Shown: in pieces, positions 1-64,000 of the stretch
How the letters are laid out: each line of letters opens with the position of its first letter
Numbering within the stretch: the stretch's first letter is position 1
NCBI GenBank assembly: GCA_964399675.1
Contig: CAYNRK010000001.1
Coordinates: 137,221-201,220, forward strand
DNA length: 64,000 bases
DNA from: an uncultured Gammaproteobacteria bacterium
GTDB taxonomy: Bacteria; Patescibacteriota; Patescibacteriia; UBA9934; GWF2-40-263
Direction of reading: 5' to 3'
The notes under the pieces: generated by a model
Seen by the model: only the letters and a program-made list of their open reading frames with translations
Told to the model about the DNA's origin: nothing
Databases searched by the model: none
Program-made: the position numbers and the translations under genes

Positions 1-6
1 ATAACC

Positions 7-909
7 GTGCGTACATTCGTTCATTTCTTTGCAGTATCCATTCTTCTCCTCGGCCTGGTTGGTTGTACCGAGGTGATCAAACCTGTTCGTTCCGCCGGGG
101 CCATGGGTTCGGATGGTGGCGCTGCCGAGGGAGAGGGCGAGGGAGAAGGTGAGGGCGAGGGGGATGTTGTCGCTGTGGGCGTGTGTGATGTTGTGGGCGT
201 GGGCGTCGGTGTGGGGGAGGGCGAGGGAGAGGGGATTGCCGAGGGCGAAGGCGAAGGCGCTGCCGAAGGTGAAGGCGAAGGCGAAGGCGAAGGCTCTGCC
301 GAGGGCGAAGGCTCTGCCGAAGGTGAGGGCGAGGGCGAAGGCGAAGGCGCTGCCGAGGGAGAAGGAGAAGGAGAGGGCTCTGCCGAAGGTGAGGGCGAAG
401 GCGAAGGTGAAGGCGCTGCCGAGGGAGAAGGTGAAGGAGACCTCCCTGATCCGCTGCCCGACAGCTTCGTTCTTGTAGGCATCTTCGGTGGCTACCCGGC
501 GATCCAGCTCAATGTCGAGCCTTACAGCTCGGCGAACGTGCTCGGTCGGGGCTGGCTCGAGTCTGCACAGGTGCTCAACGGTGATGAGGTCGTGGTCGAC
601 CTTTTGGCCGACGTGTACCCGCCAGACACCCTGTGTGGCATTCGCCTCAACGCATCCTTCTATCACGACGCAGGGGACGTGAACCAGGACAACGAGATTA
701 TTGGCGAGCCCGAGAGCTGGCTCTGTGAGGTCATCTCACCGGGCGAGGAGAACCAGCGCTTGGTGCTCGAAGCAGCCGCCTGGAGCGAGGTCAGGGTCAA
801 CAATCTCGAATACTCCCTTGATGACATGGTGCCATACCAGGTTCCCGGCGAGGCCGGTTGCTCGGCCTTGCTCATCATCAGCGAGAATGGGCTCTGCGCC
901 CTGAACTGA
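7..909 (+). CDS. Secreted lipoprotein with an N-terminal (Gly-Glu)n low-complexity repeat region. GTG start; the product is unknown.
   Basis: Signal peptide [20 protein letters not shown] with lipobox L-V-G-C. Residues 40-140 are [14 protein letters not shown] repeats encoded by GAAGGC hexamer tandem repeats. About 60% GC. Confidence 0.5.
120..440 (+). repeat. Tandem hexanucleotide (GAGGGC/GAAGGC)n array inside the lipoprotein gene. It is likely hypervariable.
   Basis: Directly visible runs of ggcgaaggcgaaggc with periodic gctgccgag punctuations. Confidence 0.7.
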
Positions 910-980
910 GCAACAACACCCTTTTGCTCAACCACCCGTCACTCGGGTGGTTTTCAAATTGAAAAATTTTGCCAATTACC

Positions 981-1009
981 TTGACTTCTTTGTTTTTTTC
1001 TGGTATTAT
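981..1009 (+). promoter_or_regulatory. Sigma70-like promoter TTGACT-17-TATTAT upstream of the 1037 CDS.
   Basis: ttgact at 981-986, a 17-nt spacer, tattat at 1004-1009, then AGGAG ribosome-binding site at about 1025 and ATG at 1037. Confidence 0.55.
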
Positions 1010-1036
1010 CATTTGTTTCCCAAAAGGAGTAGGGCC

Positions 1037-1537
1037 ATGAGAACAGCGCAAAGTGCATCTCGGGTTCTCTCCAACAGGGAACTCGTACAATTCGTTCATC
1101 TTCCAACAGGACTGACAGGCGAAGAGGTTCGTGATCGTCTTGATGCAGCCGAGCGGTTCATTGATTTCGATGACACGCTTTGGCTGGTTGATAGAGGATT
1201 TGCGCGAATGGATTTTTGTGGGAAGCCTCTTGCCAGGTTTCTTGCAGAGCGTCCATTTGTGATGCAGACCTGGAATCCAGAAGATGCCTCACGGTTTTTT
1301 CTGGAATCTCCTGGTTTGGCACAACCTCTTCTGGTAGTCGAACCGCCAACACTGCAGGTACGAGTCGAAGATCTCGACTTTGATCCTTGCACAGCTGACT
1401 CTAACTTTGACGGTCTTTTCTGGGTTTGGAAAGACCTTTCAGCTTTGGGGGTTCATGGAAAAGAAGTCTTCGACGACGACCCAGATCATCTCTTCGCGCC
1501 AGGGTGTCGAGTAGTGACAGAATTCGACCCTTGGTAA
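1037..1537 (+). CDS. Hypothetical protein (166 aa, about 50% GC).
   Basis: ORF preceded by promoter-like and AGGAG ribosome-binding motifs. No recognisable family motif. Confidence 0.5.
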   Translation: MRTAQSASRVLSNRELVQFVHLPTGLTGEEVRDRLDAAERFIDFDDTLWLVDRGFARMDFCGKPLARFLAERPFVMQTWNPEDASRFFLESPGLAQPLLVVEPPTLQVRVEDLDFDPCTADSNFDGLFWVWKDLSALGVHGKEVFDDDPDHLFAPGCRVVTEFDPW

Positions 1538-1562
1538 AACGGGCAGCTCATGCCCGTTTTTC
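1537..1562. terminator. Bidirectional rho-independent terminator aaaacgggcagctcatgcccgttttt between convergent genes.
   Basis: GC stem gggc/gccc flanked by an A-run and a T-run. Confidence 0.6.
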
Positions 1563-1578
1563 AATTTAATAAGAAAAG

Positions 1579-1598
1579 ACGAGTCAGATGACTCGTCA
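1579..1598 (-). terminator. Perfect 9-bp inverted repeat gacgagtca-gat-gactcgtc immediately 3' of the minus-strand GNAT gene.
   Basis: Inverted repeat followed on the minus strand by a U-rich tract tcttttctt. Confidence 0.5.
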
Positions 1599-1600
1599 GT

Positions 1601-2239
1601 TTAGGCGGCATAGGCCAGACGTTCTGGTTGACCCATGCGGATCCAGGTTTCGCGCGTTACGCGAACCTTGCAGAGTTGATCCTTGATTCGACAGTGCACG
1701 GGGCCATCAACACCGGTCTTGTCTGCAGGACAAATGCAACTGGCTATACGCACTGCATCAGGCAGTTGGCCAAAGCGGATCATTTGCATGTTATGCCGAC
1801 GACCAGTCTTGATTGCCTTGTGATTGGTCGTGGTTCCCAGGATGTTCTTGTCCTGGTGAGTTGCCAGAAGGCGGCTGTAGAGTTCGTCGCCAATTGGAAG
1901 TCCTGAAGTAGCGAATCGATATTCAGGAATCACCAGAAAAGTCCCAAGCTCATACCACATTGCACCTTGAGAATCTTCAGCAAGTTCCCACAAGACAATG
2001 CAGCCAATCACGCGGTTGCTAACCCCCCTTTTCTCCCCCCTTGAAAAGGGGGGAGAACTTCGGTCGAGTGCAATGATGACACGGTTGTCAAGTACCGTAG
2101 GTTCAAGATCATCTCGCGTCTTGGTGAGTAGGTGAGCTTCTGCGCGCGTGATTACTTCGACTTGTGTGTACCAAGATTCATCAAGTGTACACAAATCATG
2201 GCCGGACACGTAAACGATCTCCGGCTTCGGAATTGGCAT
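1601..2239 (-). CDS. GNAT-family N-acetyltransferase-like protein with a Cys-rich C-terminal region. It carries an in-frame PPF repeat insertion (SPPFSRGEKRG).
   Basis: GNAT-like core RVIGCIVLW...WYELGTFLVIPEYRFATSGLPIGDELYSRLL. AGGAG ribosome-binding site 7 nt before ATG at 2239. Repeat at 2021-2056. Confidence 0.5.
   Translation of the reverse strand: MPIPKPEIVYVSGHDLCTLDESWYTQVEVITRAEAHLLTKTRDDLEPTVLDNRVIIALDRSSPPFSRGEKRGVSNRVIGCIVLWELAEDSQGAMWYELGTFLVIPEYRFATSGLPIGDELYSRLLATHQDKNILGTTTNHKAIKTGRRHNMQMIRFGQLPDAVRIASCICPADKTGVDGPVHCRIKDQLCKVRVTRETWIRMGQPERLAYAA
2021..2056 (-). repeat. PPF palindromic repeat element, copy 1 (reverse orientation), in-frame inside the GNAT gene.
   Basis: taacccccctttTctccccccttgaaaaggggggag is the reverse complement of the CCCCCCTTTTCAAGGGGGG.CAAAAGGGGGGTTA consensus seen at five other sites. 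Confidence 0.8.
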
Positions 2240-2263
2240 TTCTCTCTCCTTAAAGTTACACAA

Positions 2264-2296
2264 ACAAAACAACCGCCTGCGGGCGGTTGTTTTGTC
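2264..2296. terminator. Strong hairpin aacaaccgcc-tgc-gggcggttgtttt, with an A-run on one side and a T-run on the other, in a divergent intergenic region.
   Basis: 9-bp perfect stem. Member of a recurring AACAACC..GGTTGTTTTG hairpin family (also 6101-6133 and 12075-12098). Confidence 0.5.
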
Positions 2297-2405
2297 GTAC
2301 GAAATTCGTGATCAAAAAAACCTACCCAGCGGGCAATGTCTTTTTGTCTTTCTTTGTTGCAAGAATGAATCTCATACGCTATCTTTGTATCAATTGCATG
2401 AGCTT

Positions 2406-3293
2406 ATGTCAATAAAAGAAATCAAAGAAAAAATTTGGGAAATCAAAACCAACCAACCTGGAAAAACAGTTTGCATTCTTGGTGGCACACACGGAAACGA
2501 ACTAACCGGTATTGAGGTTGTAAAAAAATTTGTTAGCGAGTTTGAAAACGAAAAGCTCAAACTAGAAACCGGTAGATTAATTTTTGCACTTTCAAATCCA
2601 AAAGCAATTGAACGCAACACAAGAGGTGCTGAAGATCACCAAGATTTAAATCGAAGTTTTTTTCTTGATGTTATTGAAAGGCCAGGCAATGAAACTTACG
2701 AAGACAAGCGCGCAAAAGAGTTGGCTCCTTTTTTAAAACAGTCAGACATCTCAATAGACATTCATTCAACAAACAAACCTTCTGAGCCAATGTTTTGTAT
2801 GAAGGACGATCAAGAACACAAAGAAATTGCAAAATGGTTTGAATGCCCGAGAATTCTAGATGATCCAAAATTGGTGATCGGTCAGGGGGTCAATGTAACA
2901 ACGGATGAATATGTAGATAATAATGGTGGAATTGGTATTGCGTATGAATCCGGGGCTGTGAGCGATCTTTCAAAAATCGGAGAAGTTTACAAAAGCATTT
3001 TAAACATTTTTCGATCTGAAAAAATGATCAACGACGGGGTTCTTGTTAAAGATCCTCAAGTAAAATGGGAATCATTTCAAATGGAACAAGCAATTCTTTT
3101 GGATAAAAGAGGGTTCAGTTTTGCAAAGGACCGAGGTGTTAGTTCGTTTGAACCATTTTCCAAAGGTGATCTGCTCGGGTATTATGGACAAGACGAACTG
3201 ATCGCTCAATTTGATGGAGTTATCATGTTTCCCAAAGTAAAAGAATTATTCAAAATCGGAAAGCCAGTTGTATATTTAGCAAAACAAAAATGA
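2406..3293 (+). CDS. Succinylglutamate desuccinylase/aspartoacylase (AstE/AspA, M14-like) family zinc hydrolase.
   Basis: ILGGTHGNELTG zinc-binding HGNE motif near the N-terminus, with the later H and E ligands. Start chosen at MSIKEIK; the ORF track extends to 2292. Confidence 0.6.
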   Translation: MSIKEIKEKIWEIKTNQPGKTVCILGGTHGNELTGIEVVKKFVSEFENEKLKLETGRLIFALSNPKAIERNTRGAEDHQDLNRSFFLDVIERPGNETYEDKRAKELAPFLKQSDISIDIHSTNKPSEPMFCMKDDQEHKEIAKWFECPRILDDPKLVIGQGVNVTTDEYVDNNGGIGIAYESGAVSDLSKIGEVYKSILNIFRSEKMINDGVLVKDPQVKWESFQMEQAILLDKRGFSFAKDRGVSSFEPFSKGDLLGYYGQDELIAQFDGVIMFPKVKELFKIGKPVVYLAKQK

Positions 3294-4564
3294 TTATGCA
3301 CTATTCAAAACAATTCGGAAAAACAAACAAGGAAGCACCGCATGATGCGGATTCCATAAACGCACGCTTGCTAACACAAGCCGGTTTTATAAACCAGACA
3401 ATGGCTGGAGTGTTTTCTTATCTACCACTTGGCTTGCGTGTTCTTAACAAAATTCAAAACATTGTTCGTGAGGAAATGAATGCGCTTGGTGCAAGTGAGA
3501 TTTACATGCCAGCACTTCATCCAAAAGATTTGTATGACAAAACAAACAGGTGGGACAAGATTGATGTGATATTTAAATTAGAGGGACATGGAAAAAAAGA
3601 ATACGCACTGGGCTCCACGCACGAGGAAGTTGTTACACCTTTGGTAAAACAGTACGTGAAGTCATACAAAGATTTGCCTTTGTCGGTTTATCAAATTCAA
3701 GACAAGTTTCGAAATGAACCGCGTGCAAAGTCAGGTCTGCTTCGCGGAAGGGAATTCTCAATGAAAGATCTTTACAGTTTTCATTTGGATGAGAAAGATT
3801 TTAATGATTTTTATGAGAAGTCTAAAGGAGCATACTTGAATGTGTTTAAGCGATGTGGTTTGGAAGCACTTGTTGTAGAAGCTGATGGTGGAGTGTTCTC
3901 AAAGTTCTCACATGAGTTTCAAGTTGAAACACCAAACGGCGAAGATATTATTTTTACTTGCAAGTGTGGTTTTGCGCAAAATAAGGAAATTGCAAAAGTT
4001 AAAGATGGAGATGATTGCCCTTCATGTAAAAAAGGAAAAGTTCAAGAAACAAAATCAATTGAGGTTGGAAATATTTTCCCTTTAAAAACCAGATTCTCTG
4101 AAGCGTTTGGTTTTAAAGTAAATGGATCTGACGGAAAGCTGGTTGATATTTTAATGGGGTGTTATGGAATTGGACCATCTCGTGTTATGGGTTCAATTGT
4201 TGAAGTTCACTCTGATGAGAATGGAATGATCTGGCCAAAGTCAGTAGCTCCAGCGCATGTGCATTTGGTTTCTCTTGCCAGCAAGGATTCTAAAGTTGTC
4301 AATAAGATTACAAAAGTGTGCGAAGGACTGCATAACGATTTAGAAGCTGCTGGTGTGGAAGTTTTATGGGACGACCGCGAGGACGTCTCCGCAGGCGCAA
4401 AGTTTGCTGACGCAGATTTAATTGGAATTCCAGTGAGGCTTGTTGTATCCGAGAAAACGTTGAAAGAAGATTCGGTGGAATGGAAAGAACGGAGTGAAAA
4501 AGATAAGCGGCTTGTTAAGTTAACGGATGTTATCGAGGAGGCAAAAGAGTTTATTAGCAGCTAA
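3290..4564 (+). CDS. proS: Prolyl-tRNA synthetase. Short form lacking the editing insertion, with a Cys-cluster insertion.
   Basis: Class II motifs: motif 2 FRNEPRAKSGLLRGREFSMKDLYSFH, and the GCYGIGPSR motif 3 region. The anticodon-binding C-terminus is present. Confidence 0.9.
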   Translation: MIMHYSKQFGKTNKEAPHDADSINARLLTQAGFINQTMAGVFSYLPLGLRVLNKIQNIVREEMNALGASEIYMPALHPKDLYDKTNRWDKIDVIFKLEGHGKKEYALGSTHEEVVTPLVKQYVKSYKDLPLSVYQIQDKFRNEPRAKSGLLRGREFSMKDLYSFHLDEKDFNDFYEKSKGAYLNVFKRCGLEALVVEADGGVFSKFSHEFQVETPNGEDIIFTCKCGFAQNKEIAKVKDGDDCPSCKKGKVQETKSIEVGNIFPLKTRFSEAFGFKVNGSDGKLVDILMGCYGIGPSRVMGSIVEVHSDENGMIWPKSVAPAHVHLVSLASKDSKVVNKITKVCEGLHNDLEAAGVEVLWDDREDVSAGAKFADADLIGIPVRLVVSEKTLKEDSVEWKERSEKDKRLVKLTDVIEEAKEFISS

Positions 4565-4565
4565 T

Positions 4566-4640
4566 CCTTGCGTCTTTGCGAGGAGGCCCGTTTGACGGGC
4601 CGACGAAGCAATCTCCGTACAGGAGGTTGTTTTGTTTTTT
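4566..4640. repeat. GC-rich intergenic palindromic element related to the TGTCAT family.
   Basis: It contains ggcccgtttgacgggccgacgaagcaatc. The hairpin ggcccgtYWgacgggcc and the cgaagcaatc block recur at 16340, 23556 and 62941. Confidence 0.5.
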
Positions 4641-4686
4641 TGAAAAGAAAGAACCGATCGTAAGACCGGTAGTGTGGACGAGAGGT

Positions 4687-5877
4687 CTACTCAACACCCT
4701 CTCTTTTTTTGGGCCCTTCGACATCGATGATAGAGCCTCCCGGAAGCCCGACCTCCGGGAGACGATCCCTTCGAACGAGGGTGGGCTTAACCCAGACGGT
4801 TTTTTCAGCGGTCGGGTCGTTGCCTTTGCCCCGAGGTCTACGCCAATGCGCACGTCGCCAATGAGGAGCAACTTCCCCACCTGAAGCTGATGCTTTGCCC
4901 TCGAGGGCGTCCCATTCAGCTTGGGTGAGTCGAAATCGATTACGGACGACGGTTATGTCGGCACCTGTCGTTATCGCCTTCGGGTCGATTGTTTCCACCT
5001 TCGCGCTTTTCACGGCTGTGGCATGTCGGCTCTTGGGTTGAAGCGAGGCAAGGTACTGACAAAGACTCGCAACGATTCGGAAAACACCTTGTGAGCAGCG
5101 TATTGCTTCGAGCCTTTTTTCGTCGAGATCAACACCTGAGGAGAGCTTGCGGTTTGAGAGCCAATCTGCGCTTTCAACGACTCTCGTGTTATCGGTTGCG
5201 CCGAAATGGAGTCTCGTTGGGGCTCTTGTCTTGTATCGACGGATAGTTGCCAACAACGTTCGGCCCGCTTTTGAGAGGCGTTTTTTTCGAATCGACTTTG
5301 CTATAGCCCGAAACTTTGCCTCGGGTATCATCTGGAAGCTAGCTTTTGGCGGCCCATACGCGCTGATGAGTGTAAACCACCCATCATCTTCGAATTCAAG
5401 TCGACACACGACAATACAATCGCAGCTGAAATTATCGTCGATAAGAAGCGGTTCTTCTAGCGTGATCGCAAACGAATCAAATGGCCAAAGAACCTCTGAC
5501 CAGGAGAGTGTGTGCAGAGAGGTGCCCCGAAAGATGCTTGAGACTTCTCTGTTAAGGTGGAATACTTTTCTTGAAGACTGGGTCCACCCAAAAAGCGCCA
5601 ATGCGTCATAGTCTTCGGGGCTCATGTGTTCGTTCAACGTGTCGGAATAAAAGAAGCGACTCTTGTCGAAGTCTGTTTCCGGTCTGGTGCGAAGGAGAAA
5701 CTTACGAAAGGCTCGCCAGTTCCTTACAGGTCCGCTTTTTCGAGTTAGCTTATCTGGAAGATTTTGACCCACTACTGTCTGGCTAAGCCCAGTGAAGCGC
5801 GCTTCCTGCTCCCAAGTTTGGAGCACCTGATCGATTCTGGTGATAGGAATTTTGTATCCCGACACTTTGCACCCCAC
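4687..5877 (-). CDS. Hypothetical protein on a high-GC island (about 56% GC). GTG start.
   Basis: Long ORF in a GC-rich segment. No recognisable motif. Several overlapping antisense ORFs are GC artefacts. Confidence 0.45.
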   Translation of the reverse strand: MGCKVSGYKIPITRIDQVLQTWEQEARFTGLSQTVVGQNLPDKLTRKSGPVRNWRAFRKFLLRTRPETDFDKSRFFYSDTLNEHMSPEDYDALALFGWTQSSRKVFHLNREVSSIFRGTSLHTLSWSEVLWPFDSFAITLEEPLLIDDNFSCDCIVVCRLEFEDDGWFTLISAYGPPKASFQMIPEAKFRAIAKSIRKKRLSKAGRTLLATIRRYKTRAPTRLHFGATDNTRVVESADWLSNRKLSSGVDLDEKRLEAIRCSQGVFRIVASLCQYLASLQPKSRHATAVKSAKVETIDPKAITTGADITVVRNRFRLTQAEWDALEGKASASGGEVAPHWRRAHWRRPRGKGNDPTAEKTVWVKPTLVRRDRLPEVGLPGGSIIDVEGPKKREGVE

Positions 5878-6100
5878 TCTTGAAAGGAACGCAAGATATC
5901 AATTTAAGACCATTATTGGTATCTTGTCAAGTCATAAACAACCATTGACAAACACCCAAAAACAAGCAACAATACTCAAGTATGCAACAACCTTGCTACC
6001 TAATTACAGATATGAAATTCGCCGGACAAGTTTCTCCGGCTAATTTTCGTTTCTCGGGTAGCAAAGTGTTGATGTAATATTTTTCTTAGATATCAATACT

Positions 6101-6133
6101 AAAACAACCCGGGAAACCGGGTTGTTTTGTTGT
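6101..6133. terminator. Hairpin aaaacaacccgggaaaccgggttgttttg.
   Basis: Stem cccgg/ccggg with flanking AACAACC/GGTTGTT extension and a T-run. Confidence 0.5.
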
Positions 6134-6226
6134 GTAAAAGCAACATCAATAACTCAATGAGCTCAAACGGATCGTGATCGAACTGATCCGGTTGGTTTGA
6201 GCTCGCTAAATCTAAGCCGGCGTCGG

Positions 6227-6250
6227 ACCCAGGCTAAAGCCTGGGGCTAC
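6227..6250 (+). repeat. GPSL element copy (acccaggctaaagcctggggctac), intergenic.
   Basis: Matches the 25-mer cgcccaggctaaagcctggggctac found inside truB and rpsE with a single base difference. Confidence 0.75.
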
Positions 6251-6266
6251 TGCAACAGGAGATCAA

Positions 6267-7439
6267 ATGTCAGCTAGGAGAATCTACTACACTTTCTCAG
6301 CACTGATGTGTTTGGGAATGGGAGCGACTGTAACGGTTTACGCACCGTTCCTGCTTTCGATTGGCCTGACACTTGGAGAGGTGGCTTTGGTCAACTCAGT
6401 CTTCTGGGCAGTCATGATCTTGGCCGAGCTACCAACCGGAATGCTCGCTGACGGAAGATCCCGTGCGTGGTCACTCAAGGTTGGTGTTGTGCTGCAGTCG
6501 ATCGGGGCTGTTGTGTATCTAAGTGCTGTTGGTTTTTGGACAGCTGCTCTTGCAGAAGCAATTGTTGCTGTTGGCATGGCGTTTCTTTCAGGGGCGCAAT
6601 CCGCCTGGATCGCAGACGCGCTTACAAGGGAAGGCAAGTTCGATGACCTAAGGCATGTGTACGCAACCGAGCTCTTGATTCGCACGCCAATGTTTCTGGT
6701 GGGCGGAGCTATTGGAGCGCTTTTGGCACTAGTGTCGTATCGTCTGATCTGGGTGCCCCTGATTGTCATGGGAATTGTTACCGCACTTACGGCACACAGA
6801 TTCATGAACGGCCAAGGTGAACCGCTTGAACAAGTAACGGAAAAGGAAGCCTTGCTTTTGAGTCTCAGACATCTTCGCTCAAGCCGTGCGCTAAAGTGGG
6901 TGATCGCAACAATGATTGTGTTTGGATGTGTTGTATCCTTTAACCACTTTTGGGCGCCGTTTTTTGAGCCAAAGGTTGGTACACTCGGACTCTCATGGGT
7001 TTGGGCAATCATCTACCTTTCATTCATCCCATCTGGGTGGATGGTAAGAAAACTCGGAATCGGTGCCGGACAAGAAGGGAAGTACATTGTACTCTCGATT
7101 CTTATGAGTGGTCTTGGGCTTATGCTGATCGGTGTGACCGACGTGCTTGTTGGATCGCTTGTGATAGCCATGTTCCATGAGTTTGGTAGAGGCATGTTCC
7201 AACCGCTCACAGATTCGTTTGTGCAGCATCGGGTCAAGAGTGCGTATCGCGCAACGTTTGGATCACTTCAATCGTTTCTTGGAAAGATCGGCTTTGCTGT
7301 GGTGCCATTTGTAGTATGGCTCCTCATTCTTGGAAAGCCTGACACGCCCGAGACCATTACAAAAGTCTGGGTAGTGTGTGGTGCGATCATGGTGGTTGGC
7401 TCTCTTGCGCTATTCGTGCTTCGGCCGAAAAAGAACTGA
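6267..7439 (+). CDS. MFS-type transporter (about 12 TM helices). High GC (about 55%).
   Basis: Hydrophobic helices throughout. LAELPTGMLADGRSR-like loop 2-3 motif typical of MFS. Confidence 0.6.
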   Translation: MSARRIYYTFSALMCLGMGATVTVYAPFLLSIGLTLGEVALVNSVFWAVMILAELPTGMLADGRSRAWSLKVGVVLQSIGAVVYLSAVGFWTAALAEAIVAVGMAFLSGAQSAWIADALTREGKFDDLRHVYATELLIRTPMFLVGGAIGALLALVSYRLIWVPLIVMGIVTALTAHRFMNGQGEPLEQVTEKEALLLSLRHLRSSRALKWVIATMIVFGCVVSFNHFWAPFFEPKVGTLGLSWVWAIIYLSFIPSGWMVRKLGIGAGQEGKYIVLSILMSGLGLMLIGVTDVLVGSLVIAMFHEFGRGMFQPLTDSFVQHRVKSAYRATFGSLQSFLGKIGFAVVPFVVWLLILGKPDTPETITKVWVVCGAIMVVGSLALFVLRPKKN

Positions 7440-7493
7440 ACGCATCTTCGGGTGCGTTCTTTCAAATAGAAAGGATCGCCTTTTAGAAGACGA

Positions 7494-8132
7494 TCAGGCG
7501 CTTGATCTGCTCAAGCGTAGAGAGTTGCCTTTGCAGGCAGCGATCATGCGGGCGCGAGTTCGCTTGACCCAGCGATCCGCTTTTGCTTTTGTGGGAAAAG
7601 CGGCAAGCAGTACTTCGGTAAACCGATTTCCTGTCTTTGGCTCACCATCAGGCCGGATAAGGCAGGTTCGATCTGGCGACTCGTACTTGGGGTCAGGGAA
7701 CAGGGGGCCGAAGTTGGACCAGCTGACTTGGATCAAGTCTTCTTTGAAGGTAAGGTTGCTGTAACCTTCTTCATCAGGTGTTACGCTGAATCCGAGCCTG
7801 TCTGCTGAGCGTTCGATGTGTTTACCGATGCGCTCTGTATCTACACAGACCGATGTGCCCACAGGGATGAAGCGGAACGTGTAACCGTTCATTGTGAACG
7901 AATGTTCAGCCGAAGCTGGGCCAACGTGCACAACAGGCAAATCATGCTCTTCACGCAAGCTGCCTGACGTGTAGTCGTCAATGGTCCATGTTGGAACACA
8001 CACCATGCCGACCCACGCTTTTGCGGTCTTGCGCGCAAGACGCGGTTTGGTAACGCGACGGTGATACATCGCCCTTGCCATAGCAAGGTGCACCTCAAGA
8101 CCTTCGTCACGATCCTTAGGTTTAGTAGGCAT
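7494..8132 (-). CDS. Hypothetical protein, high GC.
   Basis: ORF with an AAGGGGGTG ribosome-binding site before ATG at 8132. No family motif recognised. Confidence 0.45.
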   Translation of the reverse strand: MPTKPKDRDEGLEVHLAMARAMYHRRVTKPRLARKTAKAWVGMVCVPTWTIDDYTSGSLREEHDLPVVHVGPASAEHSFTMNGYTFRFIPVGTSVCVDTERIGKHIERSADRLGFSVTPDEEGYSNLTFKEDLIQVSWSNFGPLFPDPKYESPDRTCLIRPDGEPKTGNRFTEVLLAAFPTKAKADRWVKRTRARMIAACKGNSLRLSRSSA

Positions 8133-8207
8133 GGGACACCCCCTTATATATTTAGTATTTCATAACAAAAAAAATCGCCAATAGCATTTGACGAAATTTT
8201 CGACAAC

Positions 8208-8237
8208 AAAAAATAGACCCTATGGCCTATTTTTTTA
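8208..8237. terminator. Bidirectional terminator aaaaaatagaccctatggcctattttttt (3' of the HU gene).
   Basis: Stem tagacc/ggccta with an A-run on one side and a T-run on the other. Confidence 0.55.
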
Positions 8238-8244
8238 TCTCTAG

Positions 8245-8535
8245 TTAAATACTTCGTTTTCCTTTCAGTGTATCCTTTAATGCTTTTCCAGCTTTGAACT
8301 TTGGAACAACAACAGATGGGATTTGGATTTTTTCAGAAGGGTTTTGTGGATTAACACCCATACGTCCTTTGCGTTCGCGTGAGCTAAATGTTCCAAAACC
8401 GGCAATCGTAACATCATCCCCGCGCACAAGTGTGCGTGTAACAATTTCTTCAAAAGCTTCGATAAAATCTTCGCTTAATTTTTTTGAGACATCGAGTTTT
8501 TCCGCAATTTGTGCGGCAAGATCAGCTTTGTTCAT
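8245..8535 (-). CDS. hup: HU family DNA-binding protein.
   Basis: MNKADLAAQIAEK...GFGTFSSRERKGRMGVNPQNPSEKIQIP is the canonical HU/IHF signature. Confidence 0.9.
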   Translation of the reverse strand: MNKADLAAQIAEKLDVSKKLSEDFIEAFEEIVTRTLVRGDDVTIAGFGTFSSRERKGRMGVNPQNPSEKIQIPSVVVPKFKAGKALKDTLKGKRSI

Positions 8536-8574
8536 ACTTAGTTTTAATTTGTACTTGAAGTAATGTTAGCACAA

Positions 8575-10140
8575 TTATCTTGCGTATTCAATGACGCGTG
8601 TTTCACGAATGATAGTAACCTTAATCTCACCGGGATAACTAAGTTCTGCCTCGATTTTATTGGCAATATCTTTAGCCAATCTGTAGGCTGTTAGGTCATC
8701 AATTTTTTCAGGTTGAACAAAGATGCGTATTTCACGGCCGGCTTGGATAGCATAAACTTTTTCCACTCCCTCAAAAGCTGAAGCAGTTCGTTCAAGTTCT
8801 TCCATGCGTTGAATGAATTGTTCAAGCGATTGCTTGCGTGCTCCGGGACGAGCTCCACTAATAGCATCCGCAGCTTTGATTATTGCACCTTCAATTGTTC
8901 GCGGCCTGTCTTCATGATGGGCAACGGATTGATAGCAAATCTCTTCTGGGAAACCAAATTTTTTCATGATGTTGTAACCGATCTCCGGATGAGCACCTTG
9001 CATATCATGGTCAACCGCTTTTCCAATGTCATGGAACAGTCCACCTTTTTTACACACAAAAACATCAGCCCCAAGTTCTTCCGCAATCATCCCTGACAGC
9101 ATTCCAACTTCAATCGAGTGCTGAAGCGCATTCTGTCCGTAGCTTGTTCGATATCTCATGCGACCCAAAATAGAAATAAGTTTTGGATCAACGGATGAGA
9201 CTGGAATTCCAAGTTGATACAAAGCGTCTTCTCCAACTTTTCGAAGATCCTTTGCAAGAGATTTCTTTGCTGTTTGAACGGCTTCTTCAATACGTGCCGG
9301 ATGGATTCGTCCATCTTTAATAAGTGCATCAAGAGACCGCTTGGCAACTTGACGTCGGATCGGTGAAAAACCACTTACAGTGATCATCTCCGGAGTGTCG
9401 TCAACTATGATTTCTGTTCCTGTAAGCATTTCAATTGCTTTGATATTTCGACCTTCTTTTCCAATAATGCGTCCTTTCATTTCGTCATTTGGGAGTTGAA
9501 CAGATGTTGTTGTTGTGTCAGTTGAAACAGAAGAAGCAAATCGTGTTAATGCAAGAGAAAGAACTTTGCGAGATTTTTTCTCCAGTTCTTCTTCGTTCTC
9601 CTGTTCCAATTTTCTTAAGCGGCTCATAAGAGCGACTTGAGATTCCTTTTCAACAGCTTTAAGCAAACGTTCTTCTGCTTGCTCACGACTGAGCCCTGCC
9701 ACCTCTTGGAGTTTTTTAACCTGTTCTTCTTTTATGGAATGAATTTTTTCTTTGACTTCCTCTAACTGTTTGAGCTTTTCATCAAGTTTGTTTTTCTTGT
9801 CCTCAAACTCGTTCAGTTTTTGATCAAACATGTTCTCACGCTTTTCAATGCGTTTTTGTTGATCTTGTATGTCCCTGCGTCGTGTTTGTTCTTCTCGCTT
9901 TGCCTCATCAATAATTTTGATGGTTTTTTCTTTGGCAGCTAACAGAAGTTCTTGCTGCTTGGTTTTTGTTTCTTGCAGCACTTGGTGTTGTTTTGTTTTT
10001 GCTTCGGAGATCAATTTTTCAGCGCGTGCTTCAGAAGCATCAGCCATTTTTTTAGCTTGAGCTTTTCGGAATACATATCCAAGCACACCACCGATCAAAA
10101 GACCAAGAGCAATTGCAACAATAAGGTCAGTTGATAACAT
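8575..10140 (-). CDS. rny: Ribonuclease Y (N-terminal TM helix, KH domain, HD domain).
   Basis: TM helix LIVAIALGLLIGGVLGY, then a coiled coil, then KH GKEGRNIKAIE and HD HHEDRP...HDIGK. ATG at 10140; the ORF track starts at an upstream TTG. Confidence 0.9.
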   Translation of the reverse strand: MLSTDLIVAIALGLLIGGVLGYVFRKAQAKKMADASEARAEKLISEAKTKQHQVLQETKTKQQELLLAAKEKTIKIIDEAKREEQTRRRDIQDQQKRIEKRENMFDQKLNEFEDKKNKLDEKLKQLEEVKEKIHSIKEEQVKKLQEVAGLSREQAEERLLKAVEKESQVALMSRLRKLEQENEEELEKKSRKVLSLALTRFASSVSTDTTTTSVQLPNDEMKGRIIGKEGRNIKAIEMLTGTEIIVDDTPEMITVSGFSPIRRQVAKRSLDALIKDGRIHPARIEEAVQTAKKSLAKDLRKVGEDALYQLGIPVSSVDPKLISILGRMRYRTSYGQNALQHSIEVGMLSGMIAEELGADVFVCKKGGLFHDIGKAVDHDMQGAHPEIGYNIMKKFGFPEEICYQSVAHHEDRPRTIEGAIIKAADAISGARPGARKQSLEQFIQRMEELERTASAFEGVEKVYAIQAGREIRIFVQPEKIDDLTAYRLAKDIANKIEAELSYPGEIKVTIIRETRVIEYAR

Positions 10141-10445
10141 AAAACTTCTCAATGGCTTGAGAAGTCAACAGCAGGCTCGCGCTTGCGAGCTAAACGAAAT
10201 CAGATTTTAGGCAGCACGCTTTTATAACAAAAAACCTCGCTTGATATACAAGAGAGATGAATTGATTGTAGTTGATAAAGCGTTTATTTGCATAAAATGT
10301 CTGCTTTCGAGCAAGGTCTGTTGATGCCTCCCAAGTCAGATAATCAATAATTACGTGCGCTTAGCTTAGCAAAAAGTCGGATATATGTCAAAGGCTTTAA
10401 TTTATCTTAAATTCGTCCAATTATTGATTGAAATGAAAAAGGGTG

Positions 10446-11849
10446 TCACCGTTTGGCAGCACCCGAGCAAAGACGCAGTGTTTCAAGATGCGATGGATCA
10501 TCGTTGATTCCCGCGCAGAGAGGTTCTTCGTATTCGATCCATGTTCCGGCTGGATGTGGGATTTTGTAACGCACAATCCCTTCTTCGGGAATGACATCCA
10601 TTTCGATCGCCCACAGCGAGTGGAAGGACAGGTTGAGGTTTCCTTCGGCTCTTGGAAGGAGCAAGGCAAAGGACGTTGGACGGGCGATATCTGAATCCGT
10701 CTGGTGTCGATCGTGAACACGGCGCCATAGTTCTATTGCTGAGATCAGCGGAACGCCGCCCTGCATATCCAAGATCCATTTGTAACTCCTCGTACCTATG
10801 ACTAACGCGAGGAGACGATCGAGTTGACGAAGTGTTTTCTCCGTCCTGTCCAGATCATCAATCCAGAAGTTCACTCCTGGCTCAAGTGGACACTGTGGAA
10901 GGAGTTCGATTCCGGCATTGATCAGCTGTCGTGCAAAGTGTGCAGACTCAGGTGTCACGTGCTCTGGATGAGAGACATGGGCTGAGAGCTTGATCTGGAC
11001 ACCGGTCTCATCACGAAACCCGGTAAGCAAGCGAACGAACTCTTCGTCAAACCGGAATGGAAGCCCAAGAAAGAGTGCTCCTGTGCAGATTCTGAAGCTC
11101 CGCAGGTACTTGGCTGTCTTGAGTTCATTGAGGATGCTTCTCCAGACGTTGTTCGACAGAAGCATTGGTTCGCCGCCAGAGAAGAGAATGTCATACACTC
11201 CGGAGAACTCCGGCCTTGTATTCCATTCTTGCACCAGCCATGCTGTCTGTTGAACCGGCTGTGGGATCCAAACAGTCTCTGACCTCCCATCCTTATGGAT
11301 TACTCGAAGCGGCTCTTGGAAACGCGTTTGCGGACCACGATAGCAACCTGCGCAGCCGATAGGACAGGATACGCGTCCTGCACCTCTACCAAGAATCGGG
11401 AGGAATGAGGCATATCCCGGTTTGTGCGTTGCTAGGTAAAACTTCCTGTGTCCTCCGTCGCGCAAAACGACTGAATTCGCCCTTTGGACACCGTAGGGAT
11501 CTGGAGCGGGTTTTAGTCCGAGTCGAGGAAGAAACTTCCTCACCCCTTCGTGTTGAAGGAGATTGAGCGGGAGAAGACTGAGGTCGAATGAACTCAGATA
11601 TTCTCTTAGCAGATCCTCTTTGCCTCGGAATTCCGGAAAGAGGTTAAGAAAGGAATCAAGGTCGCTGGACGTCAAGCGATTCTTGACATGCCATTTCCAA
11701 TCGCCCCAAGAAGATTCCTTGTCTCCAGTGTGCGAGGATTCGATTCCGATTCCGTTCCGGCCACAGAGTATTGCAGCCTCGGAATCGAGATGACGCGCCA
11801 TCCAGGCGTTGCGAGCTTGTCGCAAAGTCTCGGTTAAGAAGGTGCACAT
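10446..11849 (-). CDS. KamA-family radical-SAM aminomutase-like protein (lysine 2,3-aminomutase/EpmB family), on a high-GC island.
   Basis: N-terminal W-K-W-H-V-K-N-R motif. CPIGCAGCYRG is a CxxxCxxC 4Fe-4S site. FSGGEPML and SFRICTGAL correspond to KamA ISGGDGLL and RIGTRAP. AGGAG ribosome-binding site before ATG at 11849. About 57% GC. Confidence 0.65.
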   Translation of the reverse strand: MCTFLTETLRQARNAWMARHLDSEAAILCGRNGIGIESSHTGDKESSWGDWKWHVKNRLTSSDLDSFLNLFPEFRGKEDLLREYLSSFDLSLLPLNLLQHEGVRKFLPRLGLKPAPDPYGVQRANSVVLRDGGHRKFYLATHKPGYASFLPILGRGAGRVSCPIGCAGCYRGPQTRFQEPLRVIHKDGRSETVWIPQPVQQTAWLVQEWNTRPEFSGVYDILFSGGEPMLLSNNVWRSILNELKTAKYLRSFRICTGALFLGLPFRFDEEFVRLLTGFRDETGVQIKLSAHVSHPEHVTPESAHFARQLINAGIELLPQCPLEPGVNFWIDDLDRTEKTLRQLDRLLALVIGTRSYKWILDMQGGVPLISAIELWRRVHDRHQTDSDIARPTSFALLLPRAEGNLNLSFHSLWAIEMDVIPEEGIVRYKIPHPAGTWIEYEEPLCAGINDDPSHLETLRLCSGAAKR

Positions 11850-11977
11850 GTGTACTCCTAAGCCAAGTGGCACGTTCTTCTTATCAGAGATTGTTTTTGA
11901 AATCAATTTTTCAAACCAAACCAGCCGCTTTTACACGGCTGGTTTGTTGGTCCCAGATGGCCTGCCTGTCGGCAGGT

Positions 11978-12054
11978 TGGTGGACCCGACCGGATTCGAA
12001 CCGGTAATTCTCGGTGCTAACGCGAACGGGGTTACCAATTACCCCCACGGGCCC
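11978..12054 (-). tRNA. tRNA-like sequence. The acceptor stem with a G3:U70 pair (Ala-like), the D-arm, the T-arm GGTTCGAATCC and a CCA end are canonical. The anticodon arm is aberrant, so this is possibly a pseudo-tRNA or an integration-site remnant.
   Basis: Minus-strand read GGGCCCGTGGGGGTAATTGGTAACCCCGTTCGCGTTAGCACCGAGAATTACCGGTTCGAATCCGGTCGGGTCCACCA. The anticodon stem TTCGC/CCGAG has a C-C mismatch, and the loop GTTAGCA has a non-purine at position 37. Confidence 0.4.
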
Positions 12055-12098
12055 AGATCCAATCTGGGTTATGAAACAAAAAACAACCTCGTTCGAGG

Positions 12099-12183
12099 CG
12101 TCTTTTGTTAGCACCGAGATAGACCCGTGTGGATCCCCACTCGCTTATAGAAGATTGTAGCAACAAAATCGTGTTTTGTCAAA
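12099..12183 (+). repeat. About 85-bp direct repeat, copy A, upstream of the TylF-like methyltransferase gene.
   Basis: The sequence ...cttatagaagattgtagcaacaaaatcgtgttttgtcaaac is identical to 13166-13206. The left part gttagcaccgagat is an inverted copy of tRNA-like nt 12009-12021. Confidence 0.7.
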
Positions 12184-12250
12184 CTGATTCAAGAGAATTG
12201 ATTTAGCGAGAAAAATTGAAAAACAAATTTGAGAACGATACAATAGGTTT

Positions 12251-13000
12251 ATGAAAAACTACAGATATACTGCCCTGCAAAGGGTTGGCAAAAATATTTA
12301 CCGCAAGTTTTTTCCAGTTCCAAAGTCTCCGTGGACTGCTGGACATGTAGAAGATATTTGCAAAGTTAATCTCGTGCCTCCTGAAAAGCTCGTGGAGTTT
12401 TTTAAGGGAGCCATCAAAAAACTTCGTCATTTAAAAGAAGATGACATTGGTGATTATCTTGAGTTTGGGGTATTCAATGGAAATTCTATTGGGAGCATGC
12501 ATATAGCGAAAAAAAGTATGGGTGAAACATCAATGCGCCTCTTTGGGTTTGATGCCTTTGAAGGATTGCCTGCTGGTGCAGAGAATGAAGATGATGGTGT
12601 GTGGAAGAAAGGATTTTATTCATGTTCATTTGAAGAAATGAAAGAATGTCTTCGACGAAGAGGGGTTGATCCAGAAGATATTACTTGGGTATGTGGTTGG
12701 TATGATTCAATGCTTACAAAAGAGACTGCCAAAAAGTATAAGTTGGATAATCTCGGGATTGTTTTTGTTGATTGCGACACCTACAGTTCATCAAAGTCAG
12801 CTCTTGATTTTATTGGTCCGCTCATTACCAAACCTGTGATTATTTGTTTTGATGATTGGAAGCTCAATAATCTTGATCTAAAAGGAATGGGTGAATACAA
12901 ATCTTTTAATGAATTCTTAGATTTAAATTCTCACCTAAAGGCCGAGGAGATAAAATCCTGCAATCGAAAATCAAAATCGTTTCTTGTAACTCTGAAGTGA
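12251..13000 (+). CDS. Class I SAM-dependent O-methyltransferase, TylF/MycF (macrocin-O-MT) family-like.
   Basis: LEFGVFNGNS (Gly-rich SAM loop) and VFVDCDTYSS...ICFDDW acidic motifs typical of the TylF family. Confidence 0.55.
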   Translation: MKNYRYTALQRVGKNIYRKFFPVPKSPWTAGHVEDICKVNLVPPEKLVEFFKGAIKKLRHLKEDDIGDYLEFGVFNGNSIGSMHIAKKSMGETSMRLFGFDAFEGLPAGAENEDDGVWKKGFYSCSFEEMKECLRRRGVDPEDITWVCGWYDSMLTKETAKKYKLDNLGIVFVDCDTYSSSKSALDFIGPLITKPVIICFDDWKLNNLDLKGMGEYKSFNEFLDLNSHLKAEEIKSCNRKSKSFLVTLK

Positions 13001-13121
13001 GATTAGTCAAACCAAACTAACCCCTCCGGAACAATCCTAACGATCGTTAGGATTGTTCCGGAGAGTATTGAAGCAGTTCTTAATCAAAAACTCCCCACCG
13101 CAATAAACGAAAGGGAGCTTT

Positions 13122-13206
13122 TTGTTGGCACCAAGATTTCGATCCGTGTGGACCCAACTTGCTTATAGAAGATTGTAGCAACAAAATCGTGTTTTGTCAA
13201 ACAGTT
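13122..13206 (+). repeat. About 85-bp direct repeat, copy B, flanking the other side of the methyltransferase gene and abutting the truB 3' end.
   Basis: About 85% identical to 12099-12183, including an identical 41-bp core. Confidence 0.7.
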
Positions 13207-13893
13207 TTAGAGCTGCGAAAGGAAGTCTTTGACTGGCAAAATTTTTAATTCAATATTTTCTTTTGTAAGTTTCTCAAGAGAGTAAGCGTTCTTTAAAAAG
13301 TAAGGGCCAATGCTGGTGCGTTTAAGTTCCTGGACATAACCACCAGTGCCAAGTTCTTTTCCAAGGTCGCGTGCAATCGCTCGGATGTAAGTTCCAGAAG
13401 AGCAATGGATTCTAACTCGCAACGGTGTTTCTGAAACCAGTTCTAAATTAAATATCGTTACCAAACGCGACTTGGCTTTAATAGGCTTTCCTTTGCGAGC
13501 AGCTTCATACATTTTTTGGCCTTTGATTTTTATGGCTGAGTAAGCCGGTGGAATTTGTTCAATCTTTCCCACAAATTGTTGTAATGCTTTTTTGATTTCT
13601 TTTTCGCCCAGGCTAAAGCCTGGGGCTACCTTTTCGAGTGTTCCGGTTCGATCGTCAGTATCAGAACTTGCACCCAACACAAACTCTGCTTCATATTTTT
13701 TATCAAGCCCAACAAGTTTTGACATCTCACGTGTTGCAGCACGTCCAATGCCAACAATAAGCAACCCTGTTGCAAACGGATCTAAAGTTCCGGCGTGCCC
13801 AACACGTTTCTCATTGGTTAAACGCCTTATGCGTGCGACCACATCATGTGAAGTCATACCATCCGGTTTGTCTGTAAGAAGAAACCCTTCCAT
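13207..13893 (-). CDS. truB: tRNA pseudouridine(55) synthase TruB, with an in-frame GPSL element (VAPGFSLGE).
   Basis: LLTDKPDGMTSHDVVARIRR...GHAGTLDPFATGLL is the catalytic Asp motif. The element is at 13605-13630. Confidence 0.9.
   Translation of the reverse strand: MEGFLLTDKPDGMTSHDVVARIRRLTNEKRVGHAGTLDPFATGLLIVGIGRAATREMSKLVGLDKKYEAEFVLGASSDTDDRTGTLEKVAPGFSLGEKEIKKALQQFVGKIEQIPPAYSAIKIKGQKMYEAARKGKPIKAKSRLVTIFNLELVSETPLRVRIHCSSGTYIRAIARDLGKELGTGGYVQELKRTSIGPYFLKNAYSLEKLTKENIELKILPVKDFLSQL
13605..13630 (+). repeat. GPSL element copy inside truB, in-frame, encoding APGFSLGE.
   Basis: cgcccaggctaaagcctggggctac is identical to the reverse complement of 60284-60308. Confidence 0.8.
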
Positions 13894-13943
13894 ATATTGA
13901 CCAGTTTATGAATTTAAGCTAAACTTTGACCAGTTTTTCTTCT

Positions 13944-15977
13944 ATGAATATAACCGAACTTGCAAGAAGACTCAAAGTCAGACCAGAAGAACTTAGGCAA
14001 AAACTTCCTGAGCTTGGATTTAGTGTTGGGAAAAAGGCAATCAAAATCGACGGTCGTCAGGCAAATCGTATTATGGTTGCATGGTCAGAAATGAAGCGAA
14101 AAGAACGTCTTGCAGAAAAAGCTGAGCGACAAAAAAACATGGGGCGCCAGGAGAAAGATGAGAACATAGAGCGAAAGCCTATTAATCTTCCATCCATTAT
14201 TACTGTTCGTGATTTTGCTTCCAAGCTTGAGCTCCCTGTTCCGCGCGTTATGCAAGAACTTATGCGAAATGGAATTTTGGCTTCGCTTAATGAACGTATT
14301 GATTTTGACACAGCTTCCATTATTGCAGAAGACCTTGGGTTTAAAGCAACGCTGGAGGGTGAAGAAGTACAAGAGGATGAAGAGGGTCTCGACAAGATTA
14401 GAAAACGTGTTGAAAAAGATGATAAGACAAGCCTAAAGGAACGGCCGCCGGTTGTTGTTGTAATGGGTCATGTTGATCATGGAAAAACACGACTTTTAGA
14501 TGCGGTTAGACGTACAAACGTGATGGACTCAGAGGCTGGGGGAATCACTCAGCACATTGGAGCTTACCAGGTTAAGCGCAAGAACACTGCTCTTACATTT
14601 ATTGATACTCCAGGTCACGAAGCTTTTACTGTTATGCGATCCCGTGGTGCAAAGGTGGCTGACATTGCAATTCTGGTTGTGGCTGCTGATGATGGAGTGC
14701 AACCGCAAACAAAAGAAGCAATCGACATTATCACCTCAGCCAAACTTCCATATTTGGTAGCACTCAACAAGATCGATCGCAAAGAGGCAAACGTTGATCG
14801 TGTAAAAGGTGAGCTTGCCGAATATAAGTTAGTATCAGAAGACTGGGGCGGTAAAACAATAATGGTGCCGATCAGTGCTAAAGAGGGAACGAACATTGAT
14901 GATTTATTGGATCACCTTTTGCTTGTTGCTGATGTGGAAAAGGAACACATTGTTGCCAATCCAGACGATCGAGCTATTGGAACAGTGATTGAATCTAATG
15001 TAAATCCAAACTCTGGTCCTGTGGCAACGGTTTTGGTTCAATCAGGAACACTTCGTATTGGAGACATTCTTGGTGTTCGGGCTTCGCTTTTTGGCCGTGT
15101 GCGCGCAATGCAAAACTGGAAGGGTGATGAAATTAAAGCAGCTCCTCCATCAACCCCTGTTCGTATTATTGGATGGAAGTTGGCTCCAACAGTTGGTGAT
15201 ATAATGGAGGTGCCATTGAATGTAAAGGATCTTAGAAAAATTAAGTCAACAGATATTTCAACAAAAGCAACAGAAGAAGTGGCTGCGATCAAGCAAGTTG
15301 TAAATGTGGAAGAGGGAGAAGAAGGGGAAGAGGTGAAAAAGGAAATGTTGAACTTGGTTATTCGCACAGACGTGCTCGGATCGCTTGAGGCGATTTTGGG
15401 AATGCTTGATAAGATTAAGCATGAAGACATTGGAGTGAAGGTTGTACAAAAAGGATTGGGCAACATTACAGAGACAGATGTGCTCACAGCAGAAGCAACA
15501 AAAGCAATTGTTTTGGGATTTAATGTGCAGAGCATAGGAGCTGCTGAGGAGCTTGCGCGTGACAAGGAGGTTGATGTGCGTCGGTTTAAAGTGATTTATA
15601 AGTTATTTGAGGAAGTGATTGATGAGCTGCAAAAGCGTTTGCCGTCAGAAACCGTGATTACAGAAATGGGTAAGTTTGAAGTAATTAAAAATTTCAAAAA
15701 AGATGATAAAGGTTGGATTGTTGGCGGAAAGGTTAAAGAAGAAAAAATTATTCCAAAGGCAAAAGTGCGACTATTGCGAAATGGGGAGTATGTTGGTGAA
15801 GGGGAAATCCTTACATTACAGCTGGGTAATGCTCAACTTAAGGATGGAAAACCTGGGCAGGAAGTTGGAATGATGTACAAAGGAAAAGTGAAACCAGAGG
15901 AAGGGGATGTGTTTGAGACATATGTTGAACAGAGAAAATCTCGTGAATTAAAATTGGAGGGTATTGACCTTCGCTAA
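13944..15977 (+). CDS. infB: Translation initiation factor IF-2.
   Basis: G-domain [22 protein letters not shown]. Full C-terminal domains are present. ATG at 13944; the ORF track starts at a TTG at 13926. Confidence 0.9.
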   Translation: MNITELARRLKVRPEELRQKLPELGFSVGKKAIKIDGRQANRIMVAWSEMKRKERLAEKAERQKNMGRQEKDENIERKPINLPSIITVRDFASKLELPVPRVMQELMRNGILASLNERIDFDTASIIAEDLGFKATLEGEEVQEDEEGLDKIRKRVEKDDKTSLKERPPVVVVMGHVDHGKTRLLDAVRRTNVMDSEAGGITQHIGAYQVKRKNTALTFIDTPGHEAFTVMRSRGAKVADIAILVVAADDGVQPQTKEAIDIITSAKLPYLVALNKIDRKEANVDRVKGELAEYKLVSEDWGGKTIMVPISAKEGTNIDDLLDHLLLVADVEKEHIVANPDDRAIGTVIESNVNPNSGPVATVLVQSGTLRIGDILGVRASLFGRVRAMQNWKGDEIKAAPPSTPVRIIGWKLAPTVGDIMEVPLNVKDLRKIKSTDISTKATEEVAAIKQVVNVEEGEEGEEVKKEMLNLVIRTDVLGSLEAILGMLDKIKHEDIGVKVVQKGLGNITETDVLTAEATKAIVLGFNVQSIGAAEELARDKEVDVRRFKVIYKLFEEVIDELQKRLPSETVITEMGKFEVIKNFKKDDKGWIVGGKVKEEKIIPKAKVRLLRNGEYVGEGEILTLQLGNAQLKDGKPGQEVGMMYKGKVKPEEGDVFETYVEQRKSRELKLEGIDLR

Positions 15978-15982
15978 TCGTT

Positions 15983-16315
15983 TTGGAAACCATGCTTATG
16001 CTACACATTGAGTTAACCTCTGAAAATTTTGACGAGTCTGTTCTTCAAGCAGACAAACCTGTTCTTGTAGATTTTTGGGCGCCGTGGTGTGGTCCGTGTA
16101 AAATTGTTGGTCCGATTATTGAGGAGCTTGCCAGTGAAATGGACACAGCAGTTATTGGTAAAGTAAATGTGGACGACCACTCGGCTGTTGCACAGCGATA
16201 TAATATTCTTTCGATCCCAACTTTTATTATTTTTAAAGGCGGGCAAGTGGTTGAACAATTTTCTGGTTCAATGAGCAAGGAGGATTTGAAAGCTAAGATT
16301 GAAAAACATTTATAA
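15983..16315 (+). CDS. trxA: Thioredoxin.
   Basis: WAPWCGPCK active site. Confidence 0.9.
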   Translation: METMLMLHIELTSENFDESVLQADKPVLVDFWAPWCGPCKIVGPIIEELASEMDTAVIGKVNVDDHSAVAQRYNILSIPTFIIFKGGQVVEQFSGSMSKEDLKAKIEKHL

Positions 16316-16324
16316 AATTATTTT

Positions 16325-16456
16325 TGTCATCCCGAGCGAAGGCCCGTCAGACGGGCCGAAGCCGAGGGATCTCGAATTATTTATGCGAGATCTCTCCGCT
16401 CGCGGAGCCTGCCCTGAGCGAACGAAGTGAGTCGAATGGGCTCGGTCGAGATGACA
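16325..16456. repeat. TGTCAT-family GC-rich palindromic intergenic element (tgtcatcccgagcgaag...ggtcgagatgaca), copy 1.
   Basis: Terminal inverted repeats TGTCATCCCGAG/CTCGGTCGAGATGACA. Internal nested palindromes ggcccgtcagacgggcc and gagatctc. About 60% GC in an AT-rich context. Confidence 0.75.
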
Positions 16457-16462
16457 GTGTTT

Positions 16463-17401
16463 ATGAACACTCAAAACGTAACCATAATCGGTTCTGGTCC
16501 GGCAGGGTATACTGCTGCCATTTATTGCGCGCGAGCTGAGCTTGCGCCGCTTTTGTTTGAAGGTCGTCAGCTTGGTGGTCAGCCAGGTGGCCAACTCATG
16601 CTTACAACAGAGGTTGAAAATTTTCCTGGGTTTCCAGATGGGCTAATGGGGCCTGAGATAATGGAAAAGTTTAAAAAGCAAGCTGAGCGATTTGGAACAA
16701 AAATTATCACAGACGATATTGTTGAGGTTGATTTTTCCGCACGTCCGTTTGTACTCAAAACCAGTGATCAAGAATTCAAGTCACAGACAGTGATAATCTG
16801 CACAGGGGCTCAAGCAATGTGGCTTGGTGTGCCTGGCGAAGAAAAGTATAAAGGGAATGGTGTTTCAGCTTGTGCCACTTGTGATGGATTCTTTTTTAAA
16901 GATAAACAGGTGGTTATTGTTGGTGGTGGTGATGCAGCGATGGAAGAGGCAAATTTTCTCACCAAGTTTGCAAGTAAGGTTACTGTAATGGTCAGACGCG
17001 ATGAACTTCGAGCTTCAAAGATTATGCAAAAGCGTGCAATGGACAACGAGAAGATTGAGTTTGTTTGGAACACAGAAGTACAAGAAGTTCTGGGTGATGA
17101 GCAAAAAATGACTGGCGTGAAACTACTTAACAACAAAACAAACGAAACTTCAGAGTTTTCAGCAGACGGACTTTTTGTAGCTATTGGTCACAAGCCAAAT
17201 ACGGACATTTTTAAAGGCCAGCTTGATCTGGATAAAAAAGGATATATAACAGTTGAACCTGGAACAACCAAAACCAGCATAGAAGGAGTATTTGCAGGAG
17301 GCGATGTGATCGATTATAAATATCGCCAAGCAATAACAGCCGCTGGAACCGGATGCATGGCAGCACTGGACGCAGAACGTTGGCTGAGTTCAAGGGGATA
17401 A
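16463..17401 (+). CDS. trxB: Thioredoxin reductase.
   Basis: [17 protein letters not shown] motif, CATCDGFFF redox-active CxxC, and [17 protein letters not shown] motif. The ORF-track N-terminal extension overlaps the repeat element. Confidence 0.9.
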
Positions 17402-17411
17402 TCCGAATATT

Positions 17412-17450
17412 TCCCCCCTTTTCAAGGGGGGATTAAGGGGGGTTAGCATA
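17412..17450 (+). repeat. PPF element copy, intergenic, between trxB and the high-GC lipoprotein gene.
   Basis: ttcccccctttTcaaggggggattaaggggggttagcataa is nearly identical to 45633-45675. Confidence 0.8.
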
Positions 17451-17463
17451 ATTGCTAATTGAC

Positions 17464-17488
17464 AAATAGCCCTAAACGGGCTATTTTT
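17464..17488 (+). terminator. Terminator hairpin aaatagccctaaacgggctattttt after trxB.
   Basis: Stem atagccc/gggctat plus a T-run. The same stem recurs at 18186-18211. Confidence 0.6.
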
Positions 17489-17514
17489 GGTTGTCATCCT
17501 AAAAGGAGAAATGG

Positions 17515-18189
17515 ATGAAGCTTTCAGTCCTTTTCATCATCTCGCTCATATCTGCGACCGGTTGCATTTCCATGCGGCCAATTCCTGATGACTCGCAGGT
17601 CTCTTACTACGAGCCAAGGGTCGAGCGCATATTCAAAAGGCTGAAGGCCGAGTTGCCGGCAAATAGTCCCCGAATGACCTATCAGATCTGGGACTCCTCG
17701 TCTGTTCCAGAAGGAAAAAGACTTTTCGAAGCTAATCTGGACACGAACACGGTCTACATACGTGTCTTGGTTCTCAGATCCTTTAGTGAAGATACTCTTG
17801 CCTTCGGGATCGCTCATGAGATAGGTCATCTTGTGGAACACGAACGCCGTCACTCTCAGATGAGGTTGGCTTGGATCGGTGGCTCAGGAGCGATCGGTGC
17901 TGCAGTGGGTTACGCAACGGTCTGGTGGGCAGGAGCAATCTCCGGAGGTGTGGCACTTTTGGTGATTGGTCCTCCTGTCTTACTCGGTATGTTGCGTTCA
18001 GGTGAAACCGATATTGATCGATTCGCAGTTCAGCTCACCAAACGAGCTGGATTCGATGCCACGCGCGCTGTTGAAGAATGGTGCGACCTTTTCGAAGCTC
18101 TTGAAGTTTCATCTGGCCAAACTCCAGTCACTCATCCGCCTGCGCAGAAGCGATGCCCTGACTTGCAAAGAGCTCTTCATCAACCTTAG
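17515..18189 (+). CDS. Lipoprotein with an HExxH zinc-metalloprotease motif and two C-terminal TM helices (M48/M56-like). Higher GC (about 52%).
   Basis: Signal peptide with lipobox ISATGC. HEIGHLVEHE motif. Hydrophobic WIGGSGAIGAAVGYATVWWAGAISGGVALLVIGPPVLLGML. Confidence 0.5.
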   Translation: MKLSVLFIISLISATGCISMRPIPDDSQVSYYEPRVERIFKRLKAELPANSPRMTYQIWDSSSVPEGKRLFEANLDTNTVYIRVLVLRSFSEDTLAFGIAHEIGHLVEHERRHSQMRLAWIGGSGAIGAAVGYATVWWAGAISGGVALLVIGPPVLLGMLRSGETDIDRFAVQLTKRAGFDATRAVEEWCDLFEALEVSSGQTPVTHPPAQKRCPDLQRALHQP

Positions 18190-18211
18190 CCCTTACGGGC
18201 TATTTCTTTTT
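18186..18211 (+). terminator. Terminator hairpin ttagcccttacgggctatttcttttt.
   Basis: Stem tagccc/gggcta plus a T-run. Near-duplicate of 17464-17488. Confidence 0.6.
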
Positions 18212-18272
18212 GTAATTCTTGAGCTAAAGAAAATTCTCAAGTACCATGTGGGCATTACATTATCAAAATTGT

Positions 18273-19496
18273 ATGCCAAACCCATTTGAAAACGCTCTAA
18301 AGCAACTTGATCGCGCAACAGCAATTCAATCGTTTGATCAGGACTTTTTAGATAAATTGAAAAAACCAAATCAAGAAATTAGAAAAATTGTTCAACTAGA
18401 AATGAATGATGGTTCAAAAAGAGATATAGAGATTTATCGCGTTCAACACAACAACTCGCGCGGACCTTACAAAGGTGGAATTAGGTTTCATCAAGACACT
18501 GATATCGAAGAAGTCAAAGCTCTTGCGTTTTGGATGACTTTGAAAACCGCAGTAGCCAACATCCCAATGGGCGGAGGAAAAGGTGGGGCAACAATCAATC
18601 CAAAAGAATTATCAAAAGCAGAGCTTGAGAGATTGTCTCGCGCATGGATGCAAGCAATGGTCGAGCATGTTGGCCCTCAAAAAGATGTTCCAGCTCCGGA
18701 CGTAAATACAACTCCAGAAATTATGAAATGGATGGCAGACGAGTTTGAGAAAATTACAGGTGACTCAAGCGGTGCTGTGATTACAGGAAAGCCAATTGAA
18801 AATGGTGGATCAGAAGGTCGGGGAGTTGCAACAGCGCTTGGAGGGTTTTATGTTTTTGAAGCACTTAAAGATAAATTAAATCTTCCAGAACAATGTCGGG
18901 TTGTGATTCAAGGATTTGGAAATGCAGGTCAGTATGCTGCAAAGTTTTTTAAAGACGCAGGACACAAAGTGATTGCTGTTTCAGATTCTCGTGCTGCAAT
19001 TCATAACCCTGATGGACATCACGTTGATTCATTAATGGAACATAAAAGTTCAACCAGAGCAGTTACAGATTTTTCCGGCGCTAGTCAAATCGAACACGAT
19101 TCTTTGCTAGAGCTTGAGTGTGATGTTTTAATTCCTGCTTTTATTGAAAATCAGATTACAAAAGAAAATGCTGACCGTATTAATACAAAAGTTGTTCTTG
19201 AGCTTGCTAATGGTCCAATAACCCCAGAAGCTGATGACATTTTGTTTGCTAAAGGAATTCAGGTGATTCCTGACATTTTGGCAAACAGTGGGGGGGTGAC
19301 TGTTTCAACTTTTGAATGGGAGCAAAATGTAAAAGGTGAGCATTGGTCTGAAAAAGAAGTTCTGGATAAACTTAAAGAAAATATTCAACGCGAAGCTTTG
19401 AATATTTATAATCGCGCACAAGAGCTAAACACTGACATGCGTTGCGCAGCTTTTATTGTGGCTCTAGAGCGGCTTGAGCAAGCACAGCAAAACTGA
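18273..19496 (+). CDS. gdhA: Glutamate dehydrogenase.
   Basis: KGGIRFH...GGGKGG catalytic Lys/Gly-rich motif and C-terminal Rossmann GFGNAG. Confidence 0.9.
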   Translation: MPNPFENALKQLDRATAIQSFDQDFLDKLKKPNQEIRKIVQLEMNDGSKRDIEIYRVQHNNSRGPYKGGIRFHQDTDIEEVKALAFWMTLKTAVANIPMGGGKGGATINPKELSKAELERLSRAWMQAMVEHVGPQKDVPAPDVNTTPEIMKWMADEFEKITGDSSGAVITGKPIENGGSEGRGVATALGGFYVFEALKDKLNLPEQCRVVIQGFGNAGQYAAKFFKDAGHKVIAVSDSRAAIHNPDGHHVDSLMEHKSSTRAVTDFSGASQIEHDSLLELECDVLIPAFIENQITKENADRINTKVVLELANGPITPEADDILFAKGIQVIPDILANSGGVTVSTFEWEQNVKGEHWSEKEVLDKLKENIQREALNIYNRAQELNTDMRCAAFIVALERLEQAQQN

Positions 19497-19513
19497 TAAT
19501 ATCTCGATATTCT

Positions 19514-20344
19514 ATGCCAGAAACCCCAATTCCATTTGAGAAAAGTAGAGAAGTTGAAAAAAGAAGTCTTTCTTTTGCAACAATTGAAATGATGGGTTCT
19601 AAAACAACTCAGCAAGATGCACATAGAATTAGAGAAATTGAAATAGATGGACGGCCTGCTGTTATGGCAGTTGTGGCAGATGGTCATGGACCAGATGGTG
19701 ATTTTATTGCACAACGTACATGCGAAGTTTTAACAAGACAGGATCCTGAGTTTGTGGATCCGGAATTAATAAGACAACTCTTTGAAAAAGCAGCAACAGA
19801 ATTTCAAGATTCAGACAGCGGAACAACAGCCAGTATGGTTTTTGTCTCACAAGAAAAAGCTTTGATAGGATATGTGGGCGACAGCGAGGCCTGGCTTGCA
19901 AAAAAAGATGGCAGCTCTCAAACACTTACAACACCTCACAGATATGGTAGAAACCCTAAAGAAACAGAAAGATTAGATGATTCTGGTGCAAATATATGGG
20001 GTAGTTCTGAATTAGACGATGAAAGAAAAACAACAGGACGTATTCAAGTTGCAGGACGAACGCTTGCAGTCTCTCGGTCAATTGGAGATGTGTACTATTC
20101 AGAGTTTGTTGGTTCTGAGCCAGAAATTATTGAGCAAGATTTGTCTGATAATGATAAGTTCTTAATTGTTGCTTCTGATGGGTTTTGGTATTTTTTTGAA
20201 GACAGACGCGGACAAAAGATATTAAAAGAAGTGCTAGAGTCGTCAGAAAATGCTGAACAAGCAAAAGAAAAATTTACAGAATTATTAGAACAATGGGATC
20301 TTTTTGACAATGTAACAGTCATCGTCGTAGATGTATCAAAATAA
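19514..20344 (+). CDS. PP2C-family (PPM) serine/threonine protein phosphatase.
   Basis: Metal-binding motifs AVVADGHG, GYVGDSEA, LAVSRSIGD, ASDGFW. Confidence 0.75.
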   Translation: MPETPIPFEKSREVEKRSLSFATIEMMGSKTTQQDAHRIREIEIDGRPAVMAVVADGHGPDGDFIAQRTCEVLTRQDPEFVDPELIRQLFEKAATEFQDSDSGTTASMVFVSQEKALIGYVGDSEAWLAKKDGSSQTLTTPHRYGRNPKETERLDDSGANIWGSSELDDERKTTGRIQVAGRTLAVSRSIGDVYYSEFVGSEPEIIEQDLSDNDKFLIVASDGFWYFFEDRRGQKILKEVLESSENAEQAKEKFTELLEQWDLFDNVTVIVVDVSK

Positions 20345-20346
20345 AT

Positions 20347-22827
20347 ATGCCATACAATCATTTAGAAATTGAAAAAAAGTGGCAAGATAAATGGGAAGAC
20401 TCAGGTCTCTTTCATGCCAAAGATAATTCAGACAAGCAAAAGTTTTACTGTTTGATTGAATTTCCATATCCATCAGGTGTTGGACTTCATATTGGTCATT
20501 TGCGCAGCAACACAGCAATGGACATAATTGCTCGCAAACGCCGAATGGAAGGATTTAATGTTTTGTATCCAATTGGTTGGGATGCGTTTGGACTTCCAAC
20601 AGAAAACTACGCAATCAAAACTGGTCGCAAACCACAAGATGTTACAAAAGAAAATGTTGCAACTTTTAAGCAACAACTCCAGTCAATTGGTTTTTCTTTT
20701 GATTGGTCTCGAGAAATCAACACAACTGATCCGGATTATTACAAATGGACGCAGTGGATGTTTTTGGAGTTTTACAAAGCCGGCTTGGCTTACAAAGACA
20801 AGGTACGAATTAATTGGTGTTTGTCTTGCAAGATTGGTTTGGCTAATGAGGAAGTGGTTGAAGGTAAGTGTGAGCGTTGTGGAGGGGAGATTGAAAAGCG
20901 CGACAAAGAGCAATGGATGATTGCAATTACAAAGTACGCTGATCGTTTGCTCGAAGATTTGGAAACCGTTGACTACTTGGACAAGATTAAAACTCAGCAA
21001 GTAAATTGGATTGGAAAAAGTGAGGGGGCTGTTGTGAAATTTGAAGTTCTCCCCCCTTTTCAAGGGGGGACAAAAGGGGGGTTATCAGTTGGCAAAGAGC
21101 TCGAAGTTTTCACAACTCGCCCCGATACTTTGTTCGGAGCAACCTACATGGTTCTCGCACCTGAGCACCCTTTAGTGGATCAGATTACAACCGATGAGCA
21201 ACGCGTAGCTGTTGAACAATACGTAAAAGAAGCAAAAGCGCAGACAGACATTGATCGACAAAATATTGAAAAAGAAAAGACGGGGATATTTACTGGTGCT
21301 TATGCAATTAATCCAGTTAACGAGGAGGAGATTCCAATTTGGGTAGCTGACTATGTGATGATGGGTTATGGAACAGGAGCCATCATGGCAGTTCCAGCTC
21401 ATGATGAAAGAGACTCTGAGTTTGCGAAGAAGTTCGGTCAAAAAGTTATAAAGGTTATTGCAGGCGAAACGATAGGAAAAGAAGTTTATACAGGAGACGG
21501 TAAACTTATCAATTCAAGTTTCCTTAACGGTTTATTGGTTTCGGAAGCTAAAGAAGCGATAATTGAATGGCTTGAGGAAAATGGAAAAGGAAAGCGTTCA
21601 ACAAGTTACAAACTCCGTGATTGGGTTTTTTCTCGTCAAAGATATTGGGGAGAACCTATACCTCTTGTTTTTTGTGAACAATGTGCAAAACAAGAGGTAA
21701 ATTCCAAATCACAAATCACAAATTCCAGAAATGCAGGATGGGTTCCAGTTGAGGATTTGCCAGTTGAGCTTCCTGAAGTTGAAAAGTATGAACCAACTGA
21801 TACAGGCGAATCACCACTTGCTGCAATTGAAGATTGGGTGAACACAACTTGTCCAAAATGTAAGGGTCCTGCAAAACGAGAAACAGACACAATGCCAAAT
21901 TGGGCTGGATCAAGCTGGTACTTTTTGGCTTACATTATGAAAGGCATTAGCGAGAATTACCAATTTTCAATAACCAAATACCAATCTCAATTGAAAAAAT
22001 GGATGCCGGTTGATTGGTACAACGGTGGAATGGAACACACGGTTCTTCATCTTTTATATTCTCGATTTTGGAATAAGTTTTTGTTTGACCAAGGTCATGT
22101 GCCAACCAGTGAACCTTATGCAAAACGCACAAGCCATGGATTAATTTTGGCAGAGGATGGATCAAAGATGTCAAAGTCAAAGGGCAATGTTGTAAATCCA
22201 GATGAGTTGGTAACTGAGTACGGCGCTGATGCTGTGCGACTCTATCAAATGTTCATGGGGCCATTTTCAGAGCCAGTGCCATGGAGTATGAACGGCTTGA
22301 TTGGAATGCGACGATTTTTGGAAAAAGCCACAAACCTTTCTGGTCTCGTTAAAGACACTGAATCCAAAGACGTTACAAAGTCTCTTCATCAAACAATTAG
22401 AAAAGTTACAAACGATATTGAAAAGATGCGGTTCAACACAGCTGTTTCGCAGATGATGATTTTTGTGAATCTTGTAAAAGAGCAGGGGAGTATTACAAAA
22501 GAAAGTCTTGTAACATTTTTGACAATCCTGTGTCCATTTGCGCCCCATCTTACAAACGAGCTTTATGAATCTTTGGGTGGAAAAGAATTTTTGGAAACAT
22601 TAAGTTGGCCAGAGTTTGACGAAAAGCTTGCAAAGGAAGAGTTGGTTGAAGTTGCTGTGCAGATAAATGGAAAAGTTCGAAGTTCAATTATGATCGCGCC
22701 AGAGGCTGATGAAGAAGCTGCAAAAGAATTAGCACTTGCAGACGAAAATGTTATTAAGCATCTGGACGGAAAAGAAATCAAAAAAGTAATTTACGTTCAG
22801 GGGAGAATTTTAAACCTTGTTGTCTAG
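20347..22827 (+). CDS. leuS: Leucyl-tRNA synthetase. It carries an in-frame 13-aa PPF-element insertion (LPPFQGGTKGGLS) at the entry to the CP1 editing domain.
   Basis: HIGH (PYPSGVGLHIGH), KMSKS, and editing domain TTRPDTLFGATYMVLAPEHP. Confidence 0.95.
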   Translation: MPYNHLEIEKKWQDKWEDSGLFHAKDNSDKQKFYCLIEFPYPSGVGLHIGHLRSNTAMDIIARKRRMEGFNVLYPIGWDAFGLPTENYAIKTGRKPQDVTKENVATFKQQLQSIGFSFDWSREINTTDPDYYKWTQWMFLEFYKAGLAYKDKVRINWCLSCKIGLANEEVVEGKCERCGGEIEKRDKEQWMIAITKYADRLLEDLETVDYLDKIKTQQVNWIGKSEGAVVKFEVLPPFQGGTKGGLSVGKELEVFTTRPDTLFGATYMVLAPEHPLVDQITTDEQRVAVEQYVKEAKAQTDIDRQNIEKEKTGIFTGAYAINPVNEEEIPIWVADYVMMGYGTGAIMAVPAHDERDSEFAKKFGQKVIKVIAGETIGKEVYTGDGKLINSSFLNGLLVSEAKEAIIEWLEENGKGKRSTSYKLRDWVFSRQRYWGEPIPLVFCEQCAKQEVNSKSQITNSRNAGWVPVEDLPVELPEVEKYEPTDTGESPLAAIEDWVNTTCPKCKGPAKRETDTMPNWAGSSWYFLAYIMKGISENYQFSITKYQSQLKKWMPVDWYNGGMEHTVLHLLYSRFWNKFLFDQGHVPTSEPYAKRTSHGLILAEDGSKMSKSKGNVVNPDELVTEYGADAVRLYQMFMGPFSEPVPWSMNGLIGMRRFLEKATNLSGLVKDTESKDVTKSLHQTIRKVTNDIEKMRFNTAVSQMMIFVNLVKEQGSITKESLVTFLTILCPFAPHLTNELYESLGGKEFLETLSWPEFDEKLAKEELVEVAVQINGKVRSSIMIAPEADEEAAKELALADENVIKHLDGKEIKKVIYVQGRILNLVV
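21051..21086 (+). repeat. PPF element copy inside leuS (in-frame).
   Basis: ccccccttttcaaggggggacaaaaggggggtta. Confidence 0.85.
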
Positions 22828-22830
22828 CTG

Positions 22831-22907
22831 TGTCATCTCGACTAAGGCCAAAGGCCGCACGGAGAGATCTCGTATATTCGAGGTCTCTCGGTAAGCTCGA
22901 GATGACA
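22831..22907. repeat. TGTCAT-family element, copy 2 (tgtcatctcgactaaggcc...ctcgagatgaca).
   Basis: Terminal inverted repeats. It sits between the leuS stop and the NUDIX gene start, and its right inverted repeat supplies a candidate ATG. Confidence 0.7.
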
Positions 22908-23477
22908 AAATATATGATTCCAGAGAATGCAAAAAAAGTTTTTGAGGGCGTGATATTTGATGTTTATCAATGGGAGCAAGAAATGTATGACGGAAGCTTT
23001 TCAACGTTTGAGATGCTAAAGCGACCTGGTACGGTTGAGATATTAGTTGTGACTGATAAAGGAAAAATCATGATTCAACATCAGCGGCAACCCGACAAAG
23101 ATGAGTCATTTTTGTGTCCAGTCGGTGGACGTGTAGATCCTGGAGAAGATCCTCTTACAGCGGCAAAAAGAGAAATGTTAGAAGAAACAGGATATGAAGC
23201 TGATGAATGGGAGCTATTGCATGAAGTAAATCCAATGAGTAAGATTGATTGGAAGATGTCAGTATTTATTGCTCGTAATATCAAGCAGGTGAGCGAGCAG
23301 CACTTGGACGCTGGCGAGAAGATTGATTTATTGGAAGTTGATTTTGATGAGTTTATTCAACTTGTTGATCAAGCTAAAATACGACGCATTGAACAGGATT
23401 TGCGAACCATGTGCGTTCGCGCTGTTTACGACAAAGATAAGTATCAAGAATTAAAGCAAAAAATATTTGGGGGCTAG
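22902..23477 (+). CDS. NUDIX hydrolase.
   Basis: Nudix box GGRVDPGEDPLTAAKREMLEETG. The start is ambiguous (22902 within the repeat, or 22914). Confidence 0.75.
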   Translation: MTKYMIPENAKKVFEGVIFDVYQWEQEMYDGSFSTFEMLKRPGTVEILVVTDKGKIMIQHQRQPDKDESFLCPVGGRVDPGEDPLTAAKREMLEETGYEADEWELLHEVNPMSKIDWKMSVFIARNIKQVSEQHLDAGEKIDLLEVDFDEFIQLVDQAKIRRIEQDLRTMCVRAVYDKDKYQELKQKIFGG

Positions 23478-23519
23478 CAAAGCCCTCATTTAATTAAAAT
23501 GATATTCAAAACTAATTTG

Positions 23520-23605
23520 TGTCATTGCGAGGGAGCAAAGCGACCGAAGCAATCCTCGTATACGAAGATTGCCACGTCGGCCTGTGGGCCTCCTCGCAAT
23601 GACGC
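23520..23605. repeat. TGTCAT-family element variant (tgtcattgcgaggg...cctcgcaatgacgc), copy 3.
   Basis: Terminal inverted repeats TGTCATTGCGAGG/CCTCGCAATGAC. Shares cgaagcaatcctcgt with 62941. Confidence 0.7.
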
Positions 23606-23614
23606 AAGAGTTGT

Positions 23615-24931
23615 ATGAACATTATAATGATCGGGACCGGATACGTCGGTCTAACAACCGGAGTAGGATTTGCCGAACTTGGGCACAAGGTCGCGTGCGT
23701 TGATATTGATCAGCAAAAAATTGCACAGCTTGATCTTGGTAAGTGTCCAATTTACGAACCCGGTCTTGAGGAGCTTCTCAAAAAAAATCAAGAGAATGGC
23801 AATATTGTTTTTACAACCAATTTGTCTTTGGTTATCGGCCAGGCAGAAGTTATCATCCTTGCGGTTCAAACTCCTCCAAAAGCAAATGGCGAATCCAATC
23901 TTGATTACATAATGAAAGCAGCAGAGCAGATTGGTGAACTCTTGGATCACGAAGCAATTGTTATTGTTAAAAGCACTGTGCCGGTTGGAACCAACAGAAA
24001 GATTATTGAGTGTATAAGAAAAGCACTTGAAGAAAATGGAAAAAGCGATCTCACAACAGTGGTGCAAATTGCTTCAGTTCCGGAATTTTTGCGCGAAGGG
24101 TGTGCAATGAAAGATTTTTTCAAATCAGATCGCGTGGTTATTGGAACTGATGACGAAATAGTATCTGCGATTGTGGAGCAAATGCACAGCGGAATTGAGG
24201 CTCCGGTTTTAAAAACAACACTAGAATCAGCTGAGCTCATTAAGTCAGCTTCAAATGCATTTTTGGCAACAAAGATTTCTTTCATTAATGAAATGGCAAA
24301 CATTGCAGAAATGTCTGGTGCTGATGTGCGTGAAATTGCAAAAGGAGTTGGTATGGATAGTCGAATCGGTTCAAAGTTTTTACAAGCTGGTATAGGTTAT
24401 GGCGGTTCTTGTTTTCCAAAAGATGTTTCAGCGCTTAAGGTTTTGGCAGGAGTGCGTGGATACGATTTTCATTTACTTAAAGCAGTTATTGAGGTTAACA
24501 ACAAACAAAGAGAACTTTTTTTTAAAAAGGTTCAAAAAGCCCTAAGCCCATTGAAAGGTCGTCGTATTGGTGTTTGGGGAATTACATTTAAACCAGACAC
24601 AGATGACATTCGTGATTCAGCATCAATGGATATTGTTAAGCAACTTATTGCACATGGGGCTGATGTTAGTGTTTATGATCCAAAAGGAATGGAGCATGCC
24701 AGACACGTGCTTCCGGATCACATCACCTTTGCCCCAACTCCGATTGATGCGGCAAATGGTGCGGATGCATTACTTGTTCTTACAGAATGGCCAGAGTTTA
24801 AAGACGTTTCTTTTCCAACACTTAAAGCTCGCATGATAGGCACTCAGATTTTTGATGGGCGTAACTGTCTTGCTGATTTGCATCTTGATCAATTCGGCTT
24901 TGAGTATTGTGGAGTTGGGTTGTGTACTTAA
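23615..24931 (+). CDS. ugd: UDP-glucose 6-dehydrogenase (nucleotide-sugar dehydrogenase family).
   Basis: N-terminal GTGYVGL Rossmann motif, catalytic GGSCFPKD, and C-terminal UDP-binding domain. Confidence 0.85.
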   Translation: MNIIMIGTGYVGLTTGVGFAELGHKVACVDIDQQKIAQLDLGKCPIYEPGLEELLKKNQENGNIVFTTNLSLVIGQAEVIILAVQTPPKANGESNLDYIMKAAEQIGELLDHEAIVIVKSTVPVGTNRKIIECIRKALEENGKSDLTTVVQIASVPEFLREGCAMKDFFKSDRVVIGTDDEIVSAIVEQMHSGIEAPVLKTTLESAELIKSASNAFLATKISFINEMANIAEMSGADVREIAKGVGMDSRIGSKFLQAGIGYGGSCFPKDVSALKVLAGVRGYDFHLLKAVIEVNNKQRELFFKKVQKALSPLKGRRIGVWGITFKPDTDDIRDSASMDIVKQLIAHGADVSVYDPKGMEHARHVLPDHITFAPTPIDAANGADALLVLTEWPEFKDVSFPTLKARMIGTQIFDGRNCLADLHLDQFGFEYCGVGLCT

Positions 24932-24933
24932 AC

Positions 24934-26406
24934 ATGATTGCCAACTCGCGATCCAAAACACTTGCCAGCATTCTGGCGGTTTTTTGTTTGGGGATTTTAA
25001 TTGGTCCTTTGTTTTTATTTGTACCGCAAGAAGTTTTCTTGATACTAATCATTTTGGGACTTTCAATTCTTTTTTTTAGATTTACTAAACCAACTCGTCT
25101 CATTATATTTATTTTGCTTGCTCTTTTGGTTGGGTTGTGGAGGTATGGGCAAAGTGAGATTCCTAAAAACATTTCAACTGTTCAGGATCATGTTGGTGTT
25201 GCAACACAAGTTTCAGGCACTGTCTCCTCAGAAGTGGAAAAACGTATTTCGTATCAACAATTGATTATTGATGATGTTTCTGTTGCCGGCTCTGTTTCTT
25301 ATGGAAAAGTATTGCTACGAGCACCACTTTATCCTGAGGTTTTTTATGGCAATAATGTTCAGTTTAATTGCAAACTTGAAAAACCGGAACCATTCAATGG
25401 ATTTGCTTATGACAAATTTTTGCAAACTAAAGGCGTGCTTGCTGTTTGTGCTTTTCCTCAATACTTAGACGTGATCTCAAACGAAAAGCCTTCCATGATC
25501 GGAATGTTGCTTTCTTTAAAACGTAATCTTGTTCATAGACTTCGAGAGCTTGTGCCCGAACCGCACGCTTCATTTTTATCAGGTCTTGTCTTTGGCGGAA
25601 GTTCATCATTGTCAAAAGACATTAAGGATGATTTTGCAAGAACCGGCACGTCTCATATTTTGGCAGCTTCAGGTTTTAATGTTTCACTTTTCTCGCTTAT
25701 ATTTCTTGGTTGGCTTTTAAGGAGTCCACTTGGAAGAAAAAAATCACTTGTGCTCACTGTTGGATTGTTGTTTGTATATTTGGTTTTAGCAGGAGCAACT
25801 CCAGCCGTGCTGCGTGCAACACTTATGGGGCTTTTGGTTTTGGCTTCGCAATGGGTAAAGCGAAAACCGTATTATCTTAATCTGATTCTTTTGACTGCTG
25901 CGTTCATGCTTTTTATCAACCCAAGGATTCTTCTTCATGACGTTGGGTTCCAACTATCATTTGCTGCAACCATTGCACTTATCACAATTCCACAAAAATG
26001 GGACAAAGCCTTTTCGTTTATTCCAAACAGGCTCAGGCTTAGAACGTCTTTTGTTGCATCTCTTGCCGCAATTGTTGTCACACTTCCAATTGTGCTATGG
26101 CATTTTGGAACCATCTCAGTAGTCGCACCGATTGTGAATCTTTTTGTGCTTCCGCTTGTGCCGTACGCAATGGCGATCGTGCTTGCAATGCTTGCTGTTA
26201 GTTTTGTTTCAGGCGCATTGGGATTGGTTATTAGCCTTGGAGCTTGGGCGTTCTCTTTTATCATGCTTTCAATTATTCACCTTTTCGGTCAGTTGAATTT
26301 TGCATTGGTTGAAGTTGAATACGCACAAATTTTAGGGAGCGTCATCGCAGTAATTATCGCCAGCTTTTTTCTCCGAAAACACTTATACAAAACTTCTCGA
26401 TCGTAA
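24934..26406 (+). CDS. comEC: ComEC/Rec2 competence-channel membrane part (DUF4131 plus competence domain).
   Basis: Multi-TM. GTSHILAASGFNVSL corresponds to the ComEC HLLAISGLH motif. Confidence 0.7.
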   Translation: MIANSRSKTLASILAVFCLGILIGPLFLFVPQEVFLILIILGLSILFFRFTKPTRLIIFILLALLVGLWRYGQSEIPKNISTVQDHVGVATQVSGTVSSEVEKRISYQQLIIDDVSVAGSVSYGKVLLRAPLYPEVFYGNNVQFNCKLEKPEPFNGFAYDKFLQTKGVLAVCAFPQYLDVISNEKPSMIGMLLSLKRNLVHRLRELVPEPHASFLSGLVFGGSSSLSKDIKDDFARTGTSHILAASGFNVSLFSLIFLGWLLRSPLGRKKSLVLTVGLLFVYLVLAGATPAVLRATLMGLLVLASQWVKRKPYYLNLILLTAAFMLFINPRILLHDVGFQLSFAATIALITIPQKWDKAFSFIPNRLRLRTSFVASLAAIVVTLPIVLWHFGTISVVAPIVNLFVLPLVPYAMAIVLAMLAVSFVSGALGLVISLGAWAFSFIMLSIIHLFGQLNFALVEVEYAQILGSVIAVIIASFFLRKHLYKTSRS

Positions 26407-26423
26407 ACAAAATTATAAGAGTT

Positions 26424-27305
26424 ATGATGCAAGTTAGGGTTAAACCAAAAAGGTCACAAATAAAATTTGAGTTTATTTTTATTGGCTTAGTTTGTTTTTT
26501 TACAATTGGTTTGTTTGTTTTTAAAACCTTGCCAACTCATGGCGAATTTCGTGTTTGGTTTTTTGATGTGGGCCAAGGTGATGCAACGCTTCTCATCAGT
26601 CCAAAAGGCGAGCGGCTTCTTATTGATGGTGGACCAGATCAATCTGTGTTGAGCAAGCTTGGTACGATTCTTCCTCCTTGGGATCGTCGTATTGATGCCG
26701 TTCTTTTGACACACCCTGATGCAGATCACATGCTTGGGCTCATCTCTGTTTTGGAATTTTATGATGTGCAACAAGTTTATGTTTCCGGAGAGGAAGCGCA
26801 GAATGCTTTTTTTAAGGCTTGGAGTAAGAGGCTTCAAGAGGAGCAGGCAACAGTGATTAAATTAAAGCAGGGAGAGGAGTTTAAGTTTGGTGGTTTGGAT
26901 GTTCATGTTCTTTGGCCAAGAGCTGACAGAGAGGATTTCAGTCGTAACAACCAGTCGATTGTTTTGGATGTTCATTATGGTGATACGTCCATTCTTTTGA
27001 CAGGAGATCTTGAAGAAGAAGGTGAAACAGAACTCTTGGCAATTGTTAAGCCAATTGATGTGCTCAAGGCCGGACATCATGGCAGTCTTTCTTCCTCCTC
27101 TTATGCTTTTGTTCAAAAAACAAAATCTGATTTCTCGATTATCTCAGCCGGTCTGGATAATCGTTATGGTCATCCTCACCCAACAGTTCTTGAGCGTTTA
27201 AAAGATGTTGGCAGTCGCATTTTTCGAACAGATCTGGATGGTGACATTTTGCTTTCCAGTTTTGGGGGCGAACCAGTTGTTAAGGAAAAACCCTTGCCAT
27301 TTTGA
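26424..27305 (+). CDS. ComEC-associated metallo-beta-lactamase domain protein, encoded as a separate ORF.
   Basis: N-terminal TM, then MBL motifs DVGQGDATLL, HPDADH, GHHGS. Confidence 0.65.
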   Translation: MMQVRVKPKRSQIKFEFIFIGLVCFFTIGLFVFKTLPTHGEFRVWFFDVGQGDATLLISPKGERLLIDGGPDQSVLSKLGTILPPWDRRIDAVLLTHPDADHMLGLISVLEFYDVQQVYVSGEEAQNAFFKAWSKRLQEEQATVIKLKQGEEFKFGGLDVHVLWPRADREDFSRNNQSIVLDVHYGDTSILLTGDLEEEGETELLAIVKPIDVLKAGHHGSLSSSSYAFVQKTKSDFSIISAGLDNRYGHPHPTVLERLKDVGSRIFRTDLDGDILLSSFGGEPVVKEKPLPF

Positions 27306-27344
27306 TTGTTTAATGTTAGCCTTTCGCTATTAACGAACAAATTT

Positions 27345-27812
27345 ATGTCACAAATAGAAAAAACAGTGGTTCTTCTAAAACCTGATGCATTGCAAAGAGA
27401 TTTGCTTGGAAGCATTGTGTCTCGTTTTGAGAGAAAGGGTTTAAAAATAATTGCAATGAAGTTTATTAGATTGTCTGATGAGCTTTTAGATGAGCATTAT
27501 TCTCATCATGCTGACAAGTCATTTTTTGGTGATCTAAAAAAGTTCATGATGCAAACACCGGTTGTTGGAATGGTTTTTGAAGGACACGATGCTATTTCCG
27601 AAGTGAGAAAAATTGTTGGTTCAACTGATCCTAGAAAAGCAGATGCAGGAACTATTCGCGCTGACTTTTCAATGAACATGCCATCAAATCTGATTCACGC
27701 ATCAGACTCATTAGAAACCGCACAAACAGAAGTTGAGCGATTTTTTAAAGAAGACGAGTTGTTCTCATACGAGAAAATAACCGATAAGTACATTTTTGGA
27801 GAGGGGATTTAA
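27345..27812 (+). CDS. ndk: Nucleoside diphosphate kinase.
   Basis: EKTVVLLKPDALQR...NLIHASDS active-site His region. Confidence 0.9.
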   Translation: MSQIEKTVVLLKPDALQRDLLGSIVSRFERKGLKIIAMKFIRLSDELLDEHYSHHADKSFFGDLKKFMMQTPVVGMVFEGHDAISEVRKIVGSTDPRKADAGTIRADFSMNMPSNLIHASDSLETAQTEVERFFKEDELFSYEKITDKYIFGEGI

Positions 27813-27844
27813 GAGAAAATAAAAAACAGACCGCAGAGGGCCTG

Positions 27845-27889
27845 CCCGCCCGCCGAAGCTCTGAAAGAGCGAAGGCGGGTTTTTTTTTG
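27845..27889 (+). terminator. Rho-independent terminator after ndk (cccgcc...ggcgggttttttttt).
   Basis: GC stem with a nested gctc/gagc stem, followed by nine T. Confidence 0.65.
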
Positions 27890-27961
27890 GTTTGGATATT
27901 TAAGATTGACTTTTTTGAGATTTTTGATTATCGTGACATTCGCCTGGCATTGAGGAGGGGT

Positions 27962-29095
27962 ATGTATAGCTGGCAGGAACTTCAGCGACTGCATTCAGAC
28001 TGGGTGAAGATTCATAAAGGAGCAATCGACAAACGAAGAGCACTGCTTGATAGCGCGTCGTTTATGGATCGTTGGTTGTTCATCAACGCGATCCAGACCG
28101 TGCGAACAGGTCGCATGCGACTTGTTACCAACTGCGCGTACGGCTTTGCCGATCAGCTCTATCTGGATGCTAGTGTTGCTGCAACACCTCATCTTGATAG
28201 GTTGCTTGATCTGGCACTAAAGCCTGGGCCAGATGGTCAACCCGATCCTCAAAGGTGGTTTGAGGGCATTAGCCTTTTCGATCAAGCAATCGCAATTACT
28301 AAGATCGAAAAAGAAGAACCGCTTGAGAGAATTGGTCGCGTTCTTGACATGTTTGTTGATCTGCTTGAGCGAGAGATCTTCACTGGAGAGTTCAACAAGA
28401 TCGACTTCTACGCATACCATGATCCAGAACAAGAGTTTGTGGTAGCGCGTGAGAATGTTGGGATTGGCAAACACCTTACTCGTCCAGGACTTCAGAGACG
28501 CAAGTCCAGACTCGCTTGTAGGCAGGTGCAAAAAGGAAGCATTGCCTACATGCATCACAGGATCAAGGATCCCTTTCTGACATGGCTCAAAATGCAGCGT
28601 CAATGCAAGTTGGCCAGGAAAGAGGATGTCTTCAGCATTAATGATCGTTGCGGCTTGACCAAGGTTGTTCCAACCCAGCAAGATGTTCTGGCCTTGTGGG
28701 GAAGCATACGTCGGCTTGTTGTGGTTAGTGGTGGAACCATCACACAAGAACTTCGCGCTAACTACAACATTGGTGAACCACTTGATGAGGAAAACGGTTC
28801 TTCATCAAGCAAGTATCGATTTGCTCAGGCGTGTTTTGTTTGGCAGGGAGTGGAAATCGAACTTCAGTTCATGACTTTCCACGACTACTTCACAAGCCTT
28901 CGATCACTCTCAGAAGCAAACCACGAACTCTACAAAATCCGTCAGGCTTACAACCACACCTTTCCTCTTATTTGGCCGGTTCAAATCTACGAAGTGAATT
29001 GGTCAAATCCTTACGTTCGTCATCAGATGTCAGCTTGGAAACAGGCGCAACTTGGTTGGCGGGTCAACGGGGACTCTTCGGAACGCTCAAGCTAA
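27962..29095 (+). CDS. Hypothetical protein (about 50% GC).
   Basis: GGAGG ribosome-binding site immediately before ATG at 27962. No family motif recognised. Confidence 0.45.
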   Translation: MYSWQELQRLHSDWVKIHKGAIDKRRALLDSASFMDRWLFINAIQTVRTGRMRLVTNCAYGFADQLYLDASVAATPHLDRLLDLALKPGPDGQPDPQRWFEGISLFDQAIAITKIEKEEPLERIGRVLDMFVDLLEREIFTGEFNKIDFYAYHDPEQEFVVARENVGIGKHLTRPGLQRRKSRLACRQVQKGSIAYMHHRIKDPFLTWLKMQRQCKLARKEDVFSINDRCGLTKVVPTQQDVLALWGSIRRLVVVSGGTITQELRANYNIGEPLDEENGSSSSKYRFAQACFVWQGVEIELQFMTFHDYFTSLRSLSEANHELYKIRQAYNHTFPLIWPVQIYEVNWSNPYVRHQMSAWKQAQLGWRVNGDSSERSS

Positions 29096-29122
29096 GGGCG
29101 TTTCTTTCTTTTGCCCGATTGG

Positions 29123-30199
29123 TTAATAAGACACAAAATTTTTAAGGAATTCGAAAATTTCTAGCATGTCAGCCAAGTTTGCTTCTTCTGTATATTGATG
29201 GGCATTATAGTAGCCAGAACCAATTGGCACGCAAGTGATGCCATTGGCATTAAAAACGTTTGCATCAGATCCGCCAAACGTTTCAAAGTAGTTTGGTTTC
29301 AGATTTATTTTCTTAAAAGTTTCTTCCAGGAGTTCAAAGAGTTCGTGATCTTGTGTTAGCTGGTAACCCTCGAATTCGAGTTGTTGATCGATCTTGCATT
29401 CTGCATTGTGCTTTGCAATTACATCTTTGATTGTTTTTTCAATGCGCTTGCCTTCGCTTACAACTTTGTCAGTGTCAAAACTTCTAAGCTCTGCTTTGAA
29501 CTTTGCAGATCCCGGCACGCTGTTGCGCGCTGTTCCTGATTCAAACATTCCAACATTCCATGTCACACCTTCGGCGCTGTGTCCCCATGGCAAGGACATC
29601 AAAGCATCACTCATTGCATGCAACGCATTGATGCCGAGTTCTGGTTCTCGAGGGTGAACAATCTTTCCAATACACTCAGCATCAATTTTAACAAAGGCTG
29701 GTGCTCGCGTAACAACTTGTGTGACAGGACCATCTTCATCAAGTACAAGTCCGATTTTTGCAGTGAGAAGATTATAGTCAGCCTTTAATGCTCCAAACAG
29801 CCCAGTCTCTTCTCCACGAGTTAGCAAAACCTCAATCGGCCTGTGTGTGGAATGATCTTGGTCTGCCATGTAGATTAAAAATTCAATTAAAACAGCAAGT
29901 CCTGTTTTTGGATCAGCACCTAGAATACCGGTTCCATTTGAGCGAATTACATCACCATCAATTGTGTAATCTGGATTTGGAAGCGATTCAGGAATATCAA
30001 GATGCGTGGAAAGTAAGATTGCTTTGCCATTGCCTGGGATTTTGGCAATGATATTTCTAAAGCCATCTTGCTCATGATTAACATTCGCCTCAGTGAGGCG
30101 ATTTTGCGTATAAGTAATTATTTCTTTTTCGTTTGGGTAGATCTCGTTAATGTGAACTAGATCCAGAAAAGTTTTTTTGAGTTGGTTTTTTGTAATCAT
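29123..30199 (-). CDS. Peptidase M20 family (PepT-like tripeptidase).
   Basis: STHLD, GADPKTG and RGEETGLFGA match the M20 metal-ligand and catalytic motifs. Confidence 0.7.
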   Translation of the reverse strand: MITKNQLKKTFLDLVHINEIYPNEKEIITYTQNRLTEANVNHEQDGFRNIIAKIPGNGKAILLSTHLDIPESLPNPDYTIDGDVIRSNGTGILGADPKTGLAVLIEFLIYMADQDHSTHRPIEVLLTRGEETGLFGALKADYNLLTAKIGLVLDEDGPVTQVVTRAPAFVKIDAECIGKIVHPREPELGINALHAMSDALMSLPWGHSAEGVTWNVGMFESGTARNSVPGSAKFKAELRSFDTDKVVSEGKRIEKTIKDVIAKHNAECKIDQQLEFEGYQLTQDHELFELLEETFKKINLKPNYFETFGGSDANVFNANGITCVPIGSGYYNAHQYTEEANLADMLEIFEFLKNFVSY

Positions 30200-30263
30200 A
30201 TTGTCATGTGCATACTTTTATGATTGCACAAAAGTCTGCACACGAGAAGAAGAAAGAAAGGGT

Positions 30264-30296
30264 GTGAGGCGGCAGACAGCCCGTCTGCCGCCTCAC
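30264..30296 (-). terminator. Perfect 14-bp inverted repeat gtgaggcggcagac-agccc-gtctgccgcctcac. It is the terminator of the high-GC minus-strand operon and the left island boundary.
   Basis: 14-bp perfect stem overlapping the stop codon, followed on the minus strand by a U-rich tract. Confidence 0.6.
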
Positions 30297-31123
30297 GTCG
30301 TTGTTGAGTTGCCAAGCCACCAGGTTGACCGGGCAATCATGCCCAGCTCGCCTGTGTCTAGCTTGTAGTAGGGATTGAGATCGGTTGCCTTGCCGCACGA
30401 ATGTACGGGCATGCCAACCCTTGCGAAGTGGTCGACGACCTGATCGTCACCCAAGATGAGCTTTTGGTACGCACCGCGCCAGACCTTGCGGTCGGTAGCG
30501 CGGTCGGTGACCTTGACATTGATTGTCATGATGCCTGTTGTTGGGTCAAAGCGTGGGGTGCGTGCGTCGTTGACAGGGGTGCCGTCGAGTTCAGCTTGCC
30601 AGACAACAGTTTTCCCAACACGACATCGATCAAGGTAGCCTTGTCCGATGAAGTCCATGAGAAACGCTCCGTCTTTTGCCAGCGGATCGATCATGCCGCG
30701 CGTGATGCGCAGCAGGAGATCCGGATCAACAACATCACCGAAGGAGTTGCCAAGCAAGATACTCGCATCGAAGCGTTCATTAGTGCGCCATGTGGTGAGA
30801 TCTCCAATGTGGAGTTGGACACGTGGATCTTGGCCGTGGCTTTTGAGAGCCTTGGCCACGCACTTTGGCGAAAGATCTACACCAACGATTCGTTGAACAC
30901 CGGACCACAGCAGAGCGTTGATGTGTCTGCCCGTGCCAAAACAGGGCAGGAAGACGCTCCTGGGTACGTGGCCAATAAGTCGGATGGCAGTTCCGACTTC
31001 AGCCCAGGCAAGCGCGCTGTTGTCATGGACATCTCTATCGAGCTGTTCCATCACGTCATAGTGACGCGCAACATCGAACTGGGCCGGAGGTTCTGTTCTG
31101 TGTTGATGAGCGGTAGCTTGCAT
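30293..31123 (-). CDS. Class I SAM-dependent methyltransferase (high GC, about 60%).
   Basis: LPCFGTGRH...VGVDLS SAM-binding motif I and post-I acidic residue. Its start overlaps the stop of the upstream gene (TGATG). Confidence 0.65.
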   Translation of the reverse strand: MQATAHQHRTEPPAQFDVARHYDVMEQLDRDVHDNSALAWAEVGTAIRLIGHVPRSVFLPCFGTGRHINALLWSGVQRIVGVDLSPKCVAKALKSHGQDPRVQLHIGDLTTWRTNERFDASILLGNSFGDVVDPDLLLRITRGMIDPLAKDGAFLMDFIGQGYLDRCRVGKTVVWQAELDGTPVNDARTPRFDPTTGIMTINVKVTDRATDRKVWRGAYQKLILGDDQVVDHFARVGMPVHSCGKATDLNPYYKLDTGELGMIARSTWWLGNSTTT

Positions 31124-33051
31124 CACTCCCCTTGGTAGATGACCGGACCCTCTTCAGCGTCGTCAGCGCCGTGGATTCGGAAGCTACCGGTTCGCAGGGT
31201 CATGGTGGATCCAACAAGATCGACATGACCATCCGTTTCCGCGTCCCCTGAGAAGAGGAAGAACGGAGTCAGACGCGTGCGCGCACCACGATCGAGCCGG
31301 ACGTTGCCATCACTGTCGCGGTAGGCCACGGTGTAGCGATGCGAAGCAATGATGTGCTGGGCCACAACCGGGTGGGGGAGTCTGGCTCGCACAGCAAGCT
31401 CTTTTTCCCATTTCATCTGATTCTGAGCCTGGCTGCCAAGCGAAAGGCTGCGTGCACCCCAGGACTTGTTGTCGCCGTCCCAGGCACCGAACTTGGTCAG
31501 CCAGAGATGTCGCTCGTCTCTCACTTGTGGGAGAACACGATCGAGCAGACGCGTCTCTGCCACACAGTTATGCAATGTGGTGAGCGCTGCGGGATCGCGG
31601 CTTTTGATCCAGTGCATCACGTTCGGGTGCCAGAGCGCGGCCATGAGAGCCTTGTTTTCCAGACAGTGCCAGAGCGGGTTCATCATGAAGGTATCTTGGC
31701 TGTCCCAGGCGACCAGTTGATCCAGTCCTCCTGTGTTGACGAAGTTGTCGAAGTAGCCGAAGCGGAAGACAACTGTGTTCGGACCGAGCGTTTGAGGGAA
31801 ACCCTCGTCGCTGCCGTGAACGAATTCGTCGAACCCGAGCGCTTTGAGACGCCCCAGGAAGTCGCTGTTCCATGTGGCCTTGGCTGCATCAGACATGTTG
31901 TCGTGTGGCCACCAGCCTTTCCGTGTCAGCTTTGAGGGGCCGCCGCGCTGGCGAACCGCATCGTGGATCTGTTGAAGGGGCGTGTCGAACCAGATCTCGG
32001 CATCAAGGCCGCGCTCGCGAAGAGCAGCAACGAAGACGGCCTGATCCCACACGTACTCAGCCCATTCGTTGGTGGCGAACACGATGAGTTTGCGACCATC
32101 CAGTAGACGGACGTAACCGTCCAGCATGGTTGTGTCCAGTCCGTAGCCGAGCTCCATGGCGTGCGACATACCCTGTCCGGCAGGGCAAGATTCGAACTCA
32201 GTGATGACCGGGCGGAGTACGCCAGTCACCGGGTCCTTGACCACTACGATGTCCGGTCGCATGAGCATGACCGGGCCGCCTTGCATGAGTGCGGGAATAC
32301 GATCCGGGCGGCCATGATTGAGGATGTGCTGGACGCCGGGATTGCTTTTGTGCAGCGCATGGATCGCCTTGAATGCGAGTGCAAGCGCTTGCCCAAGCTC
32401 TCCCAACTTGTCCAGGAAGTACGTGGGCAGGGTGAAGGGATCGATGAGCTGGCGCCAGGAGACGCCACTGAGCCCTTTGTACCCAATACCAGTCTTGTTC
32501 ATGCGAACGCGCGCGGCCTCGACCTTGTCGCCGGCCGGTTGATTGACTCGGCGGACATGGGGTCCAGCGGCTTCTGCTTCTTGCCAGCCGTCAACGAGCT
32601 CAGGCTCGATGAGCAGGGCATCAGCCAGGTTGAGGCCATGGCCTCCAACTGTGGGCATGTTCTGGATGTCTACCCAGCGGCGCTCGATCGGATGCTCCAG
32701 GGGGCGACCTCGCCTGCCTTTTGTGTCGGTTCGACTTCCTGTTGTCCAGTCAAAACCGAGCATTGCGAACTTCACCTTCAGCGCGTCCAGGATAGGTCCG
32801 TTCTTGGGCCAGGTATCTGACTGTGCTGGAATGGCTACTCCGTTGTCTGGTAGTGTGCTGCCGCTGAGCACCTTGTTGCGCCATTCCCTTGTGGAGCGCT
32901 TGACACCGGATCCTCTCTCAGGACCACTGAGACCATGCTTGCGTCGCATCTCAAGCACCCTTTCGGGCACCACGACCGTGCTCTGGCCTCGTCGGCGTCT
33001 GGTGTTCCAAGTTGCGCCAGTTGTCTGGGAGGTCCTCGTGACTGAGTGCAT
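31123..33051 (-). CDS. Large protein carrying a glutathionylspermidine-synthase-like (GSP_synth/YgiC-YjfC family) ATP-grasp amide-ligase domain in residues about 250-600. The first ~200 residues are Arg-rich and of unknown function.
   Basis: RPDIVVVKDPVTGVLRPVITEFES (compare YgiC [22 protein letters not shown]), ENKALMAALWHPNVMHW (compare [20 protein letters not shown]), and WLTKFGAWDGDNKSWGA (compare VVKPIFSREGANV). GGAGAAAG ribosome-binding site before ATG at 33051. About 62% GC. Confidence 0.55.
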   Translation of the reverse strand: MHSVTRTSQTTGATWNTRRRRGQSTVVVPERVLEMRRKHGLSGPERGSGVKRSTREWRNKVLSGSTLPDNGVAIPAQSDTWPKNGPILDALKVKFAMLGFDWTTGSRTDTKGRRGRPLEHPIERRWVDIQNMPTVGGHGLNLADALLIEPELVDGWQEAEAAGPHVRRVNQPAGDKVEAARVRMNKTGIGYKGLSGVSWRQLIDPFTLPTYFLDKLGELGQALALAFKAIHALHKSNPGVQHILNHGRPDRIPALMQGGPVMLMRPDIVVVKDPVTGVLRPVITEFESCPAGQGMSHAMELGYGLDTTMLDGYVRLLDGRKLIVFATNEWAEYVWDQAVFVAALRERGLDAEIWFDTPLQQIHDAVRQRGGPSKLTRKGWWPHDNMSDAAKATWNSDFLGRLKALGFDEFVHGSDEGFPQTLGPNTVVFRFGYFDNFVNTGGLDQLVAWDSQDTFMMNPLWHCLENKALMAALWHPNVMHWIKSRDPAALTTLHNCVAETRLLDRVLPQVRDERHLWLTKFGAWDGDNKSWGARSLSLGSQAQNQMKWEKELAVRARLPHPVVAQHIIASHRYTVAYRDSDGNVRLDRGARTRLTPFFLFSGDAETDGHVDLVGSTMTLRTGSFRIHGADDAEEGPVIYQGE

Positions 33052-33151
33052 TCAACTTTCTCCGTCTGAATCTGTGTTCTGGTTTTCCGCTCGCAAAACC
33101 GTTTTTAAGTGACAGTATTGTGAGCAGGAAACAGAACAAGATCCAGAAAAG

Positions 33152-33183
33152 AAAATCGCTACGGGTTTTTCCGTAGCGATTTA
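33152..33183. terminator. Hairpin aaatcgctacgg-gttttt-ccgtagcgattt at the right boundary of the high-GC island.
   Basis: 12-bp perfect stem. A-rich upstream and U-rich on the minus strand. Confidence 0.5.
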
Positions 33184-33770
33184 TCTGACTGTTTGTTTAA
33201 ACAGTTTAAAGCTTATGCATACGGAAAGAAATTGGAGTCATAACAAAAAGAACGCGGATAGATCGCATCCAATATGTCAAACAAAGATTTTCTTTCTTTC
33301 CGATTGAAATCATACTCAAATAAGGCTATACGATCTTAAATTAGTTGTCAAATAGTTTATTTGTTCAAGAGAACAAGCTTGTGAATGATCCTGTGGAAAA
33401 AAAGTGGACAGATACTCCTTTTCAAACTTGCGAAATTCTGTCAGGATGATAAGTTTAATATGCCTTTCGGATAGATGGGTTCGTCTCAAAATTACAAATA
33501 ACACTTTGGTCTGGGAATGCTCGGTTTCGACAGGGCAACAGGACCTAACGGTTTTTCTGAGAATCGCTGACGACATGGTGGGTACGACAAGCTGCCATCA
33601 TCGCAACGCTCTTGGATCGGAACAGTCTTGAGCTGATCTGGAAAGATTTGTACCAAAACCGGATGATATTCCAAAAATCAATTGGGACACCCATTTATCC
33701 GTCAGGCACCAAAAAATTATGAAAAATGATAAGATGAGTTGAGTCAATCAACTTTTTTTTAATACCGACT

Positions 33771-34223
33771 ATGCAGATAACAAGCCCGGCTTTTAATCAT
33801 AAAAAACAAATCCCACCTTTGTTTACTTGTGATGGAGAAAATACAAGCCCACCACTTGAGTTTCATAATGTGCCAGAGGGAACAGAATCGCTTGCGCTCA
33901 TAATGGAAGATCCGGATGTGCCAAAACATTTGCGAGAAGACGGGATGTGGGATCATTGGATTATTTGGAACATGCCAGCCAACACAACAGTGATTGAAGA
34001 AGGATCAAAACCAAACGGTGTAGTTGGTCTTTCAACAAGGCAAGTAAACGAATACGGTGGTCCGTGTCCACCAGATAGAGAACATAGATATTTCTTTTAT
34101 TTGTACGCACTTGACAGCAAACTTGATCTTCCTGAATCATCAACAAAAGCAGATTTACTTTCTGCAATGAAAGGTCATGTTATTGAAAAAGCAGAATTAA
34201 TGGGAAGGTATGAAAGACAATAA
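33771..34223 (+). CDS. YbhB/YbcL (PEBP/Raf-kinase-inhibitor-like) family protein.
   Basis: DPDVP...HRYFFYLYALD is the PEBP signature. Confidence 0.8.
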   Translation: MQITSPAFNHKKQIPPLFTCDGENTSPPLEFHNVPEGTESLALIMEDPDVPKHLREDGMWDHWIIWNMPANTTVIEEGSKPNGVVGLSTRQVNEYGGPCPPDREHRYFFYLYALDSKLDLPESSTKADLLSAMKGHVIEKAELMGRYERQ

Positions 34224-34590
34224 AACACCTTCAATGGTTTACTTGAGAATTTTTGTTCATACTCTAATAGCATGGACAATTGTGTTGGTTGTGCAATTGT
34301 TGTTAATAGACGCATCTTCTTGGCTTTTTGTTTTAGGCCACTATATTGCTGCAGTAATTGTTTTTGGTTATTCATTTCGTCTCTTTTTCAAAACAGAAAA
34401 AAAACTTACCTCATATCATGTCACCCTTGTTGCATTGACGTTTTTTCTATTTGCAGAGGCGGTTTATTGGATTGGGTTTTATAATGGAGAACAGAATTAC
34501 TTGAATTTTGTTAATTGGATGTTGCCGGCATTTTTAATTGTCAGCACGATTTATATGGTTGGTTTTACAAAGCAAAAGAAATTATTTTAA
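34210..34590 (+). CDS. Small 4-TM membrane protein (paralog A).
   Basis: Shares HTLIAW...YLNFVNWMLPAFLIVSTIYMVGF with 37784-38137 (FLNYVDWIVPIFIAASSIYFIGI). Confidence 0.5.
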   Translation: MKDNKTPSMVYLRIFVHTLIAWTIVLVVQLLLIDASSWLFVLGHYIAAVIVFGYSFRLFFKTEKKLTSYHVTLVALTFFLFAEAVYWIGFYNGEQNYLNFVNWMLPAFLIVSTIYMVGFTKQKKLF

Positions 34591-34595
34591 GCGCT

Positions 34596-34970
34596 ATGGC
34601 CAAGCCAATATTTTTATTTGATGCAGACTGTGAGTTTTGTCAATATTGGAAAAATCGCTGGCAAAAAACTGTTGGAGAAAGTGTTGATTTTCAATCAATA
34701 CAAAGTGCAGCCGATCGCTTCCCTCAAATTTCAAAAAAAGATCTTGAAAACTCCTCGCAGTTTATTGATGAAAAAGGTATTGTTTATTCAGGAGCAAAAG
34801 GTGTGTTTGAGATGTTAGCTTGTTCTCCAAAAAAACAATGGCCAAAATGGTTGTATGATCGCATTGCGTTTTTTAGATTAGTTTCAGAATTTGTTTACAA
34901 GAAAATATCTTCATGCAAAATTTGTGCTACAAAATTTATGAAATTCTTTTTAAGAAAAAAACATTTATAA
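34596..34970 (+). CDS. DCC1-like thiol-disulfide oxidoreductase (DUF393).
   Basis: FLFDADCEFCQYW is the CxxC motif characteristic of the DCC family. Confidence 0.6.
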   Translation: MAKPIFLFDADCEFCQYWKNRWQKTVGESVDFQSIQSAADRFPQISKKDLENSSQFIDEKGIVYSGAKGVFEMLACSPKKQWPKWLYDRIAFFRLVSEFVYKKISSCKICATKFMKFFLRKKHL

Positions 34971-34976
34971 AAATAT

Positions 34977-35177
34977 ATGACTCAACAAAGCTATTTAAAA
35001 ATTTCCGGTTTCCTTTTTGTGATCGTGGCCATTGTGCATGGTGTACGTATCTTTAATAGTTGGCCAATGGTGTTTGGGCCATATCAGATTTCAATGTGGT
35101 TTTCTTGGGTTGCTGCAATCATAACCGGCATCCTGGGCTTGCATGCGCTTTGGTACGCAAGTCGGTATAAATATTAA
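34977..35177 (+). CDS. Small 2-TM membrane protein.
   Basis: Two hydrophobic helices. Compact 6-nt spacing after the previous gene. Confidence 0.4.
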   Translation: MTQQSYLKISGFLFVIVAIVHGVRIFNSWPMVFGPYQISMWFSWVAAIITGILGLHALWYASRYKY

Positions 35178-35295
35178 TGGCAGTTTTTTATAAGAGGCTG
35201 AAAAACAGTCTCTTTTTTGGTTTCATCCACAAAAAGGGTTAACTGAAATCAAAATTTATGGTAAACTTTTGCCCGTTTTTAATATAAGAAATTTT

Positions 35296-36693
35296 ATGTT
35301 TACTATTCTTCAAAAAGTTCGATCTCAGAAAAAGCTTTACATAATCTCACTCGCCTTTTTGCTCGCAATTGTTGCTTCTCAACTTTTTGCTTCAAGTGGT
35401 ACTGAGGGCCATGGTGCAAGCACAACAATCCTTTGGATCGCAGTCGTTCTCATTGCTGCCAAACTTGCAAGTCTGGTTGAGCGAATCGGCCAACCCGCTG
35501 TTTTAGGGGAGCTTGTTATGGGAGTGATTCTTGGAAATTTGTTTTTGTTAGGCATTGATTTGTTTGAACCACTTAAGCACGACAGCATTCTCAAATTTCT
35601 TTCTGAACTTGGTGTGATCATTTTGTTATTCCAGATTGGGCTTGAGTCAAACATTCAAGAAATGAAAAAAGTTGGTGTGCGAGCTCTTCTGGTTGCCATT
35701 ATTGGAGTAGTTGCTCCGTTTGTGCTTGGAACGTATATTGTTGGACCTTGGCTTATGCCAGGACTTGAAAGCACGGCTTATTTATTTTTAGGAGCAGCAC
35801 TTACTGCAACATCTGTTGGAATCACTGCACGTGTGTTTAAAGATCTTGGAAAGTTGCAGATTCCAGAAGCGCAAATCGTTCTTGGGGCAGCTGTGTTTGA
35901 TGATGTTTTTGGATTGATTATCTTGGCGGTTGTTAGCGCGATTGCAACTGTTGGAGCAGTTAGCTTTGGAATAGTCAGTTGGATTGTTGCAAAAGCAATT
36001 TTGTTTTTGGTTGGATCAATTGTTTTGGGTGCGCTTGGTGCACCAACTCTTGGAAAGTTTTTTTCAAAGGTTCACACAGGCGTTGGAATGAAGTTCACAC
36101 TTGCTGTGTCGTTTTGTCTTGTGTTTGCCTATGTGGCAGGATTGATCGGGTTAGCTCCAATTATTGGAGCGTTTGCAGCCGGGCTTGTTCTTGATCCAAT
36201 GCACTTCCGTTATTTTAAAGCACCAAAAATGGTTCGCGATGTTCGAAAGGTTGTCAATGAGCACGTTAAAGAACACGATGATGATAATCATTTGAAAAAG
36301 GAAATGAACAAGGCGATTGAACATCATTCACATCGTCATATTGAAGATTTGATTGAGCCGCTTGCATACTTCTTGGTTCCGATCTTTTTCATCCTAACCG
36401 GGACTGAAGTGTCACTTGCAACTTTTGGAAATGTAAGCATCCTTTGGGTTGCGCTTGCAATCACACTTGTTGCAATCATTGGAAAGTATGTTGCGGGTTG
36501 GGTTGCTGGTCCTGTAAATAAAGCAATTGTGGGAGTTGGTATGATTCCTCGTGGAGAAGTTGGACTTATTTTTGCAGCAATTGGAAAAGGTTTGGGAGTG
36601 CTTTCAGATGATTTGTTTTCAGTGATTGTTGTGATGGTGATTCTAACAACACTTCTTGCCCCACCAGTACTTGCAAGGCAACTCAAGAAGTAA
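35296..36693 (+). CDS. Cation:proton antiporter (CPA1/CPA2 Na+/H+ exchanger family).
   Basis: About 12 TM helices. The sequence contains GELVMGVILG, ELGVIILLFQIGLE and IPRGEVGLIF. Start could be 35269. Confidence 0.75.
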   Translation: MFTILQKVRSQKKLYIISLAFLLAIVASQLFASSGTEGHGASTTILWIAVVLIAAKLASLVERIGQPAVLGELVMGVILGNLFLLGIDLFEPLKHDSILKFLSELGVIILLFQIGLESNIQEMKKVGVRALLVAIIGVVAPFVLGTYIVGPWLMPGLESTAYLFLGAALTATSVGITARVFKDLGKLQIPEAQIVLGAAVFDDVFGLIILAVVSAIATVGAVSFGIVSWIVAKAILFLVGSIVLGALGAPTLGKFFSKVHTGVGMKFTLAVSFCLVFAYVAGLIGLAPIIGAFAAGLVLDPMHFRYFKAPKMVRDVRKVVNEHVKEHDDDNHLKKEMNKAIEHHSHRHIEDLIEPLAYFLVPIFFILTGTEVSLATFGNVSILWVALAITLVAIIGKYVAGWVAGPVNKAIVGVGMIPRGEVGLIFAAIGKGLGVLSDDLFSVIVVMVILTTLLAPPVLARQLKK

Positions 36694-36713
36694 AAACAAC
36701 CCCGATAGATTAT

Positions 36714-36929
36714 ATGGCAAAAAAGAGACCAAAGGTCAGTTACGATTCAGATGCAAAGATTCTTTCTATAAGAGTTTCGTCTAAAAAAAGTGTGGATTCA
36801 GATATTCATGGTAATGTTGTTGTTGATTATGGAAAAGACGGACAACTTGTGAACGTTGACATTATGGACATATCGCTCTCGGAGTTTAAACGAGAACCAG
36901 TTATTAGAAAAATAATCGCCACAGTATAA
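36714..36929 (+). CDS. DUF2283-family small protein.
   Basis: YDSDAKILSIRVS...GNVVVDYGKDGQLVNVDIMD pattern typical of DUF2283. Confidence 0.5.
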   Translation: MAKKRPKVSYDSDAKILSIRVSSKKSVDSDIHGNVVVDYGKDGQLVNVDIMDISLSEFKREPVIRKIIATV

Positions 36930-36950
36930 AAGTTTTTTAATAAAAAAATC

Positions 36951-36977
36951 AAAAAACCGGCCTTAGGTCGGTTTTTT
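36951..36977 (+). terminator. Terminator aaaaaaccggccttaggtcggtttttt.
   Basis: GC stem with A/T flanks. Confidence 0.5.
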
Positions 36978-37075
36978 AAATTGGATTTTTTTGATATAAT
37001 AATTTCTGTCCAAACACCGGCTTGGTTGCGCATAGCCAAGAAGGGCATTGAACAACGAGCGACAAGGAGGACACC

Positions 37076-37645
37076 ATGCGAGCACTCTTGCCTGACAGAG
37101 GGCGAGTCATCGGGTTCTGCGTCCTGATCAGCGCGATGCTGTTGCTGGCCGCAGTACCGGCAACCGCGGAGGTGAAGGCGACCGACCAGTCCCACGACGC
37201 GGACTCGGGGGTCATCTGCTTCCTGAACAACGACGCCAGCCAGGAGCTGACCTGCATCAACCGACGCGCAGAGTCGGACATGTGGGCGATCACCTGCGCG
37301 CTGCGGGACGGCGGCAAGTGCCTGAGCCGAGACAGCGAGCTCATCCTCGTGGACGGCAACCGCTTCATCATGCGAGACGGTCAGCTCATCCTCTGTGACG
37401 GCAACCGCTTCATCATGCGGGATGGGCAACCGCCGTTCATCATGAGGACACCAGCAACAGCTATGCTCCTGCTCAAGGAGATCGGGATGAACCACCCGGC
37501 GGTGGCGCTCCTGATCATGATGCGCGACGAGTTCATCATGCGCACGCCAACAACGCTCGCGCTCAAGAAGTGGCGCGGCGCAACCCAAGCGGTGTCCAAG
37601 GCCGAACTCACGGACGGGACCGCTCCGTTCTCGTTCTGCGTGTAG
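37076..37645 (+). CDS. Secreted/exported protein with tandem FIMRDGQ repeats, on a very high-GC (about 62%) island.
   Basis: Signal peptide MRALLPDRGRVIGFCVLISAMLLLAAVPATA. Repeat LIL(V/C)DGNRFIMRDGQ x2 plus FIMRTP x2. Confidence 0.45.
   Translation: MRALLPDRGRVIGFCVLISAMLLLAAVPATAEVKATDQSHDADSGVICFLNNDASQELTCINRRAESDMWAITCALRDGGKCLSRDSELILVDGNRFIMRDGQLILCDGNRFIMRDGQPPFIMRTPATAMLLLKEIGMNHPAVALLIMMRDEFIMRTPTTLALKKWRGATQAVSKAELTDGTAPFSFCV
37333..37422 (+). repeat. 45-bp perfect-ish tandem duplication (ctcatcctc[gt]tg[gt]gacggcaaccgcttcatcatgcg[ag]ga[ct]gg[tg]ca[ga]) x2.
   Basis: Directly visible at 37333-37377 and 37378-37422. Confidence 0.75.
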
Positions 37646-37783
37646 CGCGACCCCGGCGCAACGCACGAGACAACGGCTCCACACTCAAGGGTGTAGAAAA
37701 GCTGACTTCGGTCGGCTGCTCCTGCATCCTTTTTCATTTTCTTGTGTTTCCAAAGAGCTTTCTGTACATTGAATAGCACAACT

Positions 37784-38137
37784 ATGCCACTTATTGCCAA
37801 TATTCTTCTGGTTTGTTTTCACACACTTATTGCCTGGGTGCTTGTTGAAATTTTTGTGAATTTGTCGCATCGTCTAAAACGTTACGTGTTTATCATCTCT
37901 CACTATTTGTTTGTGGCGTTTGCTTTTACATCAACCTTTTTTCTCTACAACACTTTCTTTGTTACGTTTACCGCGTTTACCACCATGGCCATTGCCATGC
38001 TTTTTGTTTTCTTTCTTGAAATACTTGTCTTTAAATATATGTACAGTGGTGATAGATGGTTTTTGAATTATGTTGATTGGATTGTCCCGATTTTCATTGC
38101 TGCATCATCTATTTATTTTATAGGAATATTGGTTTGA
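37784..38137 (+). CDS. Small 4-TM membrane protein (paralog B of 34210-34590).
   Basis: Shared motifs HTLIAWVLV and NYVDWIVPIFIAASSIYFIGI. Confidence 0.5.
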   Translation: MPLIANILLVCFHTLIAWVLVEIFVNLSHRLKRYVFIISHYLFVAFAFTSTFFLYNTFFVTFTAFTTMAIAMLFVFFLEILVFKYMYSGDRWFLNYVDWIVPIFIAASSIYFIGILV

Positions 38138-38170
38138 CGAAATGAGTCAAAAGAGTATTCTATCGACGGT

Positions 38171-39472
38171 ATGCCTGATACATTTCATATAACAGGAGGA
38201 CGTCCACTTAACGGAGAGGTTGTTCTGTCAGGAGCAAAAAATGGTGCGTCCAAAATGATGATTGCAAGTCTGCTTACTAACGAGCCGGTTGTTTTGAATA
38301 ATGTTCCTGTACAGCAGGAAACAAAAATCACACAGGAAATTATTGAAATGATTGGTGCACAAGTTGATTGGGTAGAAGATCATCGGTTGGATATTCATAC
38401 ACCAACCATAAAATCGACTTCTGTTCAAAACATTTCACGAAAAAATCGCATTAGCATTCTTACACTTGCACCACTTCTTCATAGAGCCGGCGAAGCATTT
38501 GTTGCGCTTCCTGGAGGGGATGATATTGGGCCTCGTCCTGTTGGTTTTCACATTACCGCTCTTCAAAAAATGGGTGCAAAGATAGAGGAAACAAAAGAAG
38601 GATTTCAGGCTTCTGTAAAAGGTCGTCTTAAAGGCGCTTTGATCGAACTTCCGTTTCCATCGGTTGGTGCAACTGAAACTTCAATCCTTGCAGGTGTGTT
38701 AGCAGATGGCCGTACCACTATTCGAAACGCAGCTATTGAGCCGGAAATTCAGGAGCTTGTAATGATGCTTCAGAAGATGGGGGCAATTGTTCAAATTAAT
38801 GCAAATCGGTCTATTGAAATTTTAGGGGTTGATCAGTTGCACACCACAACAGCTCGAGTTATGCCTGACCGAATTGAAGCTGCGTCATATGCTTCAATGG
38901 CACTTGGAACAAAAGGAGAAATTTTTGTGCGCGATGCTGAGCACAAACACATGATCACTTTTTTGAACACTGTTCGTAGACTTGGTGGTAACTATGAAGT
39001 AAAAGAAGACGGCATCCTTTTTCAAGGATCAGACGAATATAAAGGGATTGAACTTGAAACAGACACTCATCCCGGTTTTATGACCGATTGGCAACAGCCG
39101 TTTGTTGTTGCACTAACTCAAGCAAAAGGAACTTCGGTTGTTCACGAAACAGTATATGAAAAACGTTTTGGTTATACAGAAGCATTAAATAAAATGGGCG
39201 CTGACATTACTCTTTTTAAAAAATGTCTTGGCGAAATTGAATGCAGATTTAAAGGTGAAAATTATAAGCACTCTGCTGTTATAAACGGGCCAACCAAGTT
39301 GCATGCAACAGATGTAGAAGTGCAAGACATAAGAGCAGGGCTTGCGCTTGTAATTGGTGCGCTTGTTGCAGAGGGCACATCTGTTTTAACAAATATTAAA
39401 CATTTGGATCGCGGTTACGAGCGTCTTGAAGAAAAACTAAAAGGTGTTGGTGCTGTGATAGAACGCAAATAA
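38171..39472 (+). CDS. murA: UDP-N-acetylglucosamine 1-carboxyvinyltransferase.
   Basis: ITGGRPLNGEVVLSGAKNGASK N-terminus, EPSP-synthase fold repeats, and catalytic-loop region. Confidence 0.9.
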   Translation: MPDTFHITGGRPLNGEVVLSGAKNGASKMMIASLLTNEPVVLNNVPVQQETKITQEIIEMIGAQVDWVEDHRLDIHTPTIKSTSVQNISRKNRISILTLAPLLHRAGEAFVALPGGDDIGPRPVGFHITALQKMGAKIEETKEGFQASVKGRLKGALIELPFPSVGATETSILAGVLADGRTTIRNAAIEPEIQELVMMLQKMGAIVQINANRSIEILGVDQLHTTTARVMPDRIEAASYASMALGTKGEIFVRDAEHKHMITFLNTVRRLGGNYEVKEDGILFQGSDEYKGIELETDTHPGFMTDWQQPFVVALTQAKGTSVVHETVYEKRFGYTEALNKMGADITLFKKCLGEIECRFKGENYKHSAVINGPTKLHATDVEVQDIRAGLALVIGALVAEGTSVLTNIKHLDRGYERLEEKLKGVGAVIERK

Positions 39473-39476
39473 CTTT

Positions 39477-39551
39477 TGTCATCTCGACTAAGCGAGCTTT
39501 GCGAGCGCACGGAGAGATCTCTCGGCTCGCTGGTGCTCGCTCGAGATGACA
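39477..39551. repeat. TGTCAT-family element, copy 4 (tgtcatctcgactaagcg...ctcgagatgaca).
   Basis: Terminal inverted repeats. Internal ggagagatctctc palindrome. Confidence 0.7.
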
Positions 39552-39567
39552 CGTATAATTTATAATT

Positions 39568-40251
39568 ATGCTTCTTAGTATTCTTTTTTCATCACCAGCT
39601 ATTGCTCTTGTATGGGTTGTTGCGATTTTTACTTCTCTTACCATTCATGAATTTTCTCATGCTCTTGCTGGAAAATTGCGTGGTGACAGAACAGCAGAAC
39701 GAGAAGGTCGTCTTACACTTAACCCTCTTGCGCACATTGATTTGATGGGGCTTATCCCTCTTTTTATTTTTGGGTTTGGTTGGGCAAAGCCTGTTCCGTT
39801 TAATCCGTATAATTTAAAAAATCCAAAATGGGATTCTGTTTTGATCGCGCTTGCGGGCCCTGCATCAAATTTAATTTTAGCAATCATTTCAGCAATAGCA
39901 TTTCGCATTCTGATTGGCACTGGTGTAATTGAAGGAATTAATCTGCTTGCAATCTTTTTATTCTTTTTGATTCTTTTAAATTTGTTTTTGTTATTTTTTA
40001 ACATTGTTCCAATCCATCCACTTGATGGCTCAAAACTTTTCTTTGCTTTGTTTGATAAACCACAGTACGCACAGTTGCGACAATGGGTTGCAGTCCGCGG
40101 CCCTCAAGTTTTAATGATCGCAATCGTAATAGCGATTCTCACAAACATAAACATTTTCTTTTTTGTCTCAGCTCCATCTTTTGCAACTTGTAATGCTTTA
40201 ATTGGAGGAAGTTGCAGTGGTTTTTTTGGAGCGATTTTTTCTCTTATTTAG
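39568..40251 (+). CDS. M50-family (site-2 protease-like) zinc metalloprotease.
   Basis: HEFSHA HExxH in a TM helix and second ligand region LDGS. Multi-TM. Confidence 0.7.
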   Translation: MLLSILFSSPAIALVWVVAIFTSLTIHEFSHALAGKLRGDRTAEREGRLTLNPLAHIDLMGLIPLFIFGFGWAKPVPFNPYNLKNPKWDSVLIALAGPASNLILAIISAIAFRILIGTGVIEGINLLAIFLFFLILLNLFLLFFNIVPIHPLDGSKLFFALFDKPQYAQLRQWVAVRGPQVLMIAIVIAILTNINIFFFVSAPSFATCNALIGGSCSGFFGAIFSLI

Positions 40252-40256
40252 CACCT

Positions 40257-40329
40257 TGTCATCTCGAGCTTGTCGAGAGATCTCGAAAACGCGAGATCCC
40301 TCGGCTCCCGTTGGTTGCTCGGGATGACA
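40257..40329. repeat. TGTCAT-family element, copy 5 (tgtcatctcgagcttg...ctcgggatgaca).
   Basis: Terminal inverted repeats. Confidence 0.7.
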
Positions 40330-40335
40330 GGGGTG

Positions 40336-40372
40336 CGTGAAACTCCACCGGCTCTGCCGGTGGAGTTTCACG
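40336..40372. promoter_or_regulatory. Perfect 16-bp inverted repeat cgtgaaactccaccgg-ctctg-ccggtggagtttcacg immediately upstream of the rpsL promoter region.
   Basis: 16-bp perfect stem with a 5-nt loop and no T-run. Putative -35 TTGACG about 20 nt downstream. Confidence 0.5.
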
Positions 40373-40432
40373 CAAAGCATTCACAATAAAAGTATTGACG
40401 GTTTAAAAGGCTCATGTTATCCTTTCCGCGCT

Positions 40433-40852
40433 ATGCCTACAGTAAACCAGCTGATCCGCAAGGGTCGAAAAACAAAAGCAGATAAAAGCAAATCACCAGC
40501 AATGCAATATACGCTGGATTCTTTGCATCGCAAACGTACATCTTTGAAAAAAGGAAGCGCTTTTAAGCGAGGTGTTTGTGTGAAAGTCACAACAAAGACT
40601 CCAAAGAAACCAAACTCAGCTATTCGAAAAGTTGCTCGTGTGCGCTTGTCAAACGGAACAGAAGTCAATGCTTATATTCCAGGTGAGGGTCACAACTTGC
40701 AAGAGCACTCAATCGTAATGATCAGAGGTGGGCGTGTGAAAGATTTGCCGGGAGTTCGTTACCACATTGTTCGTGGTGTTTATGACACTCAAGGTGTTGA
40801 CGGAAGAAAACAGAGTAGGTCAAAGTACGGAGTGAAAAAGCCAAAAAAATAA
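40433..40852 (+). CDS. rpsL: 30S ribosomal protein S12.
   Basis: [13 protein letters not shown]...[16 protein letters not shown]. Confidence 0.95.
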
Positions 40853-40858
40853 ATCCTT

Positions 40859-40993
40859 TGTCATCCCGAGCGAAGCCGAGGGATCTCGCATATTCGAGAT
40901 TTCTCCACTCGCGGAGCCTGTCCTGAGCGAACGAGGTGAGTCGAATGGGCTCGGTCGAAATGACATTAGTAAACAGGCTCGGTCGAGATGACA
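40859..40993. repeat. TGTCAT-family element, copy 6, with a duplicated right terminus (..gtcgaaatgaca...ggtcgagatgaca).
   Basis: About 90% identical to 16325-16456 over about 110 bp. Confidence 0.75.
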
Positions 40994-41061
40994 CGTTAAA
41001 AAACGATGGAGTACCTCGACCATGTCCGGGGGAATAGATTCCATTAGACTAAGTCAAAACT

Positions 41062-41529
41062 ATGCGTGGGAAAAAAGCAACAAAACGTCAGATTATCCCT
41101 GATCCAAAGTTTGGCAATGTACAAGTTGCCAAGCTTATTAATTATGTGATGAAAGATGGAAAGAAGACTACTGCTCAAAAAGTGATTTACGATACTCTTG
41201 ACATCATTTCAGACAAAACAAAACAAGACGCACTTGATGTATTTGAACAAGCTCTCAAAAATGTCATGCCAACACTTGAGGTGAAATCAAAACGTGTTGG
41301 TGGAGCCAACTATCAAATCCCAATGTCTGTTCGTGGCGACCGTCGATATGTTCTTGCATATAGATGGATCATCACAGCAGCAAGAACAAAGAAAGGCCGT
41401 CGCATGGCTGAAAAACTTGCAGACGAACTCATTGCAGCTTCAAACAACGAAGGCGATGCTATTAAAAAGAAAAACGACGTGCAAAAAATGGCCGAGGCCA
41501 ATAGAGCATTTGCACATTTTGCAAGGTAA
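41062..41529 (+). CDS. rpsG: 30S ribosomal protein S7.
   Basis: Conserved S7 sequence. Confidence 0.95.
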
Positions 41530-41634
41530 GTATAAAAAGAAACTAATAGAAATAAATTGAAATAGATGGAAATAGGTTGAATACAACTTTATTTCTACAT
41601 ATTTCTACTATATTTCAACCTATTTCTACAAAAT

Positions 41635-43728
41635 ATGCCTAGATCATACTCACTTGATAAAATTCGCAACTTTGGAATTTTTGCGCACATTGATGCCGGA
41701 AAAACAACCGTGTCAGAGCGCATCCTGTTTTACACAGGAAAGAAACACAAAATTGGAGAGGTGCATGAGGGAGAAGCAACAATGGACTGGATGGAACAAG
41801 AGCAAGAGCGTGGGATCACTATCACATCTGCTGCAACCACAGCATTTTGGAAAGATCACCGTTTAAATCTTATTGATACTCCGGGTCACATTGATTTTAC
41901 TGTTGAGGTAAAACGTTCAATGCGAGTTCTTGATGGAGGTGTTGCTGTGTTTGATGGTGTTGCAGGTGTTGAACCACAGTCTGAAACCAACTGGCGATAT
42001 GCGGATGAATATAAAGTTCCAAGACTTGTTTTCATTAACAAACTGGATAGAACCGGAGCAGATTTTTACAAGGACCTAGATTCTGTTCACGACCGATTAA
42101 CAAAAAACGCACATCCGATTCAACTTCCTATTGGTGCTGAGGCAAATTTTTCAGGTGTGATTGATCTTATTAAAAATAAGGCTTTTATTTATAAAGATGA
42201 TCTTGGGCGTGAAATTGAAGAAACAGAAATTCCAGATGATATGAAAGCATTGGCAGAAGAGTGGCGAGGAAAACTTTTTGAAGCTGTTGCAGAAAACGAT
42301 GAAGCATTAATGAATAAATATCTTGGAGGCGAAGAGCTTGATATTAAAGAAGTGAAAGCTGTTATTAGAAAAGCAACAATTGCAAATGATTTTATTCCAG
42401 TGCTTTGTGGGACTGCTCTAAAAAATAAAGGAGTACAGCTTTTGCTTGACGCTGTTGTAGATTATTTGCCAAATCCATTGGAAGTACCACCTGTTCAAGG
42501 TATTGATCCGGATGATGAGGAAAAGGTACTTACACGAAAGGCAGATGACAATGAGCCTTTTGCTGCTCTTGCTTTTAAAATTGCTGCAGATCCGTTTGTT
42601 GGAAAGCTTGCATTTTTCCGCGTGTACTCAGGTATGGTCAAAGCTGGTTCTTATATTTTGAATTCATCAACAGGAAAAAAAGAACGTGTTGGACGCATTG
42701 TGCGCTTGCACGCAAATTCACGTGAAGAAGTGCCTGATGTGTTTGCCGGAGAAATTGCTGCAATGGTTGGACTTAAAGAAACATTTACCGGACACTCGCT
42801 TTGTGATCCGGATCATCCAATAATTCTTGAGGCCATTACATTTCCAGAGCCGGTTATCTCGATTGCGATTGAACCAAAAACAAAACCAGACCAAGAAAAA
42901 ATGGCTATTGCACTTCAAAAGCTTGCTGAAGAAGATCCAACTTTCCGTGTTCGAACAGACGAGGAAACAAATCAGGTTATTATTTCAGGAATGGGAGAGT
43001 TGCATTTGGATATTATTGTCGAACGTCTTAAGCGCGAGTTCAGTGTTGAATGTAATGTTGGAACACCGCAAGTTTCTTATCGAGAAACAATCAAGGGAGA
43101 TTCAGAAGGAGAAGGAAAGTATATTCGACAAACTGGTGGTCGCGGACAGTATGGTCATTGTCAGGTCAAAATTGAAAAGTTAGAACCAGGTTCTGGAATC
43201 GAATTTGAAGAAAAGATTAAGGGAGGCTCAGTTCCGCGCGAGTACTTTAATGCAATTGAAAAAGGGTACAGAGAAGCAACCGAACGTGGTGTTATTGCTG
43301 GGTATCCAATTCTGGATGTAAAAATGACTTTGCTTGATGGAAGTTATCACGAAGTTGACTCTTCAGAAGCTGCCTTTAAGATTGCCGGTTCTATGGCATT
43401 CCAGGATGCTGCAAAGAAAGCAGGTCTTGAGTTGCTTGAGCCAATGATGAAAGTTGAAGCTATAACACCGGAAGATTTTATGGGAACTGTTGTGGGAGAT
43501 TTAAATGCAAAGCGAGGACAGATTCAGGAAATGTCGGATCGGTCCGGGGCAAAGGCGATTTCAGCTTTTGTGCCGCTTGCAGAAATGTTTGGTTATGCAA
43601 CAACACTTAGATCGCTTACCCAAGGTAGAGCAAGTTATTCCATGGAATTTGATCATTACAGTGCAGTGCCATCAAATGTTGCAAAAGAAATTATTGAAAA
43701 ACGTGGAGGTGGTGGTTCGAAAAAATAA
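41635..43728 (+). CDS. fusA: Elongation factor G.
   Basis: [22 protein letters not shown] and domains II-V. Confidence 0.95.
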
Positions 43729-43740
43729 AAATTGAAAAAG

Positions 43741-43769
43741 AAAAATGAGGCCCAGGCCTCATTTTTTGT
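43741..43769. terminator. Bidirectional terminator aaaaatgaggcc-cag-gcctcattttttg.
   Basis: Perfect 9-bp stem with symmetric A and T runs. Confidence 0.7.
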
Positions 43770-44298
43770 ATGTCACAACATCACCCAAATCTTGTTCAGG
43801 TTCCCAATCCGGAAACTTAAAAGCATTAGAAATAATCCGCCCACCTTCTTTAAGTTCTTGCATTACCTTTTTTTCAATTCCTTTCATAGAGAAAGGAATT
43901 TGATACAAGAGAATCACATCAACATCAGATAAGTCAGCTTTCCAAAACGATTTCTTTTTGATTTCAATTTTATCCTCAAGTCCCAGTTTTTTTATGTGTC
44001 TTCTGGAAAGTCTTACAAGCCCTGGGTGAACTTCATATCCAACTGCTGATTTTGCTCCTGCCTTAATGGCAGCAACCAGCAACCGACCGTCTCCTGAGCC
44101 CAAGTCCACAACATGATCGGTCTCTTTTATTTTTGCAAGCTTGATCATCCTTTTTACTTTTGCAGGTTCTGTTGCAACATAAGGCGCTCCTCGATTAATG
44201 AGCGGGATCAACATGCCGCCAAACCAATAGAGCACTACTAAAGCCACTATTAAAATGACAAGCAAGAAAAAAAGAAGTAAAAATGTGATAGGATCCAT
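43759..44298 (-). CDS. Membrane-anchored class I SAM-dependent methyltransferase.
   Basis: N-terminal TM helix, then VVDLGSGDGRL SAM motif I. Confidence 0.6.
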   Translation of the reverse strand: MDPITFLLLFFLLVILIVALVVLYWFGGMLIPLINRGAPYVATEPAKVKRMIKLAKIKETDHVVDLGSGDGRLLVAAIKAGAKSAVGYEVHPGLVRLSRRHIKKLGLEDKIEIKKKSFWKADLSDVDVILLYQIPFSMKGIEKKVMQELKEGGRIISNAFKFPDWEPEQDLGDVVTYKK

Positions 44299-44303
44299 AA
44301 AGT

Positions 44304-45341
44304 ATGACTGTTTCAAAAAAGGTATTAGCTCAATATGAGATTGGAAAAGTGAAGTCAGTAAAGCCAGTTGAATCTGGTTTGGTTCATAATACGTTTGCAA
44401 TCAAAACATCTACCGGTGATTATATCATTCAAAAGCTTCATCCCATACTTTCTGATCAAGGAACAGCCAGAGATTTTTTGGCTGTGGCTGAACATCTTGA
44501 AAAGGAAGAATTTTTAGCACCCAAGTGTGTGCTTAGTAAAACAGGGAAAGTTTTAGCTCGTGAAGGAAAAGAGGTTTGGAGAATGCAAACAAAATTGTCA
44601 GGCAACACATACGACGTTATAAAGGATCTTTCAATGCTCAGAGAAGCTGGAAAAATTTATGCGCAGTTTCACAAGACAATGGACCACATGGATTATAAGT
44701 TTAAATCAAAATTGGTTTTGCACGAGACAGAGAAGATTTATAAGAAGTTTTTAAAAATTCTCCCCCTTTTCAAGGGGGAGTTAGAGGGGGTTAGTAATGA
44801 GGTTGAGTTTATAAAAAAAGAATTTCCAAAATATTTTTTGCCAAAAAGTTTGCCGCTTAGAGTAATTCATGGAGATCCAAAAGTATCGAATATTTTGTTT
44901 AAGAAGGTCCCCCCCCTTTTCAAGGGGGGGTTAGGGGGGGTTACCGCTGCTGCAATTATTGATTTGGATACTTGTAGTCGCAGTTCGATTCTGGTTGAGC
45001 TTGGCGATGCGTTTAGATCCTGGTGTGGTAATGAAGAAGATGATCCAAAGAACAGGTTTTGTCTTCGCAAGTTTCGTTCAGCTTGGTCTGGGTATAAAAA
45101 AGGCTCTGATGGGTTTTTAACAGCCAGAGAAAAAAGTTTGATTCCAAAGTGTATTGGTACAATCACACTTGAACTAGCTTGTAGATTTTTAACAGATTAT
45201 TTTGAAGATAGTTATTTTGGTTGGGACTCAAAGCGTTACAAATCCAGAAAAGAACATAACTTGGCGCGATGCCGCGGACAGATAAAAGAGTTTCAAGATT
45301 ATAAAAAAAAGCTTTCGAAAATAAGAAGAGTGGTCAATTGA
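44304..45341 (+). CDS. APH/choline-kinase-like phosphotransferase (protein-kinase-like fold), with two in-frame PPF-element insertions.
   Basis: Catalytic HGDPKVSNILF (HGDxxxxN) and IIDLDTC (DxD). Insertions LPLFKGELEGVS at 44757-44792 and PPLFKGGLGGVT at 44903-44945. Confidence 0.6.
   Translation: MTVSKKVLAQYEIGKVKSVKPVESGLVHNTFAIKTSTGDYIIQKLHPILSDQGTARDFLAVAEHLEKEEFLAPKCVLSKTGKVLAREGKEVWRMQTKLSGNTYDVIKDLSMLREAGKIYAQFHKTMDHMDYKFKSKLVLHETEKIYKKFLKILPLFKGELEGVSNEVEFIKKEFPKYFLPKSLPLRVIHGDPKVSNILFKKVPPLFKGGLGGVTAAAIIDLDTCSRSSILVELGDAFRSWCGNEEDDPKNRFCLRKFRSAWSGYKKGSDGFLTAREKSLIPKCIGTITLELACRFLTDYFEDSYFGWDSKRYKSRKEHNLARCRGQIKEFQDYKKKLSKIRRVVN
44757..44792 (+). repeat. PPF element copy (in-frame, phosphotransferase gene), first.
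   Basis: ctcccccttttcaagggggagttagagggggttagt. Confidence 0.8.
44903..44945 (+). repeat. PPF element copy (in-frame, phosphotransferase gene), second.
   Basis: gtcccccccctttTcaagggggggttagggggggttacc. Confidence 0.8.
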
Positions 45342-45374
45342 CATAAAGTTTCCATATGGAAACTTTATGTCAAT
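45337..45374. repeat. 38-bp perfect palindrome attgacataaagtttccat|atggaaactttatgtcaat overlapping the phosphotransferase stop codon.
   Basis: 19+19 perfect dyad symmetry with no mismatches. Confidence 0.8.
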
Positions 45375-45634
45375 GTGTTAGCAAAAACAAAACAACTCCC
45401 GATTGAGAGTCGTTTCTTGTCCACCGAAGCCTCTTGGCGAAGGTGGATACATCTGAATGTTGAGATTTCGTTTCAGGCTTGCAGTGTTACTTTATCCTGT
45501 TCATCAACCTCTTTCCTGTGCAGCTATAGTTCAGATGTCTTCTGTTTGGACTAATCCAGACAGGTATCACGTGATTGCACAAGAGGGAATACTACCATAT
45601 ATAGGCGATTTTGTCAACCCCAAAGAGTCATTTC

Positions 45635-45672
45635 CCCCCTTTTCAAGGGGGGATTAAGGGAGGTTAGCATAA
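45635..45672 (+). repeat. PPF element copy, intergenic, at the left edge of the 45.7-49.4 kb high-GC island.
   Basis: tccccccttttcaaggggggattaagggaggttagcataa. Confidence 0.8.
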
Positions 45673-45719
45673 AATAAAGCAAATTGAAAAGCCCGCCTTT
45701 TGAGCGGACTGAGTGGCTG

Positions 45720-47057
45720 TTAGGCCGGGAGTTCGTAGCGGACTACGTGGAAGGTATTGTCGACTACGAACCAGCTCATCACAGCATGACCATCGACCTC
45801 AGTGAGGCGATCGAAGTCTGAGTAGAGCGGGAAGGTGCCGACCCCAGAGATCGAGTAAGGAGGCATCCTGGACCAGGAGAAGATGTCCGAAGAACCGCCT
45901 GCCCACATGGTCAATCCATCGTGGAGCCGGCGATATATGGGAATGTGTCTGGTGGTAACCGCTGGAGTGACGAGCGACTCAACGCCGTCTTCTGAGAACC
46001 ACACGACAGGTCTGGCCTGGTTTCCATCGGCTTCGTGTCCGATGATCGCGACGCCATTGGGGAGCACAACAATGTCTTCAACGGACAAGATGCGTTTGTG
46101 AGGGAGTCGGCGATTGCTGGCTGAATGCTCGCGCAGGGTGAGCGTCTTCCCATCATCTGAATGTACCCAGAACGTCCTGCCATCTTTCGCGAAGATCTTG
46201 TCATTGCGACAGAATCCATTCCCACCCATCCCATTGGGGGTATGGGAGTTCAGGTAGTTGCCATCAGTTGTGCTGACATGCAACACACCGTCATCATCAA
46301 GGAACAGGCTGTTTGGGATGATCCGATCTTCGTTCCTGAGCTTGATCACCTGACGGCCAAACAGAACCTCTTTGTAGTCTGAACAGCGATGTACAATCGC
46401 AGGAGTGTTATCGCTTCTTGCGACCTTGAGAACGGTTCGTTCGTCCTTTGCCCAGAGAACATCTTCTTCAAAGACCAAGCGGCGGTGTTCCTCACTTTGG
46501 CAGAAGACCCGCACAAACTGTTGGCGATCGTCGGATCTGTCATTTCCTGGGTCAAAGGAAACTGCACACCACTTCGAGCACCCTGCTGTCCAGAAGGTTG
46601 GCGCTTCGATCGGGGTCAGATCCAGATCGAATTCCCAGTCGCCCCAACGAACACCGAAGTGCTCAGCTTCTGCATCTGTGTAAACGAACGCCAGTTTGTT
46701 GCTTCCCTCAGGGAAGTGCGGGTACAGAAGATTGTCTGTATTGTCGATCGGTTCAGAAAGACCCGAAGTAGCTGTCCAGGTTCGAACACCCCGCTTTTGA
46801 TCCCCCACGGCACTGCAGACAAGCGCGATCGTTCCGTCGTGTGCAATGCACACGCTGTCATGGATCACGTTGACTCCTGGCGGGAGTCGAAATGCGTGCG
46901 TTACGTGCGGAGGCAGGCCGATGGGCTTTCCAGCAAGAACTTTGACCGCCTGTTCAAGTCTACCTGGACTGACCTTGCCTGGATGAGCACCAAGGTATAC
47001 AAGGATTTGCGCAAGCGCTTTTTCTCTTCGTGTTGGTCCTACTACTGGACTTGCCAT
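45720..47057 (-). CDS. Hypothetical protein (445 aa), high GC (about 58%).
   Basis: Long ORF. No motif recognised. Confidence 0.5.
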   Translation of the reverse strand: MASPVVGPTRREKALAQILVYLGAHPGKVSPGRLEQAVKVLAGKPIGLPPHVTHAFRLPPGVNVIHDSVCIAHDGTIALVCSAVGDQKRGVRTWTATSGLSEPIDNTDNLLYPHFPEGSNKLAFVYTDAEAEHFGVRWGDWEFDLDLTPIEAPTFWTAGCSKWCAVSFDPGNDRSDDRQQFVRVFCQSEEHRRLVFEEDVLWAKDERTVLKVARSDNTPAIVHRCSDYKEVLFGRQVIKLRNEDRIIPNSLFLDDDGVLHVSTTDGNYLNSHTPNGMGGNGFCRNDKIFAKDGRTFWVHSDDGKTLTLREHSASNRRLPHKRILSVEDIVVLPNGVAIIGHEADGNQARPVVWFSEDGVESLVTPAVTTRHIPIYRRLHDGLTMWAGGSSDIFSWSRMPPYSISGVGTFPLYSDFDRLTEVDGHAVMSWFVVDNTFHVVRYELPA

Positions 47058-47202
47058 GATGAAAGGTCCTTTGCCCGGTCAAAAGACTTACATTTGCGCC
47101 GAAGTTTTCCCCGGACGCACTTGATTGCTTTTGCCGAACTTTAGTGATTGCCACGGGATTGTGACGAAGTTATCTCAACACAATCCATATTTTGAGTCAA
47201 TA

Positions 47203-47246
47203 AATTAAATTGAAAAGCCGTTCGTCACCAGGTGGTGTCGAACGGC
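47203..47246 (-). terminator. Terminator gccgttcgacaccacctggtgacgaacggc plus cttttcaattt (minus-strand sense), 3' of paralog 1.
   Basis: 8-bp GC stem with a nested cacc/ggtg stem. Duplicated at 48401-48444. Confidence 0.6.
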
Positions 47247-47278
47247 TCGTGAGTGGTTGTTGCCCTGAAAGGGCTTGT

Positions 47279-48217
47279 CTACGGCGTGGCCGCGGCCGGC
47301 TCGGGCTCGCTCGCGGTCGGGTCGCCGTTGGTCGGCTTGGCCTCGGCTTCGGGTTCCTCCGCGGTCTCGTCCGCTTCGGACTCCTTGATCTCGGGCGCCA
47401 GGTGCGCGTGCAGGTCCTCGATGCCGTAGGTGGGCGCGGCTGCGCTGAGCTCGGTGAACACGCTGCGCACGACCGTGTCGAAGATCTCGTCCTGCCGCCG
47501 CTCCCACAGCTCGTTGAGCCACTCCTGGAACTCGTGGAGCAGTGCATCGTAGTACGAGCCGGTTGGGTCGAAGCACGCGATCGGGATGTTGTGATCCTCG
47601 CGAGCCACCTGCTGGGCACGCTCGTGCTCGTGCTGGTATACCCCCATGTCTTTGTCGCTGGCGTTGGTCACCACCGTGAGCTGGTTTCGGTGGAGGCCGG
47701 TCAGCGCCTCTATCGCTCCCATCGGGCCGTTGTTGCCGACCGCGATCAGTTGCACGCCGTGTGCATCAAGGGCGCGGTCGTTGTTGAGACGATCGAAGAA
47801 GATCGCACGGATCAGCGGAACGAGCCGCTTGACCAGCGGTTCCTCCTTGCGCCAGCCGTACTCGAGCTCGCTGCTCAGTTCCTCGCGCAGATCCACGAGC
47901 GTGCTGCGCAGGGTCTCGGTCAGGAGCTCCCTGGTCGCGGCCGCGTGCTTCTTCCTGGGCGAGCGTACGAACACCATGCCGGCGTCCACGCTGTGATGCA
48001 GCTCGTAGAGGCCGCTACAGAGCGGACCGTCGTGATCCACGACTGCGGTTTCAGCCAACACCTGGATCCTGCCCGTGGTGGCTGAGTTGAACATGGGTGT
48101 GGTGTTGCACACCACGACCACGCCGGTGTCGGCATCAATCTCCACGCAGATCCGTACTGCCGCGGTGATCGGGTCTGCTGCCACGTCCCTCAGTGACTGT
48201 GTGCTAACGTCTGACAT
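47279..48217 (-). CDS. Hypothetical protein, paralog 1 (312 aa). Acidic Pro/Glu-rich C-terminal tail. High GC (about 63%).
   Basis: About 35% identity to 48475-49401 over the N-terminal 230 aa. The last ~75 aa are nearly identical (FDTVVRSVFTELSAAAPTYGIEDLHAHLAPEIKESEADETAEEPEAEAKPTNGDP). Confidence 0.5.
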   Translation of the reverse strand: MSDVSTQSLRDVAADPITAAVRICVEIDADTGVVVVCNTTPMFNSATTGRIQVLAETAVVDHDGPLCSGLYELHHSVDAGMVFVRSPRKKHAAATRELLTETLRSTLVDLREELSSELEYGWRKEEPLVKRLVPLIRAIFFDRLNNDRALDAHGVQLIAVGNNGPMGAIEALTGLHRNQLTVVTNASDKDMGVYQHEHERAQQVAREDHNIPIACFDPTGSYYDALLHEFQEWLNELWERRQDEIFDTVVRSVFTELSAAAPTYGIEDLHAHLAPEIKESEADETAEEPEAEAKPTNGDPTASEPEPAAATP

Positions 48218-48400
48218 CTTAGCCCCTATGTTTCAGTATTGGCGAGAGACCATCCAGGTTTGCCAGGTTCCTGGAATAGAAACGGACATAGTTGTCCGCA
48301 ACGAACAGAATATAGCAGAGATTTGGGCGGATGTCAATGGTTGAACTGAGCATATTTAACTAAAGAATTGAGAGATTTTGAGAGTAATTACTTAAATTGA

Positions 48401-48444
48401 AAAGCCGTTCGTCACCAGGGTGGTGTCGAACGGCTCGTGTGTTG
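48401..48444 (-). terminator. Duplicate of the 47203-47246 terminator, 3' of paralog 2.
   Basis: Same hairpin, with one extra G. Confidence 0.6.
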
Positions 48445-48474
48445 TCGTTGCCCTGAAAGGGCTTATAGCTCAGG

Positions 48475-49401
48475 CTAGCCCGGCGAAGCGGCGGTCTCGG
48501 CCTCGGGCTCGCTCGCGGCTGGGTCGCCGTTGGTCGGCTTGGCCTCGGCTTCGGGTTCCTCCGCGGTCTCGTCCGCTTCGGACTCCTTGATCTCGGGCGC
48601 CAGGTGCGCGTGCAGGTCCTCGATGCCGTAGGTGGGCGCGGCTGCGCTGAGCTCAGTGAACACGCTGCGCACGACCGTGTCGAACAGGGTCGGAGCGTGC
48701 TCGACCCAGAGCTCGTTCAGGTAGTTCTGGAACTCGCGGAGCAGCGCGTCGAAGTACGTACCGGTCGGGTCGAAGCAGTGCACTGCGATGTTGTTGTTCT
48801 CGACCACCTCGCTCGCACGTCGCTTCTGTGCCTCGCGTGCCTGGCTGCTTCCGCATTCGCAGCCGGGAGGGCAGCCGCCCTCGAGCATCGCCATGATGCC
48901 TTCGGGGCGACCCTGACCCACGGCCACGAGCTCGATCGCGTTCCTGTTGAACGGCCGCCCTTCCTTGATGCGGTCGAAGATCACGCGTCGCAGCTGGCCG
49001 GGCAGCCACTCGAGCAGCCGTTCTTCGCTGACCCACCAGTCGGTGAGCTCTTGGGCGAGCTCGGCGTGCAGACCGGGCAGCAGGCTGATGACCAGTCCGG
49101 TCAGCATCTCTCTGGTGCTGGCCGCGTGCGTCTTCCTGGGTCCCTGGATGAACACGATGCCACCCTCGATGCTGTACCGCATCGTGTAGTCGCCGCTGCA
49201 GAGCGGAGCCTCGTGCTGTCCGGCCTCTCGTGTGAGCTTGTCCGTGATCTTGTCCGCGGTCGACCACGCCATTGCTGGCTCGGTGGCCACAACCACGACC
49301 TCGCGTCCTTCGGCCCTGACCCTGAAGGTCAGCTGCACGCAAGCGTGGATCGGTTCGTCAGCGACCTCTCTGGGGCTGGGGAAGCTGATGTCTATCGACA
49401 T
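48475..49401 (-). CDS. Hypothetical protein, paralog 2 (308 aa).
   Basis: See paralog 1. It contains a Cys cluster GGCPPGCECGSS that is absent from paralog 1. Confidence 0.5.
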   Translation of the reverse strand: MSIDISFPSPREVADEPIHACVQLTFRVRAEGREVVVVATEPAMAWSTADKITDKLTREAGQHEAPLCSGDYTMRYSIEGGIVFIQGPRKTHAASTREMLTGLVISLLPGLHAELAQELTDWWVSEERLLEWLPGQLRRVIFDRIKEGRPFNRNAIELVAVGQGRPEGIMAMLEGGCPPGCECGSSQAREAQKRRASEVVENNNIAVHCFDPTGTYFDALLREFQNYLNELWVEHAPTLFDTVVRSVFTELSAAAPTYGIEDLHAHLAPEIKESEADETAEEPEAEAKPTNGDPAASEPEAETAASPG

Positions 49402-49547
49402 GGTGTCTTTGCCTTTTCATCTTGTATTGGCAGGTTGGTCTAGGCTTGCCAATAACCTAGACAAGAAGCAGACGAACATGTCCGCAACGCACGAATGCTA
49501 CAGCAAAACACATAAATTGTCAAGGGTTTCTGGAATAAAAAATTTGC

Positions 49548-49575
49548 TTGACAGTCCAATAAAATAAGCTAAAAT
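49548..49575 (+). promoter_or_regulatory. Sigma70 consensus-like promoter TTGACA-16-TAAAAT, 10 nt upstream of the 49585 ATG.
   Basis: ttgaca at 49548 and taaaat at 49570. Confidence 0.6.
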
Positions 49576-49584
49576 GCTCGCACT

Positions 49585-50037
49585 ATGAACAATCAATTTC
49601 AAAGAATTCTAAATCTTGTAAAAAAGACCGGCGATAGGCTTGTTGTAACTGATCAAGACGGTGAAAATACCTATGTGGTCATGGATATTGATGACTACGA
49701 AATGCTTGTTGATTCAGAAAACATGCCTCTTTTTGATGAGGACGATTATGAAGACTTTGATCTTCATGATGAAGTTGAGCCAGAAGAAGGCCAAACAAAA
49801 GAAATATCTGAGCCTCAAGACATCTGGAATGTTATGCAGTCTGCAGAAGATGGGGGAGAAACATGGGATCCATCAACTCTCTCAGAGGAAGAACTTTCAG
49901 ATTTGGAAGAGCAATATCAAAAATTTGCCGCTCGAAACATAGAACAAGCAATTGAAGAAGTGGTCCCTGAAGCTCCTAAAGTTGAGGAAAAACCAGACAT
50001 TGCAGAAGAGGAATTTTACCTTGAGCCAATTGAGTAA
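49585..50037 (+). CDS. Highly acidic hypothetical protein (150 aa, pI about 3.5).
   Basis: Strong promoter. N-terminal 40 aa mixed, then D/E-rich. Confidence 0.45.
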   Translation: MNNQFQRILNLVKKTGDRLVVTDQDGENTYVVMDIDDYEMLVDSENMPLFDEDDYEDFDLHDEVEPEEGQTKEISEPQDIWNVMQSAEDGGETWDPSTLSEEELSDLEEQYQKFAARNIEQAIEEVVPEAPKVEEKPDIAEEEFYLEPIE

Positions 50038-50113
50038 TTTGGCTAACTTTAGCTACCTGATACTTGCTACCTGATACTTGCTACTTGTTGTGAACAACCT
50101 GTGCCCCAGACAC

Positions 50114-50142
50114 TTGCGCGTTTTATGGCATTTTGCTATACT
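50114..50142 (+). promoter_or_regulatory. Promoter-like TTGCGC-17-TATACT upstream of tuf.
   Basis: Hexamers at 50114-50119 and 50137-50142. Confidence 0.45.
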
Positions 50143-50199
50143 TTCGCACGTCTCTAAATAAACAAATATTTACTAAGATAAGTTAATTTTATAAAGAAT

Positions 50200-51393
50200 A
50201 TGGCTGAAGTCTTTGACCGAACAAAGCCACACGTTAATGTGGGAACCATTGGTCACGTTGATCATGGAAAAACAACATTAACGGCAGCTATTTTGGTTGC
50301 GTTAAAAGAAAAAGGTTTGAGTGCCCAAACAAAGGGTGTTGATGACCTTGATAAAGCCCCTGAGTCAAAAGCTCGTGGAATTACTATTGCCACAGCTCAC
50401 TGTGAGTACGAGTCTGCAAATCGTCACTATGCTCACGTTGACTGTCCAGGACACGCTGACTACATTAAAAACATGATTACCGGTGCCGCTCAGATGGACG
50501 GTGCGATTTTGGTTGTAAATGCTGCAGATGGCCCAATGCCACAAACTCGAGAGCACATCTTGCTTGCAAAACAAGTTGGTGTACCGGCAATGGTTGTCTT
50601 TCTTAATAAAACAGATCAAGTGGATGATCCAGAGCTTATTGATCTTGTTGAAGAGGAAGTTCGAGATCTTTTGAAAAAATATGAATTTCCTGGAGATGAG
50701 GTTCCAGTAATTCGTGGATCTGCTTTGAAAGCTCTTGAGAACCCAACAGATGAAGAGGCAGTAAAACCAATTCTAGAGCTTGTTGAAAAACTTGATACAT
50801 ATATTCCAGAGCCGGTTCGTGAAACAGACAAGCCATACCTCATGCCTATTGAAGATGTGTTTTCAATTGAAGGTCGTGGAACTGTTGTTACAGGTCGAAT
50901 CGAGCGTGGAATCGTCAAGGTGGGAGAAGAAATTGAAATCGTTGGGATCAAAGAAAAAGCAAAGAAAACAACAGTGACAGGAGTTGAAATGTTTAACAAG
51001 TCACTTGAAGAAGGGCGTGCTGGAGACAATGCTGGAATCTTGCTTCGTGGTATTAAGAAAGAAGAGGTTGAGCGCGGAATGGTTTTGGCTGCACCTGGAT
51101 CCATTACTCCACACACAGAAATCGAGGCAGAAGTATATGCTTTGACAAAGGAAGAAGGTGGTCGTCATAAACCATTCTTCAAAGGCTACAAGCCGCAGTT
51201 TTATATCCGAACCACAGATGTAACAGGTGATGTGACTCTTCCGGAAGGAACTGAAATGGTCATGCCGGGAGATACGGTCAATTTAACGATCAAGCTCATT
51301 CATCCGGTTGCTCTTGAAGAAAAGATGTCTTTTGCTATCCGAGAAGGTGGGCGAACTGTTGGGGCAGGAATCGTAACTAAAATTATCAATTAA
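50200..51393 (+). CDS. tuf: Elongation factor Tu.
   Basis: [22 protein letters not shown]. Full length. Confidence 0.95.
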
Positions 51394-51397
51394 CCAA

Positions 51398-51440
51398 TGG
51401 GAGGGGTGACTAGTCACTCCTCCTTTTCGTTCCTTTTTTA
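51398..51440 (+). terminator. Hairpin gggaggggtgac-tag-tcactcctcc plus a T-rich tract after tuf. Terminator or attenuator before rpsJ.
   Basis: 11-bp stem with one mismatch, then ttttcgttcctttttt. Confidence 0.55.
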
Positions 51441-51445
51441 CGCTT

Positions 51446-51787
51446 GTGACTAACACAACTACAACAAAGAAAAAAGAAGAAGAAAAGACACGCATCCGCA
51501 TTAAGATCAAGGCGTACGATAGTAAACTTATCGATCAAGCAACGCAAACGATCATGAAAACTGCAGAGCGATCCGGTGCAAAGATTATTGGCCCTGTTCC
51601 GCTTCCAACAGAGAAGCGTAAGTACACTGTCAATAAATCAACCTTTGTGCACAAAGATTCGCGTGAGCAATACGAGATGCGCATCCATAAACGGTTAATT
51701 GATATTACTGATCCAACCGAACGGACAATTGATTCTCTTATGAGTCTTAATTTGCCAGCTGGTGTAGACGTGGAAATCAAAACTTAG
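51446..51787 (+). CDS. rpsJ: 30S ribosomal protein S10.
   Basis: IRIKIKAYD...Conserved S10. Confidence 0.9.
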
Positions 51788-51985
51788 TAATCCAAGCAAC
51801 TCTTGGACATAGAAGAAAGATCCTGTGAGCAAAGGCCGCAGACCATTGGGGAAAACCTTCTAGAGATCTATAAAGTTGCTAAAGGAGAAATCGCCAATTA
51901 CATAACCTACAATTCCTTCAGTTAATTGAAGGTCAGAAGCTGTTTTCTAACGTCTTATTTGGGAAACAACTTCTGGCTTTTATAT

Positions 51986-52612
51986 ATGCCATTTATTATC
52001 GGACGCAAAATTGAAATGACACAAAAGTTCCAAGACAATGGAACGGTTGTTGCGGTTTCTCTTGTAAAAGTGGAACCAAATACTGTTACTCAGATTCGTG
52101 ATCTTGAAAAAGATGGCTATGTTGCTGTGCAACTTGGAACTGGAAAAGCAAAGCATTTAAAAAAGCCACAAGCCGGTCATCTTAAAGATTTGTCTGAGCT
52201 TCGAACTCTTCGCGAGTTTCGTGTAGACGAAACAGATTTGAAGCGAGGGGATATAGTTGATGTAAATGCGTTTGAACCAGGAACAAAAGTTGATGTTACA
52301 GGGTTTTCAAAAGGCCGTGGTTTTGCTGGTGTGATGAAACGATACAACTTTAAATGTGGACGAGCTACACATGGAAACAAAGATCAGCAACGCATGCCAG
52401 GTTCCATTGCTTCTCATCCACAAGGAAAAGTGATTAAGGGACAGAAAATGCCAGGACGCATGGGAAACGATCGTGTGACTGTAAAGAATTTGGAAGTTGT
52501 TTCAGTAGATCCAGATAAAAATATCATTGCAATAAAAGGCGCTATTCCAGGTGCTCGTGGTGGAGTTATTTTGATTAAAGCGCGTGATGGAAAATCAATA
52601 TGGCAACAGTAA
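51986..52612 (+). CDS. rplC: 50S ribosomal protein L3.
   Basis: IGRKIEMTQKF...Conserved L3. The ORF track extends to 51926. Confidence 0.9.
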   Translation: MPFIIGRKIEMTQKFQDNGTVVAVSLVKVEPNTVTQIRDLEKDGYVAVQLGTGKAKHLKKPQAGHLKDLSELRTLREFRVDETDLKRGDIVDVNAFEPGTKVDVTGFSKGRGFAGVMKRYNFKCGRATHGNKDQQRMPGSIASHPQGKVIKGQKMPGRMGNDRVTVKNLEVVSVDPDKNIIAIKGAIPGARGGVILIKARDGKSIWQQ

Positions 52613-53235
52613 AGATTTACAATATAGAAGGTCAAGAAACAGGAACAGTTGAACTGAGTGCTGCTTTATTTGAAGTGTCAGTAAATCCAGCGTTGGTGCA
52701 TGAAGCTGTTGTTGCTCAAAGTGCCAATGCTCGCGATGTGATTGCGCATGCCAAAGATCGGTCAGAAGTTCGTGGTGGTGGAAGAAAGCCTTGGAAACAA
52801 AAAGGAACAGGACGAGCTCGGCACGGATCTCGTAGATCACCGATTTGGTCTGGTGGTGGAGTAACTTTTGGTCCTCAAAAGATTCGAAATTTTGCAAGAA
52901 AGATCAATGCCAAAGCAAAGCGCAAAGCACTTGCAATGGTTCTGTCCGATAAGGTGAGTAGCAATCAGTTTGTTGTTGTTGAAAAACTTGATGTGGTTGA
53001 CGCAAAGACAAAGCAGCTTTCAGGTTTTGTGAAGAAACTTCCTATTGAAGGAAAAAAGATGCTTTTGATTGCAAAACCAGAAAATACATCAGTTGCACTT
53101 GCTGCACAGAATATTCAAAATGTCTCAACACTTCCATCAAACAGTTTGAATGTGATTGATCTTCTCAGACACGACTCAGTGGTTGTGACAAAATTAGCTC
53201 TTGAACAAATTGAAGAGATTTACGGCAAAAAGTAA
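52600..53235 (+). CDS. rplD: 50S ribosomal protein L4.
   Basis: Conserved L4. Confidence 0.9.
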   Translation: MATVKIYNIEGQETGTVELSAALFEVSVNPALVHEAVVAQSANARDVIAHAKDRSEVRGGGRKPWKQKGTGRARHGSRRSPIWSGGGVTFGPQKIRNFARKINAKAKRKALAMVLSDKVSSNQFVVVEKLDVVDAKTKQLSGFVKKLPIEGKKMLLIAKPENTSVALAAQNIQNVSTLPSNSLNVIDLLRHDSVVVTKLALEQIEEIYGKK

Positions 53236-53236
53236 T

Positions 53237-53722
53237 ATGGGAATCTTGAAGAAATTTACAAAGAAAGCAGACAAGAAAGTGTTTGAAGAAAAAAAGAATG
53301 ACACGCAGAAACCAACTGTGCTGGCTTCAGTTCCCAAAAAAGTAGATAGCAAAAAGAAAGTAGAAAAACCCGCCCGGCCATTAGGCCGTTCGGACGGGAA
53401 GCCGGTTGTAAAGAAATCATCTAAAACAAAATCAACCTTTTATCTTACTGAAGCGGTTTTGTATCCAGTGGTTACCGAGAAATCAGCAGTACTTGCATCA
53501 AGCAACAAGTATGTGTTTGCGATTGATAAGAACGCAAATAAGATTCAAGTACGTTCAGCAATCAAAGCAATGTACGGAATCACACCTGTTTCTGTGAATA
53601 TCCAAAACATGAAAGGAAAAAAGGTTCGACATGGTCGAAAGTTTGGAAAGCGAAAAGATTGGAAAAAAGCGATTGTGACTTTGCCTGAAGGAAAAACTAT
53701 TGATGTTTACGAAGGAGTCTAA
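53237..53722 (+). CDS. rplW: 50S ribosomal protein L23 with a ~65-aa lysine-rich N-terminal extension.
   Basis: The L23 core is [49 protein letters not shown]. Basic extension [14 protein letters not shown].... Confidence 0.8.
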
Positions 53723-53723
53723 T

Positions 53724-54572
53724 ATGCCGATTCGAAAATACAAACCAACAACTCCAGGACGTCGCATTTCCAGTGTGGACACTTTTGAAGATGTAACAGC
53801 AAAGAAACCACACAAGAAACTCACCAAGATCCGAAAGCAACATGCTGGTCGTACAAAAGGAAAGATTACAGTACGACACAGAGGTGGCGGTGCAAGGCGA
53901 CGAGTTCGACTCATTGATTTCAAACGAGACAAGTTTGATATTCCCGCAAAAGTTGCAACAATTGAGTATGATCCAAATCGAGGTGCACGTGTAGCATTAC
54001 TTAATTATGCTGATGGGGAAAAGCGATACATGCTAGCACCTGTTGGTTTAAAAGTTGGCGATACAGTTGTTTCTTCAAAGAAGAAGGGCGAGATTCACAA
54101 AGGAAACCGTTATCCATTAGAGTTGATTCCAATCGGCATGCAGGTGTACAACATTGAGTTGTTGCCTGGAAAAGGTGGTCAGCTTGTTCGTGGCGCTGGA
54201 GCCAGTGCACAGCTTATGGCAGTTGAAGGAGCTCATGCAACATTTAAGCTTCCATCTGGTGAGGTTCGTATGGTACTCAAAACATGCATGGCAACACTTG
54301 GACAATCATCAAATCCCGATTACCGATTGATTCGTTGGGGAAAAGCTGGTAGAACAAGACATCGAGGCATTAGACCAACGGTTCGCGGAAAAGCAATGAA
54401 TCCATGTGATCACCCTCACGGAGGTGGAGAAGGCGGATCACCAATTGGGCTCAAGCGTCCAAAGACACCGACTGGAAAGGCTGCGCTTGGTGTAAAGACC
54501 AGACGAAAAAGAGGAAGCGATAAACTAATAATCAAACGTCGAAAAAAAGGTAGGTTCGTAGGCGGAAAGTAA
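53724..54572 (+). CDS. rplB: 50S ribosomal protein L2.
   Basis: Conserved L2 (GRNxxGxITxRHRGGG). Confidence 0.9.
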
Positions 54573-54573
54573 T

Positions 54574-54849
54574 ATGTCTAGAAGTTTGAAAAAAGGACCT
54601 TACGTCCACCCAAAATTACTCAAAAAGCTCTTAAAGATGAAGCAGGGTGATCAGACCCCGATTAAGACTTGGGCACGGGCATCAACAATCACACCACAAA
54701 TGGTTGGATTCATCTTTGCTGTTCATAACGGCAAGGACTTCATCAAAGTAAGAGTCGTTGAGAACATGGTTGGTCACAAGCTTGGTGAATTTTCACCAAC
54801 AAAGAAGTTTGTCCGCCATGGTGGTAAGTTGGCCAAAGGTCAAAAATAA
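54574..54849 (+). CDS. rpsS: 30S ribosomal protein S19.
   Basis: Conserved S19. Confidence 0.9.
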
Positions 54850-54852
54850 AAG

Positions 54853-54925
54853 TGGAACTGGGTTCTGGGGCCTGGGAACTGGGAATGAAATCCCAGCGCC
54901 TAGCCCCCAGTCCCTAGTACCAATA
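54853..54925 (+). repeat. r-operon intergenic element (ggaactggg repeats, then a hairpin ctgggaatgaaatcccag, then ccagtccctagt).
   Basis: About 75% identical to 58119-58192. Confidence 0.7.
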
Positions 54926-54932
54926 AGTTACT

Positions 54933-55343
54933 ATGCAAGTTAAAGCAAAAGCACGGTTTATCCGCATGTCCCCCCGAAAAGTTCGACTCGTTGTCGACCA
55001 GATTCGTGGCATGCAGGTTGCTGGTGCGCAGACTCAGCTTAAGTTCATGAACAAGGCAGCTGCTCAACCTGTGCTAAAGCTTTTAGATTCTGCTATTGCA
55101 AATGCTAAGAATAACTTTGGACTGGATGAGACAAAGCTTTTTGTAAAAGCGATTGCTGCTGATGAAGGTCCAACACTTCATAGATGGAAACCAAGAGCGT
55201 TTGGACGAGCAACACCAATTAGAAAACGTTCAACTCACATCTCGATTATTTTGGAAGAAAAAGGGACAAAGGTAGAAAAGGTAGAGAAGGTGGAAAGGAA
55301 AGAGAAGAAGGTAGAGAAAGCAAAACCAATAACTAACAAATAG
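54933..55343 (+). CDS. rplV: 50S ribosomal protein L22 with a C-terminal (KVE)n repeat tail.
   Basis: L22 core plus KGTKVEKVEKVERKEKKVEKAKP. Confidence 0.9.
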   Translation: MQVKAKARFIRMSPRKVRLVVDQIRGMQVAGAQTQLKFMNKAAAQPVLKLLDSAIANAKNNFGLDETKLFVKAIAADEGPTLHRWKPRAFGRATPIRKRSTHISIILEEKGTKVEKVEKVERKEKKVEKAKPITNK

Positions 55344-55345
55344 AT

Positions 55346-55996
55346 ATGGGACAAAAAGTACATCCACGATCATTCCGCATCGCAGTCACCAAAGGGTGGG
55401 ATGGAATTTGGTTTGCAAATAAAAAGGCTTACAGAGACAACCTGCAGGAAGACATTCGTATTCGGGCGTTTTTGAAAGAGCTTTTAAAAGAAGCTTTGAT
55501 TGATCGAATTGAAATTGGGCGTTCAAGAGAAGAAGTCAAATTTACAATTCATGCTGCAAAGCCGGGAATAATTATTGGACGTGCTGGTTCTGGTATTGAA
55601 GAGATTAATAAAAAATTAAAGAAAAATTTTTTCCGAGGTCGCAGAGTCAAAGTGAGTATCAATGTGAAGGAGTTGCAAAAGCCATCATTATCAGCACATG
55701 TGGTTGCACAGCAAATCGTGGCTGATCTTGAACGTCGTATGCCGTTTCGTCGTGTGATGAAAGGTGCTATTGAACGAGTTTTAAAGGCTGATGCTGTAGG
55801 GGTAAAGGTGACCGTTGGTGGTCGTCTAAACGGAGCAGAAATTGCTCGATCAGAAACCATTTCAAAAGGTAAGATTCCTTTGCACACTCTTCGCGCTGAT
55901 ATTGACTTTGCTTCTGTGATGGCACGAACCATCTGGGGAGCTATTGGAATTAAAGTTTGGATTAATCGCGGCGAAGTCTTTGAGAGCAAGAAGTAA
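55346..55996 (+). CDS. rpsC: 30S ribosomal protein S3.
   Basis: KH domain. Conserved S3. Confidence 0.9.
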
Positions 55997-55998
55997 TT

Positions 55999-56421
55999 AT
56001 GTTGATCCCAAAGAAAGTAAAACATAGAAAATGGCACAAAGGTCGCGGTCGCGGCAAGCGTTTGGCTACTCGCAAGACTCGAATTGCGTTTGGTCAATTT
56101 GGTTTGAAGGCTACTACTGAGTGTTGGGTAACTTCACGACAGATTGAGGCAGCACGTCGAGCAATGACCCGTGCGGTTAAGCGTGGTGGAAAAATTTGGA
56201 TTAGAATTTTTCCAGACAAACCAGTAACTGCAAAAGGTTCTGAAATGCCAATGGGAAAAGGAAAAGGTGCTGTTGATCATTATGTCTGTGTTGTAAGACC
56301 TGGGACGGTTATGTTTGAAATGGCTGGAATCGAAGAAGACCTTGCAAGAAAGGCGTTAACACTTGCGGCACATAAACTGCCAGTGAAGACAAAAATAATC
56401 AAAAAAGGGTTGGGGAATTAA
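55999..56421 (+). CDS. rplP: 50S ribosomal protein L16.
   Basis: Conserved L16. Confidence 0.9.
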
Positions 56422-56428
56422 TAGAAGT

Positions 56429-56626
56429 ATGGATGCAAAAACATTAAGGACAAAAACTGTGCAAGGACTCGAGCGTGAGTTAGAAGAAGCACAAGAGCAA
56501 TTAAAAGAGCTCAGATTCAAGTTGTCTTCTCATCAACTCAAAAACGTGCGAGAAGTGCGAAAGGTTCGTCAGGGTATTGCGCGGATTAAAACAGTTTTAA
56601 AAGAGTTGGCGCAAAAAAGTGAATAA
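56429..56626 (+). CDS. rpmC: 50S ribosomal protein L29.
   Basis: Conserved L29. Confidence 0.85.
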
Positions 56627-56627
56627 T

Positions 56628-56873
56628 ATGACAGAACAAACACGAACAATCCGAAGAACGCTTACCGGAAAAGTGGTTTCAACGAAAATGAATAAAACCA
56701 TTGTGGTTCAGGTTGACCGAACTGTTGTGCATCCAAAGTATAAGAAGCGATATCTGCAAAGTAAGAAGTTTCATGTACATGATGAAGAAGGAAAAGCTAA
56801 AGTTGGTGATAAGGTAACTTTCCGTGAGTGCAGACCAGTGTCTAAGACTAAGCGATGGAGACTAGTTAAATAA
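56628..56873 (+). CDS. rpsQ: 30S ribosomal protein S17.
   Basis: Conserved S17. Confidence 0.85.
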
Positions 56874-56874
56874 T

Positions 56875-57246
56875 ATGGTACAGGAAGAATCAGTGCTCAA
56901 AGTTGCAGACAACTCAGGTGCGAAAAAGCTCAAAGTCATTCGCGTTCTGGGTGGGTATAAGAAACGATATGCTTTTATCGGAGATTTGGTGACCGCAACT
57001 GTCAAAGAGGCAATCCCACACGCAAACGTAAAAAAGAGTGATATTGTAATAGCTGTAATTGTGCGATCACGAAAAGAAACTCGACGTAAAGATGGAACTT
57101 ATATACGATTTGATGAAAATGCGGCAGTTATTATTGATAAGAAAACCAAGGAGCCAAGGGGAACACGAATCTTTGGACCAGTCCCCAGAGAATTAAGGGC
57201 ATTGGGTTATAACAAAATAGTCTCACTTGCTCCCGAGGTGCTTTAA
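56875..57246 (+). CDS. rplN: 50S ribosomal protein L14.
   Basis: Conserved L14. Confidence 0.9.
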
Positions 57247-57252
57247 TTGAGT

Positions 57253-57576
57253 ATGAAAATCAAAACAGGCGACAATGTAAAAATCCTCGCAGGAAAGGAT
57301 CGAGGAAAAGAAGGAAAAGTGCTTCAGGTATTTCCAAAGCACCAGCGTGTTGTGGTTGAGGGAGTAAACTTGATGACAAAGCATTTGAAAAAGCGCGGAA
57401 ATCATCCCGGACAAAAAATTCAGTTTTCATCCCCGGTTCACATTTCAAATGTGAAATTGATTTCACCAAAGTCAGGAACAAGTGGACGGGTTGGATTCAA
57501 GTCTATTGAAAAGGAAGGGTCAAAGCAAAAAATTCGCGTTATTCGATCAAAAGGTAAAGTAGAAGATATTGATTAA
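57253..57576 (+). CDS. rplX: 50S ribosomal protein L24.
   Basis: KOW motif MKIKTGDNVKILAGKDRGKEGKV. Confidence 0.85.
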   Translation: MKIKTGDNVKILAGKDRGKEGKVLQVFPKHQRVVVEGVNLMTKHLKKRGNHPGQKIQFSSPVHISNVKLISPKSGTSGRVGFKSIEKEGSKQKIRVIRSKGKVEDID

Positions 57577-57577
57577 T

Positions 57578-58117
57578 ATGGATTTCAAACAGTTCTACAA
57601 TAAAGAAGTTATTCCAAAGCTCAAGAAAGAATTTGGGTATAAGAATGTTAACGCTGTCCCAACTATTAAGACAATAACGCTTAATGTTGGTTTGGGCCAA
57701 GGGCTTAAGGATGCTCGATATCTTGAGACTGCTGAAAATACCCTCAGTCGCATAACAGGGCAAAAGCCTGTTATGACCAAAGCAAGAAAGTCTATTGCTG
57801 GATTCAAAATTCGAGAGGGCAATACCGTTGGAATGAAAGTTACTCTGCGTGGAAAGCGAATGTGGGACTTTTTGGAAAAGCTAATCAAAGTATCCCTGCC
57901 GCGTGTGCGAGACTTTCGAGGGCTTCCACCAAAAGCTTTTGATCGTTCAGGAAATTATTCCATAGGATTTAAAGAGCACATGGCTTTTCCAGAGATCAGA
58001 AGTGATGAGATTGAATTGGTTCACGGGTTACAGGTAACGATCGGTACAACAGCAAAGAATAGTCAGGAAGGAAAAGCACTGCTAAAAAATCTAGGACTTC
58101 CATTAAAGAAAAAATAA
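57578..58117 (+). CDS. rplE: 50S ribosomal protein L5.
   Basis: Conserved L5. Confidence 0.9.
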   Translation: MDFKQFYNKEVIPKLKKEFGYKNVNAVPTIKTITLNVGLGQGLKDARYLETAENTLSRITGQKPVMTKARKSIAGFKIREGNTVGMKVTLRGKRMWDFLEKLIKVSLPRVRDFRGLPPKAFDRSGNYSIGFKEHMAFPEIRSDEIELVHGLQVTIGTTAKNSQEGKALLKNLGLPLKKK

Positions 58118-58118
58118 A

Positions 58119-58192
58119 AGGAACTTGGAACTGGGTTCTGGGAACTGGGAATTCAAATCCCAGCACCCAGCACCCATGTCCTAGTCCCCAAT
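58119..58192 (+). repeat. r-operon intergenic element, copy 2.
   Basis: ggaacttggaactgggttctgggaactgggaattcaaatcccagcacccagcacccatgtcctagtcccc. Confidence 0.7.
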
Positions 58193-58196
58193 ACCT

Positions 58197-58382
58197 ATGG
58201 CCACGGAAAATCAAATAGCAAAATCAAAGAAACGACCAAAGTTTTCATCACGGAAGGTGAACCGTTGTTGGAAATGTGGACGAAATCGTGGGTACATGCG
58301 TGCATTTGACATGTGTCGTATCTGCTTCCGTGAGCTTGCTAACCGTGGTGAGATTCCAGGTATTCGAAAATCAAGTTGGTAA
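58197..58382 (+). CDS. rpsN: 30S ribosomal protein S14, Zn-ribbon type (type Z).
   Basis: [20 protein letters not shown] has four Cys. 61 aa. Confidence 0.85.
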
Positions 58383-58383
58383 T

Positions 58384-58776
58384 ATGATGACAGATCCAAT
58401 TTCAGACATGCTTACACAAATTCGCAATGCGCAGGCTGTGAAAAAACCTGACATAACTTTGAATTATTCAAAGGTCAAATTTCACATTGCAAAAATTTTG
58501 GAAAAAGAAGGTTTTGTAGTGGGTGTAAAACAGGTGACAGAGGCAAAGTTTCCAAAATTACACATCGGACTTAAGTACAGTGGCAGCAAGCCGGCAATCT
58601 TGTCACTGAAGCGTATTAGTAAGCCTGGTCGACGAATTTATGCAAAGTCAACAGAACTTCCTCGTGTTTTATCTGATATGGGAATTGCCATTATCTCCAC
58701 ACCAAACGGTCTTATGACTAATAAAGAAGCCCGTGCCAGAAAGCTTGGCGGTGAGGTTATTTGCGAAATCACCTAA
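58384..58776 (+). CDS. rpsH: 30S ribosomal protein S8.
   Basis: MMTDPISDMLTQIRNA. Conserved S8. Confidence 0.9.
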   Translation: MMTDPISDMLTQIRNAQAVKKPDITLNYSKVKFHIAKILEKEGFVVGVKQVTEAKFPKLHIGLKYSGSKPAILSLKRISKPGRRIYAKSTELPRVLSDMGIAIISTPNGLMTNKEARARKLGGEVICEIT

Positions 58777-58780
58777 ACCT

Positions 58781-59338
58781 ATGTCTAGAGTAGGAAAAAA
58801 ACCAATTGAAATTCCTTCAGGCGTTGATGTGAAATTTGAGAATAATCACATAAATGTTAAAGGTCCAAAAGGAGAACTTGCACGTGATGTTCATCCGTTG
58901 GTTTCGGTTGCTATTGAAGATGTAGATGGTGCAGAACAAGTGGTCTTGACTATTGATGATCTAAATGACAAACAGAAAAAAGCTCAATGGGGGACTGCAA
59001 GAGCAAATATTGCAAACATGGTGCACGGTGTTACAGAAGAGTTTGAAAAAAAGTTGGAAGTTAATGGTGTTGGATATCGTGTGAATTTGCAAGGTCGCGA
59101 GGTTGTGTTAAATGTTGGTTTCTCTCATGAGGTTCGATTTGCACTTCCAGAAGGAGTGGACGCAGTAATTGAAGGAAATCTTATTACTCTTTCCGGAATC
59201 GATCGACAGTTGGTTGGTGAAGTTGCTGCAAACATTCGTAAAGTTAAAAAGCCAGAGCCTTATAAAGGAAAGGGAATTAAATATGTTGATGAGGTGATTC
59301 GCCGCAAGGCAGGTAAGGCTCAAAAGAGTGCAGAATAA
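58781..59338 (+). CDS. rplF: 50S ribosomal protein L6.
   Basis: [15 protein letters not shown]. Conserved L6. Confidence 0.9.
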
Positions 59339-59339
59339 T

Positions 59340-59696
59340 ATGACACGAAAAATTAAGGACAAACCAACACTAAAATCTCGCCGAGCAATTAGGACTCGTG
59401 CGCGACTTCATGGTACAAAGAAACGACCAAGACTCAGTGTTTCAAGAAGCTTGCGTGCTATCTCAGCGCAACTCATTAACGATGATAAGGGCGAGACATT
59501 AGCCGCTGTTTCTGACAAAGGGTTGGCTTCAGCACTTAAACCGGTTGAAAGGGCTAAAGAGGTTGGAAAGAAAATAGCAGAGATTGCAAAAGAAAAAGGA
59601 ATTGAATCTGTAATCTTTGACAGAGGATCGAATCGATATCACGGGCGTGTTGCAGCAGTTGCAGAGGGCGCTAGAGAAGGTGGACTCAAAATTTAA
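59340..59696 (+). CDS. rplR: 50S ribosomal protein L18.
   Basis: Conserved L18. Confidence 0.85.
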
Positions 59697-59700
59697 TGAT

Positions 59701-60387
59701 ATGACAGAACAAACTATAAAAACAGCAACCAAGAAAGGTTCAGCCACCAAGACCAAAAAGAATGAAAAAGGTAAGGGGCGTGGGCGCGGACGTGGCAAGG
59801 GCCGAGGGCGTCAAAGAGAAGTTCGAGAGTTCGAACAAAAGATTTTGGATTTATCCCGTGTTACTCGTGTGACTGCTGGTGGAAAGAGAATGTCATTCCG
59901 CTGTGCTCTTGTTATTGGAGATAAAAAAGGACGTGTTGGACTTGGTGTTGCAAAAGGAGCTGATGTGCAAATTTCAGTTGAAAAAGCTTATAAGCAAGCC
60001 AAACGAAATTTGGTAACAGTGCCACTTGTTAATGAAACAATTCCACATCTGATTTGGGTAAAGTATGGTGCAGCTCTTGTTATGCTCAAACCAGCTCCAG
60101 AAGGAACCGGGCTTAAATCTGGTGGTGCAATGCGTATGGTGCTTGAGTTTGCTGGTGTTCCAAATGCTGTGACCAAGATTGTTAATTCAAGTAATAAGAT
60201 TAATATCGCTCGGGCAACATTAGAGGCGATTAAGCAGTTGAGGAAGGTGGAAAAGGTGGAGAAGGTAGAAAAGGGAGAAAAGGTAGCCCCAGGCTTTAGC
60301 CTGGGCGAAGAAGTCAAAGAGGTCAAAGAAGCCCGAGAGGTGAAAGAGGTTGAAGAGGTTAAAGAAGCGAAGGAGAAAGTAGAATAA
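59701..60387 (+). CDS. rpsE: 30S ribosomal protein S5 with a basic N-terminal extension and a (KVE)n/KE-rich C-terminal tail. The tail contains an in-frame GPSL element (VAPGFSLGE).
   Basis: S5 core REFEQKILDLSRVTRVTAGGKRMSFRCALVIGDKKGRVGLGVAKG. Tail KVEKVEKVEKGEKVAPGFSLGEEVKEVKE. Confidence 0.85.
   Translation: MTEQTIKTATKKGSATKTKKNEKGKGRGRGRGKGRGRQREVREFEQKILDLSRVTRVTAGGKRMSFRCALVIGDKKGRVGLGVAKGADVQISVEKAYKQAKRNLVTVPLVNETIPHLIWVKYGAALVMLKPAPEGTGLKSGGAMRMVLEFAGVPNAVTKIVNSSNKINIARATLEAIKQLRKVEKVEKVEKGEKVAPGFSLGEEVKEVKEAREVKEVEEVKEAKEKVE
60284..60308 (-). repeat. GPSL element copy (reverse orientation) inside the rpsE 3' tail.
   Basis: The reverse complement is cgcccaggctaaagcctggggctac, identical to the truB copy. 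Confidence 0.8.
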
Positions 60388-60391
60388 TTGT

Positions 60392-60841
60392 ATGTCATTA
60401 ACACTTCACAATATTCAGCCAAAAAAAGGTTCCAAAAAGACCAAGAAACGAATTGGTCGTGGTTTGGCTAGCAAAGGTAGATATTCAGGACGGGGTCTTA
60501 AAGGGCAGCGTGCGCGTTCTGGTGGAAAGTCAGGTTTGAAATTGAGGGGTTTGCGTCAGGTCATGTTGGCAACGCCAAAGAAACGTGGTTTTAAGAGTCA
60601 AAAACCAAAGCCGGAAGCAGTTAACTTGGCGACAATTGCAAAGTATTTTGCAAATGATGCTAAAATTACTCCAAAGATTTTGATTTCCCGCGGCCTTGTT
60701 GATAAATCACCGGCCGGTGTAAAGATTTTGGGTCGTGGAAATATTACAATCAAGCTTACAGTCTCAGATTGTTATTTGTCTGCAGAGGCAAAGAAGAAAA
60801 TCAAAGCGGCCGGTGGAACAGTCATTGAAAAAACAAAATAG
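60392..60841 (+). CDS. rplO: 50S ribosomal protein L15. No L30 gene precedes it.
   Basis: Conserved L15. rpsE to rplO is a 4-nt gap. Confidence 0.85.
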   Translation: MSLTLHNIQPKKGSKKTKKRIGRGLASKGRYSGRGLKGQRARSGGKSGLKLRGLRQVMLATPKKRGFKSQKPKPEAVNLATIAKYFANDAKITPKILISRGLVDKSPAGVKILGRGNITIKLTVSDCYLSAEAKKKIKAAGGTVIEKTK

Positions 60842-60844
60842 GAT

Positions 60845-62107
60845 ATGAATACGTTAATCCGCATCTTTAAAACCAAAGATGTTCGAAACAGCATTCTTTT
60901 CATTATTGGGATGTTGATAATTTTTCGTATTTGCGCACACATTCCAGTTCCCGGAGTTGACGCAGAGGCTTTGAAAGAGATTTTTTCTGGGAATCAATTT
61001 TTTGGTCTTTTGAATATTTTCTCAGGTGGAACACTTGAGAATTTTTCAATTGTGGCAATGGGAGTGATGCCGTACATTACATCTTCGATTATTTTCCAGT
61101 TGCTTGGCATGACTATTCCGGCTCTTGAAGAAATGCAAAAAGAAGAACAAGGACGACAAAAGATAAATCAATGGACACGACTTCTTACCATTCCGCTTTG
61201 TGTAATTCAAGCATATGGACTCATTTTACTTCTTTCACAACAAAGTCAGTTTTTCCAAAACACAGAAATAACAACAGTTTTGTTTGCAATGACCAGCATG
61301 ACGGCCGGAACGATTTTCTTAATGTGGATTGGAGAATTGATTTCTGAAAAAAATGTTGGAAACGGAATTTCCATTCTGATTCTTGCGGGAATTATTGCCG
61401 GTCTCCCAACTTTTCTTAGTCAGTCGCTTACAGTTTATGACAAGAGCCAACTTGTAACATTGATCCTATTTGTGGTTGCAGCAATCATTACTGTTGTGTC
61501 GATCGTTGTTATGAATGAAGCGCAGCGGAATATACCAGTGCAATATGCACGTCATGTACGAGGCTCGCGATTGTCAGGTGCGGTAAGTTCACATATTCCA
61601 CTTCGATTAAATATGGGTGGAGTGATTCCAATTATCTTTGCGATTTCAATCATTTTGTTTCCAACTGTTATTGCGCAGTTTTTTACAAATGCAAAAACAG
61701 AATTTTTAAGAAGCGCAGCAACCTGGGTAGTGCAAGTATTTCAAAATCAATTATTTTACGGAATCATTTATTTCTTGTTGGTATTCGTATTCGCATACTT
61801 TTACACAGCCGTCATCTTTCATCCTAATCAGGTTGCAGAGAACGTTCAAAAACAAGGCGGATTTATTCCCGGTATTCGTCCTGGGAAAAACACAGCGGAT
61901 TTCTTAGGCTGGGTTTCAAATCGACTGCTTCTTGTTGGAGCCACATTCTTGTCCCTTGTTGCTGTTTTACCACTTATTGTCCAGCAGTTTACCGGAAACG
62001 CAAATCTGGTGATTGGTGGAACTTCGATTCTAATTATCGTGGCAGTGGTCATTGATTCGGTCAAACAAGTAGAGGCGCAATTGACAATGAGAGAATACGA
62101 TTTATAA
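60845..62107 (+). CDS. secY: Preprotein translocase SecY.
   Basis: 10 TM helices. Conserved SecY. Confidence 0.9.
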   Translation: MNTLIRIFKTKDVRNSILFIIGMLIIFRICAHIPVPGVDAEALKEIFSGNQFFGLLNIFSGGTLENFSIVAMGVMPYITSSIIFQLLGMTIPALEEMQKEEQGRQKINQWTRLLTIPLCVIQAYGLILLLSQQSQFFQNTEITTVLFAMTSMTAGTIFLMWIGELISEKNVGNGISILILAGIIAGLPTFLSQSLTVYDKSQLVTLILFVVAAIITVVSIVVMNEAQRNIPVQYARHVRGSRLSGAVSSHIPLRLNMGGVIPIIFAISIILFPTVIAQFFTNAKTEFLRSAATWVVQVFQNQLFYGIIYFLLVFVFAYFYTAVIFHPNQVAENVQKQGGFIPGIRPGKNTADFLGWVSNRLLLVGATFLSLVAVLPLIVQQFTGNANLVIGGTSILIIVAVVIDSVKQVEAQLTMREYDL

Positions 62108-62301
62108 GCAATAAAGAAAAACCAACGTTAAGCGTTGGTTTTTATAATACCTACAAGGAAAAATTTTCTTGCTGCGGAACTCGTGCTTTTTTACTGTCTG
62201 TTTTATAAGTAAGCACTCAAACAGTCCTCGCTGCTAAAATTTTCCCTTGTAGGCATTATTAGTTCTCGACGAAATCGCCCATTTTGCTATACTACTGCCG
62301 T

Positions 62302-62940
62302 ATGAATAAAATATTTATTATGGGTCCACAAGGATCCGGAAAAGGAACACAAGCCGAGCTTCTTTCAAAAAAACTTGGTATTCCAGCGTTTGCCATGGGG
62401 CAGTTGATAAGAGACGAAGCTGCAACCGGTTCAGAGCTTGGAAAAAAGATTGACGAGATAATTAACAGAGGCGAGCTTGTTTCTGATAAAGATGCAGCCA
62501 ATCTTTTGAAATTACGTCTTGCAAAACCAGATGTCAAAAACGGATATATTCTTGATGGTTATCCGCGCAACATGGAGCAATTTAATGCTTTTGATTTTGA
62601 TGCTCCAACCCATGTGGTTTTGATTGAGATTCCACGAGACATCTCACTAAAGCGTTTGTCAAATCGATTGACATGTTCTGCTTGCAGTAAAATTGGTAGA
62701 ACAAAAGATGGGATTAAAGCAGGGGATGCTTGCGATTGTGGAGGAAAGTGGCACCAGCGAGTGGATGATAAGCCAGAGGCAATTGAAAGACGACTTGAAA
62801 TTTATGAAAAGGATACAGCGCCTGTGATTGCACAGTATGATGATAAAGGGATTGTCTATCGTGTTGATGGTGCAGGAGATATTGAAGAAGTAAATGCAAG
62901 AGTTGAACAAATTTTTAACCTGTGTCATTGCGAGCGCTAG
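62302..62940 (+). CDS. adk: Adenylate kinase with a Zn-binding lid. Its last six codons lie inside a TGTCAT-family element.
   Basis: GPQGSGKGTQ P-loop. Lid CSAC...CDCGG. Confidence 0.9.
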   Translation: MNKIFIMGPQGSGKGTQAELLSKKLGIPAFAMGQLIRDEAATGSELGKKIDEIINRGELVSDKDAANLLKLRLAKPDVKNGYILDGYPRNMEQFNAFDFDAPTHVVLIEIPRDISLKRLSNRLTCSACSKIGRTKDGIKAGDACDCGGKWHQRVDDKPEAIERRLEIYEKDTAPVIAQYDDKGIVYRVDGAGDIEEVNARVEQIFNLCHCER

Positions 62941-62996
62941 CGAAGCAATCCTCGTGCACGGAGATTGCTTCGTCGCTTCGCTCCTCGCAATGACGC
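62923..62996. repeat. TGTCAT-family element variant, copy 7 (tgtcattgcgagcgc...cctcgcaatgacgcg).
   Basis: About 80% identical to 23520-23605. Confidence 0.7.
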
Positions 62997-63002
62997 GACT
63001 GT

Positions 63003-63785
63003 ATGGCTCTAACTAAAACAAAAAAGGAAATAGAATCGCTTCGCAAAGGCGGAGCACTTTTATCGTCTGCTCTTAAAGCGGCAATTGATACTGTTGGTAT
63101 TGGTGTGTCAGTAAAGGATGTTGATGCAATTGCCGAAAAAGTGATTCGTGATGGCGGCGGCACACCTTCTTTTAAAGGGTATAAAGAAAAAGAAGCAGAT
63201 CCACCATTTCCAAGCACTGTTTGTGTTTCAGTAAACGAGGAGGTTGTTCATGGTTCAGGCCAGAGAGACATTGTTTTAAAAGAAGGTGATGTTGTTGGTT
63301 TGGATATTGGTTGTTGGTATGAAGGGTTGTGTACTGACATGGCGGCAACTGTTCCGGTTGGAAAGGTGGGTGATGATGCGCTTAAGCTTATGGAAGTAAC
63401 AAAGCAAGCTCTTCTTGCCGGGGTTGCAGCGGCAAAAGTAGGTGGAGATATTAAAGATATATCGCAAGCTGTTGAAGGTGTTGTAAAACCCAATGGCTAT
63501 GGAATTGTTCAAGCTCTTGTTGGGCACGGTGTTGGTCACGAAGTTCATGAAGCTCCTCATGTTCCAAACTTTATTTCAGATCGTTATCCAAATGTTGAGA
63601 TTTTGAACGGCATGGTTCTTGCGATTGAGCCAATGCTTGGTCTTGGGGGTGATCACAGAATAGAAACAACAGATGATTGCTGTCGGGGCATCTTGATGAA
63701 AGACAGGACAACTGGTTCGCATTTTGAAGTCACAATTGCTATTACAAACGAGGGCACAGAAATTTTAACACCATTGCCAGTTTAA
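63003..63785 (+). CDS. map: Methionine aminopeptidase type I.
   Basis: Pita-bread fold. Metal ligands D..D..H..E..E in conserved positions. Confidence 0.9.
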   Translation: MALTKTKKEIESLRKGGALLSSALKAAIDTVGIGVSVKDVDAIAEKVIRDGGGTPSFKGYKEKEADPPFPSTVCVSVNEEVVHGSGQRDIVLKEGDVVGLDIGCWYEGLCTDMAATVPVGKVGDDALKLMEVTKQALLAGVAAAKVGGDIKDISQAVEGVVKPNGYGIVQALVGHGVGHEVHEAPHVPNFISDRYPNVEILNGMVLAIEPMLGLGGDHRIETTDDCCRGILMKDRTTGSHFEVTIAITNEGTEILTPLPV

Positions 63786-63791
63786 AGGCCC

Positions 63792-63906
63792 TGTCATTTC
63801 GACCGAGCCCATTCGACTCACCTCGTTCGCTCAGGACAGGCTCCGCGAGTGGAGAAATCTCGAATATGCGAGATCCCTCGGCTCGCTGTGCTCGCTCGGG
63901 ATGACA
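63792..63906. repeat. TGTCAT-family element, copy 8 (reverse orientation of the 40859 copy).
   Basis: ctgtcatttcgaccgagcccattcgactcacctcgttcgctcaggacaggctccgcgagtggagaaatctcgaatatgcgagatccctcggctcgc...gggatgaca is the reverse complement of the 40861-40960 sequence. Confidence 0.75.
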
Positions 63907-63917
63907 AAGGAAAAATT

Positions 63918-64000
63918 ATGAAAATTCTTGGAATTGATTATGGACTTAAAAAAATCGGACTTGCTTTTGGGGATAGTGAAATAAAGGTTGCTGTTCCTTT
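63918..64000 (+). CDS. ruvX: YqgF/RuvX-like putative Holliday-junction resolvase/pre-16S nuclease (5' partial, runs off the window).
   Basis: MKILGIDYGLKKIGLAFGDS N-terminal signature. Confidence 0.5.
   Translation, partial: MKILGIDYGLKKIGLAFGDSEIKVAVP

Follow-up and report, generated by a model that had tools for sequence, protein, structure and literature searches.

What enzyme is encoded by the radical-SAM gene that lies between truB and rny in this CPR genome, and how did the gene reach that site? In the stretch of DNA analyzed here (64,000 nt, referred to as the window), the gene was originally predicted to specify a KamA-family aminomutase of the lysine 2,3-aminomutase (LAM) or EpmB type, carried on a single-gene, high-GC island beside a tRNA-like remnant. 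The minus-strand ORF called at 10446..11906 is real and intact, and translation almost certainly starts at the ATG at 11849, which has an AGGAG 7 nt upstream. Read from this ATG, the protein has 467 aa and is identical in sequence to the database protein P0001. A TTG-extended version would have 486 aa, and the extension overlaps the hairpins of the leader. The features of the locus are listed in Table 1.

Table 1. Features at the radical-SAM locus (nucleotide positions are those of the window; residue numbers are those of the 467-aa protein).
Feature	Position	Strand	Basis
Native rny promoter and leader (TTGACA, 17 nt, TAAGCT, then gtaattattga)	10153..10392	-	Comparison with truB-rny spacers of relatives
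LAM-fold radical-SAM CDS, 467 aa, clade with Asn for Lys	10446..11849	-	ORF, profiles, fold, clade alignment
Motifs in the radical-SAM protein	CxxxCxxC, C162/C166/C169; SGGEP, 224-228; invariant C255; invariant N404		
5′ untranslated segment with two hairpins (CCUGCC/GGCAGG; ACCAGCCG/CGGCUGGU) and AGGAG site	11850..11977	-	Sequence, fold
tRNA-like element, 77 nt, tRNA-Ala(AGC)-like	11978-12054	-	ARAGORN
Small terminator- or attenuator-like hairpin with T-run, upstream of the tRNA-like element	12086..12099	-	Leader scan
Duplicated promoter-plus-leader, copy B, about 90 nt, about 90% identical to copy A	12100..12189	-	Repeat comparison
Leader stretch with complementarity to 11992-12021, the anticodon-to-T-arm half of the tRNA-like element	12107..12136	-	Fold
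Near-consensus sigma-70-type promoter (TTGACA, 17 nt, TACAAT, with TG)	12154..12182	-	Promoter scan
TylF-family methyltransferase gene, 249 aa, GC 37.5% (host-like)	12251..13000	+	Within the same insertion
Perfect 20-bp palindromic hairpin, bidirectional-terminator-like	13022..13065	.	Between the copy A transcript and the end of the TylF-like gene
Duplicated promoter-plus-leader, copy A	13118..13207	-	Repeat and spacer comparison

The window RNase Y shares 79-82% identity with Candidatus Uhrbacteria proteins. The host is a CPR bacterium, Uhrbacteria-like, in agreement with the CPR-like host that had been proposed. The GC content of the radical-SAM CDS is 52.3% (GC3 0.53), and its top 150-nt windows reach 54.7%; the predicted value of about 57% was thus too high. 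The gene is clearly atypical even with this correction, because GC3 of the core genes here is 0.26-0.36 (core GC about 40%). The high-GC stretch extends from about 10440 to about 12120 and covers the gene together with the tRNA-like element. About a dozen further genes in the window have atypical GC (GC3 0.48-0.86), and the island is one of many.

The textbook example of radical-SAM chemistry joined with PLP is LAM. The window protein is homologous to LAM, with the radical-SAM cluster and SAM motifs intact. A profile of its family matches LAM (2A5H) with E = 1.4e-22, and hhalign aligns the family to LAM residues 12-326 at 99.5% probability. The AlphaFold2 model of the window protein (pLDDT 91.7) has 2A5H as its best Foldseek match (E = 2e-15, TM 0.56-0.67), and the runner-up reaches only 6e-4. 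The sequence WGDWKWHVKNR fits the predicted W-x-W-x-x-K-N-R motif, CPIGCAGCY fits CxxxCxxC, and SGGEP occurs once rather than as the several motifs proposed.

Family models place the protein outside the known aminomutases. The NCBIfam KamA-type models match it with E of about 1e-15, and all score below their cutoffs: TIGR00238 at 55.4 bits (cutoff 199.2), TIGR04368 at 55.9 (650), TIGR03820 at 53.8 (525), TIGR04468 at 47.7 (600), TIGR03822 at 34.2 (396), and the EpmB model TIGR03821 at 39.6 (369.3). TIGR00238 and TIGR03821 were the models by which the original prediction was to be checked, and neither comes near its cutoff. None of the Pfam radical-SAM models reaches its gathering score on the protein. 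The KamA-family assignment thus holds as homology to LAM (hhalign, Foldseek) and is unsupported as a call of a KamA/EpmB-type aminomutase, given these scores and the active-site substitution described below.

Homologs of the window protein are rare, with only 53 found among 5.8 billion clusters. Among 1.84 billion representatives, the clade of the window protein amounts to about 46 clusters; this many cluster representatives exceed 150 bits, and canonical KamA proteins appear from near 130 bits downward. We compared residues in 80 clade members with those in 14 canonical sequences, among them LAM and E. coli EpmB. All three cluster cysteines, which align with LAM C125/C129/C132, are invariant in 80/80 members. 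The clade also retains the SGG of the SGG(D/E) SAM motif (SGGE in the clade), R198 (R253 in the clade), Q258 (Q319) and Y287. R171, which is R or K across the clade, occupies the position of LAM Arg134. In LAM, Arg134 binds the substrate carboxylate.

Other parts of the active site have changed. The column of K337, the lysine that forms the PLP Schiff base in LAM, is Asn in 80/80 clade members and Lys in 13 of the 14 canonical sequences, with columns past LAM residue 326, K337 included, placed by MAFFT and not by structural superposition. The LAM C-terminal sequence in this alignment was checked against 2A5H. The Gly-rich PLP loop that precedes K337 is gone, and Y113, E236 and Y288, all invariant in canonical KamA proteins, are replaced. 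The columns of the zinc cysteines C268, C375, C377 and C380 hold T/S, I/V, D and variable residues; the zinc site is also not universal among canonical KamA proteins. At LAM G200, 80/80 members have a Cys instead, located in the window protein (RIC255TG) where a barrel strand reaches its C-terminal end. In addition, the window protein is only about 20% identical to Clostridium subterminale LAM (KamA), is longer (467 aa compared with 416), and has an insertion of about 30 residues after the cluster motif.

An aminomutase/EpmB label is unsupported for this clade, because the PLP lysine is uniformly Asn and the members lack the zinc cysteines and share a new invariant Cys. Since the PLP-binding lysine is missing, the chemistry probably differs from that of LAM. 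Loss of this lysine may leave room for non-covalent PLP, with the substrate forming the aldimine directly. EpmB (YjeK) belongs to the same superfamily, and tblastn with E. coli EpmB reaches the central barrel at about 25% identity; EpmB, however, retains the PLP lysine (GGEPSK) that the clade lacks. In the literature, searches turned up nothing relevant on CPR aminomutases or on a KamA-like clade that works without PLP.

At the RNase Y loci of 80 syntenic relatives, truB directly abuts rny. In the window, the two genes are separated by a 2.8 kb insertion that is absent from all 80 and comprises the TylF-like methyltransferase gene, the tRNA-like element and the radical-SAM gene; high GC within it is confined to the latter two. 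Judged by this synteny, the radical-SAM gene is a true insertion, in line with the acquisition that had been proposed. The native rny promoter persists beyond the radical-SAM stop codon, about 50 nt downstream, and marks the left edge of the insertion. Copy A of the promoter-plus-leader duplication begins right after the truB stop codon, the site of the rny promoter in the relatives. We could not map the breakpoints by nucleotide alignment of the truB-rny spacers of the relatives, which are too diverged, with only the rny start hairpin aligning. An Rfam search with the duplicated leader unit gave nothing meaningful. The TylF-like gene is missing from the 80 syntenic loci and also from the other loci that encode homologs of the radical-SAM protein. 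We considered whether its product corresponds to the TrmB-type regulator found at those loci, as both have 249 aa, and rejected this because the two are unrelated.

In a neighbor-joining tree and identity matrix, the nearest homologs of the window protein are other Patescibacteria (68-69% identity). The phylogeny called for in the original prediction names no donor, as the best match is only 69% identical. The gene had also been called unexpected in CPR bacteria, a view not borne out by its closest relatives (56-77% identity), which are themselves Patescibacteria.

The element upstream of the gene is a degenerate tRNA look-alike that lies in the leader of the radical-SAM gene. Like bacterial tRNA-Ala and the tRNA-like domain of tmRNA, it has a 7-bp acceptor stem with G3:U70, a GG D-loop, a GGTTCGAATCC T-arm with a TTCGAAT T-loop, and an encoded CCA within an ACCA end. 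Unlike them, it is part of the 5′ leader of a protein-coding gene, scores less than 24 bits and has an irregular anticodon arm, with a mismatch in the stem and non-standard lengths of the connector and variable loop. To our knowledge, an AGC anticodon is not expected in bacterial tRNA-Ala. Both ARAGORN and the minimum free energy fold give a cloverleaf (z = -0.85 for the cloverleaf alone). The element has no Rfam match at the tRNA (RF00005) gathering threshold (29 bits); a search in E-value mode ranks the tmRNA tRNA-like domain first in the clan, at 23.7 bits, with tRNA lower. In related CPR genomes, genuine tRNAs reach 56-68 bits, and "tRNA-like remnant" was thus a fair wording for the element that ARAGORN calls here. 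In an exact-match search, the 3′ end of the element hit only a high-GC phage tRNA (at L114) that shares the acceptor stem and T-arm; we judged this to be coincidental.

The leader complementarity listed in Table 1 is a further difference from tRNA-Ala and tmRNA. The core of the pairing is a perfect 13-nt match, and only 1 of 5000 shuffles reaches 13 nt. In the fold of the full leader, the anticodon arm pairs with this upstream sequence rather than forming an arm of the cloverleaf. The predicted promoter in copy B faces the tRNA-like element and the radical-SAM gene, and a promoter scan of the segment between these two (11850..11977) found no promoter-like site. From this arrangement, we infer that transcription would begin at the 12182 promoter and run through the element.

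Gene neighborhoods of the relatives bear on the substrate. A divergent TrmB-type regulator adjoins the homolog at 13 loci from CPR bacteria and DPANN archaea, being upstream in 12 and also present at L116, where an OPT transporter lies beside the homolog as well. At eight loci, the relative is part of a Liv-type amino-acid ABC importer operon with genes for a binding protein, permease and ATPase; the best solved relatives of this binding protein bind branched-chain amino acids. These contexts point to a small amino-acid-like substrate. Neither the regulator nor the Liv transporter occurs in the window, and the substrate of the window protein is inferred at second hand because these partners are seen only in relatives.

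We consider it probable that the window gene is an intact and likely functional member of a small, uncharacterized clade of LAM-fold radical-SAM enzymes and that it was acquired horizontally. One alternative is that the protein is a genuine PLP-dependent 2,3-aminomutase (KamA, AblA, or a glutamate or arginine type) that makes a beta-amino acid, with PLP held non-covalently or on another lysine such as K143. The LAM fold with its N-terminal WxDWxW domain (WxDWxWxxxNR in full), the basic residue at the Arg134 position and a conserved Asp near LAM Asp293, a column that differs by one position between alignments, are consistent with this. The amino-acid transporter contexts would suit a free amino-acid substrate, and the automatic annotation of JGI labels some clade members "L-lysine 2,3-aminomutase." We nonetheless regard a classical aminomutase as unlikely, given the Asn at K337 and the lost Gly-rich loop, the three other replaced residues, and scores of 34-56 bits against cutoffs of 199-650 for the curated aminomutase models. 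K143 is nearly invariant in the clade and offers no new PLP lysine, because its column, that of LAM Arg112, is K or R in canonical enzymes too. Quite improbable, in our view, is a role in modifying a protein or peptide, either as an EpmB-like step in EF-P modification, as had been suggested, or as a RiPP maturase. EpmB is itself a KamA-family member, the second Foldseek match is the RiPP maturase SkfB, and one relative lies beside the OPT oligopeptide transporter. The SkfB match, however, is weak (TM about 0.3) and generic for radical-SAM cores, the EpmB model falls far below its cutoff, and domain-model searches detected no SPASM or RRE domain in the window protein. With E. coli EF-P and EpmA as queries, tblastn found no efp or epmA homolog in the window or within 6-8 kb of 28 other homolog loci. 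Clustering of 624 small ORFs flanking 29 loci produced clusters of just two kinds, TrmB-gene ORFs in overlapping frames and ORFs from near-identical genome pairs, and no conserved small ORF or precursor-like peptide lies beside the gene across loci.

The other alternatives concern the origin and state of the locus. Site-specific integration into a tRNA gene, with the tRNA-like element as the decayed remnant of the target, would account for the element 128 nt upstream of the radical-SAM gene, and at two other loci the homolog follows genuine tRNA-Cys and tRNA-Leu genes (L115) or a tRNA-Glu flanks the module (L015). Apart from these two, ARAGORN found no adjoining tRNA at 30 homolog loci, and by a rough estimate from typical CPR tRNA density, adjacency at 3 of about 30 loci is near chance. 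Moreover, 0/80 syntenic relatives have a tRNA between truB and rny, no Pfam family of integrases, transposases or recombinases occurs among the neighboring genes, and no tRNA-derived direct repeat lies at the far end of the insertion; the sole flanking direct repeat is the 90-nt promoter/leader duplication. A phage or plasmid vector was rejected: no family member was found on viral contigs in IMG/VR, and PADLOC returned no match to a defense system. The element is also inside the high-GC segment, and therefore arrived with the radical-SAM gene or arose later. An integration of this kind is thus very unlikely. We find it just as hard to credit that the gene is a non-functional hitchhiker decaying after transfer, as could be argued from its atypical GC and from the missing TrmB regulator and transporter genes of its relatives. 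The gene has a full-length reading frame and codes for all 26 clade-invariant residues (26/26), its structural model is confident, and a good ribosome binding site and a strong predicted promoter lie upstream. In addition, the same locus was found, identical in sequence, on contigs from at least three samples.

If the window gene belongs to a functional clade of this kind, as we favor, the enzyme would still cleave SAM to the 5′-deoxyadenosyl radical and would do so without lysine-anchored PLP; acting in this way, it would be neither a classical 2,3-aminomutase nor an EpmB. The substrate may be a short peptide or a small, imported molecule that resembles an amino acid, because relatives are in Liv-type importer operons or lie by an OPT peptide transporter, and have a divergent TrmB-type ligand-sensing regulator as partner. 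NeoN, PoyD and YydG are PLP-independent radical-SAM epimerases that use an active-site Cys as hydrogen-atom donor. By analogy, the invariant Cys of the clade could speculatively serve as such a donor: both have a radical-SAM core plus a single additional Cys that is strictly conserved, in the clade predicted to face the active site, although the epimerases belong to other radical-SAM subfamilies with no detectable specific sequence relationship to the clade. The window gene appears to have come from another CPR lineage of higher GC, without its usual regulator. It would now be transcribed from a duplicated host-type promoter, via a structured leader that includes the tRNA-like element. The locus can be read as a horizontal transfer on the scale of a gene, from one CPR lineage to another; the receiving site between truB and rny is a variable spot, and no mobility genes lie near it.

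A more far-reaching interpretation is possible, and we regard it as doubtful. The clade would be a PLP-independent offshoot of the LAM fold that acts on a scavenged amino acid or dipeptide by new radical chemistry, for instance Cys-assisted epimerization or some other rearrangement. The clade would be common to ultra-small CPR bacteria and DPANN archaea and regulated by a dedicated TrmB-type sensor, replaced in this Uhrbacteria-like lineage by an RNA leader. The tRNA-Ala-like domain of the leader might toggle between the cloverleaf and the 13-bp leader helix, and could act as an RNase P processing signal or a charging-dependent signal for the downstream gene.

A clade that keeps the LAM fold with a uniform Asn for the PLP lysine and an invariant Cys offers a lead to reactions that have yet to be assigned to the LAM scaffold. 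Its spread across CPR bacteria and DPANN archaea, with sensor-regulators or amino-acid importers as neighbors, suggests that the reaction serves scavenging or salvage, in organisms that rely on amino acids from their hosts. The "L-lysine 2,3-aminomutase" labels on clade proteins are probably wrong.

The minus-strand ORF that holds the radical-SAM gene (10446-11906) encodes 486 aa if read from a TTG start. The ATG at 11849, with AGGAG found 7 nt upstream, is the start of P0001, a database protein of 467 aa that is 100% identical, and of all homologues, and we took the gene to begin there. The motifs noted in the original prediction were all found, i.e., WGDWKWHVKNR, CPIGCAGCY and SGGEP (single copy); its GC content of 57% was too high, as the CDS measures 52.3%. 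GC3 is 0.53, compared with 0.26-0.36 in core genes of the window, and elevated GC spans ~10440 to ~12120, covering the gene and the tRNA-like element beside it.

Searches with the protein gave no Pfam match above threshold. KamA-type NCBIfam models did match, but their matches are confined to residues 235-360 and score 34-56 bits, where the curated cut-offs are 199-650. The sole PDB match by phmmer was lysine 2,3-aminomutase (LAM, structure 2A5H), to which a family profile built from 50 sequences matched with an E-value of 1.4e-22, and hhalign gave 99.5% probability across LAM residues 12-326. Using the AlphaFold2 model (pLDDT 91.7, pTM 0.92), Foldseek placed 2A5H far ahead (E = 2e-15, TM 0.56-0.67) of the second match, SkfB (E = 6e-4). 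Homology to LAM is solid.

We aligned 80 members of the clade (P0001 and its relatives) with 14 canonical sequences, including E. coli EpmB and LAM, whose C-terminal sequence was checked against 2A5H. The predicted cysteine motif proved conserved, with all three cluster cysteines shared with LAM, as are SGG, R198, Q258 and Y287, and the Arg134 position is K or R. In contrast, the LAM PLP Schiff-base lysine K337, which is Lys in 13 of the 14 canonical sequences, is replaced by Asn in all 80 clade members, and the Gly-rich loop preceding it is missing. Y113, E236 and Y288, invariant in the canonical set, are substituted, the LAM zinc cysteines are lacking, and G200 is replaced by an invariant Cys (C255, within RICTG) that lies at the end of strand 251-256 in the AlphaFold2 model. 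As the defining cofactor feature of the aminomutases is lacking, we did not file the protein as KamA or EpmB; the proposed KamA-family identity holds as homology to LAM, but not as a KamA/EpmB-type aminomutase. We see it as a variant built on a known enzyme scaffold, that of LAM, and predicted to work by radical-SAM chemistry. Our best guess for the chemistry, which is explicitly speculative, is a Cys-assisted, PLP-independent radical reaction.

Only 53 homologues were detected among 5.8 billion protein clusters, and when 1.84 billion representatives were scanned exhaustively with HMMER, ~46 sequences scored above 150 bits. Full-length clade members score at least ~220 bits, after which scores fall to ~130 bits, the onset of ordinary KamA proteins of 380-420 aa. 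Judged by these scores, the clade is rare and separate from ordinary KamA proteins.

The neighboring RNase Y shares 79-82% identity with Candidatus Uhrbacteria proteins, and thus the host is a CPR bacterium, as had been suspected. Across 80 RNase Y loci from metagenomes the common gene order is TrxR-IF2-TruB-RNase Y-HU-(MFS)-aaRS, and none has a radical-SAM gene, TylF-like gene or tRNA between truB and rny. In the closest relatives this gap is 200-350 bp, with the rny promoter directly after the truB stop codon, compared with 3.05 kb in the window. The locus is identical across contigs of several samples, and the predicted island is real and horizontally acquired. More distant relatives (L074, L081, L083, L067, L071 and L085) hold other lineage-specific genes there, whose products are proteins of 369 aa and 516 aa, the latter a membrane protein, as well as small membrane proteins. 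Thus, the truB-rny gap is a variable, recurrent insertion spot. No integrase or transposase was detected near the insertion, and the radical-SAM family is absent from viral contigs.

Features of the window (gap items numbered in order)
Feature	Position	Remark
Gap item 1, promoter/leader copy A	13118-13207	
Gap item 2, hairpin		perfect, 20 bp
Gap item 3, TylF-family methyltransferase gene		opposite strand, host-like GC
Gap item 4, promoter/leader copy B	12100-12189	~90% identical to copy A
Near-consensus promoter	12182-12154	
Gap item 5, tRNA-like element	11978-12054	minus strand
Gap item 6, radical-SAM gene	10446-11849	minus strand
Gap item 7, native rny promoter and leader		intact, ~50 nt past item 6
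Shared tail GGTTTGGTTTGA	11906-11929, 13002-13025	in both duplicated units
Atypical-GC genes	1-1500, 4687-8132, 17515-18189, 27887-29095, 30293-33051, 36827-37684, 45720-49401	GC3 0.48-0.86
Adjacent very high-GC genes	47279-48217, 48475-49401	GC3 0.85
Shared sequence of this pair	47199-47482, 48386-48684	
43-nt element CCCCCCTTTTCAAGGGGGG..TTAGGGGGGTTA	2031, 17409, 21047, 44757, 44907, 45630	six copies
Palindromic REP-like elements	16346-16456, 40272-40329, 40860-40965, 63849-63906	repeated
Imperfect 6/12/18-nt repeat	103-461	18 copies, in high-GC ORF 7-909
MFS transporter gene	6267-7439	GC3 0.51

Copies A and B, each a promoter with ~60 nt of leader, flank the TylF-like gene in direct orientation. 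This duplication may have been left by a single-crossover (Campbell-type) insertion, or it may reflect the doubling of a small transcription unit.

ARAGORN called the tRNA-like element as a 77-nt tRNA-Ala(AGC) with a perfect acceptor stem including G3:U70, a GG D-loop, a canonical T-arm and encoded CCA, but it falls under the Rfam tRNA cut-off (56-68 bits are reached by genuine tRNAs in related genomes). Its irregular anticodon arm, this low score and its absence beside homologues elsewhere argue against a working tRNA. We also rejected the implied role as an integration target, given that no tRNA occurs at the site in any of the 80 loci. The element lies between the near-consensus promoter and the radical-SAM gene with no other promoter-like site intervening, and thus probably belongs to the 5′ leader of that gene. 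Leader positions 12107-12136 are complementary to its anticodon-to-T-arm half (11992-12021) with a perfect 13-nt core, a length reached in 1 of 5000 shuffles. Copy A has only 5 nt of complementarity to the anticodon arm, and two of the A/B differences sit in the core and improve pairing. The 308-nt leader has a minimum free energy fold (-137 kcal/mol, z = -8.8) in which this long-range helix takes the place of the anticodon stem. The complementarity may reflect regulation, RNase P-type processing, or merely the element's origin by inverted duplication. A tRNA on a high-GC phage contig (IMG/VR UViG_2795386114_000004, L114, 6655-6731) has an acceptor stem and T-arm identical to the element's, with 25 nt shared exactly at the 3′ end, probably by coincidence.

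Within the family, P0001 groups in a star-like clade of CPR sequences (56-77% identity), with nearest relatives at 68-69%. In some hosts, of ~50% GC (L016, L116), the homologue has matching GC, whereas in others, such as the window and L004, its GC is raised relative to the host. Therefore, the gene moves among Patescibacteria. The phylogeny sought for the donor groups P0001 with CPR, and the donor was probably a higher-GC CPR lineage.

Neighboring proteins were clustered across 29 loci carrying a homologue. Twelve of them carry, 100-160 bp upstream of the homologue, a gene for a divergent winged-helix regulator of the TrmB family (248-265 aa); the hosts include both CPR (Magasanikbacteria, Falkowbacteria, unclassified Patescibacteria) and DPANN (Pacearchaeota, Iainarchaeum, Altiarchaeota, Nanoarchaeota). 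A thirteenth such locus (L116) has an OPT oligopeptide transporter after the homologue. In 8 loci, from Kuenenbacteria, Patescibacteria, Brocadiaceae, Acidobacteria, Sphingomonadaceae and unnamed contigs, the homologue lies within an operon for a Liv-type ABC importer, and the best solved relatives of the binding protein (3TD9 and 4GNR) bind branched-chain amino acids. In two of these operons, which hold distant homologues (L010, 4410-6004; L012, 4180-5829), the binding-protein gene is separated from the radical-SAM gene by genes for two uncharacterized proteins, one of 370-397 aa (28% identity between the loci) and a predicted membrane protein of 134-178 aa, neither with a Pfam or NCBIfam match. 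The suggested role in EF-P modification found no counterpart, as neither the window nor any homologue context has an EF-P or EpmA homologue. Around the homologues there was no conserved small ORF resembling a peptide precursor. The search for defense systems gave no matches. These gene contexts are most simply read as those of a regulated enzyme that would act on an amino-acid-like compound or short peptide brought in by import.

Around twelve other genes also exceed the GC3 of core genes (0.26-0.36). Most have no Pfam match, and the precomputed annotation labels one as AcrVA2-like; the genome resembles a patchwork into which small foreign pieces were inserted. The very high-GC pair has a 183-nt stretch in common at 98% identity and similar upstream sequence, as if a foreign gene had recently been duplicated in tandem. 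The MFS transporter gene occupies the same syntenic position as in relatives (42-59% identity), and a xenologue may have replaced it in situ. The 18-copy repeat encodes a Gly/Glu/Ala-rich low-complexity tract, and the 43-nt element forms a hairpin and resembles a terminator.

Follow-up and report, generated by a model that had tools for sequence, protein, structure and literature searches.

What are the short GC-rich elements that recur between housekeeping genes in this 64,000-nt stretch of DNA from an ultra-small groundwater bacterium (hereafter the window), and how did they come to lie there? REP-type repeats are among the commonest bacterial non-coding elements, and a preliminary description of the window had claimed MITE/REP-like elements at nine loci, eight copies and a fragment at 4566, all of which are present. 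We read them as head-to-head dimers of a REP-type hairpin, REPIN-like and non-autonomous, that fall in, or are sister to, the CGTC/TGTC-tagged REP superfamily, a reading to which we assign a probability of roughly two-thirds. Eight elements are complete and one copy is truncated (dimers are listed without a strand):

4571 to 4636, plus strand: lone, degenerate unit of class II, CGTC-TT-TGC...GCAAT, that follows a gene for a class II aminoacyl-tRNA synthetase; its spacer hairpin, 4602 to 4636, is followed by a T-run.
16325 to 16456: head-to-head heterodimer between trxA and trxB, with a 19-nt spacer between its left and right units.
16325 to 16370: left unit of this element, triplet CCC/GGG, apical hairpin GGCCCGTCAGACGGGCC.
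16390 to 16456, minus strand: right unit of this element, CTC/GAG, with a long apical module.
22831 to 22907: head-to-head dimer CTC/CTC, beginning 3 nt past the leuS stop; its right end contains ATG 22902, the NUDIX start in most public gene calls.
23520 to 23604: class II head-to-head dimer TGC/TGC in the gap between NUDIX and UDP-glucose dehydrogenase, with a CGTC tag on its right unit.
39477 to 39551: head-to-head dimer CTC/CTC, beginning 4 nt past the murA stop; it has no spacer, and its units meet at GAGAGATCTCTC.
40257 to 40329: head-to-head heterodimer CTC/CCC, 5 nt past the stop of an S2P-like peptidase gene and upstream of rpsL.
40859 to 40993: element plus extra fragment between rpsL and rpsG; the element itself, 40859 to 40965, is a head-to-head heterodimer CCC/TTC-long.
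40966 to 40993: additional, duplicated right-end fragment of 28 nt, after the 40859 dimer.
62923 to 62995: class II head-to-head dimer TGC/TGC, right tag CGTC, ending 8 nt before map.
63792 to 63906: head-to-head heterodimer TTC-long/CCC in the gap between map and ruvX, in the orientation opposite to the 40859 copy.

With at most one mismatch, TGTCATCYCGAG occurs 11 times in the window against 0.43 expected, and a strict grammar of the hairpin unit finds 16 units, which make up the eight dimers (shuffle mean 0.35). A profile built from the copies retrieves, with nhmmer, the eight elements and the 4566 fragment and no others, and a relaxed grammar gave no extra copies above background in the window. 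Every element folds far more stably than its shuffles (z of -3.5 to -7.7), and minimum-free-energy folds pair both element ends together, as a long hairpin from two inverted REPs. Because the independent JGI and ENA assemblies are identical in sequence, an assembly artefact is excluded. Several particulars of the preliminary description required correction. The GC content, given as about 60%, ranges from 52 to 60%; the terminal inverted repeat ascribed to all copies is found in six elements, those at 23520 and 62923 forming a sister class with TGTCATTGCGAG...CTCGCAATGAC(G); and the view that almost every intergenic gap is filled was overstated, with 9 of about 40 gaps of at least 40 nt occupied and zero elements in the ribosomal-protein cluster. 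A hairpin at 40334–40374 that adjoins one element is unique and lies outside the family. Rfam gave no match at the gathering threshold over the whole window and only chance-level matches at E ≤ 1, full-text literature matches to the repeat sequence were limited to unrelated primers, and a literature search for MITEs or REPs in CPR returned no relevant paper.

Each element consists of two inverted units placed head to head, with their tags outward. A unit contains, in order, an unpaired YGTC tag, an AT-YNC 5-bp stem, GAS, an apical hairpin, GNR-AT and C, and the 3′ side of its internal loop is S′GA in class I and CG-N-R, opposite GAG, in class II. The apical GC-rich insert is hypervariable (4–40 nt, median 14), the usual junction of two inverted units is a 14-nt mini-hairpin, C(C)TCG-N6-CGAG, and the 3′ tail is C-initial (CTC 129 times, CCC 64, CTT 54 and CCA only 8). 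The YGTC tag is present on each of the 17 units of the window, 14 times as TGTC and three times as CGTC (23604, 62995 and 4571), and 16 of the units open with A-T, T-A pairs, the degenerate 4571 copy having TT.

Covariation among 212 unique elements (424 halves) drawn from viral and genome collections reveals how the stems are paired. The complement of a half's own AT and triplet lies inside the same half in 362 of 424 halves, compared with 16 of 424 for control triplets taken from other elements. In the 160 halves that come from heterodimers (80 of the 212 elements), 134 contain their own complement and 9 that of their partner. The stem triplet thus covaries within a half and not between the ends, so what look like terminal inverted repeats are simply the outer portions of two distinct hairpins. 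In class I, the closing pair that follows the tandem G.A also covaries, GAG occurring with CGA (97/118) and GAC with GGA (39/41). All eight dimers in the window are head to head; the wider loci hold 189 '+-' groups and five '-+' groups, under a search pattern that favoured head-to-head, and 125 units occur singly.

This anatomy invites comparison with the CGTC-tagged REP superfamily, which includes Neisseria dRS3 and Rickettsia RPE-4 and RPE-6 (Di Nocera, De Gregorio and Rocco, 2013; PMC3733652). The published repeats have the tag CGTC, often TGTC (variants TGTC, CCTC), and a stem that opens A-T, T-A; they form mostly head-to-head homo- or heterodimers with structured spacers, TT dimers being rare, and lie between unidirectional or convergent ORFs, with intragenic overlaps and without a transposase (PMC3733652). 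The elements described here share the tag, the stem opening, the head-to-head (hetero)dimers and the structured spacers, as well as the co-directional or convergent junctions, some gene overlap and the lack of a linked transposase. In addition, the published intragenic peptide VIAGLDPAIH, when back-translated, yields the frame GTC-AT-TGC...GCA-AT-CC, the same as here. Whereas the four published families have an uninterrupted 8–9 bp stem, a 4–5 nt loop and a CCA tail and come from 5 phyla (PMC3733652), the present units have a 5-bp stem, a GA-rich internal loop and an apical hairpin of 4–40 nt, their tail is CTC or CCC, and their host range is far wider, Patescibacteria and phages included. Restriction of the copies to the window, which the preliminary description had named as grounds for rejecting a family, does not hold, and the family occurs in many bacterial groups. 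Elements are carried by 82 IMG/VR stretches and at least 120 stretches of GTDB species genomes, with hosts among Patescibacteria, Acidobacteriota, Bacteroidota, Chloroflexota, Clostridia, Cyanobacteria and others, and they lie on tailed-phage contigs and, unannotated, on plasmids. When the long form was run by blastn against the phage collection, nothing matched.

The elements are also reminiscent of REPINs, being inverted doublets of imperfect palindromes of about 70–130 bp that have a conserved unpaired tetranucleotide at the hairpin foot, lack target-site duplications and are dispersed through intergenic DNA. REPINs (GTAG-REP) and BIMEs are reportedly mobilised by RAYT (TnpA-REP) tyrosine HUH transposases. 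Unlike REPINs, the elements carry the tag YGTC in every unit rather than GTAG, and no unit-flanked RAYT gene was found in the window, in 17 kb of its flanks or among 295 loci. We regard them as a structural variant new to a known kind, that of REPIN-like mobile hairpin doublets.

Relatives that retain the same gene order indicate how the elements arrived. The murA–S2P spacer is 95 nt here and 15–53 nt in syntenic relatives, and the rpsL–rpsG spacer is 209 nt here and 84–88 nt in syntenic relatives, with a conserved leader motif kept downstream of the element; in relatives adk and map abut or overlap, as do map and ruvX. Since spacers at matching junctions are short or empty in the relatives, the elements are insertions, and this comparison of sequences shows them to have entered, immediately 3′ of stop codons, spacers that had once been very short. 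Relatives carry the units patchily: the related loci, 1.02 Mb in total, contain 12 of them and the 64 kb here contain 16, and one relative (L214) has an independent class II dimer at its own murA–S2P junction. There is no insertion polymorphism relative to the closest strain (L288, 99.9% identical); because near-identical strains do not differ in this way, mobility is deduced from relatives of 62–73% protein identity. No target-site duplication was detected, as direct repeats are absent from the flanks of 153 of 209 elements and stand at chance level in the remainder, and the flanks of these 209 elements from many genomes hold about 0 bits of information, with no conserved flank or target motif.

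To our knowledge, no mobilising enzyme or cognate gene has been known for CGTC-tagged REPs since their definition in 2013. No mobilising gene, including a RAYT flanked by units, was found in the window or the 17 kb of flanking contig, and Pfam searches revealed no linked transposase among 20 ORFs of the window or 140 ORFs of repeat-dense phage contigs. When 4,273 ORFs in the vicinity of elements were clustered all-versus-all, only phage structural families emerged, no gene family recurred beside 150 elements from diverse genomes (batch Pfam, 150 ORFs), no transposase was encoded between paired elements in two loci (L035 and L093), and the ORFs around 350 elements revealed no autonomous IS with the same terminal inverted repeats. 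A phmmer search of 2.8 Mb with E. coli RayT found weak RAYT-like ORFs in 4 of 295 loci, none flanked by units, and an IS608 TnpA query of approximate sequence, unreliable as evidence, gave no matches. We hypothesize that each element folds as a single strand and is copied in that form by an enzyme acting in trans from a gene elsewhere, which would recognise the tag together with the imperfect stem and, by analogy with GTAG-REP and RAYT, would be an HUH/Y1-type nuclease. The authors who defined the CGTC REPs suggested that they may be heading for extinction (PMC3733652). The dimer at 40859 and the inverted 63792 copy are 99% identical over 97 nt, and two such copies in one genome are hard to reconcile with a dead family. 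Less probably, the elements would constitute an undescribed class of orphan CGTC REPs spread over many bacterial groups, distinguished by a stem that G.A interrupts and by its hypervariable apical hairpin. Such a class would still be copying itself, both in tailed phages and in a small genome of the Patescibacteria, and its mobiliser would be, rather than a REP-flanked RAYT, an unrecognised enzyme or a widely conserved host factor that acts on the tagged hairpin.

Compared with the reading as REPIN-like dimers, explanations from other known systems fare worse. Bacterial MITEs have terminal inverted repeats derived from an IS, and a classic MITE would be a deletion derivative of a DDE-type IS moved by cut-and-paste through those repeats. 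Small size, 12-nt inverted termini, intergenic position and multiple copies agree with such an origin, and the elements resemble Neisseria Correia/NEMIS and Coxiella QMITE1/2 as small intergenic inverted repeats able to alter gene ends. However, target duplications, which in QMITE1/2 are direct repeats of 2–11 nt (PMC5896051), are absent here, the termini do not appear to derive from an IS, and the 209 elements share no target. The termini are often unlike, each covaries with the internal segment of its own half, lone units occur, and copies adjoin no transposase, those on plasmids being unannotated. We therefore consider a MITE in the usual sense very unlikely, and of the earlier MITE/REP-like label only the REP-like part survives. 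Use of the repeats as recombination or integration targets, offering IS110/IS1111-type elements or phages a safe harbour, is the explanation to which we give least credence. Neisseria dRS3 is reportedly such a target for Nf phages, and units lie on many phage contigs. Coxiella QMITE2 REPs are reported to be targets of IS1111 (PMC5896051). Against this, no IS110-like gene or interrupted unit was seen in the window or sampled loci, and a target role would be at most a secondary use that leaves the spread of the repeats unexplained.

The starts of the elements fall 3–9 nt past stop codons, eight copies in the window are at co-directional junctions and one at a convergent junction, and the wider loci show the same preference, with 87 co-directional, 28 convergent and 13 divergent (depleted) junctions. 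Together with the very stable hairpins, this would suit RNA elements selected by the host for operon regulation, as terminators, RNase III/Y processing sites or mRNA 3′-stabilisers, with mobility incidental. Genes for RNase III (rnc, positions 1326–2021 of locus L294) and RNase Y (rny, 8575–10152 of the window) are present, and E. coli REPs have been proposed to stabilise mRNA, as the background of PMC3733652 relates. The terminator role once suggested for the elements was not borne out for the complete copies. Like Rho-independent terminators they are GC-rich hairpins directly 3′ of genes, but none of the eight complete copies is called as a terminator or has a T-tract and they lie inside essential operons (such as rpsL-rpsG and adk-map), only the hairpin at 4602–4636 of the truncated copy scoring as terminator-like. 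Both orientations are found, with no sense/antisense asymmetry in folding, G-U pairs or unit orientation, and Rfam holds no match. Close relatives lack elements at the corresponding junctions, which argues that the elements are dispensable, and we consider selection by the host as the reason for their presence unlikely. RNA processing or stabilisation by the elements is nonetheless possible. On the reading as REPIN-like dimers, the elements would be transcribed along with the operons that hold them and form long imperfect hairpins, plausible RNase III substrates or 3′-exonuclease barriers, tolerated but not required.

Occasionally the elements appear to remodel the ends of genes, at the C-terminus of adk and perhaps at the starts of trxB and NUDIX. 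Of the six-codon adk tail LCHCER attributed to an element, five codons (CHCER) and the stop are element sequence and the L codon is flank. The trxB start was likewise attributed to an element, and public calls indeed place this putative start at ATG 16451, in the ...GAGATGACA end, or at 16436; a further in-frame ATG lies 12 nt downstream of the former, at 16463, and is used in no public call. For NUDIX, the calls that do not use the element's ATG 22902 place the putative start 12 nt downstream, at 22914.

These findings matter for annotation, because the elements give spurious or altered gene ends (the Adk CHCER tail and alternative trxB, NUDIX and ruvX starts) and also yield many small 'hypothetical proteins' in metagenomes. 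More broadly, they show that a structurally distinct class of the CGTC superfamily is shared by many bacterial groups and tailed phages and reaches even an ultra-small CPR genome. Because this genome combines few genes with numerous copies, it is well suited to a search for what moves or maintains the hairpins, and if the elements do form an orphan class that is still copying, the very small gene complement of the host would make the missing enzyme findable.

The sequence TGTCATCYCGAG, with at most one mismatch allowed, matches the window 11 times against 0.43 matches expected. A profile made from the reported copies recovers eight complete elements (16325, 22831, 23520, 39477, 40257, 40859, 62923, and 63792) and a fragment at 4566 but no others, and a relaxed scan of the window added matches only at background level. 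The elements are 52–60% GC in a surrounding background of about 40% GC, and each of them folds far more stably than dinucleotide shuffles (z scores from −3.5 to −7.7). They fill nine of about 40 gaps of at least 40 nt, so the preliminary description of their occupying almost every gap was overstated. Two sequence types among the copies (six copies of one, two copies and the fragment of the other) correspond to the structural classes I and II described below, both of which are widespread. No known RNA family matched, and this assignment was rejected. Separate groundwater assemblies from JGI and ENA carry the identical sequence of the region, and the host is a Patescibacteria bacterium whose Map homologues carry the name Candidatus Uhrbacteria.

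Reading the window copies beside 105 IMG/VR elements, retrieved with a pattern for the apparent terminal inverted repeat (TIR) only, revealed that every element is a single unit present twice, inverted. The parts of the unit, in order, are:

Part 1: unpaired tag YGTC
Part 2: 5-bp stem AT-YNC
Part 3: GAS
Part 4: GC-rich apical hairpin, variable in sequence and length
Part 5, class I: S'GA, with triplets CCC, CTC, TTC, and TCC
Part 5, class II: CG-N-R, with triplets TGC, CGC, and TAC
Part 6: complement GNR-AT, then C

When a grammar specifies nothing but the head and its complementary 5-mer, the window yields exactly 16 units, arranged as eight dimers, compared with 0.35 in shuffles. The usual joint between the two units is a 14-nt mini-hairpin, C(C)TCG-N6-CGAG.

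Covariation was assessed in 212 unique elements chosen without any interior requirement. The complement of a half's own AT and triplet lies inside the same half in 362 of 424 cases, while triplets borrowed from other elements find a complement in 16 of 424. Among 160 halves of heterodimers, 134 contain their own complement and nine that of the partner. Because the complement lies within a half's own sequence and not within the partner's, what look like terminal inverted repeats are the outer portions of two hairpins, each complete in itself. Class I shows a further covariation, between the base that follows GA on one side and the base that precedes GA on the other (GAG-CGA, 97 of 118; GAC-GGA, 39 of 41); this amounts to a tandem G·A mismatch closed by a Watson–Crick pair. 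The apical hairpins act like swappable cassettes (16341–16360 versus 40859–40884; 63873–63906; 22831–22868 versus 39477–39518). The left unit of 16325 equals that of 40859 plus a 20-nt insert bounded by a CGAAG direct repeat, and the left units of 22831 and 39477 have both flanks in common and different apical hairpins.

Comparison with related loci shows that the elements are insertions. The gene order murA-S2P-rpsL-rpsG-fusA is kept in ten of these loci. The murA–S2P spacer measures 15–53 nt in L213, L215, L221, and L223 and 95 nt in the window, and the rpsL–rpsG spacer 84–88 nt in L208, L210, L218, and L221 and 209 nt in the window, where the conserved leader GGAGTACC...GGGAAGA is still present downstream of the element. 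The murA–S2P junction of a further relative, L214, is occupied by a different dimer, of class II, that was inserted independently. The adk–map and map–ruvX genes abut or overlap in relatives, and Adk is 212 aa long in the window compared with 198–204 aa in relatives; the element was thought to supply the last six codons of adk, and it does supply the last five (CHCER) and the stop, the sixth lying outside it. Copies 40859 and 63792 are 99% identical over 97 nt, in opposite orientation. Related loci hold 12 units in 1.02 Mb, compared with 16 in the 64 kb of the window, and the contig flanks contribute one further unit, a singleton 3' of rnc. Neither a target-site duplication nor a flank motif was found across 209 elements. 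Public gene calls place the start of trxB at 16451 or 16436, both ATGs of the element, and that of the NUDIX gene at 22902 or 22914; in both genes a second ATG follows in frame 12 nt after the one in the TIR, so the element-borne ATGs are candidate start codons. The truncated copy at 4566 and the post-rnc singleton have the upstream flank CTTGCGTCTTTGC in common (4566–4580 and L294 2024–2040), and the former may have arisen from the L294-type arrangement by deletion between two TTGC repeats.

The spacers of the region hold other structures. Directly after the 40257 element lies a hairpin (40334–40374) whose perfect 19-bp stem closes a 3-nt loop; it is unique among all loci compared and is followed upstream of rpsL by a promoter-like site (40395–40423, TTGACG-17-TATCCT with TG). 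The GGAGTACC...GGGAAGA hairpin motif upstream of rpsG (41005–41040) is conserved in all syntenic relatives, in the rpsL–rpsG spacers of L208, L210, L212, L215, L218, L221, and L223; it has no match in Rfam and could be an S7 autoregulatory leader. Outside the element family are a perfect palindrome of 40 nt (13024–13063), a palindrome of 38 nt (45337–45374), a pair of 24-nt inverted repeats in the secY–adk interval (62144–62259), and a 15-bp hairpin, AGCCGTTCGTCACCA/TGGTGTCGAACGGCT, that follows each of two genes in a GC-rich island (47216–47247 and 48403–48435). In these same intergenic spacers, related Patescibacteria carry long inverted-repeat elements of other, unrelated kinds (L208, ~11290–11425; L209, ~13000–13185; L212, ~6500–6740), and it seems common in this lineage for palindromic elements to colonise spacers. 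Islands of 50–57% GC interrupt the ~40% GC genome at 1–2272, 4687–5877, 10446–11906, 30293–33051, 36827–37684, and 45720–49401; their long ORFs (300, 196, 223, 396, 486, 642, 285, 445, 312, and 308 aa) mostly have no Pfam match, and L212 and L221, the closest syntenic relatives, are 61–63% GC overall. ARAGORN predicts a single tRNA in the window:

11978–12054, minus strand: tRNA-Ala, anticodon AGC

Such a tRNA is unusual for bacteria. Part of the gene (11992–12021) forms a 30-nt inverted repeat, 77% complementary to 12107–12136, 85 nt away.

The repeats range widely. The TIR pattern matches 82 IMG/VR stretches and at least 120 stretches of GTDB species genomes, the matches listed including Patescibacteria, Acidobacteriota, Verrucomicrobiota, Bacteroidota, Gemmatimonadota, Chloroflexota, Planctomycetota, Clostridia, Deltaproteobacteria/Thermodesulfobacteriota, Proteobacteria, Cyanobacteria, and Omnitrophica. 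Viral contigs dense in repeats are genuine tailed phages; six such contigs from IMG/VR (L030, L087, L079, L072, L073, and L082) carry 8–15 units in 5–14 kb, many as singletons in the same orientation, so phages may ferry repeats between hosts. Methylosinus plasmids contain a 100% identical 33-nt class II half-unit, and Aulosira and Novosphingobium plasmids unannotated full-length copies. In a membrane protein of a Patescibacteria locus (L093), the C-terminus (...SLRGSLATKQSPVSRNKSEIASLPSVARNDRQF) is element sequence in translation. Dimers favour co-directional (87) and convergent (28) over divergent (13) junctions, and a search for sense-strand or orientation bias of the elements found none.

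The preliminary description had considered a MITE/REP-like family that might double as terminators or RNA-processing structures. For the eight complete copies the terminator reading fails on the lack of a T-tract and on their location inside operons; only the truncated copy is terminator-like (4602–4636). The apparent TIRs would suit a DDE-type MITE, a reading contradicted by the missing target-site duplication, the differing ends of heterodimers, the existence of lone single units, and the failure to find a transposase, none being encoded in the window or recurring near elements in the sampled loci. A search with E. coli RayT returned weak RAYT-like (HUH/Y1) ORFs in four loci:

L045, 3747–4364, minus strand
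L135, 4942–5616, plus strand
L261, 11553–12095, minus strand
L212, 662–1303, plus strand

Their E values run from 1e-7 to 1e-2, two come from Patescibacteria relatives, and none is flanked by YGTC units.

The closest comparison is with the CGTC-tagged REPs (Di Nocera et al., 2013; PMC3733652), which carry a CGTC, often TGTC, tag, have stems whose first pairs are A-T and T-A, and lack a dedicated transposase. They occur mostly as head-to-head dimers, heterodimers among them, with structured spacers, and prefer unidirectional or convergent junctions; some copies are intragenic, with the reported peptides VIPAKAGI and VIAGLDPAIH. On our reading these peptides would back-translate to GTC-AT-TCC...GGA-AT-C and GTC-AT-TGC...GCA-AT-CC, outer frames that are those of classes I and II in the window. 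However, the four published families have uninterrupted 8–9 bp stems, 4–5 nt loops, and a CCA tail; the elements here differ from them in stem and loop, and their tail also begins with C but is seldom CCA. We therefore place the window elements, which would work as REPINs do, in the CGTC-tagged REP superfamily or in a sister group to it, as a new structural variant that belongs to none of the four described families.

We propose that the elements propagate as folded single strands, which a trans-acting enzyme, by best analogy an HUH/Y1 nuclease, would recognise through the tag and imperfect stem. The elements would also be co-transcribed as long hairpins, possible substrates of RNase III or of exonucleases; the bacterium has both rnc and rny. 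The small genome of this bacterium could help to find the enzyme that would mobilise these elements.

Follow-up and report, generated by a model that had tools for sequence, protein, structure and literature searches.

A probable intrastrand-triplex-type dispersed repeat in a Patescibacteria genome, in frame within genes and at the edges of two high-GC inserts

Rickettsia palindromic elements, ~100-150 bp in length and with family consensus sequences, are reportedly dispersed palindromic repeats that lie in frame within genes, essential ones included (Ogata and colleagues are said to have described them so in 2000). Class II intrastrand triplex motifs place a pyrimidine, a purine and a reverse-Hoogsteen purine block on one strand of DNA; BoxC was the name under which they were first reported in E. 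coli, PIT elements a later one (Holder et al. 2015, PMC4666352). The element designated TM_ECO is ~37 nt long, with TTA as the second loop of its type A, and E. coli K-12 has 23 copies, every one intergenic and with no transposase or integrase nearby. In vitro, a single-stranded TM_ECO oligonucleotide adopts a triplex, none having been detected in vivo, and PIT/TM_ECO elements in E. coli are without promoter or terminator activity. TM_ECO loci vary more between strains than control loci do, and the idea has been raised that such motifs could be remnants of horizontal transfer (all from Holder et al. 2015, PMC4666352).

The repeat described here, PPF, has the same three-block layout. The window (the whole 64-kb stretch of DNA that was analysed, from a Patescibacteria genome) yields six copies in a search with a 19-nt core, or ~1 per 11 kb, where 0.02 would be expected by chance (Table 1). 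An earlier, sequence-only reading of this DNA had counted three; the extra three are within the genes for LeuRS and, twice, an APH-like kinase, which are low-GC core genes. That reading had also described the two intergenic copies as nearly identical over about 40 bp, with a ttagcataa tail, and this was correct: 42 of 43 positions agree, the sole difference being a G>A change in copy 2, and both end with the TTAGCATAA tail. A 30-mer is common to the two, with an expectation of 0.00 in shuffled sequence. Four of the six copies are in frame within ORFs, with all three sense frames represented. The intergenic subtype has TAA and TAG stops in two frames; these are missing from the coding copies, in which the spacer variants GAGAAAAG, ACAAAAG and GTTAGAG eliminate stop codons. 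The copy that had been placed in a moderately GC-rich GNAT gene is indeed in an ORF of GC 0.50 (1601-2272), the identity of which as a GNAT was not confirmed by Pfam. Jointly, the observations lead us to think that PPF is probably a dispersed repeat of ~40 nt, of the intrastrand-triplex type, which persists where it is harmless and is not a dedicated integration site.

Table 1. PPF copies in the window, with the two inserts and the features that adjoin them
Feature	Position	Strand	Description
PPF, ORF copy	2017-2057	-	In frame in ORF 1601-2272 (minus strand, GC 0.50); encodes SPPFSRGEKRGVS
trxB (thioredoxin reductase)	16427-17401		
Insert 1	17402-18245		Between trxB and gdh; holds PPF, a TTGACA promoter-like box, the M48 gene and a hairpin; absent from two relatives
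PPF, intergenic copy 1	17409-17451	+	ATTTCCCCCCTTTTCAAGGGGGGATTAAGGGGGGTTAGCATAA; starts 8 nt past the trxB stop codon, upstream of the M48 gene; layout T-CCCCCC / TTTTCAA / GGGGGG-A / TTA / A-GGGGGG / TTAGCATAA
Terminator-like hairpin, TAGCCCTAAACGGGCTATTTTT	17467-17488	+	Second copy at 18187-18208, after the M48 stop codon
M48-like lipoprotein gene	17515-18189		GC 0.51, neighbours 0.40-0.44
PPF, LeuRS copy	21047-21087	+	In frame in LeuRS (20347-22827); encodes LPPFQGGTKGGLS; variable loop of the editing domain
PPF, kinase copy 1	44758-44796	+	In frame in the APH-like kinase gene (44304-45341); encodes LPLFKGELEGVS
PPF, kinase copy 2	44908-44946	+	In frame in the APH-like kinase gene; encodes PPLFKGGLGGVT
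Insert 2	45614-49526 (limits approximate)		From the conserved spacer on the APH side to the promoter of the Phd-like gene; holds PPF, a terminator-like hairpin and three minus-strand genes (45720-47057, 47279-48217, 48475-49401)
PPF, intergenic copy 2	45630-45672	+	Left of the 3-gene high-GC block; third arm GGGAGG

All six copies present their parts in the same order: pyrimidine arm, 3-nt loop, purine arm, short loop, mirror purine arm and TTA. The hairpin, CCCCCCTT-TTC-AAGGGGGG, has a 9-bp stem and a 3-nt loop; its pyrimidine arm is C5-8 plus 0-2 T/C, and the second loop has 2-4 nt and is often TTA. The predicted stability of the hairpin as DNA is -9.6 to -16.2 kcal/mol, with z-scores down to -5 (-11.1 kcal/mol and z = -2.7 for copy 1). 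To judge from its sequence, the third arm can fold back on to the hairpin in single-stranded DNA, forming G.G:C and A.A:T triads, seven per copy. From the window, a purpose-written finder of class II triplexes retrieves the six PPF copies, each with 7 triads and at most one mismatch, and no other sequence; 0.03 matches are expected in randomised sequence. The three blocks of the published definition (pyrimidine, reverse-complement purine, mirror purine) are present in every copy, and 7 triads fall within the prescribed stem of 6-15. The first loop measures 7 nt (3 nt when the TT/AA pairs are assigned to the stem), which fits a 0-10 nt rule (that of Hoyne et al. 2000, in the portion relayed by Holder et al. 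2015, PMC4666352) and is at the margin of the 1-6 nt range of the ITxF definition (Holder et al. 2015, PMC4666352).

The three arms covary in 117 copies that were taken, among the matches listed, from ~100 stretches of public genomes. Bases 5' of the C-run form Watson-Crick pairs with those 3' of the first G-run (TCT/AGA, CCT/AGG, GT/AC), and the bases 5' of the second G-run (AGA, GGA, CA) mirror the ones that follow the first. Where sequence types are informative, the arm extensions are mirror repeats in 19 cases and direct repeats in none (19 vs 0); the three runs covary in length (5/5/5, 6/6/6, 7/7/7), and 7-8 triads are possible in 84% of the copies. Mirror arms are what a purine-motif triple helix requires, whereas copying processes generate direct or inverted repeats and not mirror ones. 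Pairing of the third arm with CCCCC+TTT instead was considered and rejected, because it leaves the mirror covariation (AC..CA, AGG..GGA) unaccounted for.

PPF is not confined to this organism. A scan with CCCCCTTTTCAAGGGGG-N6-10-GGGGTTA, one genome per species, finds the core in at least 101 genome stretches from several classes of Patescibacteria, Gammaproteobacteria and other phyla. The core matches listed come from Photobacterium, Vibrio, Marinomonas, Oceanimonas, Cellvibrio, Kangiellaceae and Thiomargarita, and from metagenome-assembled genomes labelled Elusimicrobia, Cloacimonadota, Anaerolineaceae and Phycisphaerae. Some complete genomes have many copies, that of Photobacterium halotolerans DSM 18316 for example. 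That the core is nearly identical in different phyla could be due to transfer, or else to convergence on a motif this simple. Among the matches listed in other genomes, copies within long open frames are sense in 34 cases and antisense in 7, an excess that is to be expected, since two of the antisense frames contain stops (TAA and TGA). Scanning metagenomes for the intergenic subtype produced only 5 unrelated matches and no further copies from this organism. A viral scan produced 1 match in 2.9 million contigs, which argues that PPF is not phage-borne.

The in-frame copies have counterparts in homologous proteins, the best non-identical LeuRS and kinase homologues (55-68% identity) being labelled Candidatus Uhrbacteria or Patescibacteria. 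The LeuRS insertion lies between 'KFEV' and 'LEVFTTRPDT' in the editing domain, where homologues have a short variable loop; some have related inserts in the same loop (PPLTKGGRGGV, SPLPKGGQRGV), others a loop peptide from different repeat families (IASVASLPRND). The peptide of kinase copy 2 is an additional loop of ~10 residues behind 'SNILF': the 'ILFKKVPPLFKGGLGGVTA' of the window corresponds to 'ILFD-x-KG-K-A' in most homologues, six others have their own PPxKGGxxGV insert at the second-copy loop, and one has an LPLPKGELEGV segment in common with the window at the first site. Different Patescibacteria lineages thus have different repeat-derived peptides in the presumed surface loops of LeuRS and kinase, and the loops look like sites where several repeat families have repeatedly landed or been tolerated. 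By analogy with Rickettsia palindromic elements, PPF would survive in permissive protein loops. The third arm of kinase copy 2 also varies in the population: a G6 variant (SUTE22-1, SAMN10231902; window 44930-44980) of the G7 run is frameshifted, shortening the kinase to 271 residues, with two further base changes within 40 nt downstream in otherwise identical sequence. Local instability could be the cause, as could homopolymer sequencing errors.

Each intergenic copy had further been said to lie at a transition from low-GC to high-GC DNA, and so it does: the M48 gene has GC 0.51 and the genes of insert 2 (the stop codon of the first gene being 48 nt from copy 2) have GC 0.54-0.66. Gene order was compared with that of two relatives. 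In GCA_964374035 and GCA_040960315 the order is HU, RNase Y, TruB, IF2, Trx, TrxB, GDH, x, LeuRS, continuing with NUDIX, UDPG-DH, ComEC, MBL and NDK; the trxB-gdh gap in both is 37-41 nt, with neither M48 gene nor PPF. The second relative has S7, EF-G, methyltransferase, APH, a 347-nt spacer, Phd-like and EF-Tu in succession, and the 45.7-49.4 kb island is absent. Its spacer can be aligned with the window up to GATTTTGTCAA (~45613), and alignment resumes at ~49527, running into the Phd promoter. (The adjoining 45450-45613, non-coding and with a leftward promoter, is conserved in a relative, at 9050-9272, with ~60% identical proteins; it has no Rfam match and is a candidate small RNA.) Gene order thus shows the M48 gene, and likewise the block at 45.7-49.4 kb, to be a lineage-specific insert.

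The M48 protein returned only itself in a homologue search, so that no donor could be named, and none of the three genes of insert 2 has a Pfam match. The two copies of the terminator-like hairpin (TAGCCCT(A)AACGGGCTATTT) constitute a direct repeat flanking the M48 gene, and the pair may have arisen by duplication in the course of the gene's insertion. The genes at 47279-48217 and 48475-49401 are paralogues with GC3 ~0.85 whose C-terminal ~65 residues differ at one position, which suggests recent duplication or gene conversion. The window has many other separate genes of 50-66% GC, mostly without a Pfam match, in a ~40% GC genome, and is unusually patchy for a small genome. High-GC regions are found at 1-909, 4687-8132 (where gene 4687-5877 has a precomputed AcrVA2-like match), 10446-11906, 30293-33051 and 36827-37684, as well as in the flanks (L125 2001-6500 and L121 19501-20500). 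At least one of these genes, 10446-11906, is missing from the syntenic relatives; beside it, ARAGORN places a tRNA-Ala with anticodon AGC (11978-12054, minus strand), and an Rfam gathering scan of the window reported no tRNA. There is a second, unrelated repeat family in the window, ~100 nt long, with copies at 40860-40970 (minus strand, between rpsL and rpsG) and 63790-63890 (plus strand, after the methionine aminopeptidase gene) that are 99% identical over 97 nt and have MITE-like ends, TGTCATTTCGACCGAGC ... GCTCGGGATGACA. A perfect 19-bp stem with a 3-nt loop is located at 40334-40374, just upstream of the rpsL coding region.

Could the junctions be assembly chimeras, generated through a repeat common to low-GC and high-GC organisms? 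Short-read contigs do end within copies (at 17419, 44933 and 45631), which is expected of a multi-copy repeat, and one scaffold has an N-gap at copy 1. Nevertheless, the trxB-PPF-M48 junction is base-identical in at least three independent assemblies (ENA SCRA20-1, ENA SUTE22-1 and JGI 3300009374) and the APH-PPF-island junction is present in at least five, from different samples and projects and with contigs that extend up to 89-226 kb, and the repeat-free right borders are equally well joined to conserved core promoters. By exact-protein look-up, the window belongs to groundwater metagenomes (the three just named, together with JGI 3300009106 and 3300009107), with contigs up to 226 kb. Base-identical junctions in independent assemblies rule out a chimera, to which we attach practically no probability, and the high-GC DNA is resident, as the sequence-only reading had argued. 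Its companion proposal, that PPF or the site it marks is a preferred integration point, has not fared as well. In one form of that proposal PPF would be a recombination site or the terminus of a mobile cassette (resembling attC, or the end of a transposon or rolling-circle element), with foreign genes entering at it or travelling with it. Both intergenic copies are indeed at the extreme left edge of an insert, in the same orientation and with the insert on their 3' side, copy 1 being 8 nt and copy 2 12 nt from the last base that can be aligned with relatives; they are almost the same sequence despite unrelated cargo; TTGTCAA is present at either border of the insert at 45.6-49.5 kb; and the suggestion that such motifs are remnants of horizontal transfer (Holder et al., PMC4666352) is in keeping with it. 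On the other hand, GC borders make up 13 of the 35 intergenic segments that are long enough for PPF and 36% of placeable positions, so that two matches have P ~0.13 and the co-location by itself is not beyond chance; 11 of the 13 borders are without PPF. An additional 17 kb of flank (stretches L121 and L125) has further islands and no further copies, and the island between RNase Y and TruB, also missing from the relatives, has no copy. The right borders of the inserts have no copy or half-site, neither integrase nor transposase was found in or near either insert, and searches for inverted ends, a second att-like half-site, a convincing target duplication and an empty site at close evolutionary range found none. 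PPF lacks inverted terminal repeats, and its fit to attC is poor, as specified below. TTGTCAA need not be a target duplication and is not counted as one: it is the reverse of the TTGACA -35 box, of which there are two in leftward promoters here, and a third such promoter repeat flanks a TylF-like gene. (That ~85-nt direct repeat, at 12145-12232 and 13115-13203, holds a near-consensus leftward promoter, TTGACA-17 nt-TACAAT on the minus strand; the TylF-like methyltransferase gene between, 12251-13000, is absent in relatives.) Foreign DNA is absent from the vicinity of the four copies, out of six, that lie within genes. Related genomes in which the element has no foreign DNA beside it would, on the terms of the sequence-only reading, speak against an integration point, and in spirit that is what other genomes offer: among the matches listed there is no GC step at copies, the median |dGC| being 0.033, vs 0.032 for random positions (500-nt windows for 94 copies, 1000-nt windows for 71; p = 0.16). 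The proximity of the copies to junctions is suggestive, as two cases noticed after the fact can be, and a distance of 8-12 nt from the breakpoint, also remarked post hoc, is tighter than a loose 'fragile spacer' idea predicts. The integration-point reading, with its published parallel in the variable DNA around TM_ECO, is thus suggestive and not established; that PPF is a recombination site or cassette terminus, we consider unlikely.

Two further proposals would make PPF a signal. As a cis-regulatory signal at operon boundaries (terminator, insulator, protein-binding site or RNA switch) it would be suitably placed in the spacers, with copy 1 directly behind trxB and ahead of a TTGACA box, copy 2 between convergent transcription units, and a hairpin that is predicted to be stable. 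This is very unlikely, however, for an element whose hairpin has no trailing T-run, which has no match in Rfam, and the majority of whose copies are in coding sequence in three different frames. The E. coli PIT elements have neither promoter nor terminator activity (Holder et al. 2015, PMC4666352). Moreover, a mirror repeat has no symmetry that a protein dimer can use. PPF as a DNA uptake signal for natural transformation would account for an over-represented, oriented sequence found in genes and spacers alike, and the window encodes ComEC (24907-26406). Known uptake signals occur at ~1 per kb, however, an order of density that PPF does not approach; they are lineage-specific, whereas the PPF core is the same in unrelated phyla; and three-way structural covariation is not expected of a signal that is read by a protein. 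We give this proposal hardly any credence.

We return to the reading of PPF as a triplex-type repeat that persists where it is harmless. PPF would multiply within genomes, a mobility that we infer from its distribution only, neither a transposase nor any other mobilising enzyme having been found. It would persist solely at harmless places, that is, in intergenic spacers and protein surface loops, with the copies in genes retained in sense orientation and with spacer variants that keep the frame open. The two intergenic copies lie at the left edge of two independently inserted high-GC gene blocks, and the most economical reading of their presence there may be that structure-forming repeats and acquired DNA both accumulate in permissive or fragile spacers. 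The raised local variability around the E. coli members of the class (Holder et al., PMC4666352) is a parallel for fragile spacers. A more adventurous proposal is that triplex-type repeats in the small genomes of naturally competent Patescibacteria are places at which foreign DNA is captured, or that PPF is a recombination structure at the end of gene cassettes of an undescribed, integrase-less kind. In the first case the structure would stall replication or be cut and incoming DNA would be joined a few bases away, leaving the copies to mark the left edge of acquired gene blocks; we regard the proposal as quite improbable. What PPF adds to a subject that goes back to the 1990s, when intrastrand-triplex repeats became known, is their occurrence in a CPR/Patescibacteria genome, in frame inside essential genes, with related inserts in the same protein loops in other lineages, and with two copies within ~10 nt or so of insertion junctions defined by synteny. 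If the association with junctions were true genome-wide, it would provide a testable link from non-B DNA structure to gene acquisition in organisms that depend on imported DNA. There is also a practical aspect that matters for annotating such genomes: PPF breaks short-read assemblies, and its C/G runs cause frameshift calls.

It remains to compare PPF with known kinds of repeat. A full-text literature search for the core sequence and the encoded peptides found no papers, and Rfam, applied with gathering thresholds to the whole window and permissively around both intergenic copies, found no match. PPF resembles REP/REPIN sequences as a short (20-40 nt), GC-rich, multi-copy hairpin repeat, at times in inverted pairs. 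REPs, in contrast, are extragenic, species-specific and tied to a RAYT gene, and the third, mirror arm is a feature of PPF and not of REP; no RAYT (Y1 HUH transposase) gene is found among the scanned ORFs of the window, and on these features PPF is probably not of the REP-RAYT kind. Like an integron attC, PPF is a structured site that folds as a single strand, borders a promoter-less or self-contained gene cassette and ends in GTTA. An attC site, however, has 57-141 nt as against ~40, has paired RYYYAAC/GTTRRRY boxes, depends on an integron integrase and flanks every cassette, whereas PPF is at 2 of at least 13 borders; this assignment was also rejected, PPF having no 5' AAC (RYYYAAC) box, a 3' GTTAGCA that does not fit GTTRRRY, and neither integrase nor array. 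Nor is PPF a MITE: its ends (ATTTCC... and ...TTAGCATAA) are not inverted repeats, and none of the six copies has a flanking duplication.

With Rickettsia palindromic elements PPF has in common its location in frame within protein-coding genes (LeuRS, the APH-like kinase twice, ORF 1601-2272), where it is tolerated as an additional surface peptide. These elements differ in their length, in their restriction to Rickettsia and in having no mirror purine arm; PPF, at ~40 nt, adds ~10-13 residues. The likeness to BoxC/PIT/TM_ECO goes further: three blocks on one strand in ~37-43 nt, TTA as a frequent second loop, numerous near-identical copies in a genome without a transposase linked to them, now and then an inverted pair (for PPF, in one genome stretch, L016) and a reported association with locally variable DNA. 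The differences from TM_ECO are in the arms and first loop (C5-8/G5-8 and TTTTCAA in PPF vs CCCTCNCCC/GGGNGAGGG), in the number of triads (7 vs 9), in the host, which is a Patescibacteria (CPR) genome, and in location: 4 of the 6 PPF copies in the window are in frame within genes, and TM_ECO is reported to be exclusively intergenic in E. coli K-12. The TM_ECO pattern, CCCTCNCCC-N3-6-GGGNGAGGG-N3-GGGNGAGGG, has 0 matches in the window. With the layout of a class II triplex motif and no match to the E. coli consensus, PPF belongs to a structural kind already known, of which it is a new sequence family.

What the first reader, a model, noticed from the sequence alone, without database searches (positions are those of the whole stretch)
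21051..21086. PPF element inserted at the catalytic-core/CP1 editing-domain junction of leuS
The 13-aa insertion LPPFQGGTKGGLS sits between ...GAVVKFEV and ELEVFTTRPDTLFGATYM. This is the hinge where the editing domain leaves the Rossmann fold. An essential aminoacyl-tRNA synthetase tolerating a repeat-derived loop here is notable. It also gives a convenient natural marker for dating the insertion.
Basis: partly seen in the sequence, partly recalled or inferred. Interest (0 to 1): 0.55.

Follow-up and report, generated by a model that had tools for sequence, protein, structure and literature searches.

The report
Hairpin repeat inserted inside leuS gene
A short GC-rich hairpin repeat scattered through this Uhrbacteria-like (candidate phyla radiation) genome sits in-frame inside the essential leucyl-tRNA synthetase gene, adding a floppy 11-residue loop at a spot where related bacteria carry similar inserts.

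Summary
leuS (20347-22827, +, 826 aa) contains LPPFQGGTKGGLS, encoded by a GC-rich hairpin repeat. The window holds five other copies, and one of them is 96% identical over 45 nt.

Against 108 homologues the net gain is 11 codons (33 nt, 21051-21083). Removing them restores the modal 17-aa loop. The identical gene occurs on 13 contigs from at least three assemblies, so it is not an assembly error.

An AlphaFold model (pLDDT 87) puts the insert at the disordered tip of the first beta-hairpin inside the CP1 editing domain. That is 8 residues before the TTRPDT editing motif, and it is not the hinge itself.

Three of the four intragenic copies in the window are net in-frame insertions relative to homologues. 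All three reading frames are used, so the unit is DNA, not a peptide module.

The same LeuRS codon boundary carries lineage-specific variants of this element in at least five separate phylogenetic positions. In other relatives it carries whole inserted domains, so it is a permissive hotspot.

Best reading: a selfish or neutral dispersed palindromic element, translated and tolerated. It resembles Rickettsia palindromic elements and yeast mitochondrial GC clusters but belongs to neither. How it moves is unknown.

The parts
20347..22827 (+). leuS, leucyl-tRNA synthetase, 826 aa, intact host gene
   Evidence: ORF. Pfam: PF00133 at 11-221, PF13603 editing domain at 220-410, PF08264 at 676-791. T. 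thermophilus LeuRS 1h3n matches at E=4e-223. The AF2 model matches 2bte_A at TM 0.83 and 4aq7_A at TM 0.86.
21051..21083 (+). Net 33-nt (11-codon) insertion: C6-TTTTCAA-G6-ACAAAA-G6-TT. The boundary can slide by 1 nt.
   Evidence: The loop is 28 aa against a modal 17 aa, and there are 11 gap positions against T. thermophilus LeuRS. The same 11-aa net insert of the sister copy appears in ORF 1601-2272 against 21 homologues.
21043..21087 (+). Full stretch of repeat homology, including the flanks GAAGTTCT and ATCA. It encodes E233-S247.
   Evidence: the repeat finder I3: 45 nt, 96% match to 2017-2061 on the opposite strand.
21050..21070 (+). Perfect hairpin: arms TCCCCCCTT (21050-21058) and AAGGGGGGA (21062-21070), loop TTC
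   Evidence: Read directly from the sequence. The MFE structure has a 9-bp stem. The fold energy is not better than composition-matched shuffles (z = -0.08).
21076..21081 (+). Third block, a second G6 run. It is conserved in all family members.
   Evidence: Its role is unexplained.
21016..21051 (+). Codons for beta-strand 224-235 (linker plus first CP1 strand), upstream of the insert
   Evidence: DSSP on the AF2 model.
21097..21129 (+). Codons for beta-strand 251-256 and the T-rich editing motif TTRPDT (256-261)
   Evidence: for the strand. F255-T261 are invariant in 71 sequences.
2017..2061 (-). Closest sister copy, in-frame inside ORF 1601-2272 (PPFSRGEKRGV)
   Evidence: It is an 11-aa insertion against homologues.
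17409..17451 (+). Intergenic copy, 8 nt after the stop of the thioredoxin-reductase-like gene
44757..44799 (+). Copy inside the APH-family kinase ORF 44304-45341 (LPLFKGELEGVS)
44907..44949 (+). Second copy inside the same kinase ORF (VPPLFKGGLGGVT). It is an insertion against most homologues.
45630..45672 (+). Intergenic copy, 98% identical to the 17409 copy

Best explanation
A short, non-autonomous, GC-rich palindromic dispersed repeat has been inserted into leuS. Its form is C-run, TTTTCAA loop, G-run, A-rich spacer, second G-run. The net gain is 33 nt.

The insert is a multiple of three and free of stop codons, so it is simply translated. It adds 11 mostly Gly/Pro residues to the tip of the first beta-hairpin of the CP1 editing domain. 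That loop is solvent-facing and structurally permissive, and the enzyme keeps all its catalytic and editing motifs.

The insert is best seen as tolerated selfish or neutral DNA, not as an adaptation. Selection acts as a filter: only copies that land in permissive loops, in-frame and without stops, survive in essential genes. This filter, possibly helped by a sequence preference of the element, explains why the same LeuRS loop carries related elements in several other Patescibacteria lineages.

**Shown:** repeat origin, insertion, reality of the sequence, loop location, recurrence at the site.
**Inferred:** that it is translated, that it is neutral, and how it moves.
For: **Repeat origin**
- Six copies lie in the 64-kb window. 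The leuS copy is 96% identical over 45 nt to the copy at 2017-2061. There were 0 matches in 100 shuffles.

**It is an insertion**
- The loop is 28 aa against a modal 17 aa in 108 homologues, and there are 11 gap columns against T. thermophilus LeuRS.
- Removing 33 nt restores a 17-aa loop.

**It is real**
- The identical protein is on 13 contigs. Three loci from different assemblies are 100% identical to the window over 9.5-22.5 kb. A variant with A62T also carries the insert.

**The gene looks functional**
- All invariant columns of a 71-sequence alignment are retained.

**Location in the structure**
- The AF2 model has pLDDT 87 and pTM 0.83. Its only long segment with pLDDT below 50 is 239-248, between strands 224-235 and 251-256.

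**The unit is DNA, not a peptide**
- Intragenic copies use all three frames: PPFQGG, PLFKGE and PPFSRG.
- Read from the sequence: the leuS copy is stop-free in all three sense frames, whereas the intergenic copies are open in only one of three.

**Other in-frame insertions of the family**
- ORF 1601-2272 and the APH-family kinase.
- In metagenome loci the hosts include two further LeuS genes, MoeA, UvrC, RuvC, Lgt, a PALP enzyme and an MBL protein.

**The site is a hotspot**
- The same codon boundary carries lineage-specific variants in P0008, P0009, P0082, P0088, P0117 and L181.
- Carriers fall in at least 5 separate places on an NJ tree.
- The same loop hosts whole domains in other relatives.
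Against: - There is no direct evidence of translation: no proteomics or transcript data.
- No close relative lacks the insert, so the empty site is inferred from loop lengths only and the boundaries are uncertain by a few nucleotides.
- No transposase, target-site duplication or other signature of mobility was demonstrated. The GTT...GTT that flanks the 39-nt block is not reproduced at other copies.
- The low pLDDT in the insert is partly expected, because the alignment has gaps there.
- Neutrality is assumed. The insert lies only 8 residues from the editing-site T-rich motif, and its position relative to tRNA was not examined.
- The hairpins stay perfect, with a compensatory change in L199. 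That could indicate selection on structure rather than recent arrival.
Confidence: 0.82

Rival explanations
1. One ancient insertion, not recurrent ones. The element entered the LeuRS loop once in an ancestor of these Patescibacteria. It has since been kept in some lines and precisely lost or overwritten in most. Gene conversion from other genomic copies keeps each lineage's copy looking like its own family.
For: - The junction is at exactly the same codon boundary, after F-x-[V/I], in all carriers.
- P0082, P0088 and P0117 form one clade.
- L199 has two copies identical over 47 nt within one gene, and L197 has two copies sharing loop and tail. This is the pattern expected from concerted evolution.
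Against: - Carriers occupy at least 5 separate tree positions. The nearest neighbours of P0001, P0008 and P0009 are all non-carriers with ordinary 17-22-aa loops, so many precise losses would be needed.
- L181 is a very distant LeuS (distance above 0.42) that still carries the TTTTCAA-loop variant.
- The residues left after removing the element differ in number between carriers (11-16 aa).
Confidence: 0.2
2. The hairpin or the loop is functional. As RNA or DNA it could pause ribosomes at the domain boundary, stabilise the mRNA, or bind a protein. As a peptide, the Gly/Pro loop could modulate CP1 movement or editing. Either way it would be maintained by selection.
For: - The 9-bp stem is perfect in every copy. 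In L199 a C-to-T change in one arm is matched by G-to-A in the other arm.
- All 4 intragenic copies in the window have the same orientation relative to the coding strand.
- The insert lies 8 residues upstream of the editing motif.
Against: - All three reading frames are used in different hosts, so there is no conserved peptide.
- Both orientations occur in metagenome hosts.
- The hosts are unrelated proteins.
- No Rfam family matches: gathering search 0 hits, best E 0.57-4.
- The fold energy is no better than shuffles for the leuS copy (z = -0.08).
- Most LeuRS homologues work without it.
Confidence: 0.1
3. The insert is not in the mature protein. The ribosome would bypass it from GTT (V234) to GTT (V248), as at phage T4 gene 60 or the 'byp' GC clusters of Magnusiomyces mitochondria. 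Alternatively it would be removed from the mRNA.
For: - Identical GTT codons flank the 39-nt block, and a stable hairpin starts right after the first one.
- GC clusters of similar size are bypassed in Magnusiomyces mitochondria (PMC8811140).
Against: - The block is in-frame and stop-free, so nothing forces a bypass.
- No stop or rare codon follows the take-off codon.
- Other intragenic copies lack matching flanking codons.
- The contrast between stop-free intragenic copies and stop-containing intergenic copies argues that intragenic copies are read through.
Confidence: 0.03
4. Assembly or sequencing artefact, or a chance resemblance of a native loop to the repeat.
For: - Homopolymer runs are error-prone.
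- In the kinase gene, same-species variants differ by frameshifts in the C8/G7 runs.
Against: - The leuS sequence is identical in at least three assemblies and on 13 contigs.
- The frame is preserved.
- The 43/45-nt identity to another copy occurred in 0 of 100 shuffles.
Confidence: 0.02

Closest known systems
Rickettsia palindromic elements (RPEs; Ogata et al. 2000, 2002, as summarised in PMC10969869)
   Same: Both are dispersed palindromic repeats found intergenically and inserted in-frame into unrelated housekeeping genes. Both are translated with the host protein and are thought to sit where the fold tolerates them. Both occur in reduced-genome bacteria.
   Different: RPEs are about 100-150 bp, encode a conserved peptide, and are confined to Rickettsia. 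This element adds only about 33 nt, is read in all three frames so has no conserved peptide, occurs in Patescibacteria, and shows no sequence relationship to RPEs.
Mobile GC clusters of yeast mitochondria, including in-frame var1 insertions and Magnusiomyces 'byp' elements (PMC8811140)
   Same: Both are GC-rich palindromic clusters in a lower-GC genome (here the element is about 56% GC and the gene 40%). Both are mostly intergenic but also sit in-frame in coding regions. Both have lineage-specific, rapidly diverging loops, and both form arrays and merged forms.
   Different: GC clusters live in a mitochondrial rather than a bacterial host. They have AG/TAG terminal repeats taken as target duplications, which were not seen here. 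Byps are skipped by the ribosome, whereas here read-through is the simplest reading.
REP/BIME elements and REPINs mobilised by RAYT transposases (PMC3733652, title and abstract)
   Same: Both are 20-40-nt GC-rich imperfect palindromes present in many copies. Both are too small to encode anything, so movement must be in trans.
   Different: REPs are extragenic and carry a GTAG or CGTC head. Here 4 of 6 window copies are intragenic and no GTAG/CGTC tag is present. A RAYT gene was not looked for.
MITEs and enterobacterial small mobile sequences found intragenically (ERIC, RU-1/2/3; PMC2759123, PMC2229807, titles and abstracts)
   Same: Both are non-autonomous repeats that can lie inside ORFs and add peptide segments.
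   Different: Those elements are 100-170 bp with terminal inverted repeats and, for MITEs, target-site duplications. This element is a single hairpin plus one extra G block.

Membership tests
Bacterial leucyl-tRNA synthetase (class Ia), the host gene | Rossmann-fold catalytic domain with HIGH and KMSKS signatures | tested here: met
   PF00133 and PF09334 match. L47-H48-I49-G50-H51 and K607-M608-S609-K610 are in invariant columns.
Bacterial leucyl-tRNA synthetase (class Ia), the host gene | CP1 editing domain with the T-rich motif and conserved Asp | tested here: met
   PF13603 matches residues 220-410 at E=1.5e-63. T256-T261 and D353 are invariant.
Bacterial leucyl-tRNA synthetase (class Ia), the host gene | Overall fold equals solved bacterial LeuRS | tested here: met
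   Foldseek: 2bte_A at TM 0.83 and 4aq7_A at TM 0.86. phmmer: 1h3n at E=4e-223.
Rickettsia palindromic elements | Length about 100-150 bp with a conserved encoded peptide | tested here: not met
   The net insert is 33 nt. Three different frames are used.
Rickettsia palindromic elements | Palindromic repeat inserted in-frame in unrelated protein genes as well as intergenically | tested here: met
Rickettsia palindromic elements | Sequence homology to RPE-1 to RPE-10, in a Rickettsia host | not tested
   No RPE sequences were available for comparison. The host is Patescibacteria/Uhrbacteria-like according to the source names of the LeuS homologues.
REP / REPIN (RAYT-mobilised) | 20-40-nt GC-rich palindrome in many copies | tested here: met
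REP / REPIN (RAYT-mobilised) | GTAG or CGTC tetranucleotide at one end | tested here: not met
   None of the six window copies carries GTAG or CGTC next to the stem (sequences).
REP / REPIN (RAYT-mobilised) | Extragenic location | tested here: not met
   4 of 6 window copies lie inside ORFs.
REP / REPIN (RAYT-mobilised) | Cognate RAYT (Y1 transposase) gene in the genome | not tested
   Only 64 kb of the genome is in hand, and the window's ORFs were not all scanned.
MITE | Terminal inverted repeats plus target-site duplication | tested here: inconclusive
   GTT flanks the 39-nt block in leuS and ATT lies near both ends of the 17409 copy, but other copies show no consistent duplication.
Translational-bypass elements (T4 gene 60 / mitochondrial byps) | Matching take-off and landing codons with a stop or hungry codon after take-off, and an element that breaks the frame or contains stops | tested here: not met
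   GTT...GTT is present, but the next codon is CTC and the block is in-frame and stop-free.
Any Rfam RNA family | Score at or above the family's gathering threshold | tested here: not met
   0 hits at gathering thresholds in the whole window. The best sub-threshold hits are 9-15 bits with E 0.57-8.6.

The most novel reading that the evidence does not exclude
Patescibacteria may carry an undescribed, phylum-wide class of about 33-nt three-block hairpin elements (C-run, loop, G-run, spacer, mirror G-run). These elements would repeatedly colonise the same permissive loops of essential proteins, in-frame.

- **Evidence:** the first CP1 hairpin of LeuRS appears to have been hit independently in at least five lineages.
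- **Possible mechanism:** insertion would be sequence-directed. The two closest copies share the presumptive target GAAGTTCT^A(G/T)CA.
- **Possible mobilising agent:** an unknown trans-acting enzyme, or template switching.
- **Possible side effect:** the elements seed homopolymer tracts that could switch genes on and off.
Probability: 0.35. Interest if true: 0.75.

Novelty: new variant of a known kind. Interest (0 to 1): 0.55.

Why it matters
- **Reach of the phenomenon.** 'Selfish DNA inside protein-coding genes', known mainly from Rickettsia and yeast mitochondria, would also operate in the candidate phyla radiation. Here the element is about four times smaller, and it sits in an essential translation enzyme.
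- **A natural map of tolerated sites.** The first beta-hairpin of CP1 accepts anything from 11 residues to whole hydrolase or ITPase-like domains. That is useful for engineering LeuRS and for understanding how aaRS acquire new domains.
- **Annotation and phylogenomics.** Such inserts inflate loop lengths, create spurious Gly/Pro-rich 'motifs', and introduce homopolymer runs that cause frameshifted gene calls.

Tried and rejected
1. **GTDB genome scan.** The 17-nt hairpin CCCCCTTTTCAAGGGGG was too unspecific.
2. **Rfam.** Nothing reached gathering thresholds in the window. Only chance-level hits surround the insert, including whalefall-1 at 11.6 bits against a cut-off of 37.
3. **RNA fold statistics.** The hairpin is perfect, but its energy is not better than dinucleotide shuffles for the leuS copy (z = -0.08). 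Folding energy is therefore not evidence here.
4. **Terminator idea for the family.** There are no terminator-like sites in 20000-23200, and no T-run follows the stems.
5. **Unoccupied target sites.** GAAGTTCTAKCA with up to 1 mismatch gave one hit, against 0.6 expected by chance. This is uninformative.
6. **Target-site duplication.** No consistent pattern appears across copies.
7. **Literature.** Seven searches found no description of such elements in CPR/Patescibacteria in the held library. The library is incomplete, so this is weak evidence of novelty.
8. **Dating the insertion.** This is impossible at present, because no relative closer than 68% identity lacks the insert.
Full report
**1. 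What is in the sequence**

Window 20347-22827 (+) is an uninterrupted 826-aa ORF.
- Pfam finds the class I catalytic domain (PF00133, residues 11-221), the LeuRS editing domain (PF13603, 220-410, E=1.5e-63) and the anticodon-binding domain.
- The best solved relative is Thermus thermophilus LeuRS (1h3n, E=4e-223).
- Nucleotides 21049-21087 read CTC CCC CCT TTT CAA GGG GGG ACA AAA GGG GGG TTA TCA, which is L235-S247, LPPFQGGTKGGLS.
One slip: three residues (VGK) separate it from ELEVFTTRPDT.

**2. The insert derives from a repeat**

- The 31-nt core with up to 3 mismatches occurs twice in the window and never in 100 shuffles.
- The repeat finder groups six copies (family D5). It reports a 45-nt, 96% match between 21043-21087 and the reverse strand of 2017-2061.
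- All six copies share the same layout: a C5-8 run, the loop TTTTCAA, a G5-7 run, a 3-7-nt spacer, a second G5-7 run, then TTA.
- The first two blocks form a perfect 9-bp stem (TCCCCCCTT/AAGGGGGGA) with a TTC loop.
- The folding energy is not better than composition-matched shuffles (z = -0.08 for the leuS copy), so I do not use energy as evidence.

**3. It is an insertion, and its size is 33 nt**

- I measured the stretch between the conserved W-I-G-K/R-S-x-G and TTRPDT in the 120 best LeuS homologues (59-68% identical; named Candidatus Uhrbacteria or Patescibacteria group where a source names them).
- This stretch is 17 aa in 44 of the 108 that could be parsed, and 28 aa here. The HMMER alignment to T. 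thermophilus LeuRS also shows 4+7 gap positions.
- So the net gain is 11 codons, not 13. A 33-nt insert at 21051-21083, slidable by one T, restores ...GAA GTT CT^A TCA GTT GGC..., that is FEV-L-S-VGKELEVF, exactly 17 residues. L235 and L246 are then chimeric codons.
- The sister copy behaves the same way. In ORF 1601-2272 the segment PPFSRGEKRGV is an 11-residue insertion against 21 homologues: IALDRSS|...|SNRVIGC against IAIDTQA|SNRVVGC.
- Without an empty orthologous site, the ends remain uncertain by a few nucleotides.

**4. It is not an artefact, and the gene looks functional**

- The exact protein is on 13 contigs. Three loci from JGI 3300009374, ENA ERZ23499344 and JGI 3300009107 are 100% identical to the window over 22.5, 16.4 and 9.5 kb.
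- A variant protein differing by A62T also carries the insert.
- The window protein has the consensus residue at every invariant column of a 71-sequence alignment. These include HIGH (H48, G50, H51), KMSKS (607-610), TTRPDT (256-261) and D353.

**5. Where it sits in the protein**

- An AlphaFold2 model built on that alignment has mean pLDDT 87 and pTM 0.83. It superposes on T. thermophilus and E. coli LeuRS at TM 0.83-0.86.
- DSSP on the model gives strands 224-235 and 251-256 with coil between them. The only long stretch with pLDDT below 50 is 239-248.
- The insert is therefore the tip of the first beta-hairpin inside the CP1 editing domain. It lies about 14 residues past the Pfam catalytic/editing boundary and 8 residues before the T-rich editing motif.
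- It is not the hinge. In bacterial LeuRS the neck is the Zn-binding CP1 hairpin, with CP1 inserted after it (PMC4138327). Here that Zn motif is C158/C161/C175/C178.
- The low confidence is partly a consequence of alignment gaps. Contacts with tRNA were not examined.

**6. Behaviour of the element family**

- Four of the six window copies are intragenic: leuS, ORF 1601-2272, and two in the APH-family kinase at 44304-45341. All four have the C-run first on the coding strand.
- They are read in three different frames (LPPFQGG, PLFKGE, PPFSRG), so what is conserved is DNA, not a peptide.
- Read directly from the sequence, the two intergenic copies (17409, 45630) have stops in two of three sense frames (GAT TAA; GGT TAG). 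The leuS copy, with its ACAAAA spacer and TTATCA tail, is open in all three. This is the pattern expected if intragenic copies are translated and filtered by selection.
- A metagenome scan with the whole three-block pattern found 72 loci and 67 unique copies. Both orientations occur.
- Hosts confirmed by Pfam include two more LeuS genes (L181, L138), MoeA, UvrC, RuvC, Lgt, a PLP enzyme and an MBL protein.

**7. The LeuRS loop is a hotspot**

At exactly the same junction (after F-x-V/I), five other LeuS proteins from the homologue list carry PPF-like peptides: P0008, P0009, P0082, P0088 and P0117. So does the distant LeuS on L181. DNA at this site was recovered for four of the five (P0082's was not fetched), plus L181. 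It shows the same three-block architecture with lineage-specific loops and run lengths:

| Locus | Sequence at the site |
|---|---|
| L196 | C8-TTACCAA-G7-CGA-G7 |
| L197 | C6-TTCCCAA-G6-ACAAA-G6 |
| L198 | C8-TGCCCGA-G7-CTA-G7 |
| L199 | CCCCTCC-TTTCCAA-GGAGGGG-CTA-GGGGAGG |
| L181 | C5-TTTTCAA-G5-...-G5 |

- Each variant matches other copies in its own contig. L197 has a second copy in the same gene with the same loop and tail. L199 has two copies identical over 47 nt.
- On a neighbour-joining tree of 744 well-occupied columns, carriers fall in at least five separate places. The nearest neighbours of P0001, P0008 and P0009 are all non-carriers.
- Independent gains are therefore more parsimonious than one gain with many precise losses. 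An NJ tree is crude, though, and concerted evolution could mimic recent arrival, so I give recurrent gain about 0.6.
- The same loop also holds other repeat-like peptides (IAS...PRND) and whole inserted domains in other relatives. These are alpha/beta-hydrolase, Ham1-like and DUF559-like domains, assigned from precomputed Pfam.
- This argues that structural permissiveness is a major cause of the recurrence.

**8. How it moves is not known**

- The element is too small to encode anything.
- The two most similar copies share presumptive targets GAAGTTCT^A(G/T)CA. Copies 17409 and 45630 share ATTT^...^AGCATAA.
- This fits either a sequence-directed insertion or copying together with short flanks (gene conversion or template switching).
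- No consistent target duplication, no further target-like sites beyond chance, no terminator character and no Rfam family were found.

**9. Comparison with known systems**

- Functionally it works like Rickettsia palindromic elements, which are inserted in-frame in housekeeping genes (PMC10969869). It also resembles the GC clusters of yeast mitochondria, which insert in-frame in var1 and are bypassed in Magnusiomyces (PMC8811140).
- It fails the defining features of RPEs (size, conserved peptide), REPs (GTAG/CGTC head, extragenic location) and bypass elements (a stop after the take-off codon).
- I found no description of such elements in Patescibacteria in the held literature.
- I classify it as a new variant of a known kind.

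**10. Verdict**

The single insert is probably a neutral passenger. The more interesting result is that the family repeatedly uses the same LeuRS loop.

Noticed in passing
window 44909-44943 (inside kinase ORF 44304-45341): Same-species variants of this kinase are frameshifted within or just after the element's C8/G7/G7 runs. They are P0128 (271 aa, from the ENA contig that also carries the identical leuS) and P0138 (209 aa). This is either real homopolymer phase variation or assembly error.
   Followed up: partly
LeuS homologues P0016, P0067, P0075, P0095, P0102, P0111, P0051 (alignment columns after window LeuS residues 236-241): Whole domains are inserted at the same hairpin loop that holds the PPF insert. 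By precomputed Pfam and length they are alpha/beta-hydrolase PF06821, Ham1-like PF01725 and DUF559-like PF04480.
   Followed up: partly
LeuS homologues P0004, P0012, P0044, P0050, P0053 and others (after window LeuS residues 372-380); window 22902-23477: Many relatives have a NUDIX domain (PF00293) embedded inside the CP1 editing domain. In this window a separate NUDIX gene lies immediately downstream of leuS.
   Followed up: no
L181 2578-5199 (-); L138; L197 2240-2269; L199 6248-6268: Other LeuS genes carry several elements each.
- L181 has at least three element-bearing sites.
- L138 has one in reverse orientation after FLQFYKHA.
- P0009, P0043 and P0117 share a second hotspot after window LeuS residue 672.

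   Followed up: partly
L199 5081-5125; metagenome loci L124-L195: The third block is the mirror image of the second stem arm (GGAGGGG ... GGGGAGG; GGGGGAG-N5-GAGGGGG). Also, 11 of 67 unique copies have an extra 5' C-block that makes a four-block nested palindrome. The meaning of both is unknown.
   Followed up: partly
window 22862-22908; also 16382-16468, 40256-40329, 40874-40965, 63780-63906: A different palindromic repeat family (GAGAGATCTCG...CGAGATCTCTC...GGGATGACA) has one copy in the 75-nt spacer between leuS and the NUDIX gene. The family includes a 92-nt perfect inverted pair at 40874-40965 / 63792-63883.
   Followed up: no
window 13599-13635 and 60277-60313: A third short palindrome (CCCAGGCTTTAGCCTGGG) is present. 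Peptides such as PGFSLG at insertion-prone loops of LeuS and kinase homologues look like translations of this kind of element.
   Followed up: no
window 21697-21729 (LeuS residues 451-461, EVNSKSQITNS): This is a second lineage-specific 11-residue extra segment in this LeuS. It lies at a site where relatives carry an alpha/beta-hydrolase domain. It shows no obvious repeat origin.
   Followed up: no
window 7-909 (+): An ORF with a long Gly-Glu (GEGEGE...) low-complexity tract is built from 12/18-nt tandem units.
   Followed up: no
window 47231-49492: An approximately 1.2-kb tandemly duplicated segment is 74-98% identical between its parts. It lies next to the ORF at 45720-47057 (-).
   Followed up: no
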